From NCBI GenBank assembly GCA_008632985.1, contig QPGO01000026.1, positions 620,001 through 684,000 on the forward strand: DNA of 64,000 nucleotides, written 5' to 3'. Position 1 is the stretch's first letter. The number at the start of each line of letters is the position of its first letter. This DNA comes from Psammoneis japonica. Its lineage: Eukaryota. The notes beneath the pieces are model-generated. The model saw only the letters and a list, made by a program, of their open reading frames with translations, was not told the DNA's origin and did no database searches. The translations under genes and the position numbers were made by a program. This document shows, piece after piece, positions 1-64,000 of the stretch.

Positions 1-594
1 CAATCCAAAACATCAGTCGGTGGTTTGGAACAAAATGTCGAAGTGCATTGCGCTGCAGCAAGCAGTGAGAAGAAGAACGTGATCTTTCACCTGCCAGATG
101 GTATCACGGCCTCTGCAAAAGAAGTTTCCCAAGAGCAGGCTCAAAAGCTTGAACAAGCAGGGAAAAAGGATGAGCTACAGTATCTCGAAACAAAGACAGT
201 TGATTCTGTTGTTGGGCCGCCTCGTGAGGTGTTTATGCTCAAGACCGACACACAGGGATATGAAATGAGTGTTCTCAATGGAGCAAAGGAACTTTTGCAA
301 TCCGGAAGGGTCAAGTTTTTGCTTGTGGAGTTTAGCTACTGGCTTTTGAATGCTGCAGGAACGAAGCCATTGGAGTTGCTGGACTTAATCGCGGAGAGCG
401 GATACATTTGCACGTATCTGGCCTATCATGGTGTGAAGAAGTTAAGTGAGGAACGAAACAGCTATGGACAGCTTGATGCCCCAAATTTCGATACGCGAAG
501 AATCAGTGTTGGTTTTGAAGAATTTGTAAACTCTCTCAGAGATGTCAACTTGGGAAAACCAGGATGGACGGACCTATTTTGTTGGAAAGCGTGA
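1..594 (+). CDS. FkbM-family (Methyltransf_21-like) SAM-dependent methyltransferase, 5'-truncated by window edge
   Basis: LKTDTQGYEMSVLNGA matches the FkbM KxDxxGxE motif, followed by LLVEF; stop TGA at 592-594. Confidence 0.75.
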   Translation, partial: QSKTSVGGLEQNVEVHCAAASSEKKNVIFHLPDGITASAKEVSQEQAQKLEQAGKKDELQYLETKTVDSVVGPPREVFMLKTDTQGYEMSVLNGAKELLQSGRVKFLLVEFSYWLLNAAGTKPLELLDLIAESGYICTYLAYHGVKKLSEERNSYGQLDAPNFDTRRISVGFEEFVNSLRDVNLGKPGWTDLFCWKA

Positions 595-638
595 ATTTCC
601 GGTAAACCACATTTCTCGTCGAGAAGTAGCACATAGTT

Positions 639-1977
639 TTACAGAATGTTTTTATGCAGGATGCCTCCTTTGAACACCAGTTTGATCTTTTCAACACTTT
701 GGAGGCTCTTGATATCCTCGAGAGGGTTGAAGTCAAGACAAATCACATCCGCGTCATAACCGCTTCTCAACTGCCCCGTGAGAGGAGCCTGTTTTCCAAG
801 AGACAAGGCTCCATGGACGGTCGTTGCCTCTATTGCTTTTTCTGGCGTCATGCCCAGATCCACCAGGTATTCCAACTCTTTGGCGGACGTACCGTAACCT
901 TCCGCATAAAAAATATCGCATCCCGTAGCAATCTTGACTCCTGCCGCAATAGCCTTGGCGTGAGCCTCTCTACTAGCCTTGTAGACGAGCTTCATCTTGT
1001 CCCAGGATACCTCGGACATGCTAGGTGGCCGTGGCCCATCGATTCCTTCGGACCCAACCAAACATTCCAGGACCCATCGAGTCGGAACCACCAATGCATC
1101 CTTTTCCAACGCCAATTGAATCGCTTCATCGTCTGCCAACGTAAAGTGCTCAATACACTCAACACCATTGTTGAGCGCATTCACAATTCCCTGCTTGGCA
1201 TGACAATGAGCGCACACGAGTCGATCATGGCGGGCCGCTTCGTCTGTCATGGCTTGAATTTCTCAGGACTAAACTGGGGTTGGGTCGGTAATCCGAGAGT
1301 CTGTGACATGACTCCACCCGAGCAACACAGTTTAATGACGGATGCTCCGGCACGAATATGACCACGGACTTTTCGGACGCAATTGTCTTGTCCGTCGGTA
1401 CCAGGACCAAACAATCCACCTTCATCACAATCTTGAATACTGCAGAGACTACCAAAGCACTGCAGGGGTACTTCCGCAGGCATATCGCAATGTCCACCAG
1501 TAATGTGGATTGGGAAATTGGCGTGATAAATTCTAGGACCCACAATTGATCCCTCCTCCACTAGAACTTTGAGATGCTTGCCGAGTCCTCCCACCTCTCT
1601 AACCGACGTAAAGCCACTCTCGAGTATCTTTTGCAAACGAGGAACGTCCCGACCAACCTTGACGGCTCTATCCTCAAAACGATTTTCCACCACATTTCAT
1701 AATGCGGCGACTCAATCCCATGAGCACCCAAAAAATGAGAATGGACATCCCACATTCCCGGCATGCAACATTTCACCGAATATTCCTTGGCAACAGCACC
1801 ACCACCAACCAGCAATTCCTTGCAGGCTGGATCCTCACGAGAACCAGCATGTAAAATCTTGCCTTTTTCCATAATCACGACGCCATTGGTAGTGGGCGGC
1901 TGAGATGCAGGTCCGTGTAGGAGAATCTCGGCGTATATTACGGTCGAGGGGATGACGCAAAGGCACTGTTGGGACAT
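639..1977 (-). CDS. Metal-dependent amidohydrolase (Xaa-Pro dipeptidase/prolidase-like), split by two 1-bp indels
   Basis: PGMWDVHSH, GFTSVREVGG, TGGHCD, IKLCCSGG, AHCH, IEH, GCD, GYDAD motifs in order across ORFs 1561-1977, 1247-1693, 639-1250. Adding one G near ~1692 and ~1262 restores one frame (YEMWVENR, FSPEEIQAM). Confidence 0.85.
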
Positions 1978-2473
1978 GGAGCCTCGAGTACTCCCAAGTC
2001 GTCATTAGACTGCTTGCTCATACTTATTCGTGCAAAAACGAGAGGTTATCTTTATGATCCCTTTTGCTAGGCACTTGCTACCGCTGTGCTTCGTTCAAAG
2101 AAGTGGTTCGCTCCGCTTCTGGCATCTCCTCTCTAGCTCTAGAGAGTACTTTAAGTGCTGATAGAAAGATGAGTAAGATAGAGATGGGAATGTCAAAAGA
2201 CGATAAAAAATTCCAAAAATAAAAATCGATTCCGAAAATAAAAATGAAATAAATCATTCACGAAGAATGAAATGAAAATAAAAACATGTACAGGTGTGAA
2301 TACTATATAAGAAAATCGTGAAAACACGGTCACAAAATGAACGGACAACTTCCTTTCAATCTTTGCCAAGACACTCTATCTACTGTACCAAAAGCAACAA
2401 TAGCTTTTCATTTTCAAAGTAACAACAAGAAAAATTACACGTACAGTTGAAAGCCTCGTCCCGCAAACAAAAC

Positions 2474-3133
2474 ATGTTGATTCGAAAATGGGCAAGCATT
2501 ATTATCGTGTTGAGTGCCTTGATTTACAACGTCGCGGCAGACGTGACGCTGGTCAACACGAAGAGTAACAACAACAAAAGCAGCAAGGACGACATTGTCG
2601 AAAATAATGGTAGTGACGATCCCCAAAACACGCACTACAGATATTGCTCTGTGGACGACATTGGCCTCTGTTCTGGTGGGTGCTATCTGAAATCCAACAG
2701 GTGTCTTCCTGTCGGATTGGGACACTACAGTCCAGAGGGATCCAACGAACGGATCGAATGCCCCACAGGAACGCACAGTAATAAGCACTTGGCCAGCTCG
2801 TGTACAGAATGCCCTGATGGCAAGACTTCGTTATTTCCAGGACAAGCGCATTGTCAGGATTCACATTCAGTAGAAACATACGTCAAGCCACTCATGTGGC
2901 ATTCGCTACAAGCTCATCAGCATATGCAACACTACACGACGCATCTGAATGGACCCACACATCATGAAAATAGCGCAACGACCATGGAACACCATTCAAA
3001 TCAAGCCGAGCACCACGTGAGCAAGGCACAAGAGCTTTTAAAGGAATACAAAGCACAAGAAAAGGAAAGGATTCTACGCCTCATGGAACTATACAAGGAC
3101 GACTTGGTAGAAATCTTTGGCAAATACATTTAA
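2474..3133 (+). CDS. Secreted protein with Cys-rich TNFR/ephrin-receptor-like (GCC2/GCC3-type) repeat and His-rich C-terminus
   Basis: ATG at 2474, hydrophobic signal peptide, CPTGTHS...SCTECPDGKTS...CQ pattern. Confidence 0.6.
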   Translation: MLIRKWASIIIVLSALIYNVAADVTLVNTKSNNNKSSKDDIVENNGSDDPQNTHYRYCSVDDIGLCSGGCYLKSNRCLPVGLGHYSPEGSNERIECPTGTHSNKHLASSCTECPDGKTSLFPGQAHCQDSHSVETYVKPLMWHSLQAHQHMQHYTTHLNGPTHHENSATTMEHHSNQAEHHVSKAQELLKEYKAQEKERILRLMELYKDDLVEIFGKYI

Positions 3134-3399
3134 GACCGCGACTTTTTTTCTAACTGGATGCATAGTAGGTACTCTATTTGTCTTCTGTGCTTGCACCTTC
3201 ACATGAGGTGGAACGCGAAGATAAACGGACCCACGCTTTCATAAGCAGTTCCAGGAATGCTTGCCGCAAGTCTTCGGCAAGGCTTTTTAAAGCTCATTTG
3301 CAATATGTCCTAACCTAGCATGCCTAGTACAGTTATTATAGTTAATTGATTGAAAATACCCCGTGCAACATTGTTCGAGACTAGCGTTTGTCGTATTGT

Positions 3400-5140
3400 T
3401 TACTCTTCATACTTGTCAAACACGAGAGCACAGTTGGTTCCACCGAATCCAAAGCTGTTAGACATGGCACGGGTAAAGGGTCCATCCTTGCGTTCCGTCA
3501 AAATGTGCATGCCCTCGGCTTCATCGACAAGATCATTGATGTTTGCAGATTCCGCCATGAAGTCATTGTTCATCATGAGAATAGTGTAAATGGCCTCGTG
3601 AACACCGGCAGCACCGAGTGCGTGTCCCGAAAGACTCTTGGTGGAACCAACGTAGGGTTGGTATCCCTCCTCGTCAAAGAGAGTCTTGATGGCACCAAGT
3701 TCCATAACATCACCAACCGGCGTGGACGTACCGTGGGTGTTGATGTAATCTACATGCTTTTCACCTCCAACCCGGTTTGCCTCGTCCATGGCAAGTTTCA
3801 TACACCGTTGTCCGCCAACACCCGACGGTGCACCATGTCGTACCCATCCGCGTTGGCACCGTATCCAACCAATTCGGCGTAAATCTTTGCGCCACGAGCC
3901 TTGGCGTGTTCAAGTTCCTCCAAAACAACAACACCTCCGCCACCCGCAATGACGAAACCATCACGGGTCTTGTCAAAGGCACGGGACGCATGCTTGGGAT
4001 CGTCATTGTACGAAGTCGACAAGGCACCCATGCAGTCAAACATGGACGTAAATTCCCAGCTGACATTCTCACCTAGTAAAACAAAAGGAGGCGGTTCGAT
4101 GAGGAGCTGCGATCTAATCAAACCGAGAAATCGCTAACACTCTTGTCGACAAGTTGAAACTCACCAGCTCCGCAAAAGGCAATGTCGGACTTTCCAAGCT
4201 GAATTTGTTCAAATCCCGTTCCAATGCAATGCGCTCCGGTCGAACAAGCACTGGAAATAGAGAAACTCGGTCCCTGTGTCTTGAATGCAGTCGCAAGCAC
4301 TGCACTGCACGTCGATCCCATGGACCGTGTGACACGGAAGGGACCAACCTTGTTCTTCCAACGCTTACCACCGGCTTCAACCGCATCGACCGTCTCGACA
4401 ATGTCTGGAATACTGGTTCCACCCTGTCCGATAATGGAAGCAACACGTGGATTCTCTTGATAATCTTCTGGTTTCAATCCAGAATCCTGCACCGCCCGGT
4501 CCATGGCAATGTACGCGTACTTGGCGTTGGTGCCGCAAAACCGGAGCGATTGCTTGGGAATGAGTTCCTTGTAATCGGCATCGGTCAACTCCGGAATACC
4601 GCGAACCTGAGACTTGATTCCCTTTTCTTCACACTCTTCTGAAAAAGTAATGCCCGACTCGGCGTCGTGAAGGTGTTGCTTGACATCATCCAGCGTGTTT
4701 CCCAAACAAGACACGATACCCATGCCCGTCACAACGACTCGCTTCAAACCAGTGACTTCCATATTCAAGGCAGTAGCCGAACGACGAGAAGCATAAGAGC
4801 CACTTCTATCGACTGTGTAGCATAAAAAAGAAAAAAAAACGACAAGATGAGAAAACATGAACAAACAAAGAGATCAAGTTTTCTCGTGGTCGGAAAATTC
4901 CAAACGACCAAACAGTCAATGCGCAGAAATATCACACGCTAAATTATGACAACTCCAACAGAGCCGAATCATACCAAACAAACAAAAATCAAGTCACCGT
5001 CTCACCTGTCGTGAAAGCAGCAACATTATTTGCTGGCAACCGACTGCCTCCAACAAAGCGGATCCGCTGGTGGATGGCGTCACAAAGGAAAGAACCGGAC
5101 TGGCAATGAACACAACTGCAGCAGCAACGTGAAGCTTCAT
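3400..5140 (-). CDS. fabB: Plastid 3-oxoacyl-ACP synthase I (KAS I, FabB-type), 3 exons
   Basis: [14 protein letters not shown], catalytic [52 protein letters not shown] 5140 with bipartite presequence (VLS-FVTP). Introns 4813-5005 and 4073-4164 (GTGAG...AG). Apparent 1-bp deletions near ~5056 and ~3831. Confidence 0.92.
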
Positions 5141-5757
5141 GATGAAAAAGAGAGAGTCGTTTGGTAAAGGATGATACTAGTATGAAAGAGAGAAGAGTGT
5201 TTGGAAGTGTTGGTGTTGTTGTCTTTGTGCAACCGAGAGAAACCAAAAGAAGATGCGCTTCTTGATTTTGGGATCTTTTCTCGAATCATTTTAAATTTTC
5301 GTATTGAAGTTCTCCTCTAAGAATATCAAAAATACTCCTATTTGAATACGAAAATTTGTCTACTTAGGGGTGTGACGTGTTGCCGATTGGCGACGAAAAT
5401 CAACGAGGTGTCTCGTGCACTGTCGACGTGGGAAGAAAACGTACAAGTACGTGTTCAATTGTGTACCAATTCTTACGTAGATTCTACAGAGATTTGAAAT
5501 TTCGCGCTGTATTCGCGCGCAGATGAAGTGAGAAAGATGATGTTGACACACCCCGATCCAGATCGATCATTGAGAAAGCACTACATCACCACTCGTGTAC
5601 TTTCAATGAATTGACAGCGCCACATTTTCATAAAGACACGTTGCTTTCCATCACATAAAACTTGCTACATACGAAAAAAGGGCACGTCAAAAAAGAGTTC
5701 CATCACTTTATCACTGTGCAAAGCAAGAACAACAACATCACAATAATACAAGAAAAA
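5141..5757. promoter_or_regulatory. Putative bidirectional promoter region between divergent fabB and fabH
   Basis: 617-bp spacer between the two start codons; position only, no motif identified. Confidence 0.45.
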
Positions 5758-6985
5758 ATGAAACTCACCTTGGCTGCCACGGGTCTGCTGTTGCTCGCAA
5801 TAAACAATGGTGCATCGGCCTTTGCACCCAAAAACAATGTAGCAAAGAAATCATCATCCGCCTTGCAAATGGCAGCGGGCGGTGCGTTGAATGCTCGTCC
5901 CATTGGTATCGGATCGGCAGCTCCGGATACGGTAGTCTCCAATGTCGATTTGGAGTCGGTTGTGGAAACGTCGGACGAATGGATCCAAACACGTACCGGC
6001 ATTGCCAAACGACACTTGTTAACGTCGGACGAAAAAATCCGAGACTTGGCCACCAAGGCGGGAGAGAATGCATTGGAGATGAGTGGAGTCGATCCAAGTG
6101 ATATTGACATGGTGATTTGTTGTACGTCGTCGGCCGATGACATGTTTGGAGATGCCACCTCGATTGCTGCCGATTTGGGTTGTGACAATGCCATGGCATA
6201 TGATTTGGTTGCCGCGTGCAGTGGATTTCTCTTTGGAACTGTCACGGCTGGACAATTTCTATCCAATGGAAGTATGAAGAATGTACTTGTGATTGGTGCT
6301 GATGCGCTTAGTCGATGGGTGGACTGGGATGATCGCAATGTGTGCATTCTCTTTGGTGATGGCGCGGGGGCTATGGTTGTTACGGCCAGCGAGGATGGGA
6401 AGGAAAGTGAAGGACCTGGTATTTTGAGTTATGCAGCTCACTCGAATGGAAAAGGATACGGAGATTTGAAATGCTGGTAAGGAGATTCGGGTTGTGAAAA
6501 GTTGTCATGAATGAGTTTTGTTTGAAATGGTTACTGACGCATGCATTTTCGCGATTACTGCTTGAAGCTATCTCGGAGAACCTCGCCATGTCGCAACACC
6601 CGGTGATGGAACAGTTGTGAGTAGCGGTTCTTATGGAAACATGTACATGAACGGACGCGAGGTATACAAGTTTGCCACGAGAGAAGTACCCACAGTTATT
6701 GAAGAAGCATTGGAGGCTGGCGGACTTGAGGTGGATGACGTGGATTGGCTCTTGCTCCATCAAGCCAACATTCGAATCATGGAGACCGTGGCAAAACGAC
6801 TGGGTGTTCCCATGGAAAAAGTGATAACAAACTTGAGCGAATACGGCAACACAAGTGCAGCATCCATCCCGTTGGCTCTCGACGAAGCTGTCCGAGAGGG
6901 CAAGGTGAAAAAGGGCGACGTGATTGCCTGTGCCGGCTTTGGTGCTGGTCTGTCATGGGGAGCTGCCATTTTCAAGTGGGGTTGA
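5758..6985 (+). CDS. fabH: Plastid 3-oxoacyl-ACP synthase III (KAS III), 2 exons
   Basis: GASAFAP plastid-targeting motif; [47 protein letters not shown]. Intron 6477-6567 (GTAAGG...GAAG) joins in frame. Confidence 0.95.
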
Positions 6986-7154
6986 GCGACATTATGCCTT
7001 ACCCTGCAGAGGAGTGTTTCACATCTATCCTGAAAACGAAACGATACGAGATTGATACAAATAATCAAGCTGTGCTAATAACTATAAACTTGTTGATAAT
7101 TGTGAATCCGAGGCTAATATATACATATGTTGTTCTTAACAGCTCAAGTCGCCT

Positions 7155-7942
7155 TTATACCTGATAAATGACGCCGGCATTCGCATTTCCCTCGCTCTCT
7201 TCTTCTTGTTCTTTTTCTTCGTCGTCGACGTCGTCTTCATGAGCGTTATGCTGCTCATCAATAAGAAGTTTAACAAAGATTCGTTGTTGCGACTGAAGCA
7301 AGGCGTGGTACTTTTTCTTATCGACTTCAGCGCCATCGACAGAAACAGAGATGTTACTCTTGATACTTTCTACTGAGGCGGCCTTGGACTTTTTCTTGGC
7401 AGCGGCACTAGAGCTGGCTGCTCCGGTGGCGTCACGAAGCAAATGACTTATCTTTTCTCTCGCCTTGACAAATTCAATTTCGTAGTAGCCTTTACCACCT
7501 GGGTTCTTCTTGAGGAACCTCCCACCTTGAGAGTGAACCCACTTTACAAGTTCTGTTGCTATTTCGTCTTTTCTATTTTCGTCTTGGCTTCTCTGTATGA
7601 CTTTCGGTGCGCGTGGACGACTGGATATAGCTTTGGGTTTACCTTTCCCCGACCACATATAATGTCGTAATCGTGGTCTGGTACTATCTCGTCGGCAGTA
7701 TCATCTCTCTTTCGTGATGCCACTGCAGCAATGTCTTTAGCTGCTGATGACGCTGGCGGAGGGTCATCGTTGTTCTCGTCAGCGAAACTTTCGCATAGCA
7801 GCAGCTGTTCAGATGTAGCAGTGTCGATGCCATCTGTTGCAATATCGGCCAGTTCCTTCTCGTCAAATAAGTTCCCTATGCTACCCCATGATTGATGTTC
7901 CATTAGTGCTGGTGGTGGTGGTACTACAAGAACGTTGGCCAT
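7155..7942 (-). CDS. DUF6824-type diatom protein, with one 1-bp indel near ~7563
   Basis: DYDIICGRGK ... EKT-IA ... GGRFLKK ... AREKISHLLRD, C-terminal LLQSQQRIF. Confidence 0.75.
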
Positions 7943-8143
7943 GATCGTCGTGATCTCTCAAGAAAAAAGTTGTTGCGTGTAAAATGAACCGAAGGAGAAA
8001 TAGATTGCATTCAACATGGCTTTTGTAAGAGTCATGCAGTGAAACCGACAGGTGAAGGTTGCTTTGTCTTGCTCCTGTTCAATTATGGACTTGGGTTTCG
8101 TTGTGCCGAGACACACCCAAACTGTTCGAAAAGTGGAGGCAAA

Positions 8144-8356
8144 CCCGACTGAAAACCAAAAATGCGATCAATAAGTAAAGCTCTAAAGCATCGATAGTGC
8201 GTCAGTTGCATCGATTTTGGTAATCTGTCCTAAGTGTGCTTTGTCCTTCTCCTTTTCAATTAAGGGAAGAGGACCAAGCGGCTCATTGTCTGTTATGCAA
8301 CCCCGACTGAAAATCAAAAGTGCGTTCAATAAATAGCTCTCTAAAACAACGATAGT
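8144..8356 (+). repeat. Imperfect ~55-bp direct repeat (8144-8198, 8302-8356)
   Basis: cccgactgaaaa(c/t)caaaa(a/g)tgcg(a/t)tcaataa...ctctaaa...cgatagt occurs twice; TA and CG retained. Confidence 0.75.
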
Positions 8357-8629
8357 AAAAGACAAGCATGAATCTAATTAACAAAACTGCGATCACCAGA
8401 GTCATCCTCAACTCTCAAGAATTCTTCTCATCTAAGTCATTCTCTGCTGAAATGACTCTACTAAGTTGAACCGATTGAACGAGAATCTGCGCCACGCGCT
8501 ACCGTGAACCTTGTAAAAGCTGCGCTCGACTGACTGCAGGGAAACTAGCAATGGAGGAACTCTTCAAGATTTTCTGCTTCCAAACAAAATTTACGAAATG
8601 GTAGTTCATTGTTTGCTGTTCTTGTCGCT

Positions 8630-9060
8630 TGAGGGTTCTTACACGCATGAGGCATCTCTGTCACTCCAGACAAGGACGTGGCCTTGCAGCTGAAATCTCA
8701 CGCCTCATGCTTGGTGCTGGCCCCCTCCTTCATCTAAACTGTGTCAGCAGCCAGAAATGGTCACTGCTGGAGAGGCACTCTGCAGCACCTTTTCTCGAGA
8801 GAAGGCATGCAGTGGCCCCACCGAGCTGCACTTTCAGTTTGGAAGCCAGCCATGCTTTTGATTTTCCTCTGCCCTTGCCAGCTGTTTTGCCCAACCTTCA
8901 CCACCCTGTGCAGCACACTCCATGACAGGACAAACAGGTTCTCATCAGTGGGGCCTCTGCTCTAGCTTCTCGCTCTACTCTCTAGCCTCTACTGTGACTA
9001 ACTCTCTACTGCTACTTTTAGCTGCCGGTGGAGAGCAGAGAGAGATAGAGCAGTCGTACC
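8630..9060. repeat. Degenerate CTCTA/TAGAG-rich dispersed repeat remnant with TpA-depleted interior
   Basis: 8960-9050 is rich in ctcta/tagag; 8630-8955 has ctctg/cagca/ggaga variants and almost no TA. Similar motifs at ~2130, ~12810-12855 and ~29510-29610. Confidence 0.4.
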
Positions 9061-9446
9061 GGCATGAATAGAAGGTGTGCGTGAAGCGCAACTAAGTGAT
9101 AATGTTCAACATACATTTCCGGACACTATTTCATTTAAAAGTTACTATCGATTATTAACAAGCTCTTTACGATGCCGTACATATTTAGATTTTCAGCTTT
9201 CAGAAAAAAGATACCGTTCGGGTCATCCGAAAGGATATTTTCGATTTCATCACAAAACTCGAACCACAAAAGCTCGAACCCAAGTGGCTCGACCCAAATC
9301 AAAAGTGCGACTGATTCGTGCATTCCGACATTATGTGATACGTAGGAAACAGGAACTACAACCATTCATAATACAGGGTTCTGCCAGACGTGAGCTGCGC
9401 TTGTCTTTTTCTGATGTAAGATGCAAACTCGCAGATTAATAGTGTC

Positions 9447-10010
9447 ATGAACACCAACAAGAGGCCCAGACGCAAAGAACCAACAAAGAGGAAATCATCG
9501 TCCACGAGCAAAAAGAGTAACCCCGTTGCCGTTGCAGCCATTCCGATTCGTCCCTATGATGTGATTCTCGGCCGAGGCAAGGCAACTGCCGACAATGTTG
9601 GCAATCGGCGTTTGCACGTGACGGTCGACGCTCATCTCGCAAGCTATCAGCGAGGGTCCAAAGTCGAAAAGACCCAAATCACTAGAAATGTAGTAGCTTT
9701 AATCCAATCTTGTGGAGGTCGATTTCTAAAAGGATACAACTCGTCGGAAGAAGTTCACAATGACGTTGCAAGAGAAAAAGTCAGCCACTTGTTTCGTGAC
9801 AAATCCAAAAAAGCGCTGCTTCGACACACTACTACCACAATGATGGGTGATGAATCTCAATCTCCCGATACAACATCTCGACGGCAAGAGGAGCAGGAGG
9901 ACGCCGAAAAATTCCATGACTTGCTTGCCTCTCAACAAAGTATCCTCCACGCTCTTGTCAGGAACGCCGAACCAAGAAATGCAGCTACGCCGAGAAGCCT
10001 GGGGGAATAA
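9447..10010 (+). CDS. DUF6824-type diatom protein
   Basis: YDVILGRGK, NVGNRR, EKTQIT, GGRFLK, AREKVSHLFRD, LLASQQSIL. Confidence 0.8.
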   Translation: MNTNKRPRRKEPTKRKSSSTSKKSNPVAVAAIPIRPYDVILGRGKATADNVGNRRLHVTVDAHLASYQRGSKVEKTQITRNVVALIQSCGGRFLKGYNSSEEVHNDVAREKVSHLFRDKSKKALLRHTTTTMMGDESQSPDTTSRRQEEQEDAEKFHDLLASQQSILHALVRNAEPRNAATPRSLGE

Positions 10011-10104
10011 TTGTTGTCGCCACAAGCACCACCATCTTGCCCATTCTTGGAAACAGCGGAATCGGATTTTGCATGACGACTTGGTCCTTCCACATTGGGT
10101 GTAG

Positions 10105-10800
10105 ACTATATTTTTTGAATTCTTTCTCCCAATTCTTTTGAACCATCCGTCGTGTCTGCATTGCTTTCCGTGTCTCGTTTGCTGGATTGCCCACAACTGT
10201 ACTACCAGCGGCCTCGACCATATTATTGCGTGGAGGCTGTCCATTGACGCCTCCTTGTAACACATAGAATTCAGCTCCTCTTCATGGTCAATGACTCTCG
10301 ATACGAGGTTGACGAATAGCTCAATGCAGTCGAGAGCGAGAATTTGAACTCGAACTTGATGTAGATGAGTCGTCGTCGTCGTCGTTATTGTATTTGACAG
10401 TAGCTTCACCGACATTCGATTTTCTTCCTTGTTGAGATTTTGGTTCTGACCACTTTCTTTGAGCGGTTTCTCGGTTTTGCAAAGAGGTGAGCTGGAGTTT
10501 GGCTACCGTGCTCTACTCTATACAACCCGACATTTTCCAGGCTACAAACATTTTATGGCCCGGTGGCAGTAACTCTGAAAAAGGATCCCAAAATAATGCT
10601 TCAACACGACTCCCTTCTTTACGAAATGATGAGCAACATTCTTTTGTCGCTCACGTTCCGATTCCACCTTGAACCTCGATGGTAATTCTCGTGTGACCCT
10701 TTTTTTGTGGTTAGTATACCATGCAGCATATAATAGCTCCATAACCTTGTCACTTGGAACATGCCACCCACCATGCGCAAAACTGAGGTGTCAGACGGAC
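10105..10800 (-). pseudogene. Frameshifted paralog of the N-terminal region of the 56687-58693 protein
   Basis: Minus strand gives ERERQKNVAHHFV, FWDPF..LLPPG and EEELNSMCYKEAS in different frames, versus QRREQQQRVAHYRYFV, FWDPF...LLPPG and EEELNNAYHKEAS. Confidence 0.65.
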
Positions 10801-11438
10801 TGCGGCAGCTACTACTACTCTTGTCCTCCACAACAAATGTCATTTGCCGGTACAGCAGGCAAAAAAAAAAAAGACAAACATGGCGTTTTTTGCACATACG
10901 CCATCTCGACGCAAATGTGTTTCTGCGTTTTCAGTTTTGGTGGGATGTCATTTAATGAACGTCAAGTAACCAGAAACCCCCAACCACTGCGCAACACACA
11001 AGAAGAAGAAGGAGCATAGCGTCGGATGCTAGCTGTGCACTATAACTTGTTCACTGACATTTGTTCTCGAGTGAGTTATCCTGTTGCCGCGCCTTACAAG
11101 CTCGTGTCCCTGCACTTGCGACGACGACGACTCTGCTTTCCCATTGTATACAAACAGTGTCATTTGCCAACTAGTTATTCATGTATCATTCATCTCGCAG
11201 GCCTCTCACAACAGCGACGCCATGCTCACGTTTTCGCGCAATTTTCGGCGTTGCTAAAGATACGAGAGCTCGTAGCTCGCATGCAAGAAGGATCGGTCTG
11301 TCTGTCTGTAGGAAGAAATAGGAGCGTTTTCAGTTTTCAGTTTTCAGCGTGGAGGCAAGGCCGACATTGAACATCAGCAATGAGAAAGGCCGTGGCAACA
11401 ACCTCTTTGTATACTCATCTTGTACTGCCACTTTCGTC

Positions 11439-12560
11439 ATGACTAGTACTGACATTCACATGATTGAGTTCTTCAGTGGAATTGGAGGCATGAAATGTGC
11501 CGTCGAGGCGGCATTGTGCAAACAAGAACAAGACTCGCCGTTGAAACTCAAGAGCTGTCTTGCAATTGACATTTCCATTCATGCCAATGAAACCTATCAA
11601 CGAAATTTTCCGCATGCAAATGTGAGAACCAAATTGATTGAACAGTTGCAGCCACGAGACCTCGAAACACCACAAGACGAAGCAACAGCCTTGTGGACCA
11701 TGAGTCCACCCTGTCAACCCTTTACACGTACACGTCATGCACGGCAACGCGATTTTAGGGACAATCGCAATGCCGGATTGCGTGCCATTCAACGACTCTT
11801 GATGGAAATTCCCAACAAACCCAAATGGATTCTTCTCGAAAACGTCAAGCATTTTCGTACCAGTCAAGCATGGTTGGAATTGCAACATGTTTTGCTCCAA
11901 TGCGGCTATTCCTACAAGGCGTACTTGTTGGATCCCATGCAATTGGGTATTCCCAATCACCGAACAAGATTTTACGTCTTGTGTGAACGATCGGATCGGT
12001 TCTTTGCTAGAGAGTGGGATGGAACCATCCATACAGAACTGCCGCCATTTACGAAGACAAGACAACGACAATTGCTGACGATTTCTCACTTTGTTCGGTC
12101 AGTTTCGCAAAACGAGCTGCAACAATTTATCTTGTCGGACGAGACACTCTCCAAACCGTGGGCCCAACATTTGAGCATTGTGACACCCCAAAATGATGAA
12201 ACGTATTGTTTTACCGCAGCCTATGGTCGACAACTTCACAAGGCAACCGGAAGCGTACTACTGTTTCAAAGTAAAAACAATAATAGTAATGATGAGCCGG
12301 AGAACGACGGTGACGACAACAACAACAACAACAACCACATGTTACGACAGTATAGCGGCAGAGTACGAAGATTTACACCCGACGAATTGTTGAGATTGTT
12401 TGGATTTCCCAAGGACTTTACATTTCCTCCAGAGTTGTCGTTGCAACATCAATACAAGCTTGTGGGGAATTCAATCAGTGTCTTTTGTGTACAAGAATTG
12501 TTTCGAGAATTATTGTTTTTCAACAAAAAGAAATGCATGAAATGGCATCGTGATGAATAA
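11439..12560 (+). CDS. DNMT2: DNMT2/TRDMT1-type (tRNA C38) cytosine-5 methyltransferase
   Basis: C5-MTase motifs EFFSGIGG (I), MSPPCQPF (IV), LLENV (VI), PNHRTRFY (VIII), DNMT2-diagnostic CFT (CFTAAYG), RRFTPDE (IX), YKLVGNSI (X); no N-terminal regulatory domain. Confidence 0.9.
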   Translation: MTSTDIHMIEFFSGIGGMKCAVEAALCKQEQDSPLKLKSCLAIDISIHANETYQRNFPHANVRTKLIEQLQPRDLETPQDEATALWTMSPPCQPFTRTRHARQRDFRDNRNAGLRAIQRLLMEIPNKPKWILLENVKHFRTSQAWLELQHVLLQCGYSYKAYLLDPMQLGIPNHRTRFYVLCERSDRFFAREWDGTIHTELPPFTKTRQRQLLTISHFVRSVSQNELQQFILSDETLSKPWAQHLSIVTPQNDETYCFTAAYGRQLHKATGSVLLFQSKNNNSNDEPENDGDDNNNNNNHMLRQYSGRVRRFTPDELLRLFGFPKDFTFPPELSLQHQYKLVGNSISVFCVQELFRELLFFNKKKCMKWHRDE

Positions 12561-12930
12561 GATAGAGAGTAGGATAATCGACACTTGGGCTTTGGGGATA
12601 GCGCGCACTCGGGTATAGCTCGGTTCGTAGCAATTGTTCCGATTTCCCGCATTCCTCCAAAACCTTATTGTCGTACCTGCTCCGCCTCCGACAATACACA
12701 AATGATATTTATGGAGCGACTGGTGGTGCTATATGCTTGAACTGGCTAGGGTGCACAAAAATAGCGGATGTGCCGACGTCTCGATAGTAGCCACGTCACC
12801 AGGATTCTCTCTCTACCGATTACAAACACTCTACTGTAGAGAGAGACTCTAGCTTACAAAGTTTTTTACATGTTTTGCAAAATCTCGTGTCCAGTTGACA
12901 GAACACTAACTACTACTACATTGGTACAAT

Positions 12931-14081
12931 TCAGTCTTGACACAAGATACAGTACGACTTGAGCACAACATCGCAAAGCGTCCCCTTGCGATACTCTTTG
13001 GCTTTCAACTCCTTGCCGGTAGCCTTGTTGTTGAAATGAACCGCGTAGCTGTTTTCAATATACTGGAGAGCTTCGTCACCCGTTGGACTGTCATTGCGAA
13101 AGCAAACGTCTCCAAATTGTTTATAACTCACGGGTGCAAACGCTTCGTTGGTAAGGGATTCAACCAACAATTCTTTTCTTCCTTTTCTGGAACAGCCTTG
13201 TTGTTATGTAGATAATCAAAATTGTCATCCTTGCAAACCAATTCAGGGTGTTCCAGTGACGTCCGTCCAAAGGCGAGTGGACCATTGTTGCCCCATTTGG
13301 TACCATTGTAATTCTCGAGAAAATTGTTAATCGTCGCAGCCAAGAATTTGTTTTTGGGTTGGTAAATTTCATAACGGCACAGTGAAACTTTTGCTTGTTG
13401 CGGCCCATGACATTGTCGATACGTGCGTCACTTCCAAGCACATTTGTAATGAGAATGACGTCCGTATCCAAGTAAATACCACCCTGTAAAAACAACAAAC
13501 ACATTCTCAACAAGTTGGTTTCGTTGGAATACCAGAATTTCTCCTTTTGGAGAGCATCGAGATTGTTCAAGAAACGTTCCGCCGCTGACTTGGAAATCAT
13601 TTTATCGTCATCGGCCATCATGGCGGCTTTCAAGACAACTTGAGGTTTGTACCTTTTGATTGAAATATCGTACTTTTTCTTGACAAGAGGAGCGAGTTTG
13701 GGGTGAGATAGGCCCGAAGAAAGACCTCCTTCGACGGGTGTATGAATATACAAGCGAGCCTTGGGATGAAAGTAAAAAATGCTTTCAATACAACGCATAT
13801 TCAGCGTAGAAATCGTTTCATCTCCAGTAGAAACAATAATGTGAAACAACGGAGAATCATTGTTGTTGCTATTGAGTTTCTCAACGCTCGTCGGCAAAGT
13901 TATTGATTTCGATTCAGATGGTGTCAATTCAGAAGCTTGTTTCAATTCTTTAGTCGACGCTTTTGTCGGCTCAATTGGCCTCAACATGTAACGAATCAAC
14001 ACCAATGCAAGTACTGCCAACGACACTCGAAACAAGAAGCGCTGGCTGCCGGACCAACGGCGTTGTTTTCGTGTCGGTCAT
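12931..14081 (-). CDS. Alpha-1,4-glycosyltransferase (GT32, DXD motif), type II membrane; several 1-bp indels
   Basis: N-terminal TM segment, RCIESIF..HP, TNLLR...GGIYLDTDVI, WGNNGP, SYAVHFNN, C-terminal YC. Frame breaks near ~14076, ~13353, ~13150. Confidence 0.85.
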
Positions 14082-14519
14082 GGTGAAAAATGAAAGTGAC
14101 AGCAAGGTCGCCTCAACGGGCCAAGCCGAAAATTTGGCGCGACCTCGTGACGTCATCTGTCAGACGGTTGCTGCACTCTGTGCTACTGCCTGTTTTGTTT
14201 TTTGCTGTCCATTGGCACCTCTTCTGGTCTTTGCGATCATGGTCATGCGACACAACACGCTGTAGACACACATCGATTGACGCAAACACATGTTGCCTGA
14301 CACAATGTTGCGTGGCTCTGGCTGGGTTTTCGATCGTAGGGAGTTCCTCATTCGACCCTGAATTTCCTCAGACAAGGAAAGACAAGGAAACCAGATGAGG
14401 AAAAATTGATTGTCGTGACATGCCACGCAGTTGCAACTGACATGATCCTTTCATCTGCTCTGGCGGTCAACGGCTTGTCTCTATCAGAGCCTGTGGCTGC
14501 CAATGCACTTCAACGCACT

Positions 14520-14900
14520 GCATTCAACGAGCAAGGCAGATGCCGTTGGGCGCCACAATCTTGGGTCCAAAGAGACAACATGCTTCCATGTTCTCTCCCA
14601 GCATGTTCTTTCCAATCAAGTCCACAACAAGCTCAAGCTGGGAGAAGAGACTTTCAACCAATGCACTTGTCAACAAGGAGCTCCTTGTGCTTTCTCTGGC
14701 CATCCACACCCGCATTGTCCATCGTCGACAACGGCTCATCACGCACGACGAGTTCGTTCCCCTTGAACTTGAGCCCATGGTTCCGTGTGCTTTTTCACTC
14801 ATGGCAGTGCACAGAAAACACGCGCAGCACTGCAGCTGACATCATGATCTACATGGGATTCTGTGCGAATCTTGGCACAAAGATTTTTCCTTGTCTTCTT
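14520..14900 (-). mobile_element. Possible decayed hAT-type transposase C-terminal (dimerisation) domain
   Basis: WMARES...LLTSALVESLFSQL...GKNMLGENME resembles the hAT 'AR.YL...ATS...E..FS' pattern; heavily mutated. Confidence 0.3.
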
Positions 14901-17900
14901 CCTTGTCTTGGGCTGACCACTTCCTTGCGATCGAAAACCAACCCTGGTTGTCTCGTCATCCGAGTGAGTTGTTGTTCTTGGCGTCACTCGAGTCGCAAAC
15001 AATGTGAGCAGATGCATTCCAGGTCAAGTTGCGTGCAGACTTGGGTGGCCACAGAAGGAGGAAAGGTGGTGCTGGGTTGGCGGGCACACGATTGATGGAA
15101 AAAGGTGATGGGATGATGAATGATGTGGGCAAGGAGGGGGGCAGCAGAGCAAGGTGACAGGCTTGTTGCTGTGGTGTGGCGAATGTTGAGTGTCGGGGCA
15201 CTCTGGTTGTCTGTTGACAAAATCAGAAAGAAGGGCCCAACGGGCCAGTGCCAGCTGCAGTGCCATCGTGCCTCCTGGAGATCTGGAACATTTGGCGCAA
15301 CCTGAGTTGTGGCATGCAGCTTGAAGCCAGGGGGGGGGGAGCAAGAGAGCAGATGGGACAAGAAATGGTGCACTGGTGCACAGAAGACACAGCAGCAAGG
15401 CACCAGCTGGCAGCAAACACAGGTTTTGCTGTTGGAAAACAAAAGATTTGCACTCTCAGACAGCTCCATGGTTGGCATGAATTGCAAGTTTCATGGAAGG
15501 AAGCTCAAGTGCCACGCAAGTTGCACTGTGTTAAAAGGTGAAGTCAAGTCACAAAGACTCTTGTGTTGAAAGCAATGTGAGTCAAAAAGCAAAGAGGGGG
15601 GGCCTTGCTGGGGCGGAAGAGAAGTCCTGGCTCGGTCCACTCGCCGGGACGAGCTGGTTGTTTGTTTTGCAATGGGCTTAATTTTGACATCCAAGCAGTT
15701 GAGAGCAAACTCCAAATGCAGTTTTGACACAAAATGACCAGTTTCTCAAGGATTTTCCTTCACCCAGTTTGTGCTGTGGTGCGAGTGCTGTGTGGACAGC
15801 AGCTGCAGCTCGGGGGCCAGTGCCAGGTGGCAACCCAGATGCATCAGCTTGCTCTTCAAAAGAGCTGCAGTCACAACCCAACAAAGCTGGATGGCAGTTG
15901 CCAGAAGCAGATCTCTTGCTTGAGGTGAAGCTGCTGCTGAGCTGTTTTTGCACATGAAGAAAAACAACAAGAAAGCTCATTTCCAGCTGTGCCAGTGGGG
16001 CTGCTGGGTTTGCAAGTGAGAGCAGGGGTCGTGCTGCAAGCTGGGGTGAGCAAAGTCACCAGAGACAACTCAAACTGGGGTCATGTGCATGATCTTGAAA
16101 AAAGGGAACAGGAGCACTGGATCAAAAGAAGAGAAAAAAAGCAGCACTGCACAGGCAAGGGCACCCTGCCGAGGCAGCAAAAAGCACGCCAATTGGCTTT
16201 GCTCCCCAGGTGCACCAGCTGCTCCCCTGCAAAAGAGTTTTGTTGTTGCTGTGTTTCTGTCTTGTGCTTGTCATCAAAGTTTTGCATGTGTGCCGGACAA
16301 GCTGATGATTTGAACAAGGTGCTGAAGCAACACACAAACATGGAGTGTGCGCATGGAAGTGGGCCGCATTTTGTGAAGGAGTTTCTGGCAATGCAGAGCA
16401 GCAGAGAACCTGCTGTGCAATTTAAAACCACACACAGATGAATCATGGTGAGGCACTGAAAACCGCGACAGAGCAAACTGGCGAGGGAACAAACTGCAAA
16501 GCATGGTCATGGTGTGCAAGCACAAAACTCTTTTTCTGTGTTCTGCATTTTTGATGCACTGGCCAAAGGACTGCTTCAATCTTGACATCTCTCAGGCTTT
16601 GCTTCTGACAAAGTGATGAGGGTTCCAATGTTTGTGCCATTGGCTGCAGGCACCCCGTGGCCTGTCATTGTTTTGTCTTTCGCTGGTGCGAACACAGTGG
16701 CACAACACATTGTGCACAGGCAGATGGGTGTTGTGTCATTTTTAAGGGGCTCAAGTGATTGTTTTGTTGGGCTCATGTGATGTTTTGTGTCAGTGGGCAT
16801 TGCATCCAAGTGTTTTGGCCAATCAGAAAACTCTTCCTGAGATTTGCGACATTTTTGTCAAAGGAAAAGAACAAATGAAATGCTTTTTCTTTTGTCCAAA
16901 CAACAAATTGCAATTGGCCACATCGAAACAAAGGCAATTTGTTGATGTCACATGTGTCATGACATGATGTGATCACATTTGTTCTGTTGCTGCGTCACAA
17001 TCATCACAACACTGTCGCGCGGCCCTCCAAAAACATGATTGGCGAACTTGGCATCACACAATCACACTTCTACATTCACGAACAATTTTTACAACTCCTC
17101 ACATGCGTTCTCATCAAAGAATGCTTTTTCAGGTGGTGACGTCATTCGTGCCATTTTTTTAACAACTTTGATGCCTTCCATCTCGAAAACGAGTCAGAAT
17201 CCCCCCACTTTTCTCGTTTCCAAAACATCTCTTTTACTCAGCTGCACAACACAAGCGAATCATAAAAAAATCTGCAGAACCATTTTGGAGACATTTTTGC
17301 TTTCATGCAATCGTGCAGCATGTCACAAGCTCTTTTTATGAATTTTGGTCTCAACTTCACGATCGGTGTTCCATGCATGGCAACACAGACAGAACCCTGA
17401 AACCATCATTTCCTCATCCACCTTCATGCACTGCACTTGGTCCATAAAAGTCAGACCCATCCATCCGGTTTGAAAAATCTCGCTCCGTTTGCTCCTCCTT
17501 TCACCAACCAATGAGGTCCCATTTTTTCAAAATTCCAAAAAACAAGTTGAAACTCCAGGCCCTGATCGGCACATGATGCTTGGTTGACATGCACCTGACT
17601 GCAAGACGCCTCTCCGGGTCCCTCCCCGTGAGGCGAAACACTCAACCGGCCACACCATGAGAGCGCAGCCGGTCCATCTAGAGGTGGGACCTCGTCCCAC
17701 TGAACTGTGACATCGACAGTTTTTTGAATTGCGTCGCATGTCGCGCACGCACATTTCTACGTGATTTTGGCGAAATTTTGCATCATTTTATAGCACAATT
17801 TTCAGGTGATCCATTCACCAACTTTTCAATGTTTTTTTCTTCTACGCCATTCTCGAGTGTCTCAAGAATGGCGCAGGGCAGGCGTGTTGTCTAAAACTTT

Positions 17901-18240
17901 GAGTGCGAACAGAGACACATGTGCTGCAAACTTGGCCGTTCATTTTATGTCGAAGACAAACACATCCATTAACCACAGTGCGAACTGCAGAGCTCGCACG
18001 CAGAATTCTACGGGGCAAATGTCACAAAAAGTCCCACCTGGGACTGGAACCCGTCAGCAAGTTCAAGGGGGCAAGAGTGGCGAGCACTCAACTGTGTCTC
18101 CACTTTGCGAAGGTGTCCCAAGTCATCTTGTCACTGTGCTGGGATGTGTTGTCCTTGTCACATCTGAGTGTGCACACTCCCAATGCTCTGCTCTGATTCT
18201 GACTTCATTGGGGCAAACTCAAAAACTCTTGCAATTTTGT

Positions 18241-18580
18241 TGCGGATCCCACGATCGGCTCGCGAGTCACCACGTGCACCAGCAGAAGGTTGTCAGTGGT
18301 TGTTCTTTGAACAAAAGGCATGGCATTTTCTGCAAACATTTGTGTCAAAGCACGTCTGGGTTTTGGGCACAAAGCAAGCGTGGGTGATGCCCTCCCAAAC
18401 TGGCGGGAGCTGGCTGATGCCTGACGACGCTGGCTGTTTGCTCCAACTGTTTGTTCTGTTGTGTGGTGGAAGTGTGTTCTCATCACATGCTGAACACTGA
18501 TGGCTTTGGACATGCAACAAAATGGGATTTGAGACTGCTGAGCACACCCCATGACATCTGAAATGATCAAATCTGATGAT
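18241..18580 (+). repeat. Decayed duplicate of intergenic 51496-51831
   Basis: tgcggatcccacg..., gcacgtctgggtttt, ggctttggac, tctgaaatgatcaaat shared in order. Confidence 0.85.
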
Positions 18581-19149
18581 GATCCTTCTGTGTCTGTGCA
18601 GTGTCATCGCTGCTGTCCGACACACACGCAGGCCACCAAATTGAAAAGAAATTTGCAACAAATTCCAAATCCCTGCACAATCGCTGTGCAGTGAGTCAAG
18701 AAATGACCCTTGTCACCCTCCAAGATCGTCTTTGCAATGCAGGCAATGTCCTCTGGTGCATTTTCAAGGTGCAGGCGTTCTTTCCACTTTGATCAAGAAA
18801 AGATGTGATGCACAAGAAATGACAAGAAATCCTCATTTTCAAAGGAGGTTGCCTTGTTGCGGCAGCAACTCATGCCAGCTCATTGCAAGATTTCAACAAA
18901 AATGTCCTTTTGGACAATTGCGCCGCCTTTCCTCACAAACAAAACATTGTGCGGCTCTTCATGATGACAACAATCTGATTGGTTTGTTGTTTCATGTTGC
19001 TTGCAGACTTGTGGTTGTTGAAACAGCAGCAGCATTTGCTCATTTGAAGCAAAAAATGAAGCACTCAGAGACCTTGCACATGCTTTCATTGTGAAAAAAT
19101 TTGAGCTGTTTGTCTTGGCAAATTCACCTGCGATTCGCAAATTTTGCAT

Positions 19150-20035
19150 TTCAGCAGCAGGTTGAGTGCAACCAGAGAGTGCATCAAAGTGGCCAAGGAA
19201 CAAAATCTGTGCCAACCAAGTTCTTTGTGAGCATGTCACTGCAGTGGGCCACAGTGGGAAATCTGTCAAGTCATGCCAAATCTCATTCCACCCAGTCTTG
19301 CAGAGCAAAGTGCTTGATGTCCATGTGGCGTGTCTGGTGGGTGGGGCGACTGGCATTGGCCATCAGCAGAGAGGCTGCATTGTCCTCATGCATCAGCACA
19401 GCCTGTGTCTGTGGCACATCCAATTGGTCAAGAACAGAGCACAAATGCAAAGCCATCTCACCAGCATCTGATGCTGCAATGAACCCTGCCTCTCCAAGGA
19501 AGAAGTGGACGCTGCTGTGGGCTGGACCCAAGTTTTCCACATGACAGCCATGCCAGCAAGCAGGAAAGCAATGCCGCTGATGGAGCGGCAGTGACAGATG
19601 TCAACAGACCAATCAGAGCCCTTGCAGCCAGTGAGTTCCATGGGTGATGCTGCGTGTGGGGCAGGTCCGCACAATTGTGAGGTGCCACAAGAGGGAGCAG
19701 AGGAGGGGCACACAAGAATGCAGGGTGAGACAAAGTGCACCAGTGCATCAAACCAAAATTGAGATGTGCGAGCAGATGCCGCAGTGCATGTTTGATGCCT
19801 TTGCAGTGCAGCAGTCCAGGATTGGAGCAAGTTTTGTGACAGCAAAACTCAGGTCAAAACAAGCAGTCATTGTCACCCATGTGATTTCACCAATGGCACA
19901 TTGGCATGAGAACCCTTGAGCAGTCTAGAGAGACTTGACAGATGCAGTGTCTGATGGAGTGGGAGCTTTGTCCAAAAGTTTCATGCAATCAGAGTCTCCT
20001 GGCATGGGTGTTGCCGGTTTCATGGGGCCATTGGA
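19150..20035 (-). mobile_element. Decayed Ty1/copia (CoDi-like) LTR retrotransposon RT C-terminus + RNase H fragment
   Basis: DLSFAVTKLA, LTGCKGSDWS..RSISGIAFLLAG, FIAASDAGEMALHL, HEDN, TRHMDIKHFALQDWVE, SDMLTK; expected Tyr appear as His/Cys. Confidence 0.9.
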
Positions 20036-20109
20036 TTTGGAGCTGCTGACAAGGCAAACAGATTGGGGCAGTTTGCCAGAATGCGCTTGATGCAAGAAGT
20101 GCTGTGATT

Positions 20110-21160
20110 TTCAAAAAACACCACAAAAAAACCTTTGGCAAAGAAATCTGCAAGGTTGTTGGCAGAGATGGCAGATGAAATGTGAGACATGCAACTGCTG
20201 GAAGTGCCAGATGATGTCTCTTTTTGTCTGGCTGCATCTGACAAAAATTGCAGCACCAATCAAACAGCAAAGAACATCGTGCTTTGTGGCAAGCAACTCC
20301 TCTCTCATGTGTTCACGACTTGCATCATTCTTTGACAATGACGCACAAGTGGCGAGAGCAAAAAGGAAAATTTTGTTGCACAACAACACCTGGTGCATGA
20401 TGGCAGACAAGAAAGTCACAATCAAAGACTTCAACCAAACTTTTTGAAAAAATTCCATGATCTTGTTTGCATCTCAAGGCATGGACAAGTGGTGGCGCAA
20501 CTCCAGAGACACCAGCTGATGTTTTCAACAAATTTCAATCACCGCGCAATTGTCCACAGATTTTCATCAACATCTGAGATTTTGCCCATGCAGGAACCCA
20601 ATGACAAAATCTGAGCCTGAGATTGTGGCACAACAGCAGCCACTTGCACACATTTCTTGGTGTTGAAAACAAGTGTGCTGCACCATTGAATGTGCGCCAA
20701 TTGTTGCCATTGCACTCATTTGACAAACAAGTCTCGTTGGTTTTTTTTGCTGGTGATGTCAATGTCGTGCATTTGCGTGACACAGCCATGGTGTTTCACT
20801 CCTCCTCCAGTCAGTTTTTGTGGCCTTTTGATGGTGGCAGAGGGTGCCAAGTGGAGCTCCAGCATGAAGATGATTGCAGAATCTCCATGGAGTTGAAAGA
20901 GAAAAGTGGCAAGCTTGTGGTGGTTGTGAGAAGGGCTCTTTTGCCCAGACAGTTGTGCCGTTTCTTTGAGTTTGCTGGCGCCATTTCAGCAGAGACCACA
21001 GACATGGCTCATCTCTTTTGTGAGCAATGCAGGATTGCCAACCCAGTCAATCACCCATTGTTGACTTCAAATGGCTTGTGCGTCTCAGGAAGAGGGGTGA
21101 TTTCTTGTTTTGGAAGAAGTCAAGGTGGGGCTGTCCCAGCAAAAGAAAACAATCTCCAAG
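20110..21160 (+). pseudogene. Decayed duplicate of the upstream region and 5' CDS of the GNAT-like/ankyrin gene (~51845-52862)
   Basis: CQVELQHEDDCRISMELKEK...AISAETTDMAHLFCEQ vs YKVELQYEEDYRISMELKEK...AISAETIDMARLFCEQ; upstream non-coding DNA also aligns. Confidence 0.92.
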
Positions 21161-21283
21161 TCAACATCAGTGGTCATCTCAAGGGCACTCTTGCAAGTGA
21201 AGTCAAGGTTGATCTGCCCCAGCAAGAAAAGAATCTCCAAGTCAACATCAGCGGTTGTCTCAAGGGCACTCTTTTGCAAGTGG
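21135..21283 (+). repeat. ~68-bp tandem duplication (2 copies)
   Basis: aatctccaagtcaacatcag(t/c)ggt..tctcaagggcactctt..gcaagtg twice. Confidence 0.8.
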
Positions 21284-21421
21284 CAAAAATTGCACACCAT
21301 GACAAGTGCCGCTAACGCATCGTCTTGCAGCACTGTGCCTGTTGCAACACTGACTGCCAAACCTTGTGCATGTGATCCAACAGCATTGAAGCACATGCTC
21401 ATGTTTTAGATTTGATGAAAC

Positions 21422-22915
21422 ATGTTGGATTCATCAACAATGCTGCGGTTAAATGGCGACACTCACAGAAACACACAAAATGTGGCTCCAAAGCACAGCA
21501 TGACCCAGGAGAGGCAAATCGCACTTGTTGATCCCAAAGTCAACCTTTTGATTAATCCAGTGCTTAATTTGGAATGTGATGGGCATGAGACACTGCATCA
21601 CATTCTTGGTTGTGACCCCAGTTGGCACAATGTTTTTTGGAAGGTCAAGGCTTTCATCAAAATGGATGCCGCCAAGCAGAAGATTGAGAAGAACCACTGG
21701 GGCAAGCTCCCACAATGGGAGAAAGACATGTGTGGACAAAGGATTCTTGTGTTGAATGAGCAAAAGGCTGCTGTTCATGAAAAGTGCATGCAAGCAGCTG
21801 TCAGAACTGCAAAGTTGCCGCGATCATTTTCACCCATGCCAAAACAGGTCATGGAACAAACACCAGTCACTGCAGACATTGACGCCACCGGAGAACAACA
21901 GGCAGAGCCACATGGCAATGAATCTGACAAAAGACTGACATCAGCCGGTTTGTCAGAATTGTCAAAGATGTTTTTTAGAGGCAACAGCAGAAAGTGTTGC
22001 CCCAGAACTCCAGTGCTGCAGTCAGTGGAACAAGCAAGTGCCCCCACCAATGACAGCAGCTTGAGCTTCAATCTGAAAGCCACATCAATTTTTTCCCCAA
22101 CAGAAGAATGTCCAGCTTTGGTGGAAGATGCAGAACAGGCAAAAAATCTCAATCAAGAAGTCACTTTGCATCTGACAGGAACAAGCACAGCTTCTCTCAG
22201 CCAACAGGTGGACAGAGCTGCAATTGACTCAATTCAAGCACTGTTCAAGAAAGCAGGAACTGCTGCTGATGCAACACACTGTCCAAATCGACTTGACAAT
22301 GAACCATGTGTGCATGTTGTGTGCTTGGTGTTGAATGGGGTTGAACTTTCCAAGACTGATGGCAGACAATGAAGTGTGATTGACCTTCCTGCCAAAAAGC
22401 CGGGGGTGCTGTTGGTCACACATTCAGGGGATGACACAAGAAACCCTGCAATGCAAGCATTCAAGGCTGCCACTGGGGGCAAAACAAGAAGCAATGATTG
22501 TTTTAATTTTTGCCCATTGGCTGTGGGTGAGGACAGTTTGGTTTCATCTGTCGTTGAGAAGTGCGTCAATGTTTTCAAGAAGAGCCACACAAAACCATCC
22601 AAAAAGCCTCGAGCCTTCCCTGAAGTCATGCAAGAATTGTGAACAGACGTTGGATGAACAGCACGCAGCACTTCAACATCTGGAGCAAACTGCCAGCATG
22701 AGTCAATGTGCTGCCACTTTAGAAAAATTGATGGCCTGGGGATTGGGGTTGGGCAAATCTCATCAACTCGTGCCAAGTGGATGAATCAGATGATTGCATG
22801 GAGCATGCTGAGGAAGTGTCCTGAGACAGAGGGTGGTGCAGCTGCAGATGGATCAATGTGTTGCTGCTTGCATTCAATTGAATGCTTGTGCATGAAATGG
22901 GAGTGGACATGTTGA
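21422..22915 (+). pseudogene. Decayed coding sequence of unknown family
   Basis: Protein-like but Tyr-free 316-aa ORF continuing through TGA stops and frameshifts. Confidence 0.35.
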
Positions 22916-23422
22916 TTAACCAAGAAGATGTCTTGACCAATCGTGGCTTTTGGTTTTGCTTCAAAGTCTGCATTTTCAACAGCCCTCTCAGACTGTCGAC
23001 TTGCCCTGAACTCTTCCTTTTGTAACTGGCCATTTTGGATCTGTTGCTTGCATTGCTTGTCTTCCTGGAACAAGTTGGTGAACTTTTGATGCCTTGTTTA
23101 AACTCCCTTTGATCGGTTTTGGGTGTGCTGCAACGATTGCTTTTCATCTTTCCGGCTCTGGCTGACCTTTCACGCGTGCAAGCTCCTTGTCGAGTTCTGG
23201 AACAGCGCACGCACCGACTTGACATTGGCTCCCTAAAATTCTTTTCATGCTGCAGTCGTTGTCTCTCTTCCTTCCTTCTCTCTTGTTGCAGCAAAAGCAA
23301 CGGAGTCGCTTCGCTCCCCCTCTTCCCCCCTCTTCTTCCGTCGGTACCTCCCTATTTTCGGGTCTCGAGACGTGCACCTCATCGATGCAAGAAGGAGCTT
23401 CAAAGATATCTGTAGCCCCGAC

Positions 23423-24478
23423 ATGGACGGCGACGATGCCTCACGCTGCTCGTCGTTGGGCAGCGATGATCCCCTCGATCGAGATTGGCTTAGCGAATCC
23501 CTCCACAGGTTCGAATCTGTCCGCAGCGAGGAGGGACGAGCGCCTCAGCAATGGACAACGAACGCTTCGATGGAGGATAGGGACCGTACGATGATTCCGT
23601 TCACGATTGTAACGTGGAATCTCTGGTTCTCCCGCCACCAATGGCAGGCCCGCCTCGAGGAAGCCATTTGGCAAACGATCCGGGAGGAGCCGGACGTTTT
23701 TTGCTTTCAGGAGGTGACGACCGAGGTACACAGTTGCATGATCAATTGTCGGTATCTATGCGAGAAGTACGAGCCGACGGAGCAGCGTCTCCCACACTGC
23801 TACGACGTAGCGATATGGGTCAGGAAGTGCGAGGCCGGGCGCCGATCGTCACGATGGCAATGCAGAACAATTCCGTTGGAGAGCATATATGGGAGAAGGG
23901 GGCTGTGTGTTGATTTGGAGATCACAACCTTTCTAGATGGAAAATGGGCGAGTCGAGTTTCAAGAGTGAGAATCGTCACAGTTCACCTAGAAAGTGGAAG
24001 GGAAATGGCGGCCGTGAGGATACAGCAATTGGATTGCATCTTCTCTGACATCCGCAGTACTCCATGGTGCGTCGAGGAAAGACATAGGGGTGCACAAGAG
24101 AACAATCCAAAAGATGCGATAGGTACATCGATGCTCCTCGGGGATTTTAATTTGGACCCCTCATTCCCAGAAAACTCGCTGGTGGACTCGAATGGTATTG
24201 ATGTGTGGAAGGCTCTCCGTCCAAACGATGATGGATTCACTGAAGATACGAACAGGAACGAAATGAGATTCCTCGCGCACGGCAAGCACAAAAGGGCTCG
24301 TTACGATAGGGTAGTTCTTGTTCCTCAATGTGTGGGTGAACATGGTGTGAAAGCTCGACCATGTAGCATTGATCTCTTGGGTGCAGAACCATTTGATAAA
24401 AAGGGAGAAATGTGGGTGTCCGATCACTTCGGCCTCATCGCACATCTTTGGTTGAGTGAAAGAATTGTTGATTCATAA
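23423..24478 (+). CDS. Endonuclease/exonuclease/phosphatase (EEP) protein, TDP2-like
   Basis: VTWNLWF, PDVFCFQEVT, TVHLES, GDFN, RYDRV, SDHFGL; intact frame with normal TA/CG content. Confidence 0.85.
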   Translation: MDGDDASRCSSLGSDDPLDRDWLSESLHRFESVRSEEGRAPQQWTTNASMEDRDRTMIPFTIVTWNLWFSRHQWQARLEEAIWQTIREEPDVFCFQEVTTEVHSCMINCRYLCEKYEPTEQRLPHCYDVAIWVRKCEAGRRSSRWQCRTIPLESIYGRRGLCVDLEITTFLDGKWASRVSRVRIVTVHLESGREMAAVRIQQLDCIFSDIRSTPWCVEERHRGAQENNPKDAIGTSMLLGDFNLDPSFPENSLVDSNGIDVWKALRPNDDGFTEDTNRNEMRFLAHGKHKRARYDRVVLVPQCVGEHGVKARPCSIDLLGAEPFDKKGEMWVSDHFGLIAHLWLSERIVDS

Positions 24479-27400
24479 TCTTATCGTATCGAGAAAGAAA
24501 CTGCTGCTTTAGCCTCCTCAGTTAGCGATGGATATGCTACCCCATGAGGGACTGCTGGGCTCATTGAAATACAATAAGTTAGAGAATTGATCTTCGGTTC
24601 TCACTTCGTAGGAATTTTTCTTTACTTGGTTCTAAAGGAATACATAGTCTATGTCCCAACATGAATCTGCTATCTCATTTCAAGTAGCACTAAGCTGCAA
24701 ATCAGGGCACATATGTTTGAGTTTGCTTCCCTGACTGAGAAAGCGCTGCCATCGGTAATCACCATCCTCATCCTCCAACGGAATTATGTGGTTTGCCCAG
24801 GGCGATCCACAAACCAAACACTGCCCATCATTGCACGGTGGGACACTGTGCAGCTTGGCCCACAACCTGCGTCAGCACAATCTTCAGCTGGTGGAGGAAG
24901 AGGCGGTAAGTCTCCAACTGAACAGACCCCCGCCCTTGCCACTCCACGCATTAAGCAGGGCATCTCTCTCGAAATGTAGCATGGGAGCCTCTTTCCTAAC
25001 ATGCTCCTCCAGCAGAGTTGCCTTTTGGCGCTTCTTTTGTCAAGAGACAATGGAGCCTTGGCCTTCAGATCCCACTTGGGCATTGCGCTCCATGACAAGT
25101 CGGCACAAAGAGATGTCCACAAGGCCATGTGCGCACCACATTTTGGCAGCACATCCAGCCACTGGCCAACCCTTGTCAACCTGCAGTGATGCAGTGGCGA
25201 CATCTCCAGGCACTGCGTGGAAATGGCATGTCCCCCCCCACCAAAAAAAAAAAACTGCAGAAGCAGATGTTGAGATTTCATGTCTTTGCACTCATTGTTG
25301 AATGAAGGCCAAGACAGACATGCGGGGCACATTTTAAGCTCTTGCTGGACTCCAGCAATTGTGCTGTTCTCTTCCATCATCCCCCCAAATTCATCTCTCG
25401 CCTGTGCTAGAGCCTCGTGCCTGACCAGGTTCACTGCATCGTCAACATCTTCTTTGTCCCTTCTGTTGTGCTCATGTGGCATGTGTTTTGATCTCGCTCG
25501 TTTGAAGAAATGCATGGAACCCACAAGGGCTCCTTGCATCCTTCATTTGCGCAGGACTGCCCAGCTGGCAGCCCCCCCCCTCCCAAGTCATCAGAAAGCT
25601 GCAGTCTTTGGAAAACAGCATTGTTTCAACTCATCCTGCAATGCTGCATTCTTCTTGCCCACTTCTGGTGGGATCAATGAAAGATCTGCTCCAACTTCAC
25701 CCATCTTTGGTTGAGAGCAATCAGACGGATCACCATCCACAACAAATTTCTCAAAGCATTCAACGAATTGCTTTTCCCTGGCAGAGACAACACCAAGCAG
25801 CTCTGAGGATTGCCAGATCTCCCAGATGGTCTGACAAGGTCCAGCTGCTCAACTTCATGGCAGCTTGATGCCGAGCCACATTTTGAAAATGGCTTGGCGG
25901 GGATGACATGGGGAGGAGCACCATTGCCAAAACAATTGACATCTTGCAGACACAGCAAAATGGCTCACAGAACCACTCATTCACTTTCATTTGATGAGGA
26001 TCCTCTTGGCCAGTGATTGCTGCTGCAGCATTGTTAATTTTTCTGTGCCTTTGATTTTCACTGGATTTTGTGGCAACTTCGCAAATCCATTTGCAGTGTT
26101 TGGCATCATTGTTGCTGTGCACATGCTTGCCTGAGTTTAATCTGGCATGACCAACAATGTTCTCAAAAATGTGGTCTCTGCACTGGCTCTTGCCATTTGC
26201 AGTTTTGCGGAAGAGCAACAGCACATCCACATTTTCTTCTGAGCTTCACTGTGACAACAGAAATTGCAAAAGTGGTTGGCCATCAGAGAGACGCGCCCAA
26301 TTGCATGTCCTGCTGAAGCAAAGACTGCCATCAACCTCAAACCCAGTTCACAGTTCTCCACATCTGAATTTTTCTTGGCATGCTGCAGCACAAAATTGTC
26401 ATCATCAATTGAAGATGCAACCAGCAAACAAAGAATTGCTGGATGCTTCAAAGCCCGTCCAAGAATGTGGTCCAATGCATCAATGGGGCTGACTTCCACA
26501 GAATCAGAGTCATCTGCTTGAGTTCTAATGTGGCCTTGCATTGTGTCTGTGAAGATTGCATGAAGAATTGCCTTGTGACCCTTTTCAGCTTGACACGGGT
26601 TGCCAGGATTCAGCACCCAATTGAGTTTGCCTGGAGCGTCACGGCCAAGCAGCATGAAAAATTCCTCAATGAGGCACGGGCCCAACAGCAGGACATCAAG
26701 TTTCAAGCTTTTCATCTCCAGGTGAAAGCCCTTGGGTGCAACAAAACAGTTGGCAAATTCAGCGTTCTGCTGCTTCAAATTTTTTGTGACAATGGCGGGA
26801 TCACCATCGCATGCATTTGTGATGGATGCGTGTTTCATTGTTGGCTCCCCCCCAACTTGCAATTTTGGCATCGTCCTTTCCATGAGCAAGGATCAGCTTT
26901 TGAACCAAAGTGCTGTGCAAGAGAAGCAACTGATTTGCATGAGATGTTGATGAGTCCAGCTGCAGTGGCAGATCTTTGTCTCCAAGGTCAACACCCAGCA
27001 ACATTCTTTTCTCGTTGTCATCTTCCACCATTGGTGCTTGGCTGCCTCCACCCGATGGGGTGTCCCCTTTTTTGTCAGCCAAATGTGCATCTTGGTGACA
27101 CCAGTCATCAAATTCTGCACTCCAACTTGCTCCACAGCTTGCAATGGTCTCTGCATCTTTGCATGAAATGAGTCATCCATCGCTCTCCAATTTGATCATG
27201 TGTTCCAGCAAATGGAGCAATTCTTGGCCAACATGGTCTGCCACTTTTGCCAATGGCATTGCAACTTCTTTTGCACCAGGAAAGTCTGGTTTCAGAAGGT
27301 GGCACTCATCATGGCAAGCAATTTTTGTGGTGGTTTGTAAAAGCGCTTTTTTGCAACAAAGTCCAAACAGAACCGCACTGAGCAAGGTTGCTTCTCAGAT

Positions 27401-27904
27401 GAAACTCAAACTTGATGCTGCATCATGTGACTAACTTGCCACCACCTTTGAAGGATAAAGTGGCTGGGTTTTGGCCAAATGGACAAGAGAAGCAGTCTCA
27501 AAATGTGCAAAAAATGCCCAAGGTGTTTGTGTTGGGAAGTGGAGTTGCTGTCTTGGGCAAGTCTCCATTTTGTGCAATTGCACCATTTCAAGCTCAAGTG
27601 CAGGTTGTTGCAAACAGCCATGAGAAGCCTCCAAAAACTGTGTCCAGTGGCAATGGTGTGGAGCAAGAGGTCACACATCATGCAGAGAGATTGAGCCCAA
27701 TCTGCAGAGGCCTTCTTCCTCCAAATGTGACAAAAAGGTGAGACACCAACAACCTGGGTGTCCCACCTGCCGTCAAGAATTTTTGAATTGCAGCCAAGGA
27801 ACTTTTCTGTTTGATCCAAGACTGCGCTGATTTGTCAAACCTGCAATTGCAAAACATTCAAAAACAAATGTCTTCATCCCTGAAGCAAACAATTTCTCTG
27901 CTGC

Positions 27905-28860
27905 CTCAGAGGTGCACAAATCGTCTGTTGTCGTTCGCACATGTGCACTCGCACACTCAGAGTGCGCACGAACAACAAAACGATGAGGTGGCTCACGCTG
28001 GTGTGTTTCGCTGTGACAGCGTGCGGTTTTGAGAGAATTTTTGTGGGGTGAAAAGCGGTTCGATCGCCAAATTCTTGCACAACATCACGACGCATCGACA
28101 ACGCATCATGCAGCTTTCTTTCGAAAGCAGAGCAGTGGCACCTCGACTTGGGGCTTCCTTCTCCATCCATGACATCTGCTTCATTTGTGATGGCAAGTGA
28201 GGTGCAGCAGGACTGTGGTTTGTGGAGAAAATGTGTGATTTAGACTTGCAGCCTGATTGTTTTTTTCTTTGCATTTGCTGTCCGGTGTTTCGTCATTGGC
28301 TTCTCTCAGGATTGATTTTCACCGGAAAGTGCACATTCCAGGCATCAAACACGTCACAAGTGACAGCACATCAAAGGTGTCTGGCAGTGTCATTGCTGTG
28401 AGTTGAACCCGAATTGGTGTGGTGGCAACTGCCAGTGTTTTTGGCTGAAGCAAAATGGAGTGCACTCTGCATTGAGCGCGTTTCTTCCGCTTTCTGCGGT
28501 TTGTGGCTTTGTCATCTGCATGTCAAAGAAATGCTCTCAAGTGCTCCATCATCCATTTCTTGTGCTGCCATGACCATGGGTGACATCTGTGAGTTGATCG
28601 AAGCCAAATTGCTTTGGTTGCATCCATTGTTTGGGTGATTCAAAACAGCACGCATTTCTTGCGAGCTCGTGCTCTCCACTTTTTGCAGCTCATGGTTTGG
28701 ATGGCTGCATGTTAAAGACACATTCTCACAGACTCTGTCATCTGTTTTTTTGTTGTTGCCAAGGAAGCATGTGTGGGTTCATTTGACGATGATGACTCAC
28801 AACGGCGCGCAGAGCCTCATGTCTCATGAGCTTGTGTTTTCTCTGCTTTGTAAAGTGCAT
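27905..28860 (+). repeat. Long repeat, inverted relative to ~32460-33790
   Basis: 28141 cctcgacttggggcttccttctccatccatgacatctgcttcatttgtgatggcaagtga matches the reverse complement of ~33405-33465; match extends both ways. Confidence 0.85.
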
Positions 28861-30246
28861 TGCTCTTGAGGCTGTGGGACCTCGTAGCTGTGCTTTTTGA
28901 ACAGTCAGACGACTTCATGATAATTTGGTTGAAGGATCAGATTTTTCAAGAGCAATTGCGGGAAAGGGGCATTTGAATTTGTGCCGTTTGTTGGCGCCAT
29001 TGTTCTTCTGCTGCTGTCAAATGACCATGACATGAGAACCGTGGCCCTGACGTGTCTGAAGTGCATGCCAGAGGTGGATTCTTGCACATTGTTGAGAGAA
29101 CTCCTGAGTGCAAGTGGTCGAGGGTTGCCAGACAGAGTCATCAATCCTCAATCAAGGAGCACAAGTTCTGTCGACATCAAGCATCATGACACGAGTTTGC
29201 AAGTGGAGGGAGCAGCAGAGTTGTTGGATTTTGTCGAGACACTTCCTGAACAGCCTCTCTGATCTTTGGCTGACTGACAGCGGCCTTTGCCCTTTTGCTG
29301 TGCACAGAAGAGCAGAGGACATTGCCGGTTGAGAGAGGTTGAAGGAGAGACGAGCTGAATTGATCGCCAATGAAATGCCAAAAAGAACCCGAACAAAACT
29401 GAATGGTTTGTTTGGGATTCTCAATTCACTTGGACTCATTTCCTGCCCTGCCTTGAAGCCCTGTAAAGAAGGAATGCCCAAAGCCATGTGGCAAAAGCTG
29501 CTCCAGGGCCCTGCTGTAGAGGGCCCCATCTCTGCTCAGCTGGTGCTCTCTGCTGGGACCCAGCTAGAGAGACGAGAGAGTGCGCTGCCCTCTGGAGCAG
29601 AGTCTGCCCACCTGTCGCTGGCTGAAGCAATGATCCGCGCCAATGGAAAACATGGTGCAAGCACTCTCCAGTGGTCACCTCGAGCACAACACTGACATGG
29701 AAACAGGTGCACTTCCACACTTTGATTGTTGCAGCCAAGAGGGAACATGTCCACTTTGTCATGACACTTGCAACACAGCCTCAAAACAGCAACAGTTTCT
29801 GGGTGACATCTGAAGCCACTCTCCTTCTTGTCATCAGACTCATCTGCTCCATTCACAATCCCCTTGTGCACGGTGCTCAATTTCTGCACCAGTTGGGCAA
29901 CAGATGGCACCAACGGACCGGTCCATTCTGGAACAATGCATTTGCATCATCTCTTTCATTGTCCACTGCTGCTGATGATCTCATGATGTCCCCAGCTGTC
30001 CTTTCTGAAGTGAAAGAAACAACAATGCCTTGGACATCCTTTCTTGATGCCAACGGCACTTGCATGTGTCCATGCATGTTGTCTAAAGCAGCATTTTCCT
30101 CCACGACAATGCACTCAGAATCATGCACAACACCCATGCCATGGGCAGTGTCTGCATCCATGGGAGTGGCAATGTTGCCAAATGCCCCTCCAACCCCCAG
30201 GCAAAGGTTCCAACTGAACATGCCTCCATCATCTGCACTGAGGCAC

Positions 30247-31281
30247 ATGGACTGCCTCATTCCCATCCTCTCCATCAATTTGAGGTAAAAATGATGCCTT
30301 GCAACAACCATTTCACCTTTTCCTTTGAACCCTCCCCCAAGCAGACAAACAAATGATGCTCTCAATGCAACAGCAGATTCTTCGTCCCATCTGGAATGTG
30401 ACAATGACCCAACAATGGATGCGGCATTTGTGTGTCAACACACTGCTTCACAATGTTGGCACAGCACTTTTTGCATTTGCTCCAATTGCATTGGCGCAGA
30501 TCATGTGTCAGCAACTGTGACCTTGGCATGTTGCATGGAGCAAATGACACCAGCACAAGTGATTTTGCTGCTGGGCATGACAGAATGTGGATGCAAACTT
30601 GTCATTTGGTGCGCATTGCGTCACGGCGAGTTTGGAGAAATTTGGATTTCGCCCCATAAAAATTCTCTCAGAACCGCACATTGTCACAGATCTTTTTGTC
30701 GCTCATCCACGTCCGTGAGCCCAGAGGTGCACAAATCGTCTTGTCGTCTGCGCGTGTGCTTCCTTGTGCACAATCAATGTGCAAACAACAAAACGATGAG
30801 GTGGCTCATGGACGCAGAAGGGCTGCGAAAGCTCTGTGACAACGTGCTGCACGTGAGAGAATGTTTGTGGGGCGAAGTTCCAAATTTTTGCAAATTTGCC
30901 GTGACGCAACGCGCACCACATGACAAGTTTGCATCCACATTCTGCCACACCCAGCAGCACAATTGCTTGTGCTGACATCATTTGCTCCATGCAACATGCC
31001 AAGGTCACAGTTGCTGACATGTGATCTGTGCCAATGCAATTGGAGTGAATGTAAAAAGCACTGTGCCGACACTGCAAAGTGTTGCATTGACACACAAACG
31101 CCGCATCCATTGTTGGGTTGTTGTCGTGTTCCGGGTGGGATGAAGAAATCCACTGTTGCCTTGAGAGCATCATTTGTTCATCTGCTTGGGGGGGGGGATT
31201 CAAAGGAAAAGGTGAAATGGCTGTTGCAAGGCATCATTTTTACCTCAAATTGATGGAGAGGATGGGAACAAGGCAGTCTGT
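30247..31281. mobile_element. ~1.03-kb foldback/MITE-like element: ~445-bp inverted arms (30247-30690, 30833-31281) around a ~140-bp core
   Basis: Arms align end to end (cccatcctctccatcaatttgaggtaaaaatgatgccttgcaac vs its reverse complement at ~31224-31267); no TSD identified. Confidence 0.85.
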
Positions 31282-31299
31282 CAGCATCTTTGGGGCGAG

Positions 31300-32290
31300 A
31301 TGGCAAAGGGATGTGAGAAGTTTGGCCGCCGGGGTGTTGAGCGGTCATTCATGGCGCAGCTGCACAAATTACAAACAGATCTTGAGAGGATGGCAACTCG
31401 CCATTCGATTCTTCCAAAGGCTCTGCAGGTGGAAACTGCGGCTGACGGCACATTGCAAAAGCTGTCAGCTTTCCACGCACTTGTCGTTGACTTTGTTGGC
31501 TCCAACTTTCAAGAAGAATTCATGCAAACTCTGGACAACACTGTGGCCGACGGCATCTTCCAAGAGCCATGGAGCACAGATGAAATTGTTGAAAAAGCAA
31601 TGGCCAAAGACAACAAGAGATGGGAAGCAATCGCGTCATCAGCAGACAAAACATCTCAAGAGGACGCAAACAAGGAAGTGACGTGGTTCCTTGGCTGGGC
31701 AACAGCGAATGTGTGCAACCACTTTGAAACAGACTCTGAGGATGAAAAACAAGCAACAGCAATTCTTGATGAGATGGTCATTGACAAAATGGAGCTGAAA
31801 AGCTCAGCACCATCCGTTCAAGAAATGGCACATCCCAGCATTCTCAAGCTGAAAGACGAGTCTCGAGGCCACGCCGGAAAAGAGGACTGCACCCTTGTGT
31901 CTCCAAAGTTTTTCTCTTTTGGTCTGCAATTGCTGGCTGCAATCCATGGTTTCTTCAATGAAACAACAACAAAGAAGCTTGGCGATGATGGCGCGGCAGC
32001 AGCATGCGAGAAACTTGCCAACGAGGCGGTTGAATTGAGGTGGAATGATTTCACAATGTTGATTCCAGAGAGCGCATGCAACAGTGAGTGCGATGAAACC
32101 ATCGAGAGCCTTTTCGTCTTCATTGTCCAAAAAACATTTGTTGCACGTGCATCGTGAGTCGTTGATGATTTCCGGGAGGAACACACCAGCAGGTGTGCAT
32201 CAAAAGCCGTTGATGTTGCATTGCGGGAGGGATTGAAGGCAGTGGCAAAACGGGCAAGCAAAAAAGAGGATGTTGGCAAAGGAGAGTGAA
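31300..32290 (+). pseudogene. Decayed coding sequence (285-aa Tyr-free ORF), family unknown, possibly TE-borne
   Basis: Protein-like composition; frame appears to continue past TGA 32155-32157. Confidence 0.4.
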
Positions 32291-32459
32291 TGACAACAAT
32301 GCACCTTTCAATCTTGCCTTGCTGTTCATTGCCACACATTTTAAGAAGCAACACATGGCAGTCCAAACCACGCCAAAGCACATCCATGAAAACAGCACAA
32401 TGATGCTGATGCCGATGCACGGCACAAGCAAGACTGCCCACTCTGCTTCAAATGGGTCC

Positions 32460-33790
32460 CTTGAAGTTTCCCATGGCAATGGCACAAGCAGCAAACAAAA
32501 GAGTCCGTGAGAGCCTTTCTTTCACATGCAGCTGGTTGTCCAAGCCATGCACGGCAAACAGCAGATGAGACAAGCTCACAAATGTGCGCCACTTTGCTTC
32601 TCTCAAACAACAGATGCAACCAAGCCACTTCAGAACGAGTCAACTGACAGATGCTTCCTGTGGTGATGGCACAAGAAACAGATGATGGAGTCCATGAGTG
32701 TGTGTCTTCAACATGCAGCTGTCCAAGCCATGAACTGTAAAAAGTGGAGAATGCAAGCTCACAAGATGTGCGCACCTTTTTTTGAATTGCCGGGACACCC
32801 GATGCAACCCAAGCAATTTGGATTGAATGAACTGACAGACACTTCCTGTGGCAATGGCACAACAAATGGACAATGGAGCCCGTGAGAGTGCAACAATCCT
32901 TTGACATGCAGCCATCCAAGCCATGAACCGTAAAAAGCAGAGAGTGCGAGCGCACAAGAGCTGAGTGCCATTTTGCTTCGCCCAAACAACAATTGAAACC
33001 AACACAATTCAGACCCATCAACTGACAGATGCTTCCTGTGGCAATGGTGCAACAAACAGAAAATGGAGTCCGTGAGAGCATTGCTTTGATTTGCCCAAAC
33101 CACAAACTGCAACAACAGGAAAATGCAAGCTTGCAAGAGCTGTGCACCGTTTTGTGTCACCCAAACAAGACATGCAACCAAACCCATTCGGATTTGATCA
33201 ACTTGCAGTTGTGACACTGCCAGACCCCTTTGACATGTTGTAACTTGGAAGATGTTTGATGCCGGGAATGCACTCTCACCTGGCAAAATTCATCCTGAGA
33301 GAAGCCAATGACGAAACACCTGACGGCAACAACAAAGAAAAAAACACTGAGGTTGTAAATCTAAATTGCACATTTTCTCCACAACCAACAGCCCCACTGC
33401 ACTTCACTTGCCATCACAAATGAAGCAGATGTTGTAGATGGAGAAGGAAGCAGCAAGTTGAGGTGTCACAGCTCTGCTTTTGAAAGAGAGCTGCATGATG
33501 TGTTGATGATGCATGGTGTTGTTGTGTGAGATTTTGGCGATGAGCCACTTCTCGCCCCATGAAAATTCTCTCATGTGTGGCACGTCGTCACAGCCAGAAG
33601 TGCTGCCATGATCCGCCTCATTGTTTTGTTGTTCGTGCACGCACTGAGTGTGCAAATGTGCGTGTGCGAATGACAACAGACGATTTGTGCACCTCTGCGT
33701 GAGCCACCTCATTGTTTTGTCGTTCGCGTGTTGATTGCACACAAGGAAGCACACGCGCGGACGACAAGATGATTTGTGCACCTCTGTGCT
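32460..33790 (-). repeat. Inverted partner of 27905-28860, with ~4 x ~189-bp and 2 x ~90-bp tandem units
   Basis: aactgacaga..cttcctgtgg at ~32642, ~32830, ~33020; gatttgtgcacctctg at ~33682 and ~33771. Confidence 0.8.
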
Positions 33791-35986
33791 GCCTGTGCAA
33801 GACTGCCAGGTGATTTGTGTCTCCATGCCAAGTTCTGAATGAAACACAACTGAACATCCTGGATCAAAACCTCTCCAGTCATGCATCAAGTCAAGCTCTT
33901 CTTTGCTCCAAATGTTTTGCTCTTTCTCCATGTCATTCTTTGTTTTTGTGTGATGCCCCTCGCGCTGCTCTTCCTCATTTGTTTTGCCATCTCAGCACAG
34001 CACAAAGTGCGCTCTTTTGGCCCTGCTCCTTGCCAGCTGATTGCTGCACTGTGTGTGATCAACATTTGCTTTTGTTGCATTTGCCTTGCTGTTTGTCCAA
34101 CATGCTTCATTGGGGATGCAGTCTGATGGCCTTGTTCTCCTTGATGCAAACATTCTGGGTTCAGTTCCATGCATGGTCTTGCCCGGCATGTTGCTGCCAA
34201 CTGTCTCCGTTCCATGGGTCCGACCAAGTCTTTCAGTTGCCTGCATTGCACACTGAGTGGTTTCAACTCCAAAACCAAGTGCAGCATCACCTCTCCTGCC
34301 ACTGCACCACTTTTCTGCTGTTCTCTCTTCACCAGGAACACAGCAACATTCAAGTGCCAAAACATCCTCCCTTTCTGGTGGTGCACTGCTTTCTTCACTT
34401 CCTTGGGATGTTGCTCCTGTTGCCTCTCTTGCGCACAGCAGCAATGGCAGACCCAAATGATCTCATTGCCAAGCTCCCTTTTCCAATGTCACCCTTCATC
34501 TCCAGAAGCATGCTCCCTGCCAAGAGAAGGAGGAAGCTCCCCAACAATGCTCTTCTGCCATCTCAAATCCCCCCAGCTCATTTTCCCCTGCAGAGGACAA
34601 CTCATTTGGCAACAATGACTGCGACCCAATGTCTGGCTTTGCCGATGACACCCCCCCCCACCACCCACCCATTCCTGAAGTCCTTTTGGACCCAGATCCT
34701 CCTCCTCCCATGGCTTCCAAGAATGCTCCTCCTGTCAAAGTGGGGTGGCTTTCTTCAGCATTTCTTGGCCAAATGTTGCTGCATCCTTGCCTGCCCAACA
34801 GGTGGCGAGGACAACACTCCTCAGTGCCATGTGCCTGACTGCGGGGAAAAGCAGATGACAAGCAACCACCAAACCAGCACAGCCACCACCAGCATCAATG
34901 AAGCTGAAAGTGCTGTTTGACCTGCAGCCAAACACAGGGGTGAATGGCCCAAAACCTCAGGGCCAAAGTGGAAATCACATGCCCCATCATGTGATTCTGC
35001 ACCGCAACCAGGAACATGACCAAGTTGATGCTTGGCATTTGGTGTTGTGGTGCAGGGAAGCCGCACTCTGGCAGTTGTGGACATTTGACACAAAACCGTG
35101 CCCACTTGACAACCATGTCATTTGAAACAAAGTGACAAGAAACAATTGTGTGTGAATTTGTGGCAAAGTGGGTTGGCGAATGTGATGTGTGGTGTGTGCA
35201 CGTTCATTGTTCAGAGGAAAACAACAGCTCTTTTTGGGTGACAGTGGCAGCAGCTGGAGAAGAAGCACAGCGTTTGTTGGGATGAATCAAACTGCAATGC
35301 ATTGGCAGAGCAAAGGTGTCAAAAATGTGGAGAGTGTGTCCAACTCAGATGTCAACATGAAACTGCAATGAGAGTCACAGAATTGAAACACACAAAAAAT
35401 GTCAACTGGTGTGTGTGTGTGTGTGGCTTGTGTTGCAATGCAATTCAAAACAGTGGAGGGTTTAAAAAAGTGCAAATGTCAAGTTGGAAACAAGCTCAGA
35501 AATCTGATGCAGATGTCATTTTGAATGAATCTGGGGAAGGGAACAACGGCACAATGGGAGAAGATCACTTGCAAAGTGAGCTCATTTTGCAACTTCTCAT
35601 GTCACAAACTGGACAGGATGGGCAAACAGCGCAGCACAAGAACTGCCTGTTGGAACAGGAAAGAAGATGGAGGAGATGGTTGTCATGGGAAATTCCATGC
35701 AAGATGGTGGGAGCACCACATCCAGCAGCAAGTTGGGTTGGAGAGAGGGACAGAGAAATGCAGAAGCACCAACAAGTTGCTGTCCACCATTTTGGTGTTC
35801 TTTGCAGTCACCATGAGTCCAGCCACCATGAGTCCAGCAGCAGGCAGCAGGATTGTTCAATGCCTGAACACAAATGAGTGTGAAGAACTCAGCTGCTTCC
35901 AGTTGGCAAGCAGAGACTCCAGCTCTGTTGTGACTCCAACGGAGGGATGTCATGTGCCAGATTGAGCTGCAGCAGTTGTCCAGAAG

Positions 35987-36590
35987 TTGACAGGGTCAAT
36001 GTTGATGAAGGTTGTCAACAAAAGTGTGTGGCCGCATCACAAGTTCACAATCTTTGACAAGGAACTTGCAGCAGGAGGAGCGCACATGAAAATGGTTCTG
36101 CAAGAGTCAAGGAGCACAACATCTTTGCCAGAGGCATTCTGGTGTGAATGCAAAGAGGTGTTCAGAAAAACTCAACCACAAATGGAACAATGTGCAGGAC
36201 AACACAAGGAGGAGAACAGCAGGTGGGCAAAACAGCACATGTGTTTGCCAGTTGTGCACAGGATTGTCCAGTGGGCAAAGTGTCAGCTCTTTTGTTTTTG
36301 TCAATGCAGCTGCTGCTTTGGAGGGGCTGCTGGTTCAGTGTGATGATGTGATCAAGGGCAGGGCAGACAAAGACACACGTGTGTGGTTCTTGGAAACAGT
36401 GGCACCAACTGCGGTGGGCCAAGTGCAATTTGGCAGAAGCAATGCAACAGATTTGCTTGGAGAGAGGCTCGCCACATCATCAAAGGCCTTTGCTTTGCTG
36501 GCACACGTAAACTGCCATGTCATGGTGCTGGTTGACACAGCGGAGAAGTTGGAGAAGGGTGCAACAACATTGCAGGGTGCAGGAAGATGA
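35987..36590 (+). mobile_element. Decayed ORF resembling accessory proteins of diatom DNA transposons
   Basis: VWPHHKF...FW...KLNHKWNNV and ATSSKAFALLAHVNCH recall a 'T.SDEAFALL..ENY'-type motif; family from memory, unverified. Confidence 0.3.
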
Positions 36591-38688
36591 TGGCAGAAGA
36601 TGCAAAACCATCAAAGCACACGACGCAGGAAAAAGGGAAGTCAGCTGAGAGGGCCAAGGATGGGGCAAGGATGGGATTGCAAAGCACAACAAACTGCGCA
36701 AGTGGGTGACAAAAGACAGAGAGGAGAACAAGTGATTTGGTGCATGGCTCAAGGAACAGAGGCAAGAGAAGGCAAAAATGTCTGATGAGGTGGAGAAGGA
36801 GCACAAGAGAGAGGAGAAGAGGAAGGAGAGAGAGGACGGATGGGCCACTCTGAAGGGAGAAAACCTGCTTCCAGCAATGGCATGGAAGCAATTGCAGCCA
36901 TGGCAACAAACCAAACTGGCGTGTGAATGCAAATTGCAGCAAACAACAAAACCTGGAATGCAACAAAAACAAAGAGGCAAACTGCAAGGCAGCTGGCAGT
37001 CAACAACACATGGCAGTTGCAAGATTTGCTTTTGATGCAACAATGCAAGGAGACAAAGTGGTGCAGAAAGAAGTTGCAGACATGGAGGGTGGACCACAAG
37101 TGGTGAGAGATGCATGCGATGAAAGCAGTGTTGACCAATTGCCAGGATTGACTGCAATCAGCCTCACTTTGATTGCAATCGCTGTTGCAAACTTGATTGC
37201 AATGACCTGATTGTCAGGAAAGAGCTGAGGTGGCAATCACAATCGACTGTTGCAATTGATTGCAATCGAAATTCGAGCTCTTTTTACAGCCAAAACAAGC
37301 AAAATGGCTTGCAATCTGTTCATCAGACCACGCAATTGCTGCGCAAATTAAAAATTGGCCAATTGCTGTTCCACAGCAATGCAATTGACTGATTGCAATC
37401 TGATTGCTGCAGAAAACTTTGCAATCAGTTGACCCTGGATGAAAGTGCAAGGAACAGCAAATGACAAAAAAGGCTGAGAGAAGAAAATCATGGGCAAGAA
37501 CCAATGTTGGCACTTTTCAAAGTGGAGTGGAAACCAGAGTCAAGAAGCTCACAAACTCAGCTGGTTTTCAACTGATGTTCAAAGGAAGGCTTGGCTTGTG
37601 AGCTCACAATTGTCTGGGGCTGAAGTCAAGAAATGCCCAGATTGTGACAGGTGGTCAGATGACCCAGATTGTCGTCACCCCAGATGTGTTCAAAAGCTGA
37701 AGCCAAAGCACATGACTCCCAGGGAATGAGCCTGTGCACCAGATTCCAAGATTTGAAACATTTCTTGTTGTGCTTTGACACACCAAAATGTGATTTGTGC
37801 TGGAGATTTTGATGGCATGGCAAAAATGCAGTTGCCAACTTGATGTGGCTCAAAGAACTTCTGGTGTGTTTTGTGTTTTTTGCTCATGGGCGAACCAAGA
37901 GCCAATGTCAAGACTTTGAAGCCAACAAGACCTTCAAGTCACAGTGCAATGTGGCATGCAAGGTTGTTGCAAAAGCCCTGGCATTCAGAAGAAAAAAAGA
38001 GTTGCAGTGCTGGGAAAGACAGCCAATGGATGCATCCCACATGTGGAGGATGCAAAGTTCTGAAATGAAATTTGGAACAGGCACCTCGACTCACAAACAG
38101 GGCCTCATGTGGTCATGCATGATGCGCCCAACATGCCTGTGCCCACACCCTCTTCAGGTGACATGAACCATGCCCTGCCCATCTCCTGCCATGACATGCA
38201 CTGTGCAACAGCTGGTGTTGCTGCGCAACTCTGTTGGCAGACATTCGGGTTGCCTCTGGCTGCCGGTCACAGTGGCGGAGATCCGCCAATCAAGGACACT
38301 TGGCAAGGGCACCGGTGGGGTGGTGAAGCAGCCAATCTTGGTGCAAAGAGAGATGGCGGGACAGAGCATGGCCGAAGTTTGCGATTGTTGCATCTTCTCT
38401 CTCTAGCACTGCCAGGTGCTGGTGGCTGGCACATGGCCTCCGCATCACGCTGCACAGAATGACGCATGCAAAATCTCACATGGGTTGGCACTTGCTGCTA
38501 AAAATGAACTCTGCCGGGAAAAAGTCAAGAGAACGTGGTGGATTGACGGATGGTGTTCGAGCACCCCTGTGGCAGGGGAGAATGTGGTGATGTCATGGTT
38601 GCATGGCAGTTTGTGTCCCATTCATTGCATTTTTGCACAAATGTTCTTACATTTGTTCATGCATTTGTACACAAATGCTGACAGTGGC

Positions 38689-40658
38689 AGGAAAAATCCT
38701 GAACCAAGTTCTCCCCTAAAACTCCAACCACCAAAAACTGAGGGCACAGAAGCACATTTTTGGCAGCGCTCTTCTCCACACAAAAAACATGCGTTTTGAC
38801 AACTCGACCATGATGGTGCCTCATGGTTCTTCCCCATCGCCTTCCCAGGATGCCGATCCCACTGATGCCATTGCCAATGACACTGATGCAATGGGTGATG
38901 TCATTGTTCCAGTTCCCGTGGGTGCGACACATGCAAAATGAGATGCCACAAACTCACACTGTTGTTTGCATGCTCCACCGCCTCCCACAGACACCATCAC
39001 AAATTCCAAAGCTGCACCTGTGTTTTGGGCCCCTGGCATGCCTGACACTGTCACTCCTGCCCTCACTGCTGCGTGCGCTGTTGACACTGTTGTTGTCTTT
39101 TGCCAATGACGTCCACAATGAAATGCCAACAACTCACACTTCTTTCATTCTTGCCCCACCACCTCCCACAGATGCCATCACAAATTCCAATGCCGCACCT
39201 GCATTTCGGCCCCCTGGCATGCCCGGCACTGTTGCTCCTGCCCTTGCTGCTGCAGGTGCTGTTGACACTGTCATTGTCTTTTGCCAACAACATCCACAAT
39301 GAAGTGCTTGCAACTCACACTTCTTTCATTCTCGCCCCACCGCCTCCCACAGATGCTGTCACGAATTCCAACGCTGTTCCTGCGTTTTGCCCCCCTGGCA
39401 TGCCCGACACTGTCAATCCTGCCCTTGCTGCCACAGGCACTGTTGACTGTTGTTGTTTTTGCTTTGGAAGGAGCACAGTGGATGATGGCTGACCAGGAAA
39501 CCCATGCAACCACGGCCTGCTGATGGACGACACATCAATGGACATGAACAGCGCCTCTCAGTCAGCGCACGAGCGTGGTCCAATCTTTAGAATGTACAGA
39601 CACATTGTGCAGCTTTCTGCAAATTAGAAACCTGGTGACAATTGGATGGCAGGCATGCTTTCACAGTTTTTTAGTTTCAAGTTGGAGAGGTTGGCGAGTT
39701 GGCACTTGTTTGCAGGTGACTTGGCAAGGTTTCAAGTGGTGCATGTGACTTGGACACTGCTCTGGGTCATTGTGTGCAATTCCATGAGAGGCCACTCTTG
39801 CCATTTGAGTTCCACATGTGGCGCACAACACACTGTTTTTGCAAGTTGCCAAAACAGAGGCAGGTGGCAACGTGCTTTTGGCAAATGCTCGCTGTGTTTG
39901 TCACTGTCAGACCTTCAAAGCTGGTGCCATGTCGACAGCTGTGCTGCTGCTTTGCATGCCGGCACCTTCTCTGCCCGCATTCCATTGGCTGCATCCTCCT
40001 TCACATGTTGCTGCAGCTCATCTTGACACCTGCTGTCAGCTCCGATTGGCTCCACTGGGCTCTGGGTGAGCCTCAATCACCTCCAGATGGAGGAAGTTCT
40101 GCTTGGGAATGATCATCCTGAGAAAAGTTGTCACCACACCTCCTGTCATGGATGCTCCTCTGCCACGCCCACGCCCATGCAAGGAGTGTCGACCAGCGCA
40201 CTGGTGCTCGTTGATCCTGTGTTTTCGTTGTTCCAAGCAAAATCGCCTCGCTCTGCTGCCACCAGGCCCGCTTGCATCCATGGCAGTTGGAGCACGAGTG
40301 GGATTGTTCGCCTTGTTGTTGCATTGTGCTTGACTGCAGTGCTCAATGACAAATGGCGGCAATGTCGTCCACGTTCAACCTTGGATCTGATGAAAATGGG
40401 CCCAAACTTCAGGATCGCAAATGGGCTGCAACAGCGGGTTTGACGGTGCCGGCCAATGTGGGAGAGACTGCCGTGTCAGGAACGGCAGGCGGGTGTGCGT
40501 CAGGTGGTGTGGGGGACGAAGAACGGGAGGTCGTCATGGTCGAGTCGTCGAAACGCGTGATGTTTTGGTGTGTGCGCTGTCTTCCAAAAAGTGCGCTTCC
40601 GCACCCTCGGTTTTTGGTGGTTAGAGTTTTAGGGGAGCTGTGGAACAGGAATTTTTAC
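38689..40658. mobile_element. ~1.97-kb DNA transposon remnant with ~150-bp terminal inverted repeats
   Basis: 38691 gaaaaatcctg...ctcccctaaaactccaaccaccaaaaactgaggg...ctcgaccatga matches the reverse complement of ~40510-40658; superfamily and TSD not resolved. Confidence 0.8.
38937..39452 (+). repeat. ~181-bp tandem repeat x3 (probably a decayed ~60-aa coding repeat)
   Basis: aactcacact, cctcccacaga, cccctggcatgcc, ctgttgac recur in units starting ~38937, ~39117, ~39298. Confidence 0.85.
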
Positions 40659-40990
40659 TTATGGAATATACACACATGTGGATATTAACATTGAAACTCA
40701 ACGTACGGCGACGAAGCCGTGCGCGCGCAACCACGAACACAACACAGCTCCCTGTGGTGTTCGAGTTTCGCGTAGTGCGTGGTCTACCGGTACCATATCA
40801 TACTGTTTGATTATTCTTCGCCATCTGTTGTGCTCGGTAAGTATAAGAGGGGGAGGTCGACAATGGTGGTAAACTAAGCGACTGACCGACTGACTGATTC
40901 AATTGTCTTGTCGCTTAACTCTAGCCTACTCCATCATTCCACCAGATTGAAGCAATCCGAACTCTCTCTTCCTCTTCTGTTGATATCATC

Positions 40991-41593
40991 ATGAAACTCT
41001 ACACAACCGCCATTCTTACCCTCTCGGTTCTAGCCAACATGGTCTTTGCGTCTTCGGATCTGATGGAGATGGAACAAGACTATAACAACCTTCGTGCCAA
41101 CAGCAAGTACGACCAGAATCACCGTGGCAACCTCTTCTTCTTGCACGGTCATCCGCGCTGGTGGGACAAATGGTGCCGCTGGGCCTGCAAACTCGAAAGC
41201 AAGACTCTGTGCGTCGATAAGTGGTGCAAGTCGTCACCCATTACTTGTTCTATTACAACTGGTTCTCCTATCTTTGCCAATCAGGACTTAGCATTCAATA
41301 TCGCTTTTTCGAATGATTCGAGTGAAGAAGTCACGCTCGCTGCAGGCTCGTTTTATGAAGTTAGCGACTCTAATGGAATCGTGGTAGATGCAGAGGGAAC
41401 AGGGGATTTCCCGGAATTCCCGCTTTCCCTGGAAGGTGTAAAGGTTAAAGGTGGGGCTGCTAATCAGGGGGGCTTGGGCACAACCATTCCAAGTGGTTAC
41501 ACAGTCGTCGGTACCTACGAAATTGAAGTTGTGTTCAATGCAGAGGGTCAAGGATTTTGCACTGCAGAAGTTAATGTCGTGGCTAATATTTGA
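40991..41593 (+). CDS. Secreted 200-aa protein of unknown function (beta-sandwich-like C-terminus)
   Basis: ATG in good context, signal peptide MKLYTTAILTLSVLANMVFAS, normal TA/CG content. Confidence 0.7.
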   Translation: MKLYTTAILTLSVLANMVFASSDLMEMEQDYNNLRANSKYDQNHRGNLFFLHGHPRWWDKWCRWACKLESKTLCVDKWCKSSPITCSITTGSPIFANQDLAFNIAFSNDSSEEVTLAAGSFYEVSDSNGIVVDAEGTGDFPEFPLSLEGVKVKGGAANQGGLGTTIPSGYTVVGTYEIEVVFNAEGQGFCTAEVNVVANI

Positions 41594-41923
41594 GTAAAAT
41601 GCAGTGCACCATGAGCATAGAAGAAGAAGAAGAAATGCGTGTGAAACAAACAAAAGAAGATTCGAATGACGATCAGTGGAGCAATGCATGGGATACAATT
41701 TTTAAAATAAGCAGATAACGTGAAGGCCACACGTCATATCAAAGGTGCGCGTGTTATTGATTTGCAATAGACAGCCCTTTTAATCTCTCGAGGCACAATT
41801 GCTGTCTCCATTGGTGCTGGCGGTTCCCTCCAGGTTGTCTCTGAAAGAAACGTTGAGGTTCTGCGTCTGTTACATTGATGCTGGAGATTGGCTGGATGCA
41901 GTTTGAAGCGAGCAATAAAGGAG

Positions 41924-42074
41924 GAGGATGCGAGACAATCACGGGATGACTCTGATGCCGCCATGGGGATAGAGTCGTCTCTCTTGGCACGAGATAATGA
42001 TGTGATGCCAGAGTTAGAATTCATTTCGATGCTCACGCCACAGTCCATGCAGGAGTCACATTGATTGATGGGTG
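41924..42074 (+). pseudogene. Duplicate fragment of the ankyrin gene (53602-53747)
   Basis: gaggatgcgagacaatcacgggatgactctga.gccgccatggggatagagtc nearly identical; CpGs largely retained. Confidence 0.9.
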
Positions 42075-42509
42075 CTGCAGTGCTTGTTGTGCACACGATG
42101 GCATCAAATCAATTTTCTCTGTGCCCTCTGCTTGTGCTTGATGTCCTTTTCCAGATCATCATCAAGAACAACAACAACAACACCTTGGGGAATGACCACA
42201 CAATGTCTTCCTCTTCACAGCTGCTGCACTTGCAAGAACAGATGGAATCAAGCCCTGCTGGTGATGGCTCATGCCGGCGCCATTTTGGCGATTCACAATG
42301 CAACACTCCCAAACCATCACCACATTGTCAGCATCCTCAAACTCTTCCTCATTGGCCGTCATGGCTGCCAGACAACAGCTTGACCTGGTGCAATTTTTCC
42401 ATTTTCCTGAAACAGCGTTCAAAAGGTGGCCCAACAAGTGCAGCAAGCCAAACACCTCATGTGTTGGTGCCGTGCTTCACCCACACCACAATCCAATGAA
42501 AAGAGGCAC
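42075..42509 (-). pseudogene. Decayed duplicate of the 3' part of the 54837-55844 gene (54789-55216)
   Basis: AAMTANEEEFEDADNVVMVWECCI vs AAMMANEEEVEDTVNVVMVRECCI. Confidence 0.9.
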
Positions 42510-42937
42510 CTCCTTCAATGGGTGTGTGAATGCACAAGTGAGTCTTGGGATGAAAATAAAAAATGCTTTCAATGCAGCACATGTTCAGTGCAGAAACCAT
42601 TTCATCTCTGGCAGAAACAACAATGTGAGACAACGGAGAATTGCAGCTGTTTTGCTGTTGAATTTTTTCAGCCTGGAAAAGTCATTGATTTAGATTCAGA
42701 CAGTGTCAGTTCTTGTTTTGATCCTTGAATGGATGCTTTTGTTGATTTGATTGGCCTCAGCATGTGATGAATCAACACCAGTGCAATTGCTGCCAATGAT
42801 GCTTGAAACAAGAAGCGCTGGCTGCCGGACCAAAAGCATTGTTTTCGAGCCATCATGGTGAAAATGACAGCAAGATTGCCTCAGTGGGCCAGAGCCAAAA
42901 ATTTGGCATGCCCCCCCATGACATCATCAGACTGTTG
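42508..42937 (-). pseudogene. Decayed duplicate of the 5' part and upstream region of the GT32 gene (13724-14170)
   Basis: LFQASLAAIALVLIHHMLRPI vs LFRVSLAVLALVLIRYMLRPI; colinear nucleotide alignment. Confidence 0.92.
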
Positions 42938-43309
42938 TGACGCACAACCCTGAGCTTGCCTCTGGGGTCCACTTCCTTGGTGCAAGGAGCCTCTTTGGCC
43001 TGTTGGGCCACAGCCAATTCCTGCCTCTCTGACACTTGTTCCACTCTCTCTCGTTTGAGGTAGAGACAAGCTTCTTGCCCATCTCCATGAAAAGCAGACA
43101 CAGGCTCAAACTTTTTCCTGAGCGCTGCTTTGTTGTCCCTTCTTTGGCACAGCTGCTTGGCACTGATTTCTGCTGCAATGCAGGCCCCGACAACCCACCC
43201 GACCTCTTTCTTTGGACCTCTTCCTTCTAAGACTTCCTCCTTGCCACACTGCCCACCATCACCCCCTCTCTTGGCAGCCTCAGAGATCCTGCTGTCGCTG
43301 CTGCCCCCC

Positions 43310-43315
43310 NNNNNN
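43310..43315. other. Assembly gap (N run inside poly-C)
   Basis: nnnnnn flanked by C runs. Confidence 0.95.
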
Positions 43316-44740
43316 CCCCCCTCCTTCCTCAATGATGGAGCACAACTTCTTTTTTGGGAAACAATTCTCTCAAGCTCCCACTGCTTTAGACTGTCTCTCT
43401 CTCTCTCTTCAGAATGGCCCTCACTCTCACCTTTGCCTGTGTGCTCTCTTTTGATGCTTCACCTCTGCCCTTGCTTCCAACCCCCGTCTTCCTCTCTGAC
43501 TCCAGCCATCTGCTCTTGTCAAATCAAAAGCACTTCCCAACCTGACACACCATCTCTGTCATGCTTGTCAACAGCATGCCATTCTTGCTGCTGCCCTTGC
43601 TGGTGCTCCTTCTGGTGTTCAAGCCACTCTTCCCTCTCTTTTGTCCTCTCCTCTTGCCAGCCTGCCACTGCAGCACTCTCTTCCACCACTTCGCAGCCTC
43701 CTTTTGTGCCTTGCCTCTGATGAGGAGTGCACTGCAGCAGCTCAGTGCAAGCTGCATCTGCCTGCACTGCTGCCCACATGCCCCATCAATGCTCCTTGTC
43801 CCTGTGGACATGCCACTCTTGATGCCTTTGGTGATCACACTTTCTTTCTTCACCTGTGAAGGCACAACAGTCACAAGTCCAAATTGTCCAGCAGCACTTG
43901 TGACACCATTTTTGTCATTGTGTGGGCCCTCAGGCCTCTTGAAAAATTGTGTCATTTGCCCAATGACACCTGGCTGATGTTGGCATTGTCACCCCTCCTC
44001 CTGCTTCCCTTGCGACCCCCTCCCACCACCATTGCATCATCGCTGTTGATGTTGCCATCCCCAAAGCTCCTTCTCATGACACTCCTCTGGGTCTCTCCCC
44101 ACCCTCTCCACTCCAGTCTCAACTGAGGATTGCAACAGGAGCATCATGAGCTCAAAGTTGCTCTTGCCTTCTGCATCCTCTGCTGATGGCTCCCTTGCTG
44201 CTGCACAATCCCTTGACAATGGCGGAATCTTCCTCCTTCGGTCCTCTCACCTTTGGTCACTTGGGTGGTCTGGGCTTCTTTTTTCATCATTCCTTCTTCA
44301 GCTTTTCTTTGCTCACTTTCTGCTCTCAACCCAAGCTCCCCAGCCTGACCCATCTGCCCTGCAACACTCTGACACTTCCTGCTCTGCTTTCTGCCATGCT
44401 CTCACCTCACCATCTCCCTTTCTGTCCTCTGCTGACTTTGCTTGGCACCAAATCACTGCTGGCCGCTTTGGCAGCACCCACCACTCTGCTTCTTCCTCCC
44501 AATGGGCCATTCAGACCCTTGGCAGCAACATTCTCCATCATTTCATTGCCCATGCGTTCGGTTTTCTCTCTGCTCTTCACACCGACTGATCTCCGATTCC
44601 TTCTTTGAAACGCCCTGCGTGCTGTTTCATGCATCCTTTCTTTGCACCCACTCCCACAGCCGCCCGTTTGCTGCCTCCCCCACAAGACTGAGCAGGCTCT
44701 CTAAATCTTTGCTTGAGGAAGTGCAAGTGAGAGACAAAAC

Positions 44741-45450
44741 TCACAGCTGCAGACACACATCAATTGAGACAAAGCTTTTACCCAGCATGGTGTTGTGCAG
44801 CTTTAGTTGGTGGCAACGCTGTCCGCCTCTTGTTCAGGTCAATTGGAAATCAACGTTCATCCAACCCCATCCATTTTTTCACAAACAAGCTCTCTGATGT
44901 GTGGGCTTGCTCGTCCCACATTCTTGCCTTGCATCGAGCCAGTCGCACAGACTGCAGGTTTTCGTCCCAACGATCCTCAAGCTCCAAATCAAACAGGTGC
45001 TTGTCAGCATGCAGCAGTTTGTTGGGACGCAACTCAAGTTTTCTTGATCAATTTGATTGCTGTCAATGGGCATCTTTCAAATTTTACAGGCACAGTGTTG
45101 CGGTGGTGGACAAGCGGGCTTTGGAGCCCGCAGCGCATGACTCACATTTTCTCTGGCCGCTCTTTCGCTGGCTTTGACGCACACCCCTGTTGCATCATCT
45201 GTTCGAAGAAACCTCCCTCCTTTGGATCGCACCCCATTTGCAATTTCCTGTGTGATGCTTGGCTTTTCTTGCTTGGTGGCCTCACGGCACCGTTTTTGAT
45301 TCTCGTCGATGGCTTCGTGAAAGAAACGATTTCATTCATGACTTCGTTTGCCTCTTCCTAAAAACACATCGAAAGGCGATGAAGGTGGGAAGTCAATCTG
45401 AGTGCAACTGGGAGTGTCCGGCAATTCGTTGGCAGTGGCAGGTTCCTTTG
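44741..45450 (-). pseudogene. Fused decayed duplicates of 47550-47860 and of the DUF6824 gene segment 50703-51123
   Basis: gcttgctcgtcccacattcttgccttgcatcgagcca shared with 47708-47744; ELPDTPSCTQIDFPPSSPFDVFLGRGKR vs ELPDAPSSVQIDFPPSSPFDVFLGKGKR; join at ~45030. Confidence 0.9.
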
Positions 45451-45499
45451 GAGAATCCGCAGCCCAACTTTCATTTGACAAGCCGGTGGCTGCAGCAGA

Positions 45500-47009
45500 G
45501 TGCAGCGATCTGGGGGGGATCACAATGACTGGTGGTGATCTGAGACATCACTGAAGCGTCGGCAGCCGGAATGCAAACTTCAACCACAGAGAATCTTCTT
45601 TCCTTTCCACCGTTGTCGCCGTTTGCTCTGACACCAATGAGTGAACTGAAGGATCTTTTGTCTTCCATTTGATGCTCATTGTTTTCTGTGCTGTCTTCAG
45701 ATGACACCAAATCTTTTGAATGTTTTCTGCTTTTCCCATTTTGCGTTGCTGCTGTTGCCACTGGCTGTTCCGCTGCCTCCTCCATCTTGACAAACAGCTC
45801 GGGGTGTGCCAGCTGCCTTGCGTCATTGCGCGCCCCTGTTCTTTCCTCCTCCGTGACCATCACTGACATCATGATCATCGTCACTCTTCTCGTTGTGATC
45901 CTTTTCACAGTGGTCATCATGGCTGGGAGATCTCTTGCACTTTCGATTTTGTCTGCCGTCGTTGACATTGTCAGCAATGTCAACATCTTTTGCTTCTCGG
46001 AAACGTTTGCCCGTGGAGTTCACACACATTTCCCCACAACCTTTGTTTTCTCCTCCCTGCTTGATGCAAACAAAGAAACGGGGCTTTCTTGCATGCTGCC
46101 AATGTTGCAGACACTCATCGCCCCTTTTCTCCACATCGGCAGCATTCAGATCATTCACCGTGCCTTTGTTGCTCTGGAGAAACTCTTGGCAATGCTTTTT
46201 TTGCAAAAACTCATAAAACTGTTGCTTCACTTCAGGTGCGTTCATGTCTCCCACCGTCTCATCACTCTGCAAAAATTCTCTCCACAGTGATGTCATTTGG
46301 CCGTCTTTTGCTTTTCTGTTTGCTCCATGTCAAAGAAGAACGGAATCGGGCGGAATGGGCTTGGGGTTGTCGGATGGCCTCTTGACACTCGTTGCCGGCG
46401 AGGATGCTTTTTCGGAGTCTCCCTGTGTGACCGTGACCTGCGCAACTGAGGACAAGTCTGTTGAAACTGGAAATGTGAAGCGGAGAAAGATGCAAGGCAG
46501 ACTTGACACAACAGAACCTTTGGAGAGAAAATCCCTCGCACCTTCACTGTGCGATTCGACGTTGCTTCTTGGTGAGACAGCCAGGGCTTGCACGGCTTGC
46601 CTTTGAGGGGTGGCTGCAAAATCAAAGGGCTGACTCACCAAGTCATCAATTTCATGGTCTGAGAAATGCAAAGCCGTCTTGTTTTCTTCGACATAGAGAG
46701 GAGAAATGATTTGTGATGATTTCATCATCAGAAGCGAGGAGGGAAAGGTGGCGGTGGCAGGACACTTCTTGCAACTTGCCTTGGAGATTCTTGACTTTTT
46801 CTTCCAGCTCTTCGATCTGCATGTCCTTCCTGGCATTGACGAGTCTCAGATCAGACTTTTCCCTTTCCAGCTCTGTGATCTGGATGTCCTTTCTCGCGTT
46901 CACGAGTTTGAGATCCGATTTGAGATCAGCAACTTCTTTTTCTTTTGACAAGAGTTCATTCCTGAAATTCCTTGTCTCAGGTGTCATGGACGAGATCGGT
47001 GTCACTCAT
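45500..47009 (-). pseudogene. Decayed gene for a coiled-coil protein with internal repeats
   Basis: KSDLKLVNARKDIQITELE / KSDLRLVNARKDMQIEELE repeat; acidic segments spread over several frames. Confidence 0.45.
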
Positions 47010-47640
47010 GGTAGATCCTGTTTGCTTGCTCAGCACGGAAGCGCTTCTCTTGCAACAAAAGACAAGGATGGTTCGCAGCAAGTTGTGTCGTGTCAGCTCT
47101 CTTTCGTGTGCTTCGTCGTGTTGTCTTCAAGAGTTTTTTTGGAATTTTTCAGATCCAGTGCAAATCTACGTTGAAATGTACGTAGCCTTTTTCATGCGCG
47201 GATGACAGCATCAGTGCTGGAGATGCATGAAACATGTGGCATGTAGAGAAATGCTGATTTGGTCGCATGGATTGCGAACTCCAAGTCTCCATTGAGCATC
47301 AGATGTTCAGATTCGAAGGTAAATAAATTCACGCCTCACCAGCGCATGACCGAGATCCATCCTTCATGTTCGCATGAAGCGTGCAGAAAGTTTTTGGCGC
47401 GCTTTGAACGTCATCAGACCCAACCATTACATTGTTGTGTTGTGTTGTCGGCACCTGCGTTCATGTGTGTGCATTGCTCGAGGGCTTCACGGATGGGATG
47501 AACCATTGTTGAATGCAGCACAAGCATGTCCTTCCGATCCATGGGACACAACACGCTGCAGACACACCGATTGACTCAAAGATTTTACCGTTGATGGTGT
47601 CATGTAGCCTCGGTTGGTGGCAATGTCATCCCACTCTTGT

Positions 47641-48489
47641 TCACGCCAATTGAAAATCAACTTCCAACCCTGGCCATTTCTTCACAAACAAGCGCTCTGA
47701 TTTGCAGGCTTGCTCGTCCCACATTCTTGCCTTGCATCGAGCCAACCGCACAGACTCTAGCCAGTCATTCAATTCTAGCAGGTTCTCGTCCAGACGATCC
47801 TCAATCTCCAAATCAAATGGGTGCTTTTCGGCGCACAATGGTTTGTCGGGACCCAACTCATGCTCACGACTGACCTTTGACTTTGCTTCAAGCAACCAAA
47901 ACCATGATGACCCGCGTTCCAATTCTCGCAGTTGTTTTTCTAACTTTTTCTTTTCGAGTCGACCAAACCCTTCAAACTTTGTGCCATGTTCAACTCGGCA
48001 TTTATGATGTGCTTTCCCGCATTGTTCTCTCACATGCTCTTGCACATCGTCATTGGTTGGAAAGCGACTCTTGCAACCTGCAATGGGACATTCAAACTCA
48101 TGCTCCTCCTCACCCATTCTCCGCAACTCTGCAAGCGCTCGTGCATTGCCGCACTCCGAGCCATGCGCCTCGTCCAGGAGTTCAGCCCGCCTGCGTTTTC
48201 TCCACTCTGCTTCCTGTTTCTCCTGACACTTTGGATCCTTGAGATCTTCTTGTCTTGTTCGCTTCTTTTGTTCCAATTCTCTCTTTTTCTCAGGGAAACG
48301 TTCCCAGCACCAATCGCCAGACCACAGGCCCTCCTCAATCTCACAAAAGCCATTGGATCGACACCACTCTATGCTCTTGCCTTCTGTGCCACCATTCGGT
48401 CGGTGAAACGTAATGTCCTCCTCTTCTTCTTCACTGTCTTCATACCATGGATCATCCCAGTCGCGGCATCCTTGTCGCCAATGCGCCAT
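47641..48489 (-). CDS. C2H2 zinc-finger-like protein, partly TpA-eroded (gene or young pseudogene)
   Basis: FECPIAGCKSRFPTNDDVQEH; acidic N-terminus, basic coiled segments; one Tyr after ATG 48489. Confidence 0.5.
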   Translation of the reverse strand: MAHWRQGCRDWDDPWYEDSEEEEEDITFHRPNGGTEGKSIEWCRSNGFCEIEEGLWSGDWCWERFPEKKRELEQKKRTRQEDLKDPKCQEKQEAEWRKRRRAELLDEAHGSECGNARALAELRRMGEEEHEFECPIAGCKSRFPTNDDVQEHVREQCGKAHHKCRVEHGTKFEGFGRLEKKKLEKQLRELERGSSWFWLLEAKSKVSREHELGPDKPLCAEKHPFDLEIEDRLDENLLELNDWLESVRLARCKARMWDEQACKSERLFVKKWPGLEVDFQLA

Positions 48490-48796
48490 GGCCGTTTTCC
48501 TTTCGCCCATTTCGCTGCAATGATGATGTTGAGCATCATGCATCATGCATGCATGGCCTGCGGCAGGTGCTGTACGGCATGCATGCACATTATCCCGGGA
48601 ATACAACCCATGTTGTATTCCGCAGTATTTCTCCGTTGAATTCTACACATTGTGCTGACCGTTGCCCCACTTCAGCGACCGCATCTTCCGTGTTCTTGTG
48701 GAGGAAGCACGGGAATTTTTCCCGCATCGAAACAACCGGGTTGTTGCATGGTACGTCGCGTTTTTGATAGATTTATGCAACAACACAACCGAGACC

Positions 48797-49110
48797 ATGC
48801 CGTCTAAAAAGTATTACAAGCCAACCTTGACAGCACTCACGTCATTTCTTGGCGGGGTGACTTGTCAATGTGAACAAGACTTCACCAACCAGAGGCCATT
48901 CAAACAACCCCCAACGATGTCGTGGTGGATGGGTCTAAAGGCGTATGGAACGCCCGAACCAGGCGACAACAGCTTGCCCATGCAAGCAAGGTCAAATTGG
49001 TTGGAACACTGGAGGAAGCCGATTTCCAGCTGCATGTCAAACCGGTTGGTGCCGTGGAATGTTCTGTCAAATCAAGGCAACCCGACACGATCAACTGACG
49101 TAAAAAACCC
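48797..49110 (+). mobile_element. Fragment of a stramenopile TE-type protein (possibly Crypton-like N-terminus)
   Basis: KAYGTPEP...RSNWLEHWRKPISSCMSNR..PWN....GNPTRS resembles a 'KKAIS.FMP...W...GNPTRS' motif I recall from oomycete/diatom TE proteins; unverified. Confidence 0.4.
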
Positions 49111-50641
49111 CGTGCCATGTTTAACATTCATGTTTAATATTCTTGTTACATGTAGTGCGTGTCTAGGGCTTCATTCTTCCTTGTTCAATCCACAACATCG
49201 CTGGAGCGCCCCTTCCAATTGAAGCATCATTTCTGTGCGCACGGCATCCAATAAATCCATCTGCACAGAATGGAATTTTGCACAACAAAACCAAGCCTCT
49301 TGGATTCCTTGTACAATTTCCATTAATAATGAAACAAGAATCGCGAAAATCGGCCCAAGGGATGTTGAGATATCACCGCCGCCAACTCTTTACCATAAAT
49401 TCCAGTGGCAGCTCAATTTTGATTATTCAACGATAAGTTCCCGAAGAGAAAGTCAGCACCATAAAAACCCAAGCCCCGTGGACACCTTATAGCACATACG
49501 TCAAAATAATGACAAGAAAGGAGAAACAACACCAAAGACACAATAGTATATCACAAAAATCCGTCATGTTGATGCTGCATTCTCACAATTTCTGCACTGC
49601 ACCTTCAGCGACAAATCCGCCTCGACGGATTGAACTCAACGCCATCACCACTAGCCCATCATATTACTTGTATAAAAGCTCCGAATGCTGCGAAAAGAAA
49701 CGGGAAAATACGGCAAAAATAGATATAGATATCAGCGACGCAAGGGAGGCCATTGTCGCGATCGTTTTCTTTTTTGGTTGTCTTCGCAGCTGCGCGTCTT
49801 GGAGGGTGCTGCAGGTTGATGTAGCGGAAGTCGGTGTCTGTGCTTTCCTGGTGACCCTGTAGAAGAAGTACTAGACCCTACGCAGTTGTACCCAGGGTTG
49901 TATTCTTTCCGTCTACCTCCACAGTACATTGAGGTCAGTACGGAAAGATACCGGAAAGATACTGGAGCTCGTAGCTCGCATGACTTTTCAGTGCACTGTA
50001 CTTCAACTCTAACTTCCGAGCCGCGAGCCACATTGAACATCGCAATGAGCAACTACCGTAGCAAGAAACAAGAAACCAATCGTGTCCAACTGCGTTTACC
50101 CTTCCAAAAGCTGTCCCACAGTCCTCTTGTTGCTTTTATCAGCTGATGGGATATGTTTTCGTTGTCACGTCTGGATGCATTCCTAACTCTCTACCGTGAT
50201 TCCTCAAAATGGAATGACATTCATTTGCCTCCCCGAAAAATGAGATTAAATTTCATAAACGAATGTGCGCCTTTTAGCACTTGTAAAGGATGCTTTCAGA
50301 TGATTGCTTTCGAGACCAAAATTTCCACTACCTTGGTATTCCTTAAAATAATGATTATTAGTGACGGGAACAAGACTTTCTGCAATCTTCTGGTAAGAAC
50401 GCCGATACGCTGTAACGCCATCTCCCGCGGACCCGACTTGGCGGCGATACTGCGGTAGATACTACCAAAGTCAATCTAGTGTCCATAGCAATGATAAAAG
50501 GGAAAAGGTTCGTGTCTCAATGTATCCGTTAATATGAAGTTATTAATTGATCTTGGTCACCTGTAATGTATTGGATTGGATAGGTGCGTCGCCTTTTAGT
50601 CAACCATTCTGCTCACGTTGGGCAGATCCGCAAGAACTTGT

Positions 50642-51259
50642 TCAATCATTATCCTCCTCCGACTCCAACAGCTCTTGGAAAATTTGACGTTGGCTTGAAA
50701 ACAAACTCTCGAGTTTTTCTTGATCAATTTGAGTAATGGTCCTCTTTCTTTTCTTACAGGCACCTTGTTGCAGCGATGGACGAGCGGGCTTTGGAGCCCG
50801 CAGTGCATGACTCACTTTTTCTCTAGCCACTTTATCGCTGGCTTCAATGTACATTCCTGATGCGTCATCTTTTTGAAGAAATCTCCCTCCTTTTGATTTT
50901 ACCCCATTTATAATTTCGTATGTGATGCTTGTCTTTTCTCGCTTGTTCGTCGCCTCGACGTAACGCTTTCGATTCTCATCGATAGCTTCGTGAAAGAAAT
51001 GATTTCGTTCATGAATTCGTTTGCCTTTTCCTAAAAATACATCGAAAGGCGATGAAGGTGGGAAGTCAATCTGAACGCTACTGGGAGCGTCCGGCAATTC
51101 GGCATTAGTAGTAGATTCTTTTGAAGAAAAGGTCAAGTCGTCAATAAAAGTGGATGCCAGCTCATTTTCTACCAAAGAGGATACACTGGCATCCGATGAA
51201 AGGAAAAACGCCATTTTGTCTTTAGTTTGCTGGTGCTGGCGAGTTGTGTTGTCATTCAT
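50642..51259 (-). CDS. DUF6824-type diatom protein
   Basis: FDVFLGKGK, REKTSIT, GGRFLQK, AREKVSHALR, LFSSQRQIF. Confidence 0.8.
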   Translation of the reverse strand: MNDNTTRQHQQTKDKMAFFLSSDASVSSLVENELASTFIDDLTFSSKESTTNAELPDAPSSVQIDFPPSSPFDVFLGKGKRIHERNHFFHEAIDENRKRYVEATNKREKTSITYEIINGVKSKGGRFLQKDDASGMYIEASDKVAREKVSHALRAPKPARPSLQQGACKKRKRTITQIDQEKLESLFSSQRQIFQELLESEEDND

Positions 51260-52503
51260 TTTTTATAATATATGTGTGAGATGTGAGACGTGCTTGGCGA
51301 TGCCCGCCGATGCACGCATGAGAGACAAGCGGAAACACATGTGTTGGAAAAAATGCTGGGGCGCGCGACACTTTTTCGATCACGACCATCCAAAGGGCAA
51401 TTGTCGTCGATGAAATTAGCCATACAAAATACCAGAGTGTCTTTATGATAAATTAAGGGTTGTATATTTTGATCCCATCAACCGCAACTCGCGATTGCGG
51501 ATCCCACGCTCGATTCGCGGATCAACACGTGTAGAAGGTTGTCGAAGGTTGTTCTTTGTACAAAGGGTATCGCGTTTTTTTCTGTGAACATTTATGTTGA
51601 AGCACGTCTGGGTTTTTGACATGAAGCAAACGCGGGTGATTCCCTCCCAAGTTAGGGCCCTATGAGCTGACGCCTGACGATGCTGGCCGCCTTTTCAAAC
51701 TGTTTGCTCGAATTTCGCATTGCACTGAGGACTGAGGCATGTTCTCGTCGTACACTGGCTTTGGACGTTCAATAAAATGGGATTGGTGACTGCTGTACAC
51801 ACCCTATGAAATCTGAAATGATCAAATATGACAAAGCTATTTCCGGCAAACACCGTCAAGAAACCTTCAGCAAAGCATTCTGGCAGAATGGCCTTCCTGC
51901 TTCCTGCACCGCCCTCGCGATCGTCGCAACAGAAGACATCGTCTTGTTGCGTCCAGTTACAAACTGAGAGTCGAACATGACAAAAATCGCATCACCAATC
52001 AATCAGCGAAGAACATCATACTTTATGGCAAGTATCCTCTCTCTGCAACCACCGTACTGTACGGATCATTGCTGACACGATCAAAGAGAGCGCTGAAAAG
52101 AAAAAATCGGTGATGATAGACTTCAACTAAACTTTTCGAAAATATTCAATGATGTTAATCGTGAATATAGAATGCAATTGAGGACTTGAACTAAACTTTT
52201 CGAAAAAATTCAATGATCTCATCAGCATCTGAAGAGTTTCATACTTGTAGCTAGTAGAGTAACGCCTACAGTAAGTAGCCCTATCCATACTGGCCTGTAA
52301 GATTGTTGCTCGCGCAAGAAACACGAAACAATGCCATTATACAACCGGCCGCCGCTACTTGCATGCAACTCTTGGCGTTGAAAACGAATCCATACTGTAT
52401 TATTAAACGTGTATCAATTATTGCCACTGTTTTCATTCGATAAATAAGTCTCGTTGGTTCTTTGCGGGCGATAAAAGCGGTGTCTTACATTCGCACGTCA
52501 GCC

Positions 52504-54354
52504 ATGGTGGGTCGCTCCTCCTCAAGTCGGTTTTCGTGGCCTCCTGGCGGCACAGAGTACAAAGTGGAGCTCCAATATGAAGAGGACTACAGAATCTCCA
52601 TGGAATTGAAAGAGAAACATGGCGAGCTTGCAGCGGTTGTCAGAGGGGCTCTTTTGCCCAGACCGTCGCGCCATTTCTTTGAGTTTGCCGATGCCATATC
52701 AGCAGAAACCATAGACATGGCTCGTCTCTTTTGTGAGCAACACGGGATTGCCAATCGAGTCAGTCACCCATTATTGACTTCAAACAGCTGGTGTGTCTCG
52801 AGAGGGGGGTTTCTCGTTTTGGAAGAAGTCGAAGTGGAGCCGTCCCACCGAGGAAACGATCTAGGACTTCGACTGCTTCATGAGCTTTTTGTTTTGCTGA
52901 AAGATTCTTGGAGCCTGGCAGCGTTGCAACCCGGGACACTTAATTATGGACACTGGGAGAATTCTCTTTCAAGGGAAGATAGAGGAAACGGAGATTTGGA
53001 AACTGCCAAACACAAGATTGCTCGGCACTGGGCTCGGTTAGGGTTTGTGCAAGCGGGGAATCGACCCGAATTGTGGAACACATGGTTTCTAACGTCTTCC
53101 ATGTACTTTCAAGCCAACCGTCCACCCGCCTACGCAATATCACAATGGTTGAGCAAAGAGACAGTGGCAGCGATTAAACTTTACATGGAGCCAAAACGGA
53201 AACAGCCGCAAGGATTGGATTTGGAACTCCAGGATCTTGTAAAAGTGTGGTTGCGCAGTGGTTCATCCAGAAACGCAACGATTGAATCATCAGCAAGGTC
53301 CTCGATTGCACAAGGTTATTCCTCACAACTTCAAGATCTTGTACAGCGCGGGGCATCAATTGAAAAGTCCAAGGCCTTGTTTATTGCGGTGGCGACCGGT
53401 GGTTTTAGTTCTGAGGCTTTGAGCGTAGTTCATACCCTTGTTCGGTTGGGTGGCGATATCAACAAGGGTGATGAGATCGGTGACCGGCCAATCCATGTGG
53501 CTGCCGCATCGAAAAACCGTGACGCCATTAGGTATCTCATTTCTGTGGGTGCGGATACAATGGCAACCAATCGCTATGGTGACATGCCGCTCCAGCTAGT
53601 CGAGGATGCGAGACAATCACGGGATGACTCTGAAGCCGCCATGGGGATAGAGTCTCTCCCACCACGATATATGGATGTCATGCCAGAGTTTGAAATCATC
53701 TCGATGCTCATGCCACCGTCCATGCAAGAGTCATTGATTGACGGGTGGATGTCTCCGCGGATGCACCATGCATTGACTATCACTGCTGAAATTGAAAAGG
53801 ACTTTCAAAATTCAGATGAAGGCATTTTCTTCTATCCTGGTCGGCCTACCTCCATTTCCAAATGTGTGTTTGGAATGAGTCGACTTGCCTACATTCCCGC
53901 CGATGTTCTCCAGCAACATCCCGAAGGACTTTATAAGAGTTTTGTCGACACGTGGCTCCATCTATGGGAGGTTATGATGCGCATCTTACGCAGTGGCAGG
54001 GTACCGACCGTAGATCGCATTCGACAACAGTTGGAATGCTTCTATATAAGGTTTGATGAGCGCAAGGTACGACACTACTTTAGCAAAGGTGGCAAGATTG
54101 AATATGCTGTAGATGCCTTAATTGGCATCACCCGAAATGTCGTCATGGACGGTGACGACGGATGGGAGTATGAAGAATTCCGGGAGGAGATTGAGTCTCA
54201 CCCGGAGACTCCTATGGATAAGGATTTTGATCTAGTGTGGTTCAAGTGCATAACACAAGGTGGTGGTGACTTAAACTCTCGTGGGCCATACGACGAGACT
54301 CGGAGGCTAGGGCAAAGCTGCCTCTTCGACAATGACGATATGGCTGACTATTAG
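52504..54354 (+). CDS. Protein with N-terminal GNAT-like segment and ankyrin repeats
   Basis: LEEVEVEPSHRGNDLG...HWARLGF (GNAT motif A/B-like); DINKGDEIGDRPIHVAA...LISVGAD...NRYGDMPL (ankyrin). Confidence 0.7.
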   Translation: MVGRSSSSRFSWPPGGTEYKVELQYEEDYRISMELKEKHGELAAVVRGALLPRPSRHFFEFADAISAETIDMARLFCEQHGIANRVSHPLLTSNSWCVSRGGFLVLEEVEVEPSHRGNDLGLRLLHELFVLLKDSWSLAALQPGTLNYGHWENSLSREDRGNGDLETAKHKIARHWARLGFVQAGNRPELWNTWFLTSSMYFQANRPPAYAISQWLSKETVAAIKLYMEPKRKQPQGLDLELQDLVKVWLRSGSSRNATIESSARSSIAQGYSSQLQDLVQRGASIEKSKALFIAVATGGFSSEALSVVHTLVRLGGDINKGDEIGDRPIHVAAASKNRDAIRYLISVGADTMATNRYGDMPLQLVEDARQSRDDSEAAMGIESLPPRYMDVMPEFEIISMLMPPSMQESLIDGWMSPRMHHALTITAEIEKDFQNSDEGIFFYPGRPTSISKCVFGMSRLAYIPADVLQQHPEGLYKSFVDTWLHLWEVMMRILRSGRVPTVDRIRQQLECFYIRFDERKVRHYFSKGGKIEYAVDALIGITRNVVMDGDDGWEYEEFREEIESHPETPMDKDFDLVWFKCITQGGGDLNSRGPYDETRRLGQSCLFDNDDMADY

Positions 54355-54836
54355 TCAGAGTCAAATAGATAATTGGTATTAACTTATTTTGCGATGGAAT
54401 TAAGGAGAGCCAAACGCCGCCTCTAGAAACCAGGCGAAGGAACTCGACATGGCTCGTAACGCCAGGACGCACCGGTGCAGCCTTCGACTTGGATTGGTAA
54501 CTACTGTTGTCTTGTGATTCTTTCTCGTTTGAGGCCAACGGAAACTACTGGCCGAACTGTTTGTTTCGATGCTTCGGACCCTCTCGGACTACTCTCGAGA
54601 ACAACTAGAATCTCGTTTCCTTTGCAAGCAGCCTCACACGATGAAATCTACCACGACAACGAAAGAGGCGCGGGCGAGTATATTCGATTTTCTATTTGTC
54701 TTTGTGGAATTTTCACTGAAAGAGACTGTTTACACAACATATGCAGTTTGACACACTAATTGGAAACAAAATTCTTACAATCAAGAATTGCAGTGCATAG
54801 TGCACGACTATATCAAACCAGCTATCTCCGGTCCCA

Positions 54837-55844
54837 CTACTTGTAGTCAACGTCCTTCTCTTGATCTTCATCGTCAAGAATGACGATACTATCTTGGGGA
54901 ATGATCACGACGTGTTCCTCTTCATCTTCTGTTGGAGCACTTGCGGGTACAGAAGATGGAATCGAGTCCTCGGGATGGATCGCATCCGCGCCATTATGAT
55001 GTTCAGTAATGCAACACTCCCGAACCATCACCACGTTCACAGTATCCTCAACCTCTTCCTCATTGGCCATCATGGCTGCTGGACAACAGTTTGACCTTGG
55101 AGGATTCTTCCATTCCTGAAAGGGCATTCGAAAGGCCCAACGAGTGTAGTGAGCCAAACGTCGCGTGTGTTGGTGCCACGCTTGACCCACGCCACAATCC
55201 AACGAAAAGAGGGCACAAATCATGGCATTGATTACGGCCAAGAGTTCAACAAGCAAGACATTGACCCAGAGCAAAAGGATGTCTGTCCATAAAAACACTT
55301 GAAGCATAATCCAAAAAACGGATAGAGGAAGAAAGGTCAGAACGTTGAGCTTGCAGCAGTGACAAATCTTGTGGAAACCAACCGCCATGAGATAGAGCGG
55401 AGCAGAGATTGTCTCGAGTATGAATGCGCACAGGACGGCAATGAGAGCAATGGTAAAACCAAAGACACAAGCAAACAAACCACCGTGTTTTCTTTTTGGA
55501 GTCTCGGTTGGAGCGGCCGTGTTTGATGCTTGTTCCGCTTCAGACGACTCTCCGTTATTATTAGCCACGGGTACACCCGTTACGTGGTGCGTCGTAGTAG
55601 CTCTTCCTTCTTCATAGACAGTTTTCCACGGGTTGTCTGGAGTAAAGAAACGAGGATCAATAGTAACATGGGCGTTTTCAGGATGGAGTGTAGCGATCCA
55701 GGATACATAAGATGAGTTTGGATTCAACGCCAAATGTGCATCGAGATGACTGCGGATCATACGGGTACTTTCCTGCCGAGACGCAGCAGCAGTCGCTTCT
55801 GCATCTTCGTCGCTTGCGGAAGAAGCATTTTCCTTATTCCTCAT
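54837..55844 (-). CDS. Multi-pass membrane protein of unknown function
   Basis: ATG 55844; SYVSWIATLHPENA segment; 2-4 hydrophobic helices; acidic tail. Confidence 0.7.
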   Translation of the reverse strand: MRNKENASSASDEDAEATAAASRQESTRMIRSHLDAHLALNPNSSYVSWIATLHPENAHVTIDPRFFTPDNPWKTVYEEGRATTTHHVTGVPVANNNGESSEAEQASNTAAPTETPKRKHGGLFACVFGFTIALIAVLCAFILETISAPLYLMAVGFHKICHCCKLNVLTFLPLSVFWIMLQVFLWTDILLLWVNVLLVELLAVINAMICALFSLDCGVGQAWHQHTRRLAHYTRWAFRMPFQEWKNPPRSNCCPAAMMANEEEVEDTVNVVMVRECCITEHHNGADAIHPEDSIPSSVPASAPTEDEEEHVVIIPQDSIVILDDEDQEKDVDYK

Positions 55845-56686
55845 TGACACAAACCACAGTAGAAGGAAACAAAAGATGGTCTTGAAGTGTTTGTGAACTG
55901 CCAAGATGTGAATGATGATGTGAAGAAAAAAATGAGGCAATCTCGCCTTCGCACGACTCAACTATCACAAGTGGGTCCTTGTTCTGCGGTCTCAAGTCAC
56001 AGAAAAAAAATAGAGCAACCCAACCAACCAACGAAATCCCAAAAAAGTACCAACATGAAATGAAAATCTCCTGCATCTGCAACATTAGAACCCGATTCTT
56101 ATTTACACAATGCAAACGCAGCGGATTGTAAGGATGTGTGGGTCGTAGAGCCTACAATGTCGACGTCAAGAACCTGGTCGAGTGGCTTGAACCGCAATCC
56201 GCGCCTTCTTTTCGCGCGCAAATGCTTCGCTCGCTCCGATTCCCGCGCAAAAGTCTGTCGTCGCGCGTCAAAGATCTTTCAATCTCCCGCCCCTGCTTCC
56301 GAGGAGCGACCAGTTGGGAGTGAGAGCGACGTGCGACCCACGACCCACCCACACTCTGGGGGACGTCTTCGGAAGTGAGACTGTCGAAGAAAGTTACGTA
56401 GAATTTGTACTAAAACAGTCTGTCAATCAGTGCGATTGGGTATTTGGGACCTCTGGACAGATCCTACGTGTTTTCTTGCGCGTACAAAATGTACTGGAAA
56501 AACCCCCAAACGCACTGGCGATCAGACCGCCATCGACGATCTCACTTCCAAAGACGCCCCCCAACTCCACACTACACATCAACGCAACGCTTCACAAGAA
56601 AAGGTTGCAGCGTGTGCTAAATTGATTGTGTTTGTTGCCTTCTTATATTCTTGAAACCAATTGTATTTATACATATTATTCACAAT

Positions 56687-58693
56687 ATGTCATCGTTGGC
56701 TACAATCAATGTTGACTGGTCTTCCGATACCGCCTTGATGACAACGTTGATTCCAAAGTCTTCGGCAACGGTTGCCGATTGGATTTTGGAAATCATAGAG
56801 CGAGGAGGTTTAGCAACGTGGTGGTATTTTCCCCATTTACCACAAGGAGACAAAATTGTTGATTTTTGGTGCAATTTTCGACAGGGAATACGAATGAACA
56901 TTATAATGGAACCACAACGACGTGAACAACAACAGCGCGTGGCTCATTATCGTTATTTTGTTCGAGCCTATCACAAAGTGGGAAGCCACGAAACGTTTTG
57001 GGATCCCTTTTGTTGTATAGCCGATTTGTTACCACCGGGTCAACAATATCATGTTTCGTTGTGGTTGGAGCCTGTCGAGTATTGGGTGTATGATTATGAA
57101 CGCAGAAACGACAATGATCCCATCAATTGCGATGATCCAACACCGCCTCTTTCCACAACCATGACGTTGGCATATGAACCACCAAGAAGAGGAGCTGTAG
57201 AGGGGTGGGTGGTTCAAGACGCAGCAGCAGATAACAATGAAGACAACAGTGATGCATCTGCAGCAGCATCGTCGTCCTCGAATTCATCTTCAGGCTCCTC
57301 GACGAGTCACATGGACACAGAAGAGGAATTGAACAATGCCTATCACAAGGAGGCATCGCCACCAACCGAAGAAGAAGCAGGAAAAGACAGTATCCTGCAG
57401 GCGGCCAAAGTGGCTAGCTTGGCTTCAACTGCCAACAAGGAACAGGCGACTACTACAGCTGCTGCTGCAATTGCCTCGGAAAAGATAGACACTGCAACGT
57501 CTTCCGCTCTGGCCAGTCCTGATGAAAAGGCGAATGAGGCTACCGCAAAGGCAAATGGGCCCGAGACAGCAGCTAATGGCAGCGGAACAGAAGAGACGGA
57601 ACCCACTGTGAAAGAGACAGAGGAAACAAAAGACGACACCAACGAAGAAGCTAATGAGGAATCAAGTGTTGTGAATGGCGCGATAAAAGGGATGGGGACA
57701 AGTGTTGAAGATAAAGAGGAAAACGCAAAAGAAGCAAAGAACGATTCAACTGCTAACAAAGAGGACGGACCTAGCAACCATGAGGAATCAAAAGCTAAAA
57801 CAGACATGGCCGACGAAAATGAAGACGAGGATGATTCGAGCTCAACTACAAGTAGTAGTAGCAGTAGTAGCAGCAGCAGCTCGAGTTCGTCATCATCTTC
57901 CTCTTCGAGTTCAAGCGAAAGTTCTTCTTCGTCATCCAAGCCAGACGAAGAACATGCTCCAGTACCAGTCACGCAAGAAGATCCGCCAGAGGAAATAGAG
58001 CCTGATTCGCCAGAACAGAAAACAAACGACGTGATCCCGGATTCACCAAACGACAAGAAGGAGCCTGGCAAAGACAAAGACAACGTGATCCCGGATTCAC
58101 CAAGCGACAAGAAGGAGCGTGACAAAGGAAAAGGTGACATTGATCCAGACCAAGACAGCGTAGTGGATCGTGTACCCGACAATGACGAGCAAAAGGGTGT
58201 CGTTTCACCAGAGGCACAGAAAGAAGAGGGATCCAAGAAGGAGGAAGAGGATTTGTCGAGTACGAGCTCATCATCGTCTTCTTCTAGTAGCTCCGCCTCC
58301 TCGTCGTCATCATCATCTTCTTCTTCTACATCATCATCATCATCCGATTCTAGTAGCACTAAAGAAAAGCAAGGAGAAGAGACACAATCTAAAACTACCA
58401 AATCAATGGAGCCAGAGGCACAAGCCAAAGAGGAGCAAGAAAAAGGGAAACAAACTACAGCCACCAGCAAAAAGGAGCAAGAGGTACAGATTGCCAAGCA
58501 AGAAGAAAAACAAACCGAGAAAGTAAACGAAGAGAACCATGATGCCTTGAAACCGGAGAATGGGACTTCCAATGACACGAGCTCGCAGCAAGAGACTCCT
58601 GCAGCGGCGAGTCCAACTGCCGGCGTGAGGCGTTCCTCTCGTCGCAGGAAACCATTGTTGGATCCAAATTTCAAGTTTGGAAAGAAAATGTAA
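56687..58693 (+). CDS. Protein with aromatic-rich N-terminal domain and long acidic/poly-Ser disordered region, basic C-terminus
   Basis: Uninterrupted ORF; poly-Ser tracts, VIPDSP repeats, RRSSRRRK at C-terminus. Confidence 0.75.
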   Translation: MSSLATINVDWSSDTALMTTLIPKSSATVADWILEIIERGGLATWWYFPHLPQGDKIVDFWCNFRQGIRMNIIMEPQRREQQQRVAHYRYFVRAYHKVGSHETFWDPFCCIADLLPPGQQYHVSLWLEPVEYWVYDYERRNDNDPINCDDPTPPLSTTMTLAYEPPRRGAVEGWVVQDAAADNNEDNSDASAAASSSSNSSSGSSTSHMDTEEELNNAYHKEASPPTEEEAGKDSILQAAKVASLASTANKEQATTTAAAAIASEKIDTATSSALASPDEKANEATAKANGPETAANGSGTEETEPTVKETEETKDDTNEEANEESSVVNGAIKGMGTSVEDKEENAKEAKNDSTANKEDGPSNHEESKAKTDMADENEDEDDSSSTTSSSSSSSSSSSSSSSSSSSSSSESSSSSSKPDEEHAPVPVTQEDPPEEIEPDSPEQKTNDVIPDSPNDKKEPGKDKDNVIPDSPSDKKERDKGKGDIDPDQDSVVDRVPDNDEQKGVVSPEAQKEEGSKKEEEDLSSTSSSSSSSSSSASSSSSSSSSSTSSSSSDSSSTKEKQGEETQSKTTKSMEPEAQAKEEQEKGKQTTATSKKEQEVQIAKQEEKQTEKVNEENHDALKPENGTSNDTSSQQETPAAASPTAGVRRSSRRRKPLLDPNFKFGKKM

Positions 58694-58813
58694 TTTATTT
58701 CATCAAAGAAGTTCTAGCTAGAGGAGGGATGACTTTCAATACGTTCTACTTTTATTTACACTTGTCACAATGAAGCGATTGGATTCTACAAGTACGCGAC
58801 GGCAAAACTGAAC

Positions 58814-58836
58814 GGGGGGGGGGGGGGGGGGGNNNN
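58814..58836. other. Poly-G run plus assembly gap
   Basis: G run followed by nnnn. Confidence 0.95.
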
Positions 58837-59439
58837 ACGCAAAGTTTACCAAGGGTATTGGGAGTACCTTGCTGGAGTGTGAATGACTATCCATGCTAAA
58901 TGCTCATTTCAGCTACAATGATGAACAAGGATATCCTTATATTGGGATGCAGAAGAAGCACGTGAGAGGACTCAAAAAGCTAGCAGCAAAGATTGAAGGA
59001 GTCATGTGAATTGTTCAGAAGTTCGCCTCTTTGGGGGCAGCGACGACTTTTGCAAGCGTCCTTTGAATCCTGTATTGCCAGATTCACTACGTACATTTGC
59101 CCCGCGCGAAACTCATCTTTGAAAGAACTACGGCGAGCTGAACCGGGACAAGTTCAGTTCCTTGCTAGAGTGCCTAAGGACAATATCGGGAACATGGAAC
59201 GATGACATGAGCGTTTCATGTCTCGTTCGCTTGTTAGTTCAATAAGTGCCTTTGAAAACTCTCAACGCCAGCGCTGCTCACAGCCGTGATGGAATCCTGA
59301 TTCTCGTCCTCGCTGCCGTCGTTTGAGGATACCGACAAGTTGGTGTTAGTGTCTTTTTGACTTTTCTAAACTAGGCACGAGGAGAAGTAAATAAGCTGCT
59401 TATAGAAGTAGTATATAGTGAACCAAGTATGTGCCCAAC

Positions 59440-61899
59440 TCACTTCAGTCGTCTCGTCCGATCATCCATGTCTCGATCTCGTTTCTGCCGGTCACTGTAG
59501 TCCAAGCCATGGAATCCACCCCCGACTCGATCTCGGTTTTCCCAGTCAACGCCACTTAGAAATTCTTTTATACTTTCAATAACTTCGTGTAAAGTCATTT
59601 CAGTTACACCATACTTCCTTCCCAAAAATCCTTTCATGTTTGCTCTTGCCAGATCATCATTATACCTCTGCACAAATTCATCCTGAGACTGAGCTGTTTG
59701 TCCTTCATTTCTCAGTGCGCAAAAGCACTCGTCGTGGCCGTCATAAATGTGGCGAAAATCAAACGTAACATCGCCAGCATCAGTTAAAACACGGAGCTTC
59801 CTGTCAGAAGCGTCATTGAAGAGACGGGCATTTTCCCCGCACCCCCTACACCTACCCTTGACTCTAAACCGAAGGCTCCTCTTCTTTTGCTGCTTTGTTA
59901 CAATATTCAAATCTCTGTGTCTTAGCATTGGCTGCTCTTCGTCTTGGACACTCACTTCCGTAATGTAGCGGAACTCTGGGTCGCAGTAGGACCTGCATGG
60001 ACGTGATAGTGAAAGCGGTTAGTGTGAGATGTTTGAATGCGGTGTTTGACGAAAAATATTCCTGGACTTACGTTGCGGCAGAGTTGTATTCGTTCAAGAA
60101 ACTGTCACCGAGATAGCCAAAGTCTTTCTCCAAGGGATCACCCGTGAAATCCAAGTCATAGTCACTTTCAAACACATCTTGTTGCCAATCGCAGTTAACC
60201 ACCCCATATTCTATGACAGTGTTCACCGATTTCAAATTCGATAAGCTTCCATGGGCCTCAGTCTCGAAGAGCGCTTCTTGGAAAGCATCTCTGAATTCTG
60301 CCTCCATGGGTGCGCGATTTTCGGTAAGGCCTCCAGCGCACTCGCAGGTTGTTGGCGTCTTGTCCGCCAACACAGAAAGGACCTTCTCCTCGTTTCTACG
60401 ATTGCCGGCGTCAAAGAGATGTGTGTCTTCTGTGCAGCCAATACCTTCGCAACTTCCAGTGACTCTATACAGAAAGTTTCGTGAGGTGAGTTTGTGGCCT
60501 TCCATGTGTTTCAAGATGTGGTCCGTCTCTACCACCGTGACTCTCTCCACAACCCGTTTCGAATCCATGTCGCAAACATGCTCTTCTTGACTGGGGGCAT
60601 TAAGAGCATTGTACGTGTCACGAAATGCGCTTTCAAGGATTGGAAATATCTCTTCATTGCTCTCGTCGGGATCGTGCAGCGTGTGTTCCACAAGGGCGTA
60701 CGTTTCAAAGGTTCCCGAACGTTTGCAGGACGAAAGACCTTTGACATGCCCCCCTACTGACTTTTTTGTGGTAGTCTGTGCCTTAAGACCTCCCTCCGAC
60801 TTGTTTGTCGTAGCTCGTATCGGGAATGGAGTTGGTTCAGCCGTTTCTCTTGTGGTTGGCTCGGGCGTCGGCTCCTGAGTTGAGGGTATCGTTGGCGGTG
60901 GTGTTGGCGAAGGCGTGGGATTCTGGGTGAGAGCACGTGCCGTGGCACCACCGCCTGTCTCACCGTTCTGGTCTATGCCTTCGGTTTCTAATTCCTTCGT
61001 CAGCGGGCTTCTTGATGGGGAAGAATTAGAAGCTGCGACTTGCTTCTGAGGGTTTGGAGCTTTACACCGTCTCTTCACCATGAACTTCCCACCAACGACG
61101 TTCCCTTGACAAGAGATCTTCCTTTTGCGCCATCGTTATTCTTGAGTTTCATTTTCTTACCTGAATCATTGTCTTGAAAAACTAACGTTGAGTTGTACGC
61201 ATTCCCACTAAACACGATTGAGTCAGTTGCGACGTTGCCAACAATATCAATGGCGTGGAACTTGTTTCCTTCGATGGCAATCCTCTTGGCGTTGGAGTTC
61301 ATACTGATGAAAGCTTTCTTGGAGCCCGTCACAGTATTCTTTGATACGATCAATGACTTTCCTTTCTTCAACATGTTGTTGACTATCTTGAGAGTGTGAA
61401 CAGAATTCTTATCAACTGTGATAGTGTCTGCTAGGACTCCTTGGATCTCGACACTGGAACTGGATCCGGAACTTTCGTAGACTTTAAGATTTCCGCCTAT
61501 ATGAACGTAGCATCCCTCTGCTGAAATGGAAACCTGGCTCGTTCTTTTTGCCTTGATACCCGTCTTGAACATTGGACAAACATTTTCTTCAGATGAAACA
61601 ACCAAACTGCTCCTACGTTTTAAAGTGATCTCTCCTTCAAAGGTGACTTGTCCAGTGATGATGAGTGTCGCTCCCCTATTCACTTGGACTTTATCATAAA
61701 TCGTGACTGGAGACGATCCCTTGATCCCTCCGTAAATTGTGCATGTCGCACCATTTGGTACGTTGACCTCGTCGCGTTCAAGACCTCCATGTCCGTTTAT
61801 CTCTCCAGGCGCCTTTGATGTGCCACACAAGAACTCACCCCTTGCAAATGGGGCACTCAACGCTAGCGTCCAAGAAACAAAGCAACGCATAGTCCTCAT
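59440..61899 (-). CDS. Large secreted protein: beta-helix-like N-terminus, Pro/Thr linker, two 'YN....CD...R' repeat domains
   Basis: Signal peptide at 61899; frame break near ~61080-61110; intron 59993-60071 (GTAAGT...CAG) joins SAAT-SYCDPEFR in frame to ORF 59440-59955. Confidence 0.7.
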
Positions 61900-62249
61900 T
61901 TTGGATCTTTTGGACTTGTTCTCAAACCAAACATGACGAGAAAAAATGGGATGGACGTCGTGGTGAAAACCATACCACCCGGGGCTTAATTAAAAATCGT
62001 TTGTAGCAGGACATTCTAAGATATTAGAATGTCTATGAACAGTGTCTCGTCACTGGGCATAATTTTACGATCATGTGCGGGTGCCGTGTGACGAGGAAAA
62101 GATGAAGGAGGGCTTATGAGGCAAGCATTGAATGACCTCACGTATTGCCCGAATCAACATTAGTCGTAGATTGATTCATTCGACTGAATTTGTCTATGAT
62201 CATCTCCGTGACTCATTTTCGTGGAACAATTTGAGGGTCACCCACATGA

Positions 62250-64000
62250 TTTGTTCTTGCAACATGACCAGCATTTCATTTTTTCATCCGCCGTGTGCTT
62301 CTCGACCCACTTGGTCCAGCACGCACCTGTTGGAACATTGGGGTTAGAGGCAGTTTTCACAGGACAGACACAGACAAAGACACACTGAGCGACGATTGTG
62401 GCGGGCAATGTGGCAAGTCGATCTTGTCAGATGCAAACGAAAAGGCAGCCAAGGCTTGGAAGCAGCTGGCGCTCATTCATCAAGATGAGGTGGAAGCACT
62501 TTTTTTAAGATTGTTGGCACAATTGGTTTGCAAGCTCAGTTGAAACAGGAGTGGAAACACACGTCCTGTGGCAGGATCATCCCGGACGGAAGAAATCACC
62601 AAAAAAGAAGATGGACCCAGCAAGGATGCCAATGACGCCTGGAACAAAAAAAAGGAACAAGCCATTGGTGGCGATGCCAGTGGAAGGTGCCAAGGAACAC
62701 ACTGGCAAGTCTTGAAAGACCTGCATCAGCGGCTCACATTGGGGGTTGACACTCACCCCAATCCAGCTGAAAAGGCACCATGGGTGTTGGACACACCTGC
62801 TGCAGGACCAACAAGAAACCGGGTGGCACAAGTTTTGCATGGAGTGAGATGAAGCAGATTGAGTGCTGGCAATGCAACAAGTTTGTTGGGCATGTGAGAA
62901 GGAGGGTTGCCCTGACAATGATCGTTCACTGTCAGCAGAGTTGGATGATGTGGGCCATTGGAATTGGCAGAACAGCCAACATGTTGTTGGGTTGCATGGT
63001 TTCCAAGTGTCATCCACCCATGCTTGATGGGCATGAGGTTGACCAGTTGACATGGCTTGTGTGAAGAAGTGTGTTGGAGCATCAAGGTCAGAGTCAGTTT
63101 TTGCAAGACAGACAGACAAAGTCACAGTGTGATGCACACTGGCGACAATTTTGGACAATGTGGCAAGTTTGTGTTTGCAACTTGGTTTGAGTTGCAGGTC
63201 TTGTTGTGTTCACTTTTTAGCTTCTGCACCTGGCCAACATGGCAACAGTGATTGACAACAATGGCAACGTGTTTTTGCAAGCCACGCAGCAGGCTCAGAG
63301 ATCATGGTGAGACCAAATGCACACCAGCTGGCAAGTGGTGAAGCTCCAACAGCAACAGGAGCTCTTCACGGGGGGGGGGGCATGCAAAAGCACTTTGTCT
63401 GTCACTTTTCTTGCTTCTTTGCTGAACAGCTGGGCTGGCTTCACTTTTTGTGCATGCTCAGCTGGGTGTTCAAAGAATGCTTCAAAGCAGCAGCACAGCA
63501 ACATTGGTTTGGTGCTTCAACCTGCCCACATCTTTGCTGAGCAATGTGTGTGTCACACCACAGCAGTTGTGTTTCTTTAACTTTTCTCAATCACTTGTTG
63601 TTTGCAGGCTGCTAGAGAAAAAAGGTGAAAGCACACTGTGTGCAAGCAAGAGATGCCAGCACACCAGTGTTTGGAGGAACCAAGCCTTCAAATAGAAGCA
63701 CAAAAAAGCTCAACAAAAAGATGTTGATGTTGTGCCAGCAAGGACTTCTGGGCTTGTCATTGGTGGTGTTGGATGGCACCTGCTCTCTTGTGCTGCCTGC
63801 CTGTGCAATCTGGGTGGCAGCAGCAGCAGCCATTGGTGCACATGAGTGGGCAAGCAAGTTGATTGGCACCCCACCATGGCAACAAACGGCTGACTCACTG
63901 CTCTCTCTTGCCTCTTGCCATGGTGTGCAAGAAACCAGAGCTGCTCTGACAAAGCATGCAGAGTGCGGCAGCATGCCATGTCGACTGCATCATGCTGGTC
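62250..64000. other. TpA/CpG-depleted domain IV (runs off the window); may include a non-LTR retroelement C-terminal remnant (~62700-63000, +)
   Basis: Abrupt loss of TA and CG after ~62230; weak QQSWMMW..HWN similarity to a W..W..RN motif. Confidence 0.75.

Follow-up and report, generated by a model that had tools for sequence, protein, structure and literature searches.

Fungal RIP changes C to T mainly at CpA and thereby raises TpA; it is triggered by duplication, both copies are mutated, and it is thought to serve genome defence. Adenosine deaminases of the TadA/ADAT2-3 and ADAR class have RNA as natural substrate. The tRNA substrate carries U33-A34, native TadA favours U-A-C and ADAR prefers a 3' G. 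Hypermutation of DNA from TpA to TpG or CpA is described in Bigelowiella natans, where it arises de novo in integrated viral DNA (Mettrop et al., bioRxiv 10.64898/2026.01.13.699255). This 2026 preprint counts 231 de novo mutations in two viral regions that are silent; 230 of them are A>G or T>C, every one of these at TpA, and 124 clusters are poor in TpA and rich in CpA and TpG (10.64898/2026.01.13.699255). Its main text contains none of 'trinucleotide', 'context', 'CpG' and 'diatom'. In diatoms, DNMT5a methylates transposable elements (TEs) at CG (Hoguin et al. 2023, PMC9998398). An earlier note on the DNA studied here, which proposed a process removing TpA and knew of no description of one, is outdated in the latter respect by the preprint.

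The window, i.e. the whole 64-kb stretch that we analysed, would belong to a diatom-like nuclear genome, judging from its best named matches, which are diatoms (KASIII 64-67%, DNMT2 44-47% identity). Its depleted DNA forms four tracts, at about 14.0-23.1, 25.0-40.6, 42.0-48.6 and 62.2-64.0 kb (Table 1). Because tract limits were set from the TA counts themselves, the pooled observed/expected ratios (o/e) describe the tracts and are no independent test: over 32,750 bp there are 114 TA against 2,143 expected (o/e 0.053), 749 CG (0.384), 3,515 TG (1.73) and 3,538 CA (1.72), whereas flanks and islands (30,650 bp) hold 1,191 TA (0.544) and 1,586 CG (0.956). Bins of 2 kb and TA-free runs do not depend on these limits. 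A scan of the window in such bins gives TA o/e of 0.01-0.12 across 14-22, 26-40, 42-48 and 62-64 kb (flanks, 0.44-0.64), CG o/e of 0.15-0.75 against 0.81-1.13, and TG/CA o/e of 1.35-2.02 against 1.0-1.37. The losses of TA (1,159) and CG (946) add up to 2,105, and CA and TG together gained 2,203. Flank DNA outside ORFs has TA o/e of 0.60-0.63, with 0.35-0.59 within ORFs and 0.46-0.59 at synonymous-prone codon phases; given the non-ORF and codon-phase values, the signature of the tracts is not a genome-wide bias. Binned and pooled ratios thus bear out the earlier description of TA-poor, CG-reduced and TG/CA-rich DNA beside normal flanks, and its statement that 33437-35462 lacks TA is exact (0 in 2,026 bp; the surrounding run without TA measures 2,028 bp, 33435-35463). 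The depletion it placed at 14270..48500 is confirmed; it does not fill this span evenly, as two normal islands lie inside and the right edge is graded over 47.0-48.6 kb.

Table 1. Tracts, islands and duplicates in the window. For duplicates, TA and CG kept are fractions of the sites in the copy taken as ancestral; recoded, purine/pyrimidine recoding.
Feature	Coordinates	Strand	Remarks
TA-depleted tract 1	14013..23098	.	TA 0-4 per 250 bp; 7 in bin at 17751
Island 1, normal composition	23099..24997	+	TA 3-17, CG 4-22 per 250 bp
TA-depleted tract 2, core	24998..40621	.	Holds the 2,028-bp TA-free run
Island 2, normal composition	40622..42015	+	TA 7-15 per 250 bp; abrupt start at 40622
TA-depleted tract 3	42016..48572	.	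Right edge graded from ~47.0 kb; N gap 43310-43319
High-read-depth stretch, normal TA	48676..50009	.	Just outside tract 3; TA 7-14 per 250 bp
TA-depleted tract 4	62196..64000	.	TA 0-3 per 250 bp after 62195; continues past window end
Mutated duplicate A	20636..21155	+	Partner 52351-52862, 5' part of ankyrin-repeat ORF 52444-54354; identity 77.5%, recoded 93.6%; TA kept 0/16, CG 1/28
Mutated duplicate B	42508..42928	+	Partner 13724-14157, 5' end of glycosyltransferase-like ORF 13160-14077; identity 77.7%, recoded 92.4%; TA kept 1/14, CG 4/27
Mutated duplicate C	42076..42506	+	Partner 54789-55212; adjoins F, beyond island 2; transitions 13.5%, transversions 8.2%; TA kept 0/12, CG 1/22
Mutated duplicate D	45039..45455	+	Partner 50715-51128, DUF6824 gene (50645-51262, minus strand; DUF6824 1.5e-21); identity 81%; TA kept 2/16, CG 11/23
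Mutated duplicate E	18240..18576	+	Partner 51495-51831; identity 73%; TA kept 0/11, CG 9/16
Duplicate F, unmutated control	41924..42074	+	Partner 53602-53747; within island 2; transitions 4.8%, transversions 6.2%; TA kept 2/3, CG 5/7

Contigs match the assembly consensus: X1 contigs, which are k-mer contigs of a public DNA run of unrecorded library type, possibly the assembly's own source run, have 0 differences at a depth of about 28-35 over 34100-35512, 37630-38588, 41926-43308 and 43316-44933. These exact matches to the tracts indicate no assembly error. In 22 of the 40 listed read differences, the window has TG or CA where other copies have TA or CG.

Borders are sharp at 14012, 40622, 42015 and 62195. 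Tract 1 follows a final regular TA at 14012 and contains TA-free runs at 18009-19926 and 19926-21313; its CG is near normal at 14.0-15.0 and 17-18 kb and otherwise low. Tract 2 carries tandem arrays of a 188-bp unit (32539-33078) and of a 181-bp satellite (38929-39447), a summed contig depth in the thousands at 38.7-40.7 kb, and a repeat terminus common to 27907, 30722 and 33697(-), with 15 loose ends at 33697. Within tract 3, the part at 42.0-44.5 kb has lost its CG and the part at 44.5-48.5 kb retains most of it, and the 62-64 kb bin of tract 4 has o/e of 0.14 for TA, 0.30 for CG and 1.97 for CA. Both spared islands are the size of a transcription unit. The first is a host gene that escaped and holds a TDP2-like ORF (23237-24475; Exo_endo_phos in Pfam, 2.8e-7; tyrosyl-DNA phosphodiesterase 2 in PDB by phmmer, 3.2e-6), and its 3' flank is dense in TA (16 within 24609-24997). 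In the second, ORF 40925-41590 is without Pfam match, and an X2 contig of 829 nt is identical to 40865-41693. The high-depth stretch beside tract 3 has a summed X1 depth of 2,343-2,990, against about 40-100 in neighbouring genes, and gave no match in Pfam, Rfam or tRNA searches. The tracts are rich in repeats, as read depth and tandem arrays show, and also carry pseudogene fragments. Among 143 ORFs of at least 103 aa there are zero TE or viral Pfam domains, so that of the earlier label 'TE-rich' the repeat richness stands and the TE content is not supported; an ORF of 368 aa has 0 matches among 1.84 billion representatives, and two viral-contig scans were blank.

Self-BLAST revealed six fragment pairs (72 TA, 123 CG) that give the changes a polarity if the copy in normal DNA is taken as ancestral: 51 of the 72 ancestral TA became CA or TG (5 kept), 74 of the 123 CG became TG or CA (31 kept) and 43 of 153 AT became GT or AC. 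Both conversions claimed earlier for duplicates with intact partners are therefore found. Pair identity, 73-81%, rises to 85-94% with purine/pyrimidine recoding, hence the differences are mostly transitions. The process is positional: F and C are direct neighbours of comparable transversion age, yet they lie on either side of a border and differ accordingly (Fisher test, 0.029 for TA and 0.001 for CG).

The pairs also define the sequence context. A became G at 37% of the A in TA, against 7-12% in AA, CA and GA, and C became T at 30% in CG, against 7-10% in other contexts; by triplet, the A>G rate is 0.47 in TAC, 0.41 in TAT, 0.30 in TAG and 0.23 in TAA. With flank DNA as stand-in for ancestral context in the denominators, TA survived in the tracts at 5/349 RTAY, 33/331 RTAR, 23/314 YTAY and 53/197 YTAR (RTAY vs YTAR, Fisher test, 2e-20). 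A multiplicative per-strand model with loss exponents of 2.58 (T), 1.55 (C), 0.92 (G) and 0.46 (A) recovers the counts of all 16 NTAN classes, and the product bias matches its prediction, since RTAR gains chiefly CA and YTAY chiefly TG. TG and CA products are interleaved and, as the pooled counts show, equal in total. The target A thus requires a 5' T and is hit more often before a pyrimidine (3' order T>C>G>A); each event concerns a single strand, half-sites behave independently, and both strands are equally affected. This neighbour rule, acting on each strand independently, is new here. A second process besides CpG decay that turns A into G at 5'-TA in both strands, as the earlier note proposed, is supported by the excess of TA over other A contexts and by the equality of TG and CA. 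The tract GC o/e of 1.26 and the AT changes in pairs are consistent with a weaker action on A-T without a 5' T. TA loss is separable from CG loss, which is patchier: TA is gone where CG is retained at 14-15 kb, at 44.5-48.5 kb and in pairs D and E.

How does this compare with B. natans? Both show A>G/T>C specifically at TpA giving TpG and CpA, in discrete regions beside ordinary DNA. Both also bear the long-term footprint of scarce TpA and abundant CpA and TpG, and the cut-offs given in the preprint (Rho at most 0.43 for TpA, at least 1.52 for CpA and TpG) are far exceeded here. The B. natans regions are silent, and we presume the same of the tracts. Yet the hosts are distant, a chlorarachniophyte (Rhizaria) and a diatom-like stramenopile, and saturation differs (TA o/e 0.05 in the tracts vs 0.45 in the reported NCLDV region of B. 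natans). Recognisable viral genes are the targets there, and unclassifiable repeats, satellites and pseudogene fragments here. Loss of CpG joins that of TA in the window, unlike in the main-text account of B. natans, and the neighbour rule and half-site independence are seen in the window.

We put at about three in four the probability that a TpA mutator like that of B. natans is real here and targeted by region. Discrete, putatively silent nuclear domains would be hypermutated by position, nearly to completion, from A:T to G:C at TpA, i.e. to TpG on one strand and to CpA on the other, by the type of process that acts de novo on silent viral DNA in B. natans. Transcription-unit-sized islands within a domain escape, and this sparing could come from repair or selection instead of recruitment. 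A distinct second process strips CpG; most simply it would be 5mC deamination on silenced repeats, which covers the CG changes in the duplicates and the low CG of the tracts but explains only the CpG half, TA being lost also where CG is kept. As chemistry of the TpA mutator we tentatively suggest adenine deamination: a TadA/ADAT-like or other deaminase-fold enzyme may turn adenine into hypoxanthine in DNA, being drawn to silent chromatin or leaving lesions that go unrepaired there. Like such a mutator, TadA/ADAT2-3 and ADAR turn A into I, read as G, and prefer a 5' U or T (for ADAR, according to the preprint's Discussion); deaminase-based antiviral editing (APOBEC) offers another likeness.

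The chemistry might instead fall on thymine, if the T of 5'-R-T-A were oxidised or modified in silent chromatin (5hmU, 5fU, J-like; by a TET/JBP-type enzyme) and the modified base paired wrongly with G, yielding T>C. In duplex DNA, T>C at TpA is indistinguishable from A>G at TpA, and the context can just as well be written [A>G>C>T]-T-A. Moreover, 5-formyluracil mispairs with G and dinoflagellate 5hmU lies preferentially at TpA. The sole experimental precedent, B. natans, is likewise undecided, with the authors of the preprint favouring adenine deamination, and we consider thymine chemistry unlikely.

One might also dispense with targeting: TpA and CpG would be hypermutable throughout the genome, genes would be protected by selection or transcription-coupled repair, and the tracts would be old unconstrained DNA. 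A mild genome-wide pull is allowed by the TA ratios of flanks and ORFs, and the size of the spared islands suits this idea. It is at odds with the opposite fates of F and C across a border, with the TA retained in non-ORF flanks and the 3' flank of island 1, and with the normal TA of the ORF-poor, high-depth stretch at 48.7-50.0 kb, which together make it improbable.

Recognition of homologous repeats with mutation of both copies, as in RIP, seems to us more doubtful still. RIP resembles the process in the window in that unwanted DNA is hypermutated irreversibly, by transitions only, and keeps a dinucleotide footprint. The tracts do have tandem arrays as well as repeats of high depth, every polarised case is a duplicate (by construction only), and copies mutating independently would soon be less than 80% alike and appear single-copy. 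But RIP raises TpA, and here TpA is lost, genic partners are unmutated, TA-free runs of 1.4-2.0 kb reach well past the duplicated segments of 340-520 bp and the TA-free tracts do so by kilobases, the most TA-free DNA (34.0-35.3 kb) is near single-copy in depth, the high-depth repeat keeps its TA and the abutting F and C differ by position only; in B. natans, too, the preprint describes a single-copy NCLDV target. The earlier term 'repeat-targeted' is thus not supported.

Editing of retroelement transcripts from A to I by ADAR/ADAT-type enzymes, followed by reverse transcription and re-insertion, has the 5' U preference on its side; it is very improbable given contiguous domains with sharp borders that include satellites and local gene fragments, equally affected strands with interleaved products, a 3' order unlike the G preferred by ADAR, no RT domain found by Pfam among the 143 ORFs, and mutations that the preprint reports as arising in place in DNA. 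That modified bases misled sequencing or base calling is hardly credible, even if the confirming run may be the assembly's own data, since four tract segments match contigs of depth about 30 without a difference, every site is cleanly TG or CA, unmixed, and mutated copies carry 3-8% transversions plus indels, which marks old, diverged DNA.

A region-targeted TpA mutator would irreversibly inactivate invading or junk DNA by destroying Tyr codons and motifs that resemble TATA and AATAAA. TpA hypermutation in a diatom-like genome suggests that a genome-defence-like process may be more widespread than one alga.

The window alternates between DNA of ordinary composition and tracts that have lost nearly all TA (see table). 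In fixed 2-kb bins, which are independent of any tract limits, the observed/expected ratio (o/e) of TA lies at 0.44-0.64 in the flanks and drops to 0.01-0.12 at 14-22, 26-40, 42-48 and 62-64 kb, while in the TA-poor bins CG o/e goes down to 0.15-0.75 and TG and CA go up to 1.35-2.02. Pooled, the depleted tracts (32,750 bp) hold 114 TA (o/e 0.053), 749 CG (0.384), 3,515 TG (1.73) and 3,538 CA (1.72), against 1,191 TA (0.544), 1,586 CG (0.956), 2,237 TG (1.215) and 2,304 CA (1.169) in flanks and islands (30,650 bp); these ratios are descriptive and carry no test, since the tract limits were set from TA counts. The TA (1,159) and CG (946) lost from the tracts together nearly equal the CA and TG gained (2,203). 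Bins and tracts thus bear out the earlier note's picture of TA-poor, CG-reduced and TG/CA-rich DNA beside normal DNA, and its reading of 33437-35462 as devoid of TA is exact, the TA-free run measuring 2,028 bp. Tract borders are sharp (14012, 40622, 42015 and 62195), except on the right, where tract 3 grades out over 47.0-48.6 kb.

Features of the window (tract limits are approximate, at 250-bp resolution)
Feature	Position	Strand	Remarks
KAS I/II-like gene	3403-4873	-	ketoacyl-synt N and C domains split over two ORFs; probably has an intron
KASIII (FabH)	5659-6480	+	64-67% identity to Seminavis, Nitzschia, Thalassiosira
DUF6824 ORF	7158-7700	-	normal DNA; Pfam
DUF6824 ORF	9420-10007	+	normal DNA; Pfam
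DNMT2-type (tRNA cytosine-38) C5-methyltransferase	11322-12560	+	intact, 412 aa; Pfam DNA_methylase 2.8e-40
Depleted tract 1	14013-23098
Long ORF	21419-22369	+	no Pfam match
Island 1	23099-24997		normal composition; between tracts 1 and 2
Depleted tract 2	24998-40621
Inverted duplication	29880-31678		arms ~29880-30656 and 30809-31678
Long ORF	31216-32154	+	no Pfam match
188-bp tandem array	32539-33078		TA-free
Long ORF	33814-34917	+	368 aa; no Pfam match
181-bp satellite	38929-39447		2.9 copies, 82% matches; TA-free
Island 2	40622-42015		normal composition; between tracts 2 and 3
Chimeric patchwork	41924-42928		from genes at 53602-53747, 54789-55212, 13724-14157; junctions 42075 and 42507
Fragment F	41924-42074		inside island 2
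Fragment C	42076-42506		outside island 2
Depleted tract 3	42016-48572
Scaffold gap	43310-43319		10 N; inside tract 3
DUF6824 pseudogene	45039-45455		hypermutated copy
Long ORF	47644-48642	-	no Pfam match
High-depth segment	48676-50009		normal TA
DUF6824 ORF	50645-51262	-	normal DNA; Pfam
Depleted tract 4	62196 to window end

The direction of change can be read from six duplicated gene fragments (A-F, 150-520 bp, found by self-BLAST) whose partners lie in normal genic DNA of the window. With the genic copy assumed ancestral, and counting differences that are fixed rather than de novo events, among 72 ancestral TA, 51 turned into CA or TG and 5 were kept; 74 of 123 ancestral CG became TG or CA and 31 were kept; and 43 of 153 ancestral AT became GT or AC. 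With strands folded, 37% of A in TA had changed to G, compared with 7-12% of A in AA, CA and GA, and C>T reached 30% in CG, against 7-10% elsewhere. Recoding as purines and pyrimidines (R/Y) raises pair identity from 73-81% to 85-94%, hence transitions dominate the differences. The duplicates therefore display A>G or T>C falling on TpA, the type of change described in the alga Bigelowiella natans, together with the conversion of CG into TG/CA, at a tract CG o/e of 0.38, expected of 5-methylcytosine deamination.

The TA that survive in the tracts reveal a neighbour rule. Survivors number 5 of 349 in RTAY, 33 of 331 in RTAR, 23 of 314 in YTAY and 53 of 197 in YTAR (RTAY vs YTAR, Fisher test, 2e-20); survival is highest for TTAA and zero for ATAT and GTAT. 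A model in which the A of each strand is lost independently, at a rate that depends on that A's 3' neighbour, recovers every one of the 16 NTAN counts, with exponents of 2.58 (T), 1.55 (C), 0.92 (G) and 0.46 (A). The products fit this per-strand model, RTAR giving mainly CA and YTAY mainly TG, and the A>G rates in the pairs are 0.47 for TAC, 0.41 for TAT, 0.30 for TAG and 0.23 for TAA. If A before T is also attacked, more weakly, where no 5' T precedes it, this would account for the AT>GT/AC changes and for a GC o/e raised to 1.26. Within each fragment TG products lie interleaved with CA products, their overall totals are equal, and no strand-coordinated (kataegis-like) clustering was seen in the mutated fragments. 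With the 51 converted TA, this interleaving and equality support the core of the earlier note, namely a second process yielding A>G at 5'-TA on both strands. This process is separable from CpG loss: at 14.0-15.0 kb and 44.5-48.5 kb most CG persist although TA is gone, and pairs D and E retain 11/23 and 9/16 of their CG with 2/16 and 0/11 of their TA, respectively.

The chemistry may be adenine deamination in DNA. A modified thymine in place of a deaminated adenine would leave an identical footprint, and we regard such thymine-directed chemistry as the strongest of the competing explanations, if an unlikely one.

Whether a sequence mutates depends on where it lies. Fragments F and C adjoin, and their transversion distances to their sources are similar (6.2% vs 8.2%). 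Yet F, inside island 2, kept 2/3 TA and 5/7 CG with 4.8% transitions, whereas C, outside it, kept 0/12 TA and 1/22 CG with 13.5% transitions (Fisher tests, 0.029 for TA and 0.001 for CG). Fate is set by position, not age, and this natural control, together with the borders, makes the process local, in sharp contrast to adjoining DNA. Pairs A and B lost 29 of 30 TA at just 3-4% transversions, which puts the TA rate at tens of times the background. One might argue that an untargeted bias acts throughout and that selection or repair spares the genes. This is improbable, given the opposite fates of F and C at similar age and a TA o/e of 0.60-0.63 in non-ORF flank DNA; along with TA o/e of 0.46 in codon phase 2-3 and 0.59 in phase 3-1 of 16 ORFs, these flank values indicate that there is no genome-wide bias. 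As a separate observation, F and C open a patchwork of fragments of three local genes joined head to tail without spacer, and the first of its junctions coincides with the hypermutation border. Such an arrangement hints at template switching or at the capture of gene fragments.

The earlier note had called the process repeat-targeted, a label that the data do not support. A mutator triggered by duplication, as in fungal repeat-induced point mutation (RIP), has a lower probability still than an untargeted bias: partners are intact, TA-free runs far outreach the duplicates, the TA-poorest stretch is near single-copy depth, and the high-depth DNA at 48.7-50.0 kb keeps its TA. Fungal RIP also makes C>T changes at CpA and raises TpA, the opposite of the erased TpA and enriched CpA/TpG found here, and it mutates both copies, whereas the genic partners in the window keep normal TA and CG. 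The high-depth segment itself, at a read depth of ~2,300-3,000 vs ~40-100 for neighbouring genes, lacks any long ORF and matches nothing in the Pfam, Rfam or tRNA scans; it could belong to a repeat family that is young and unmutated.

Depth and tandem arrays mark the tracts as repeat-rich, and silent-looking is also a fair description. In places their summed contig depth runs from hundreds into thousands (thousands at 38.7-40.7 kb, over the 181-bp satellite), and they also contain a repeat terminus common to three places and pieces of local genes in a patchwork. Each island has the size of a transcription unit: the first carries a TDP2-like host gene (Pfam Exo_endo_phos; PDB tyrosyl-DNA phosphodiesterase 2, 3.2e-6) and the second an ORF of no known Pfam family. 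The term TE-rich, used in the earlier note, goes too far, since none of 143 stop-to-stop ORFs of at least 103 aa has a TE or viral Pfam domain; only the TDP2-like gene matched in that scan, plus two sub-threshold chance hits. Rfam and tRNA scans of the window gave no match, and scans of viral contigs with the ORFs at 56621-58693 and 47644-48642 found no relatives. Nucleotide BLAST missed the inverted duplication in tract 2, which protein self-comparison revealed at 69-72% identity over 65-83 aa. Stop-to-stop ORFs of 313-368 aa also occur in TA-free DNA, because TAA and TAG are impossible there and TA>TG/CA changes rarely make stops. By a rough, uncomputed estimate their length exceeds what chance would give if TGA were the only stop, which makes them possible remnants of real genes; the longest has no homologue among 1.84 billion representatives.

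Two further explanations fare worse. Editing of RNA by an ADAR-type enzyme followed by retrotransposition is very improbable. It would mark retroelement sequence alone, with an editing signature of 5' U/A and 3' G, but the mutated domains form contiguous stretches that take in satellites and pieces of genes, no reverse transcriptase (RT) domain was found in the 143 ORFs, and the 3' order here, T>C>G>A, is unlike the 3' G preference of ADAR. An artefact deserves almost no credence, since k-mer contigs (depth ~28-35) of a public sequencing run, X1, match 34100-35512, 37630-38588, 41926-43308 and 43316-44933 with 0 differences, which excludes consensus or polishing error, although X1, of unrecorded library type and guessed to be DNA, may be the assembly's own source, making the check partly independent. 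X1 holds 87% of the sampled words from 40-50 kb, and among 40 displayed read differences (1,593 more lie outside this tally) 9 set TG/CA in the window against TA in another copy and 13 against CG in other copies. A second run, X2, recorded only as "DNA?" and possibly RNA, gives contigs mainly over genic parts, and a third, X3, gave none on the window. The X1 contigs stop at 43308 and 43316, on either side of the scaffold gap.

The normal DNA carries two plastid-type fatty-acid synthase genes (KAS I/II-like and KASIII) side by side on opposite strands. DUF6824 is a locally expanded gene family. The best matches of the DNMT2 ORF are 45-50% identical (diatom or unnamed), with 44-47% identity to Cylindrotheca, Bacillariaceae and Nitzschia. 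The named best relatives of KASIII and DNMT2 are diatoms, and by this sequence affinity, to which the three DUF6824 ORFs are added, the host is a diatom or close ochrophyte, not Bigelowiella. The DNMT2 gene lies ~1.5 kb off the left border of the TA-free DNA; it belongs to a tRNA-methyltransferase family and we rejected it as the agent, its nearness being probably a coincidence. No deaminase domain was found among 35 normal-DNA ORFs of the window scanned against Pfam. In 465 kb of metagenome sequence around relatives of DNMT2 (80 loci retained out of 148 confirmed), 3 of 811 windows had TA o/e <0.2, and these, with 73-76% GC and no TG/CA excess, are unrelated to the footprint; the loci are gene-dense contigs of mixed taxa, and this blank is uninformative on other diatoms.

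The earlier note knew of no description of such a process, a statement now out of date. The main text of a preprint on B. natans (10.64898/2026.01.13.699255) reports that in a mutation-accumulation experiment 231 of 302 nuclear mutations fell in a silent, single-copy integrated NCLDV and in a virophage region; 230 of these 231 were A>G or T>C, all on TpA, at ~6e-7 per site per generation. A de novo rate ~1000-fold above that of the genome in mutation-accumulation lines would be a mark of this kind of process. It also describes 124 clusters of TpA-poor, CpA+TpG-rich windows and low-TpA CDS enriched for RT and DDE domains, and proposes, as a suggestion its authors did not test, an ADAT2-like DNA adenine deaminase. 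Our window shows the same kind of footprint, of long standing and, by the values in that text, far nearer saturation (TA o/e 0.05 vs 0.45), in a host from another supergroup lineage. CpG decay and the 3'-neighbour rule are additions to that description: the words "trinucleotide", "context", "CpG" and "diatom" are absent from the preprint's main text, supplements aside. Diatom TEs are CG-methylated via DNMT5a, according to passages of PMC9998398, and by analogy this would suffice for the CpG half of the signature. A literature search that included a 2025 diatom TE preprint and a minority of subscription journals yielded no account of TpA hypermutation in a diatom. New here is a TpA-hypermutation footprint, near saturation, in a diatom-like genome, of a kind itself very recently described.

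We showed a position-dependent, TpA-specific, strand-symmetric and half-site-independent A:T>G:C process, accompanied by separable CpG decay. By analogy with B. natans, we infer that the TpA process would be a defence of the same kind, guided by chromatin. One might speculate further, tentatively and with the odds against it, that a DNA-editing defence guided by chromatin is homologous between diatoms and chlorarachniophytes, and that in it a 5'-T-A-Y half-site enzyme acts on both strands of silent domains. Such an enzyme would work beside CpG methylation, but independently of it, and would permanently erase TA-containing signals from invading or junk DNA.

These results set constraints on any candidate enzyme: it must require a 5' T, prefer 3' bases in the order T>C>G>A, treat half-sites independently and both strands alike, respect positional borders and act independently of CpG loss. 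They also open a comparative route to it, in which deaminase, TET/JBP and methyltransferase families are profiled in lineages that carry the footprint and in others that lack it. Annotators should be warned that TA-free DNA, in which TGA is the sole remaining stop, yields long spurious or relic ORFs and conceals TEs and viral insertions from homology searches. If the defence is indeed shared, the enzyme would be a natural DNA adenine editor, of interest to the base-editing field. Previously, the sole record of TpA-specific hypermutation was one preprint, on a single rhizarian alga. The process is no one-strain curiosity and may be widespread among marine protists; were the defence shared, TpA editing would count as a counterpart of fungal RIP that is ancestral and SAR-wide, or older.

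Follow-up and report, generated by a model that had tools for sequence, protein, structure and literature searches.

TpA loss is more complete and wider-reaching than CpG loss in sharply bounded domains of a diatom-like genomic sequence

Introduction

Fungal RIP changes C to T at CpA, enriches TpA and leaves AT-rich isochores, and it mutates both copies of a duplication. TpA-directed hypermutation has so far been described only for one chlorarachniophyte, Bigelowiella natans, in one 2026 preprint (Mettrop et al., bioRxiv 10.64898/2026.01.13.699255). According to that preprint, TpA changes to TpG or CpA at a roughly 1000-fold raised rate in mutation-accumulation lines, only an integrated giant virus and a virophage are affected, 124 clusters of TpA-poor, CpA+TpG-rich 1-kb windows are counted, and an ADAT2-like deaminase is proposed (10.64898/2026.01.13.699255). 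The words ‘CpG’, ‘diatom’, ‘trinucleotide’ and ‘neighbour/neighbor’ do not occur in its text. A full-text literature search returned no report of TpA-directed hypermutation besides this preprint, and none for diatoms; PMC12730594 was discarded as a precedent, as it deals with TA target-site duplications and not with TA hypermutation. With respect to cytosines, diatom transposons are described as CG-methylated in dependence on DNMT5a (PMC9998398).

We analyzed a stretch of 64,000 nucleotides, hereafter referred to as the window. An earlier note on this DNA had claimed, from a manual count over positions 31300–32160, that TpA loss is uncoupled from CpG loss and more complete. We consider it likely that blocks of silent DNA in a diatom-like eukaryote have been reworked by TpA hypermutation together with a nested, patchy decay of CpG.

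Results

TA-free domains and the region 31300–32160

Domains were delimited from binned composition and from the spacing of TA sites. Four sharply bounded TA-free domains of 1.8–15.6 kb were obtained (Table 1). Within them the observed/expected ratio (o/e) is 0.04–0.07 for TA, 1.56–2.03 for CA/TG and 0.25–0.49 for CG, and GpC is raised to about 1.2–1.3; outside, TA is at 0.47–0.64 and CG at 0.85–0.96. G+C is the same or slightly higher in the domains (0.48–0.50 vs. 0.46–0.50 outside). The edge at 40622 illustrates how sharp some of the boundaries are: the 950 bp that precede it lack TA, and nine TA occur within the following 80 bp.

The manual count for 31300–32160 (861 bp) proved exact. The region contains a single TA, at 31370, when 56.7 are expected from base composition, and 34 CG when 49.5 are expected (o/e 0.69); CA and TG stand at o/e 1.53 and 1.60. 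At the rate of ordinary DNA (o/e 0.54, about 30.6 TA expected), the Poisson probability of finding one TA or none is 1.6e-12. Its CG content is mildly low compared with the ordinary DNA of the window (P = 0.03) and far exceeds the level of the CG-poor neighbours (o/e 0.22; P = 1.7e-8). The same combination of few TA and retained CG, which the earlier note had also placed at about 40.2–40.6 kb, at 45.1–47.1 kb and at domain edges, was recovered by computation at each of these places, namely in the right edge zone of D2 (34 CG), in the CG-keeping sub-unit of D3 and in two sub-zones of D1 (Table 1).

Several other features of the domains were recorded. At 47000–48500 and 17000–18000, TA depletion is intermediate (o/e 0.15–0.24) and CG normal (0.8–0.94), which makes these stretches candidate zones of an incomplete or ongoing TpA process; a 333-codon open frame (47644–48642, minus strand) lies inside the former. 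Strong strand asymmetry was found at 36001–38000 (purine/pyrimidine, GC skew +0.19, AT skew +0.22) and at 42001–46000 (GC skew −0.19 to −0.21, AT skew −0.14 to −0.25), and is not accounted for by the TpA process. Runs of N at 43309–43314 (6, inside D3) and 58832–58835 (4) correspond to assembly gaps. Contigs of runs X1 and X2 connect position 23205 to 25586 through 13 letters of other sequence; judging from this junction, with 28 letters on its shorter side, another copy of the surrounding repeat may lack the unmutated island, which would perhaps be a later insertion.

Table 1. Features of the window, with their coordinates and, where available, TA and CG observed/expected ratios
Feature	Position	Strand	TA o/e	CG o/e	Remarks
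KAS II gene	3403–4873	−			Fatty-acid synthesis; short introns; adjacent to and divergent from KAS III
KAS III gene	5659–6982	+			Fatty-acid synthesis; short introns
Intact DUF6824 gene	7158–7700	−			
Intact DUF6824 gene	9420–10007	+			
Intact DUF6824 gene	50645–51262	−			
DNMT2-like (tRNA cytosine-38) methyltransferase gene	11439–12560	+			Intronless; only C5-methylase domain of the window
Domain D1	14012–22917		0.06	0.39	CA o/e 1.79, TG o/e 1.71
CG-retaining sub-zone of D1	14012–15001		0.10	0.82	
CG-retaining sub-zone of D1	16992–18431		0.16	0.76	
Unmutated island, D1/D2	22918–24996				ORF 23237–24475, weak Exo_endo_phos match
Domain D2	24997–40622		0.04	0.36	Includes the 181-nt array (probable satellite) and a high-copy repeat
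Unit holding region 31300–32160	27917–33766		0.05	0.51	
N-terminal relic of the same large protein	29952–30457	−			About 160 residues; tblastn, P0140 residues 3–29 and 50–162, E 4e-8
Full protein relic	31252–32262	+			tblastn, P0140 residues 1153–1481, E 7.8e-32
ORF of region 31300–32160	31300–32157	+			ATG to TGA; 285 codons (aa); Tyr-free
Right edge zone of D2	40157–40622		0 TA	0.91	GC 0.57
Unmutated island, D2/D3	40623–42014				ORF 40925–41590
Domain D3	42015–48370		0.07	0.49	
CG-keeping sub-unit of D3	44555–48370		0.09	0.71	Includes the DUF6824 pseudogene copy
Hypermutated DUF6824 pseudogene copy	45026–45454	−			
Ordinary gene-bearing DNA	48371–62194		0.54	0.95	
Unmutated reference paralogues	50715–51128, 51495–51831, 52351–52862, 53602–53747, 54789–55212				
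Domain D4	62195–64000		0.06	0.25	Truncated by the window end

Genes and repeats of the window

The genes in the ordinary DNA are eukaryotic, have few and short introns, and encode a DNMT2-like methylase, KAS II, KAS III, an amidohydrolase, an ankyrin protein and three DUF6824 proteins. For KAS III, five of the 120 best matches name an organism, in each case a diatom (61–67% identity), and DUF6824 clusters are most frequent in Bacillariophyta. Judged by these matches, the sequence of the window is diatom-like and not that of Bigelowiella natans. An open frame of 668 aa in ordinary DNA (56687–58693, plus strand) appears to be rich in charged residues; Pfam gave no match for it, nor did a word-indexed search of 5.8 billion proteins return a relative.

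Pfam was run on 87 stop-to-stop frames of at least 110 aa, taken from 164 listed ones after leaving out the shorter of overlapping frames, and gave zero matches in frames within the TA-free domains. What could be recognized in the domains are pseudogene pieces, derived from the neighbouring DUF6824 gene, from the ankyrin gene and from one more gene, and accompanied by their upstream DNA. A scan for tRNA genes found none in the window, nor was any viral hallmark or any ADAT2/TadA-like deaminase found encoded in it; a scan of viral contigs with an ORF of 680 aa yielded no relatives.

Two tandem arrays were noted in D2. The first (38971–39513) is TA-free and consists of three copies of a 181-nt unit that are 62–85% alike. 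It coincides with the highest summed contig depth of the window (5200–6400, vs. about 30 for single-copy DNA) and is probably an abundant satellite. The second (32452–33203) comprises four units that recur about every 188 nt, are 65–85% alike, and lies within the right arm of the inverted-repeat element described below.

A broken protein-coding relic within an inverted-repeat element

The ORF that spans the region 31300–32160 gave no match in the word-indexed protein search, but a later exhaustive phmmer search identified nine relatives (best E 6.6e-27, 34% identity over residues 3–284), a homology that rules out a chance open frame. Scanning viral contigs with it found no relatives, and scanning metagenome contigs gave 24 pattern matches, none of which was confirmed. 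A single-sequence AlphaFold model reached a mean pLDDT of 35, too low to be used. As to frame length in general, a frame of 313 codons is by itself not unusual in TA-free sequence, being reached in 22 of 60 order-2 simulations; frames of at least 300 codons are in excess (3 observed vs. 0.17–0.53 expected).

By homology, the ORF corresponds to the C-terminal domain of an uncharacterised protein family, of which it is a relic without any Tyr. A read-through translation, with X at the stops, was used to align the relic with its relatives. Since the homology runs past the in-frame TGA at 32155–32157 into the conserved C-terminal motif of the relatives, the gene is broken. An N-terminal relic of the same large protein sits in the opposite arm of an inverted duplication. 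P0140, the family member used as query, has 1481 aa and shows a sub-threshold TNP-like RNase H match (23.7 bits vs. a cutoff of 24.6), so the protein from which the relic derives may have been a transposase.

The unit that holds the relic is bounded by inverted repeats of roughly 800 bp (27907–28717 and 32899–33697), whose arms differ at 66 transversions in 818 columns. The unit may best be read, tentatively, as what is left of a DNA transposon after internal deletion and partial inversion.

Paralogous copies reveal the changes and their direction

A self-comparison of the window identified six segments of which one copy lies in ordinary DNA and the other in a TA-free domain. Among 72 TA of the unmutated copies, 51 stand opposite CA or TG and only 5 are kept; for CG (n = 123), the corresponding numbers are 74 opposite TG or CA and 31 kept. 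The sixth pair, located at a domain edge, is nearly unmutated. Expressed as rates per strand, A>G amounts to 0.37 at TpA vs. 0.07–0.12 in other contexts, and C>T to 0.30 at CpG vs. 0.07–0.10 at CpH. As the conversion of TA to TG/CA replaces A:T by G:C and that of CG to TG/CA replaces G:C by A:T, neither can be a by-product of the other. The claim that TpA removal does not result from CpG deamination is hence borne out, both of these opposite transitions being visible in the alignments. Creation of CG through double hits at TA was also considered and set aside, as it accounts for only 1 of the 72 TA. Read in the reverse direction, 17 of 55 CG in the TA-free copies face TG or CA in the normal copy; some gain of CG in the TA-free copies is, short of an outgroup, inseparable from loss of CG in the reference copy.

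Copies that are both TA-free were compared as well. In seven such pairs, consisting of inverted-repeat arms, tandem units and dispersed copies, discordant dinucleotides of the type CA vs. TG number 72, and the next class 9. This dominance indicates that the copies resolved their TA or CG sites independently, after duplication. The protein relic points in the same direction of change. Tyr makes up 2.1–3.6% of seven aligned relatives of the ORF, which come from other sources, and is absent from the window copy; at positions where the latter has His, the commonest residue of the relatives is Tyr in 10 cells. Because these outside relatives contain Tyr, the change corresponds to a loss of TA in the window copy.

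These data bear on the alternative that no mutation took place at all, the domains being either foreign DNA that is natively poor in TA and CG or a sequencing or assembly artefact of modified DNA. We regard it as very improbable. TA-containing paralogues and Tyr-containing relatives exist, a native coding sequence cannot be devoid of every Tyr codon, and the CA/TG discordance between copies, along with transversions and indels, represents old and real divergence. Furthermore, contigs of one public DNA run, possibly the source of the assembly itself, match the TA-free sequence exactly at a single-copy depth of about 30–35, and related copies in these contigs differ by 753 transitions vs. 184 transversions. 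What speaks for the alternative is that the sequence was found in this run only, which may be the assembly's own and for which the library type is not recorded. Coverage by a second run of the same sample, the kind of which was guessed, is concentrated on the unmutated islands and is thin at the few places of the domains that it reaches; no RNA run was listed as containing the stretch.

CG loss is nested within TA loss

TA and CG o/e were computed separately in 500-bp bins (n = 128). With TA-low defined as TA o/e <0.2 (63 of 128 bins) and CG kept as CG o/e of at least 0.5 (18 of these 63), 45 bins lack both dinucleotides, 18 lack only TA, two lack only CG (bins 8501 and 24501) and 63 lack neither (Fisher P = 2e-17). 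TA-only zones are therefore present. At three edges the TA-free zone extends about 300–700 bp past the CG-poor zone, and the density in the domains relative to normal DNA is 0.089 for TA and 0.448 for CG. TpA loss is thus both wider-reaching and more complete than CpG loss, as had been claimed, and we infer that it is also the faster of the two. The word “uncoupled”, in turn, holds in part only: zones that lost TA alone do exist, but TA and CG depletion correlate strongly over the window as a whole (Spearman 0.79), and 45 of the 47 bins low in CG fall within TA-low DNA, which shows that they are nested and not independent. There are two processes, with a common target (putatively silent repeat DNA) and a different reach and rate.

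Could a single shared exposure produce the same picture if only its duration differed? TA and CG would then decay at a fixed ratio, and the TA-only zones would be the youngest insertions. Such a reading gains from the weak correlation of residual TA with residual CG within TA-low bins (Spearman 0.32–0.39), and a fast TA clock is plausible in view of the rate in B. natans, which is about 1000 times background. It also agrees with the fact that CG level is set by discrete units, as with nested insertions of differing age: change-point segmentation of CG density alone divides the domains into units at CG o/e 0.17–0.26 or 0.38–0.91, with 33767–38216 as an example of a CG-poor one, and its cuts at 27917 and 33766, placed blind to repeats, coincide with the ends of the inverted-repeat element. 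Divergence between copies argues otherwise. Paralogue pairs with 5.8 and 8.4% transversions kept 20 CG and converted 15 to TG/CA, and pairs with 3.1, 4.3 and 8.2% kept 6 and converted 58 (Fisher P = 5e-7, not counting cells changed to other dinucleotides); TA was lost in all pairs. The CG-keeping pairs are thus not less diverged than the CG-losing ones, and the arms around the region 31300–32160, in spite of their 66 transversions, enclose a unit at CG o/e 0.51. CG loss varies by sequence unit, and transversion divergence is no predictor of it. As such divergence measures time since duplication and not time since silencing, a pure age reading of CG retention is weakened by these data, and we judge a time-only explanation unlikely in comparison with two processes of different rate. 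Copy number was rejected as a cause of CG loss, summed contig depth and CG o/e being uncorrelated over 25 TA-free bins (Spearman 0.11, P = 0.60).

Sequence context and strand of the changes

The survival of TA in the domains depends on its 3′ neighbour. As a fraction of normal density it is 0.024 for TAT, 0.063 for TAC, 0.116 for TAG and 0.172 for TAA; ATAT and ATAC have no survivors, and TTAA survives at 0.34 (chi-square P = 3e-16). Among the 51 TA events of the paralogues, the changed A is followed by Y in 37 and by R in 14, compared with 26 and 25 for the spared A (P = 0.04). The TpA process, these figures suggest, prefers TAY, bearing in mind that the context of surviving TA could be shaped in part by new TA arising from CA/TG. 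Decay of CG is strongest at A/T-flanked sites (density ratio 0.25–0.34), and GCGC is spared (0.98), which is the pattern expected of spontaneous 5mC deamination. With respect to strand, adjacent TA events fall on the same strand in 19 of 46 cases, against a shuffle mean of 21.8 (P = 0.85). The outcomes on the two strands are therefore randomly interleaved, as expected from many single-site events in DNA rather than from one edited transcript.

Editing of double-stranded retroelement transcripts by an ADAR-like enzyme, fixed through reverse transcription, is for this reason extremely improbable: both strands are hit equally and without order. Among the mutated sequences, moreover, are satellites, a relic resembling a DNA transposon, and pseudogene copies together with the DNA upstream of them; the block edges are sharp against the flanks. 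ADARs prefer a 3′ G, and the preference found here is for a 3′ Y. The feature in common is the 5′ U preference, typical of ADARs according to the Discussion of the B. natans preprint (10.64898/2026.01.13.699255).

TpA is its own reverse complement, which makes deamination of the adenine indistinguishable from oxidation of the paired thymine. A change on the pyrimidine side has hence to be weighed too, in which a TET/JBP-type dioxygenase would oxidise thymine at RTA to 5-hydroxymethyl- or 5-formyluracil, and the product, mispairing with G, would lead from T to C. In favour of this route, T>C at RTA equals A>G at TAY in the palindromic TpA, 5-formyluracil promotes T>C mutation, and dinoflagellates and kinetoplastids are known to hydroxylate thymine at TpA. 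We nevertheless hold it to be rather improbable; the authors who described the B. natans system favour, as a proposal, an ADAT2-like adenine deaminase (10.64898/2026.01.13.699255).

Discussion

Reworking of silent DNA by TpA hypermutation and nested CpG decay, the explanation favoured here, can be laid out as follows. The target blocks would be silent DNA that holds satellites, the remains of a transposon and pseudogenes copied from genes nearby. In a first process, TpA would become TpG or CpA (A to G, on either strand), nearly to completion and with an end within a few bases of the block edges; its chemistry would most likely be the enzymatic deamination of adenine to hypoxanthine in DNA. In a second one, CpG would become TpG or CpA, most likely by deamination of 5-methylcytosine in methylated repeats. 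This would be slower and proceed unit by unit, some units, that of 31300–32160 included, lacking TA yet keeping at least half of their CG. By analogy, the CG methylation of diatom transposons fits this layer. As both processes yield TG/CA, the 1.6- to 2-fold excess of CA/TG would follow.

Taking together the diatom-like character of the window and a TpA signature that matches that of B. natans, a second lineage with a TpA process has probably been found. It is possible, and we advance it as a tentative proposal, that diatoms, and by extension much of SAR, own a methylation-independent, TAY-specific base-editing defence acting on DNA, with a narrower layer of CpG decay inside. Under such a defence, no editable TpA would be left in transposons, satellites or dead copies of genes, the edges would be sharp to tens of bases, and algae would possess a functional equivalent of fungal RIP whose chemistry is the opposite one (A:T>G:C). 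If this is true, the process is old or recurrent across distant algal lineages and separable from cytosine methylation, and genomes can be screened for its signature (TA about 0, CA/TG about 2-fold, TAY preferred). It would then matter for the annotation of transposons, because Tyr-free, Pfam-blind relics get missed, bear on models of dinucleotide evolution and help the hunt for a natural DNA adenine editor.

Comparison with known systems brings out what is shared and what is particular to this locus. As in RIP of ascomycetes, and in the TCG-directed RIP-like process of Pucciniomycotina, context-specific transitions destroy repeats and leave sharp compositional domains. Unlike in RIP, TpA is here the depleted dinucleotide and G+C is not lowered in the domains, and mutation has affected the paralogues in the domains but not the gene-bearing copies at 50.7–55.2 kb, in which TA and CG are retained. 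Fungal RIP can accordingly be ruled out, as its chemistry is the opposite one and it affects all copies of a duplication; with unmutated paralogues lying within 5–30 kb of mutated ones, simple repeat-triggering of the RIP kind does not fit either.

Decay of CpG driven by 5mC shares with this locus the CpG-specific C>T changes, the excess of TG/CA and the strongest decay at A/T-flanked CpG. The removal of TpA is, however, beyond its means; it explains the CG part only, the footprint of which is a subset of the TpA footprint. Editing by ADAR or APOBEC3 is comparable in that deaminase-type, context-specific transitions are directed against selfish elements, and in the 5′ U preference of ADAR. It differs in that strand coordination is absent here, the targets are at the DNA level and not retroelements, the 3′ preference is for a pyrimidine, and A>G and C>T follow separate dinucleotide rules.

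The closest system is the one of B. natans. The changes are likewise confined to TpA becoming TpG or CpA (here 51 of 72 TA, and A>G at 0.37 against 0.07–0.12), the TpA-poor, CpA+TpG-rich windows cluster likewise at the kb scale, as in the four domains. In B. natans the targets are transposon-like or otherwise foreign stretches with poor annotation, and those of the window may be of a similar kind, the TNP-like match of the relic described here being sub-threshold. In the B. natans preprint, a subset of CDS has a TpA frequency of about 0.002, which is the level of our domains, and the giant-virus (NCLDV) insert has a Rho of 0.45 (10.64898/2026.01.13.699255); the depletion reported here is, by contrast with that insert, saturated over blocks of 6–16 kb. 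Unlike in that chlorarachniophyte, the organism is here diatom-like, and the targets include satellites and pseudogene copies of host-type genes. To the features described in the preprint, the window adds the nested decay of CpG and the preference for TAY.

Follow-up and report, generated by a model that had tools for sequence, protein, structure and literature searches.

DNA hypermutation directed at TpA has been described once so far, in 2026, in a chlorarachniophyte. In mutation-accumulation lines of Bigelowiella natans, two integrated viral regions acquired 231 mutations, 230 of which were A>G or T>C, all at TpA; the de novo rate was about 1000-fold elevated in some lines, and an adenine deaminase was proposed as the chemistry, according to the main text of the preprint (Mettrop et al., bioRxiv 2026, 10.64898/2026.01.13.699255). 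Our full-text literature searches returned no report of TpA depletion or hypermutation in a diatom. The fungal process RIP (repeat-induced point mutation) depends on cytosine methyltransferases of the RID/DIM-2 type and on a sexual phase, and it consists of C>T changes at CpA or another CpN. In RIP, CpA is converted to TpA, and the DNA becomes TA-rich and AT-rich (accessible part of PMC2621366). A CpG-directed, 'RIP-like' hypermutation is described for basidiomycete transposons (accessible part of PMC3318451). Retroelements are edited by deaminases of the APOBEC (C>U) or ADAR (A>I) type (accessible part of PMC4866542), and ADAR prefers a U 5' of the edited A (main text of 10.64898/2026.01.13.699255).

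In this study we analyzed a window, that is, a whole stretch of 64 kb, and compared it with these systems. The window resembles the B. natans regions, as the preprint text describes them, in the exclusive conversion of TpA to TpG or CpA, in the regional restriction of the change, and in long-term clusters that are depleted in TpA and enriched in CpA and TpG. The differences are as follows. B. natans is a chlorarachniophyte, whereas the window belongs to a diatom-like stramenopile. The window is at saturation, with a TA obs/exp value of 0.04 over about 30 kb, compared with a Rho of 0.45 given in the preprint text for the B. natans NCLDV region. The loss of CpG is coupled to that of TpA here, whereas the word 'CpG' does not occur in the preprint text without its supplements (10.64898/2026.01.13.699255). 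That is, 84 of 144 CG became TG or CA in our sequences, compared with no GC>AT excess in B. natans according to that text. We also observed a TAY/RTA preference, whereas 'trinucleotide' does not occur in the same text. The targets that could be identified in the window are host-gene fragments, satellites and inverted repeats, and those described for B. natans are integrated viral DNA. Finally, the preprint text gives a directly measured rate, whereas our pair-based value of about 9-fold per dinucleotide is a lower bound.

The window shares with the RIP of ascomycetes a transition-only, dinucleotide-specific and saturating change of duplicated DNA, with destroyed reading frames and sharp-edged compartments. 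The direction, however, is the opposite, because TA is destroyed here, CA and TG are created, and the GC content goes slightly up. RIP also mutates both copies of a duplication, whereas the sources in the window keep normal TA and CG and open frames. The decay of methylated CpG and the basidiomycete RIP-like process, as far as the accessible text describes them, change CG to TG or CA on both strands, act only in silenced or repeated DNA, and leave better survival in GC-rich flanks. The CpG changes of the window have the pattern of methylated-CpG decay (CG to CA 43, CG to TG 41, confined to the compartment), but these processes explain the CpG half only, and the TpA half has no counterpart in the accessible text. 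Editing by APOBEC or ADAR resembles our case as a deaminase-driven production of clustered transitions in selfish DNA. In the accessible descriptions, it acts on single-stranded cDNA or double-stranded RNA and leaves strand-biased clusters, whereas in the window the strands are equal, there is no run structure, and the targets are not retro-copies.

Results

TA-free domains of the window

A 500-bp bin with a TA obs/exp value below 0.15 was defined as TA-free. This was the case for 61 of the 128 bins, which were clustered in five domains (Table 1) with a total length of 29,862 bp and 75 TA. The obs/exp values in the TA-free domains and elsewhere were 0.04 and 0.54 for TA, 0.34 and 0.96 for CG, 1.73 and 1.18 for CA, and 1.76 and 1.23 for TG, respectively, and the GC content was 48.9% in the domains compared with 46.3% elsewhere. 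The edges of the domains are sharp to within tens of bases. At 40622, for example, a stretch with zero TA (39672-40622) is followed by 20 TA in 250 bp. The islands of normal composition are host genes, such as the TDP2-like gene at 23237-24478, and no TA-free run longer than 250 bp was found in 1-14.4 kb or 48.4-62.5 kb. From these observations in one window of one genome, we consider it highly probable that the mutational process is restricted to domains. In 13 diatom-like metagenome loci around relatives of the glycosyltransferase described below, there was no TA-free 500-bp bin, although these loci, with a total of about 62 kb, are too small and gene-centred a sample to speak for the distribution of the feature.

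The recognisable content of the TA-free DNA consists of host-gene fragments and repeats. The latter include inverted repeats at 27.9-28.8/32.8-33.7 kb and the 1-kb palindrome at 30247-31281. When a self-BLAST was performed with purines and pyrimidines collapsed, the identities rose, and no further in-window sources were found for the remaining TA-free DNA.

Table 1. Positions of the features described in the text (coordinates of the window).
Feature	Position	Strand	Remarks
Glycosyltransferase ORF	13160..14077	(-)	PF04488 DXD sugar-binding region; diatom-type homologs with PF04488+PF04572
Source segment, 5' part of the intact glycosyltransferase gene	13724..14170	(-)	TA 14, CG 30
TA-free domain I	14013..17070		Begins directly upstream of the glycosyltransferase gene; CpG depleted, except at 14.0-15.0 kb, where it is near normal
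TA-free domain II	18010..23022		Degenerate collinear copies of 51.5-52.9 kb
Collinear copies of 51.5-52.9 kb in domain II	18240-18576, 20239-20306, 20419-20478, 20636-21155
TA-free domain III (15.6 kb)	24998..40621		Right edge at 40622 very sharp; inverted repeats, 1-kb palindrome, 181/188-bp tandem arrays, relic ORF
Relic ORF in domain III	31216..32154	(+)	Homologs of an uncharacterised family, E=1e-30; 0 Tyr in 313 residues
Copy of 53602-53747, not hypermutated	41924..42074		7 transitions, 9 transversions; TA 3 vs 3; just outside domain IV or on its border
TA-free domain IV	42016..47011		Contains the glycosyltransferase copy; CpG largely retained from 45.0 kb on
Mutated copy of 54789-55212	42076..42506		TA 13 to 0, CG 23 to 7; adjoins the glycosyltransferase copy
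Dead, truncated copy of the glycosyltransferase 5' part with about 80 bp upstream	42508..42937	(-)	TA 2, CG 4, in-frame stops
Copy of 47555-47860	44746..45036
Mutated copy of 50715-51128 (DUF6824 gene)	45039..45455		TA 17 to 2, CG 24 to 20
Partly TA-depleted DNA	47012-48370		Right of domain IV
TA-free domain V	62507..64000		Continues past the end of the window

The glycosyltransferase gene and its dead duplicate

The glycosyltransferase ORF matched PF04488 above the Pfam cut-off (E=1.8e-8). Most of its 26 homologs possess both PF04488 and PF04572, and the C-terminal part of the protein presumably lies outside the ORF, beyond an intron. The alignment of 13724-14157 with 42508-42928 gave 77.7% identity over 440 columns (E=6e-92), with 66 transitions and 12 transversions. 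When only purines and pyrimidines were distinguished, the identity of this pair rose to 92.4%. The duplicate contains in-frame stops. We identify 42508-42928 as a truncated pseudogene copy derived from the 5' part of this neighbouring gene. It belongs to a much larger feature, the TA-free portion of the window, which amounts to about 30 kb.

The intact segment and the duplicate contain 30 and 4 CG, 14 and 2 TA, 33 and 42 CA, and 30 and 52 TG, respectively. A sequence-only reading of this DNA had claimed that almost every TA and CG became TG or CA in the copy, and the observation was confirmed, with counts of 12 of 14 for TA and 19 of 30 for CG. In detail, the TA of the source became TG in 7 cases, CA in 5 and GA in 1, and 1 was kept. 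The CG became TG in 11 cases and CA in 8, another 4 were changed otherwise, 3 fell in gaps, and 4 were kept. The surviving TA had been placed in TAAAA, and the sole conserved TA, at 42557, indeed lies in gaaaaTAaaaaa. The other TA of the duplicate, at 42691, is found where the source has a CG. The same reading held that most other sites are unchanged, which is approximately true, since 34 transitions and 5 transversions were found at the 325 sites outside TA and CG.

Nine pairs of source and copy

Besides the glycosyltransferase, eight gene-fragment duplicates were compared, and the same changes were found in all but one. Each of the nine pairs consists of a source in a normal domain and a copy; eight copies lie in TA-free DNA and one at its edge. 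Among the 80 TA of the sources, 33 became CA, 27 became TG and 6 were kept. Among the 144 CG, 43 became CA, 41 became TG and 37 were kept. The retention of other dinucleotides was 55-79%. In the pooled pairs, transitions occurred at 63 of 158 TA positions compared with 123 of 1213 other A/T positions (odds ratio 5.9, Fisher p=4e-19), and at 89 of 288 CG positions compared with 89 of 923 other C/G positions (odds ratio 4.2, Fisher p=9e-17). The per-site transition fraction was 0.37/0.43 at TA, 0.30/0.32 at CG, and 0.08-0.12 elsewhere. TA sites thus changed about 4 times more often than other A/T sites, and the condition that the sequence-only reading had set against itself, TA sites mutating no faster than these, did not occur. 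The changed sites map one-to-one onto the TA and CG of host genes in the same window, and therefore the signature arose after copying.

The non-target sites of the copies carry about 10% transitions and 6% transversions. Because the copies are old, the rates obtained from them are lower bounds. Estimated from the pairs, the loss relative to other dinucleotides is at least 9 times faster for TA and at least 4.6 times faster for CG, and a thousand-fold hypermutation or an ongoing activity lies beyond what these lower bounds can tell.

The exception is the fragment at 41924-42074, whose purine/pyrimidine identity to its source (90.7%) indicates an age like that of the other copies. The boundary of domain IV as calculated, 42016, falls inside this duplicate, and we dropped it as the position of a true edge, since the source, too, lacks TA past the corresponding position. 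The left boundary of the domain may coincide with the junction at 42074/42076.

Sequence context and strand symmetry

The survival of TA relative to the normal domains was 2/318 for RTAY, 30/585 for mixed sites and 43/172 for YTAR. At the mixed sites of the pairs, A>G on the TAY strand was found 23 times compared with 11 (p=0.058). TA followed by a pyrimidine is therefore lost most efficiently, a result that comes mainly from counts of survivors, which may include newly created TA. Sites flanked by A/T were lost most, with a survival of 0/75 for ATAT and of 0.20 for ACGT compared with 0.90 for GCGC, and CG survived better in GC-rich flanks.

The two strands are hit equally. TG and CA numbered 3286 and 3235, respectively, and no 1-kb bin lay beyond |z|=2.4. 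A runs test for clustering by strand was not significant (68 runs compared with 72.4 +/- 5.3 after shuffling). An A>G change is indistinguishable, from sequence alone, from T>C on the opposite strand.

When the 61 TA-free bins were classified by CpG, 44 were poor, 11 intermediate and 6 near normal, whereas only 2 of 62 TA-normal bins were CpG-poor. That is, CpG depletion is nested within TA depletion. The copy of the DUF6824 gene, in which TA fell from 17 to 2 and CG from 24 to 20, shows that TA can be lost without much loss of CpG.

Direction of the change

The source and the copy of the glycosyltransferase were polarised with protein orthologs, at the protein level (10 sequences, the best with 60% identity). 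In the conserved block of residues 78-112, there were 11 non-synonymous differences. The intact copy was favoured at 10 of them and the duplicate at none, with 1 tie, and the columns favouring the intact copy include F78, T91, R95 and A107, which do not vary among the 10 sequences. When the full overlap was counted, 19 columns favoured the source and 7 the copy, with 12 ties, and all 7 columns favouring the copy lie in the unconserved N-terminus. An outgroup carrying the TG/CA states, which the sequence-only reading had named as a refutation, was not found among these orthologs, which were compared at the protein level.

A test that needs no polarity is offered by four repeat pairs lying wholly in TA-free DNA. 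CA<->TG double differences were found 50 times, and the next class 6 times. Such an excess is to be expected if each repeat was hit separately at an ancestral TA or CG. The proposal of the sequence-only reading to take the intact gene as ancestral is thus borne out by the orthologs, by the stops of the copy, and by the CA<->TG excess between repeats. We regard the direction from TA and CG to TG and CA, together with its sequence context, as nearly certain, and the comparison of the sequences supports the direction that had been read.

The relic ORF of domain III provides a second, independent outgroup test of polarity. It has no Tyr among 313 residues, whereas its homologs have 2.1-3.6%. At the 10 alignment columns with Tyr in at least 2 homologs, the relic ORF has His in 2 (CAC, CAT), Cys in 1 (TGC), Phe in 3 and other residues in 4. 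The invariant Arg244 is His (CAT) in the relic ORF. Its family has no Pfam domain and no relative in viral_contigs. The Atlas leads obtained for the content of the TA-free DNA (0.85, DUF6532 of Basidiomycota, 104-110 shared features) were sub-threshold and were not used.

Discussion

Proposed mechanism and alternative explanations

The explanation we consider probable is that the pseudogene fragment lies in a mutation compartment whose process is context-specific and domain-restricted. In this compartment the A:T pair of 5'-TA-3' is converted to G:C, giving TG or CA depending on the strand hit, and the conversion is fastest where A precedes a pyrimidine (TAY, which is RTA on the other strand). 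The C:G pair of 5'-CG-3' is converted to T:A, again yielding TG or CA. Both strands are targeted equally, and the host genes between the domains keep their normal composition up to sharp boundaries. As to the chemistry, we see a slightly better than even chance that an enzyme deaminates adenine at TpA in DNA to hypoxanthine, the scheme put forward for B. natans. At CpG, 5-methylcytosine would be deaminated in methylated, silenced chromatin. The TpA and CpG changes would be two processes with a common target compartment and not the work of one enzyme. Whether a chromatin or silencing state, rather than homology, is the trigger seems to us evenly balanced. CpG methylation and a role in genome defence would belong to this scheme. 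The sole C5-methyltransferase in the window is Dnmt2-like.

The same chemistry could instead be triggered by homology, as in fungal RIP, and the TA-free domains would then be repeat families too old and too diverged to be recognised. All identifiable TA-free pieces are in fact duplicates, namely the nine gene-fragment copies, the inverted repeats, the palindrome and the tandem arrays. The summed contig depth at 36-40.7 kb is 400-7000, compared with about 35 for single-copy contigs, and other copies in sequencing run X1 differ from the window at 696 transition and 297 transversion places, including adjacent TG>CA doubles. However, the sources are untouched, which RIP would not leave them, and the summed depth at 42-47 kb is only 33-91. 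The non-coding region at 48.7-50.0 kb has normal TA despite a high summed read depth, which means that not all repeated DNA is affected. The fragment at 41924-42074, equally old, is unmutated, although its 151 bp may fall below a length threshold. Thus, we think that a homology trigger is unlikely. A further possibility is that the primary lesion is on thymine. That is, a dioxygenase of the TET/JBP type would oxidise 5-methylpyrimidines (T at TpA, 5mC at CpG) to mispairing formyl or hydroxymethyl derivatives. Oxidised derivatives of thymine and cytosine are mutagenic. A single enzyme would thereby account for T>C as well as C>T and unify the two targets, the mutated base of each target can be read as a 5-methylpyrimidine before its palindromic purine, and A/T-flanked sites are lost most for TA and CG alike. 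This reading is decidedly improbable in our opinion, because the losses of TA and CpG are separable, as is seen in the DUF6824 copy and in TA-free bins whose CpG content is normal, and because the TpA changes of B. natans occur, according to the preprint text, without a GC>AT excess.

The pattern might also arise without any targeting, if a genome-wide context bias eroded TA and CG in unconstrained DNA and the normal domains were simply genes under selection. Diatom genomes are compact, the normal domains are gene-rich, and no Pfam family rose above the cut-off in the 150 TA-free ORFs scanned, as this explanation would expect. But the inter-ORF bins of the normal domains are the most TA-rich (TA obs/exp 0.77 at 7001-7500, 0.88 at 12501-13000 and 0.92 at 54001-54500), and long TA-free runs are absent from the two large normal regions, as described above. 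The non-functional 41924-42074 and the ORF-poor 48.7-50.0 kb retain TA, and the edges are sharp. Within the window this explanation is largely refuted, and we judge it very improbable. It is hardly conceivable that no mutation process operated here at all and that the pattern is a sequencing or assembly artefact at modified bases, foreign DNA poor in TA and CG, or selection against TA. The only DNA runs in which the window is present stem from a single sample and probably are the data of the assembly itself, with the library type unrecorded, so this sample is the sole source of the sequence. On the other side, contigs of run X1 (about 35x) match 41.9-44.9 kb with 0 differences, and the copies also differ by transversions and indels and carry stops. 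The changed sites correspond one-to-one with the TA and CG of the window's host genes, so the signature arose after copying, and selection is implausible on about 1000 TA sites in DNA without recognisable function. Another run, X2, lies mostly on the gene islands, with little of the TA-free DNA covered; the kind of this run was guessed, and it was not used as evidence on expression. Among the runs listed for the window, none is of RNA.

Implications

A saturated footprint in a diatom-like genome would mean that the process is not confined to one species, and some half of these 64 kb could be shaped by it. Its targets here are host-derived duplicates and repeats, beyond the viral DNA of the precedent. 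We tentatively raise the possibility, doubtful as it may be, of a natural system for the deamination of adenine in DNA that is common to diatoms, perhaps even to the SAR supergroup in general. It would act against silenced, repeated or invading DNA and, together with CpG methylation, erase TpA and CpG, the two self-complementary pyrimidine-purine dinucleotides. Such a system would create a heritable genome compartment that is TA-free and CpG-poor, and it would form a second counterpart to RIP in fungi, distinct in its chemistry and possibly run by a single machinery preferring A/T-flanked YpR palindromes. Adenine genome editing today uses laboratory-evolved TadA, and a natural deaminase of adenine in DNA with a defined context would be of interest in this field.

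The ages of repeats and pseudogenes are badly overestimated from raw identity, as the glycosyltransferase pair indicates when transitions are ignored (77.7% to 92.4%). A scan of TA obs/exp could map the silenced compartment in such genomes.

Gene annotation is affected as well. TA-free DNA lacks TAA and TAG stops and for this reason generates long spurious ORFs. The window has 262 ORFs that reach 90 aa, and 155 are located in such DNA. A Pfam scan of 150 of these 155 ORFs found no family above the cut-offs, including transposon and viral domains, and the near-length homolog search with the ORF at 21419-22369 gave no match at E<=0.001. In the same scan four ORFs had matches with E below 0.01, all under the curated cut-offs. 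Tyr codons are impossible in TA-free DNA.

Glycosyltransferase gene and its duplicate

In a self-comparison of the window, the 5' part of the glycosyltransferase ORF (13724-14157) was homologous to 42508-42928 over 440 columns, with an identity of 77.7% and an E value of 6e-92. The two copies differed by 66 transitions and 12 transversions, and the identity rose to 92.4% when transitions were ignored. The intact copy contained 30 CG, 14 TA, 33 CA and 30 TG dinucleotides, and the duplicate contained 4, 2, 42 and 52, respectively. The duplicate had TG at 7 of the 14 TA sites of the source, CA at 5 and GA at 1, and 1 TA was kept; among the 30 CG, 11 had become TG and 8 CA, 4 were kept, 3 fell in gaps and 4 were otherwise changed. 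That is, 12 of the 14 TA and 19 of the 30 CG are now TG or CA, which confirms the change that a sequence-only reading had claimed for this duplicate. The TA that it had described as surviving within gaaaaTAaaaaa was also found, at position 42557. The observation and its direction were borne out, but the scale had been understated: the copy belongs to a much larger feature, of which it makes up only a small portion.

TA-free domains

When the whole window was divided into 500-bp bins, TA obs/exp was below 0.15 in 61 of 128 bins, and these bins grouped into five domains almost devoid of TA, listed in the table. We compared the composition of 29,862 bp of these TA-free domains with that of 27,701 bp of normal DNA. 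The TA count was 75 in the former and 1075 in the latter, and obs/exp was 0.04 and 0.54 for TA, 0.34 and 0.96 for CG, 1.73 and 1.18 for CA, and 1.76 and 1.23 for TG, with GC contents of 48.9% and 46.3%. The right edge of domain III was very sharp, as TA was absent from 39672-40622 and then occurred 20 times within 250 bp.

The normal-composition islands between the domains hold host genes. The window comes from a diatom-like organism. A FabH ORF in it belonged to a cluster in which Bacillariophyta is the commonest phylum. The best named relatives of the Dnmt2-type ORF were in Cylindrotheca, Nitzschia, Amphora and Bacillariaceae (44-50% identity), and its homologs carry the name tRNA (cytosine38-C5)-methyltransferase; this ORF probably has no connection with the mutation process. 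Amid normal DNA, bin 8501-9000 was a lone CpG-poor bin (CG obs/exp 0.34, TA 0.37, GC dinucleotide 42).

Domains, ORFs and repeats located in the window
Feature	Position	Strand	Remarks
Dnmt2-type C5 methyltransferase ORF	11322-12560	(+)	PF00145, E=3e-40; adjoins glycosyltransferase gene
Glycosyltransferase ORF	13160-14077	(-)	Pfam PF04488; 26 homologs, best 60% identity
TA-free domain I	about 14.0-17.1 kb		begins immediately upstream of glycosyltransferase gene
TA-free domain II	18.0-23.0 kb
Tandem array	21116-21282		81 bp, 2 copies; TA-free
TDP2-like (tyrosyl-DNA phosphodiesterase 2) ORF	23237-24478	(+)	normal-composition island, TA-free DNA on either side
TA-free domain III	25.0-40.6 kb		right edge sharp, 40622
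Inverted structure	27907-33697		wholly TA-free; arms 27907-28787 and 32822-33697
Palindrome, 1 kb	30247-31281		centre near 30764; TA-free
Relic ORF	31216-32154		domain III; 10 homologs at E<=0.001 (best 1e-30, with 33% identity)
Tandem array	32539-33078		188 bp, 2.9 copies; TA-free
Tandem array	38929-39447		181 bp, 2.9 copies; TA-free
TA-free domain IV	42.0-47.0 kb		fades by 48.4 kb; contains glycosyltransferase duplicate
TA-free domain V	62.5-64.0 kb		extends past window end

Other duplicates in the window

The self-comparison also revealed eight further gene fragments copied from normal DNA at 47.5-55.2 kb, seven lying in TA-free DNA and one at an edge. The same changes were found in every informative duplicate. 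When the nine source/copy pairs were pooled, only 6 of 80 source TA were kept (33 became CA and 27 TG), and 37 of 144 source CG were kept (43 became CA and 41 TG). The other dinucleotides were kept at 55-79%, the lower values being those of AT, AC and GT, which overlap with TA or CG. The transition fractions were 0.37 and 0.43 at the two TA positions, 0.30 and 0.32 at the CG positions and 0.08-0.12 elsewhere; transversions amounted to 4-10% at all site types. Fisher tests gave an odds ratio of 5.9 (p=4e-19) for TA positions, which refutes the idea that TA sites mutate no faster than other A/T sites, and of 4.2 (p=9e-17) for CG positions. When transitions were ignored, the other pairs reached 85-95% identity. 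Transversions at about 6% of non-target sites show that the copies are old, so that rates estimated from these pairs are lower bounds only: relative to other dinucleotides, loss was at least about 9 times faster for TA and at least about 4.6 times faster for CG.

The process spares some duplicates. The fragment 41924-42074, located at the edge of domain IV or just beyond it, kept its TA and differed from its source by 7 transitions and 9 transversions.

The regions 41924-42937 and 44746-45455 consist of fragments of different genes on both strands, with sources at 13.7, 47.6, 50.7, 53.6 and 54.8 kb. The fragments are joined end to end, 0-2 bases apart (42074/42076, 42506/42508 and 45036/45039), and at the 42506/42508 joint both sources are similar over a few bases. 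The arrangement resembles the outcome of patchwork repair or template switching and not a set of spliced retro-copies. In another case, 18240-21155 shared four collinear homologous blocks with 51495-52862, and about 1.7 kb of additional DNA separated the first two blocks in the TA-free copy. We therefore regard 18240-21155 as a segmental duplicate of 51.5-52.9 kb that has degenerated.

Direction of change

The polarity was judged from protein orthologs and from a polarity-free test on TA-free repeat pairs. In the conserved block of amino acids 78-112, the glycosyltransferase copies have 11 non-synonymous differences, at which the orthologs sided with the intact copy 10 times and with the duplicate never, with one tie; the invariant columns F78, T91, R95 and A107 are among the 10. 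Over the whole overlap, the orthologs supported the source at 19 positions and the copy at 7, with 12 ties; the 7 are confined to the N-terminal region, which is not conserved. In-frame stops are also present in the duplicate. These results show that the intact gene was correctly taken as the ancestral state.

In four repeat pairs of which both members are TA-free, the double difference between CA and TG occurred 50 times. The next most frequent class had 6 cases, and all classes other than CA/TG had 70 in total. Such an excess is predicted by independent hits on ancestral TA or CG, and an outgroup is not needed for this test.

The relic ORF of domain III, for which a Pfam search gave no family, provides a second outgroup test through its alignment with homologs. 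None of its 313 residues is Tyr, whereas Tyr makes up 2.1-3.6% of the residues in five homologs. Of the 10 columns with Tyr in at least two homologs, it has His (CAC, CAT) at two, Cys (TGC) at one, Phe at three, and Trp, Ala, Leu and Val at the other four; at the invariant Arg244 it has His (CAT).

Sequence context and separation of the two losses

Relative to normal DNA, TA survived at 2 of 318 RTAY sites (ATAT 0/75, ATAC 0/161, GTAC 2/82), at 30 of 585 mixed sites, which have TAY on one strand and TAR on the other, and at 43 of 172 YTAR sites (TTAA 17/44). The survival is consistent with independent hits on the two strands and with a loss of A that is a few times faster in TAY than in TAR. 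Among the source/copy pairs, mixed sites had changed on the TAY strand in 23 cases and on the other strand in 11 (p=0.058). The preference for A in TAY is only moderately supported, because some surviving TA may be newly created. The domains were strand-symmetric (TG 3286, CA 3235), no 1-kb bin exceeding |z|=2.4, and within the copies TG outcomes and CA outcomes did not follow one another in clusters.

The loss of CpG was nested within that of TA. CG obs/exp was below 0.45 in 44 of the 61 TA-free bins, 0.45-0.7 in 11 and 0.7 or above in 6, and only 2 of 62 TA-normal bins were CpG-poor. The DUF6824 copy had fallen from 17 TA to 2 but only from 24 CG to 20. CpG survival was highest in GCGC (0.90) and lowest in ACGT (0.20). 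TA loss and CpG loss are separable and probably two processes.

Possible mechanism

These data are best read as the result of a mutational process that is restricted to domains, depends on sequence context and has two components, at TpA and at CpG. The TpA component would be an A:T>G:C change through adenine deamination, and the CpG component would be deamination of 5-methylcytosine, its pattern being such as methylated CpG decay gives; both deaminations may take place in a silenced compartment. In the base-editor literature, TadA-type enzymes prefer A with U/T before it and C after it. Such a preference would fit TAY, and we mention it as a lead only.

The repeat content of TA-free DNA would also fit mutation triggered by homology, as in repeat-induced point mutation (RIP) of fungi, but the source copies are untouched and the summed depth of contigs over 42-47 kb is low, so we consider this trigger unlikely. 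Even less probable is thymine oxidation as the primary lesion; it would unify the TpA and CpG targets, whereas the two losses are separable.

A genome-wide mutation bias acting without targeting has very little in its favor, given the TA-rich bins between long ORFs of normal domains, the unmutated fragment at 41924-42074 and the sharp domain edges. An artefact, foreign composition or selection is hardly credible, because the changes map one-to-one onto TA and CG of host genes and are accompanied by indels, transversions and stops.

The two-component process is a variant of a kind described very recently. Its TpA component has one precedent, in the chlorarachniophyte alga Bigelowiella natans. 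According to the main text of the preprint (10.64898/2026.01.13.699255), mutation-accumulation lines had 231 mutations in two integrated viral regions, of which 230 were A>G or T>C changes, every one at TpA; the genome contains TpA-depleted clusters enriched in CpA and TpG, and an ADAT2-like adenine deaminase is the proposed agent. That main text says nothing about CpG, about diatoms or about flanking bases. As far as it describes the system, the TpA half of the present process works alike, with the same TpA signature and regional restriction. In contrast to that system, which has no GC>AT component, 84 of 144 CG became TG or CA here. Integrated viral DNA is the target there, and what can be recognized in the domains here is host-gene fragments and repeats. 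The CpG half works like methylated-CpG decay, whereas fungal RIP creates TpA, so that the outcome here is its mirror image. Full-text literature searches found no report of such a process in a diatom. All of our conclusions come from one 64-kb window of one genome.

Content of TA-free DNA

The window has 262 ORFs, counted from stop to stop, of 90 aa or more; 155 come from TA-free DNA and none of these is able to encode Tyr; they are many because the stops TAA and TAG are absent there. A Pfam scan of 150 of the 155 gave no family above the cut-off. Such DNA is a trap for gene prediction. Its recognizable content consists of host-gene fragments, the relic ORF, inverted repeats, a palindrome and tandem arrays. 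A transcript of the inverted structure, if made, could fold as a hairpin RNA.

Contigs of the sequencing run X1 at single-copy depth (about 35) matched 41.9-44.9 kb with 0 differences; X1 probably represents the data from which the assembly was built, as the X1 contigs end at the window's N run (43309-43315), and the match is therefore not an independent confirmation. The summed contig depth, which is not equal to copy number, was 400-7000 over 36-40.7 kb and highest in the bins of 38.7-40.7 kb. The contigs differed from the window by transitions at 696 places and by transversions at 297, and adjacent TG>CA doubles were numerous. The segment 48674-50007, without long ORFs, had a summed depth of 2279-2972, yet its TA and CG were normal, and it may be a multi-copy element escaping the process.
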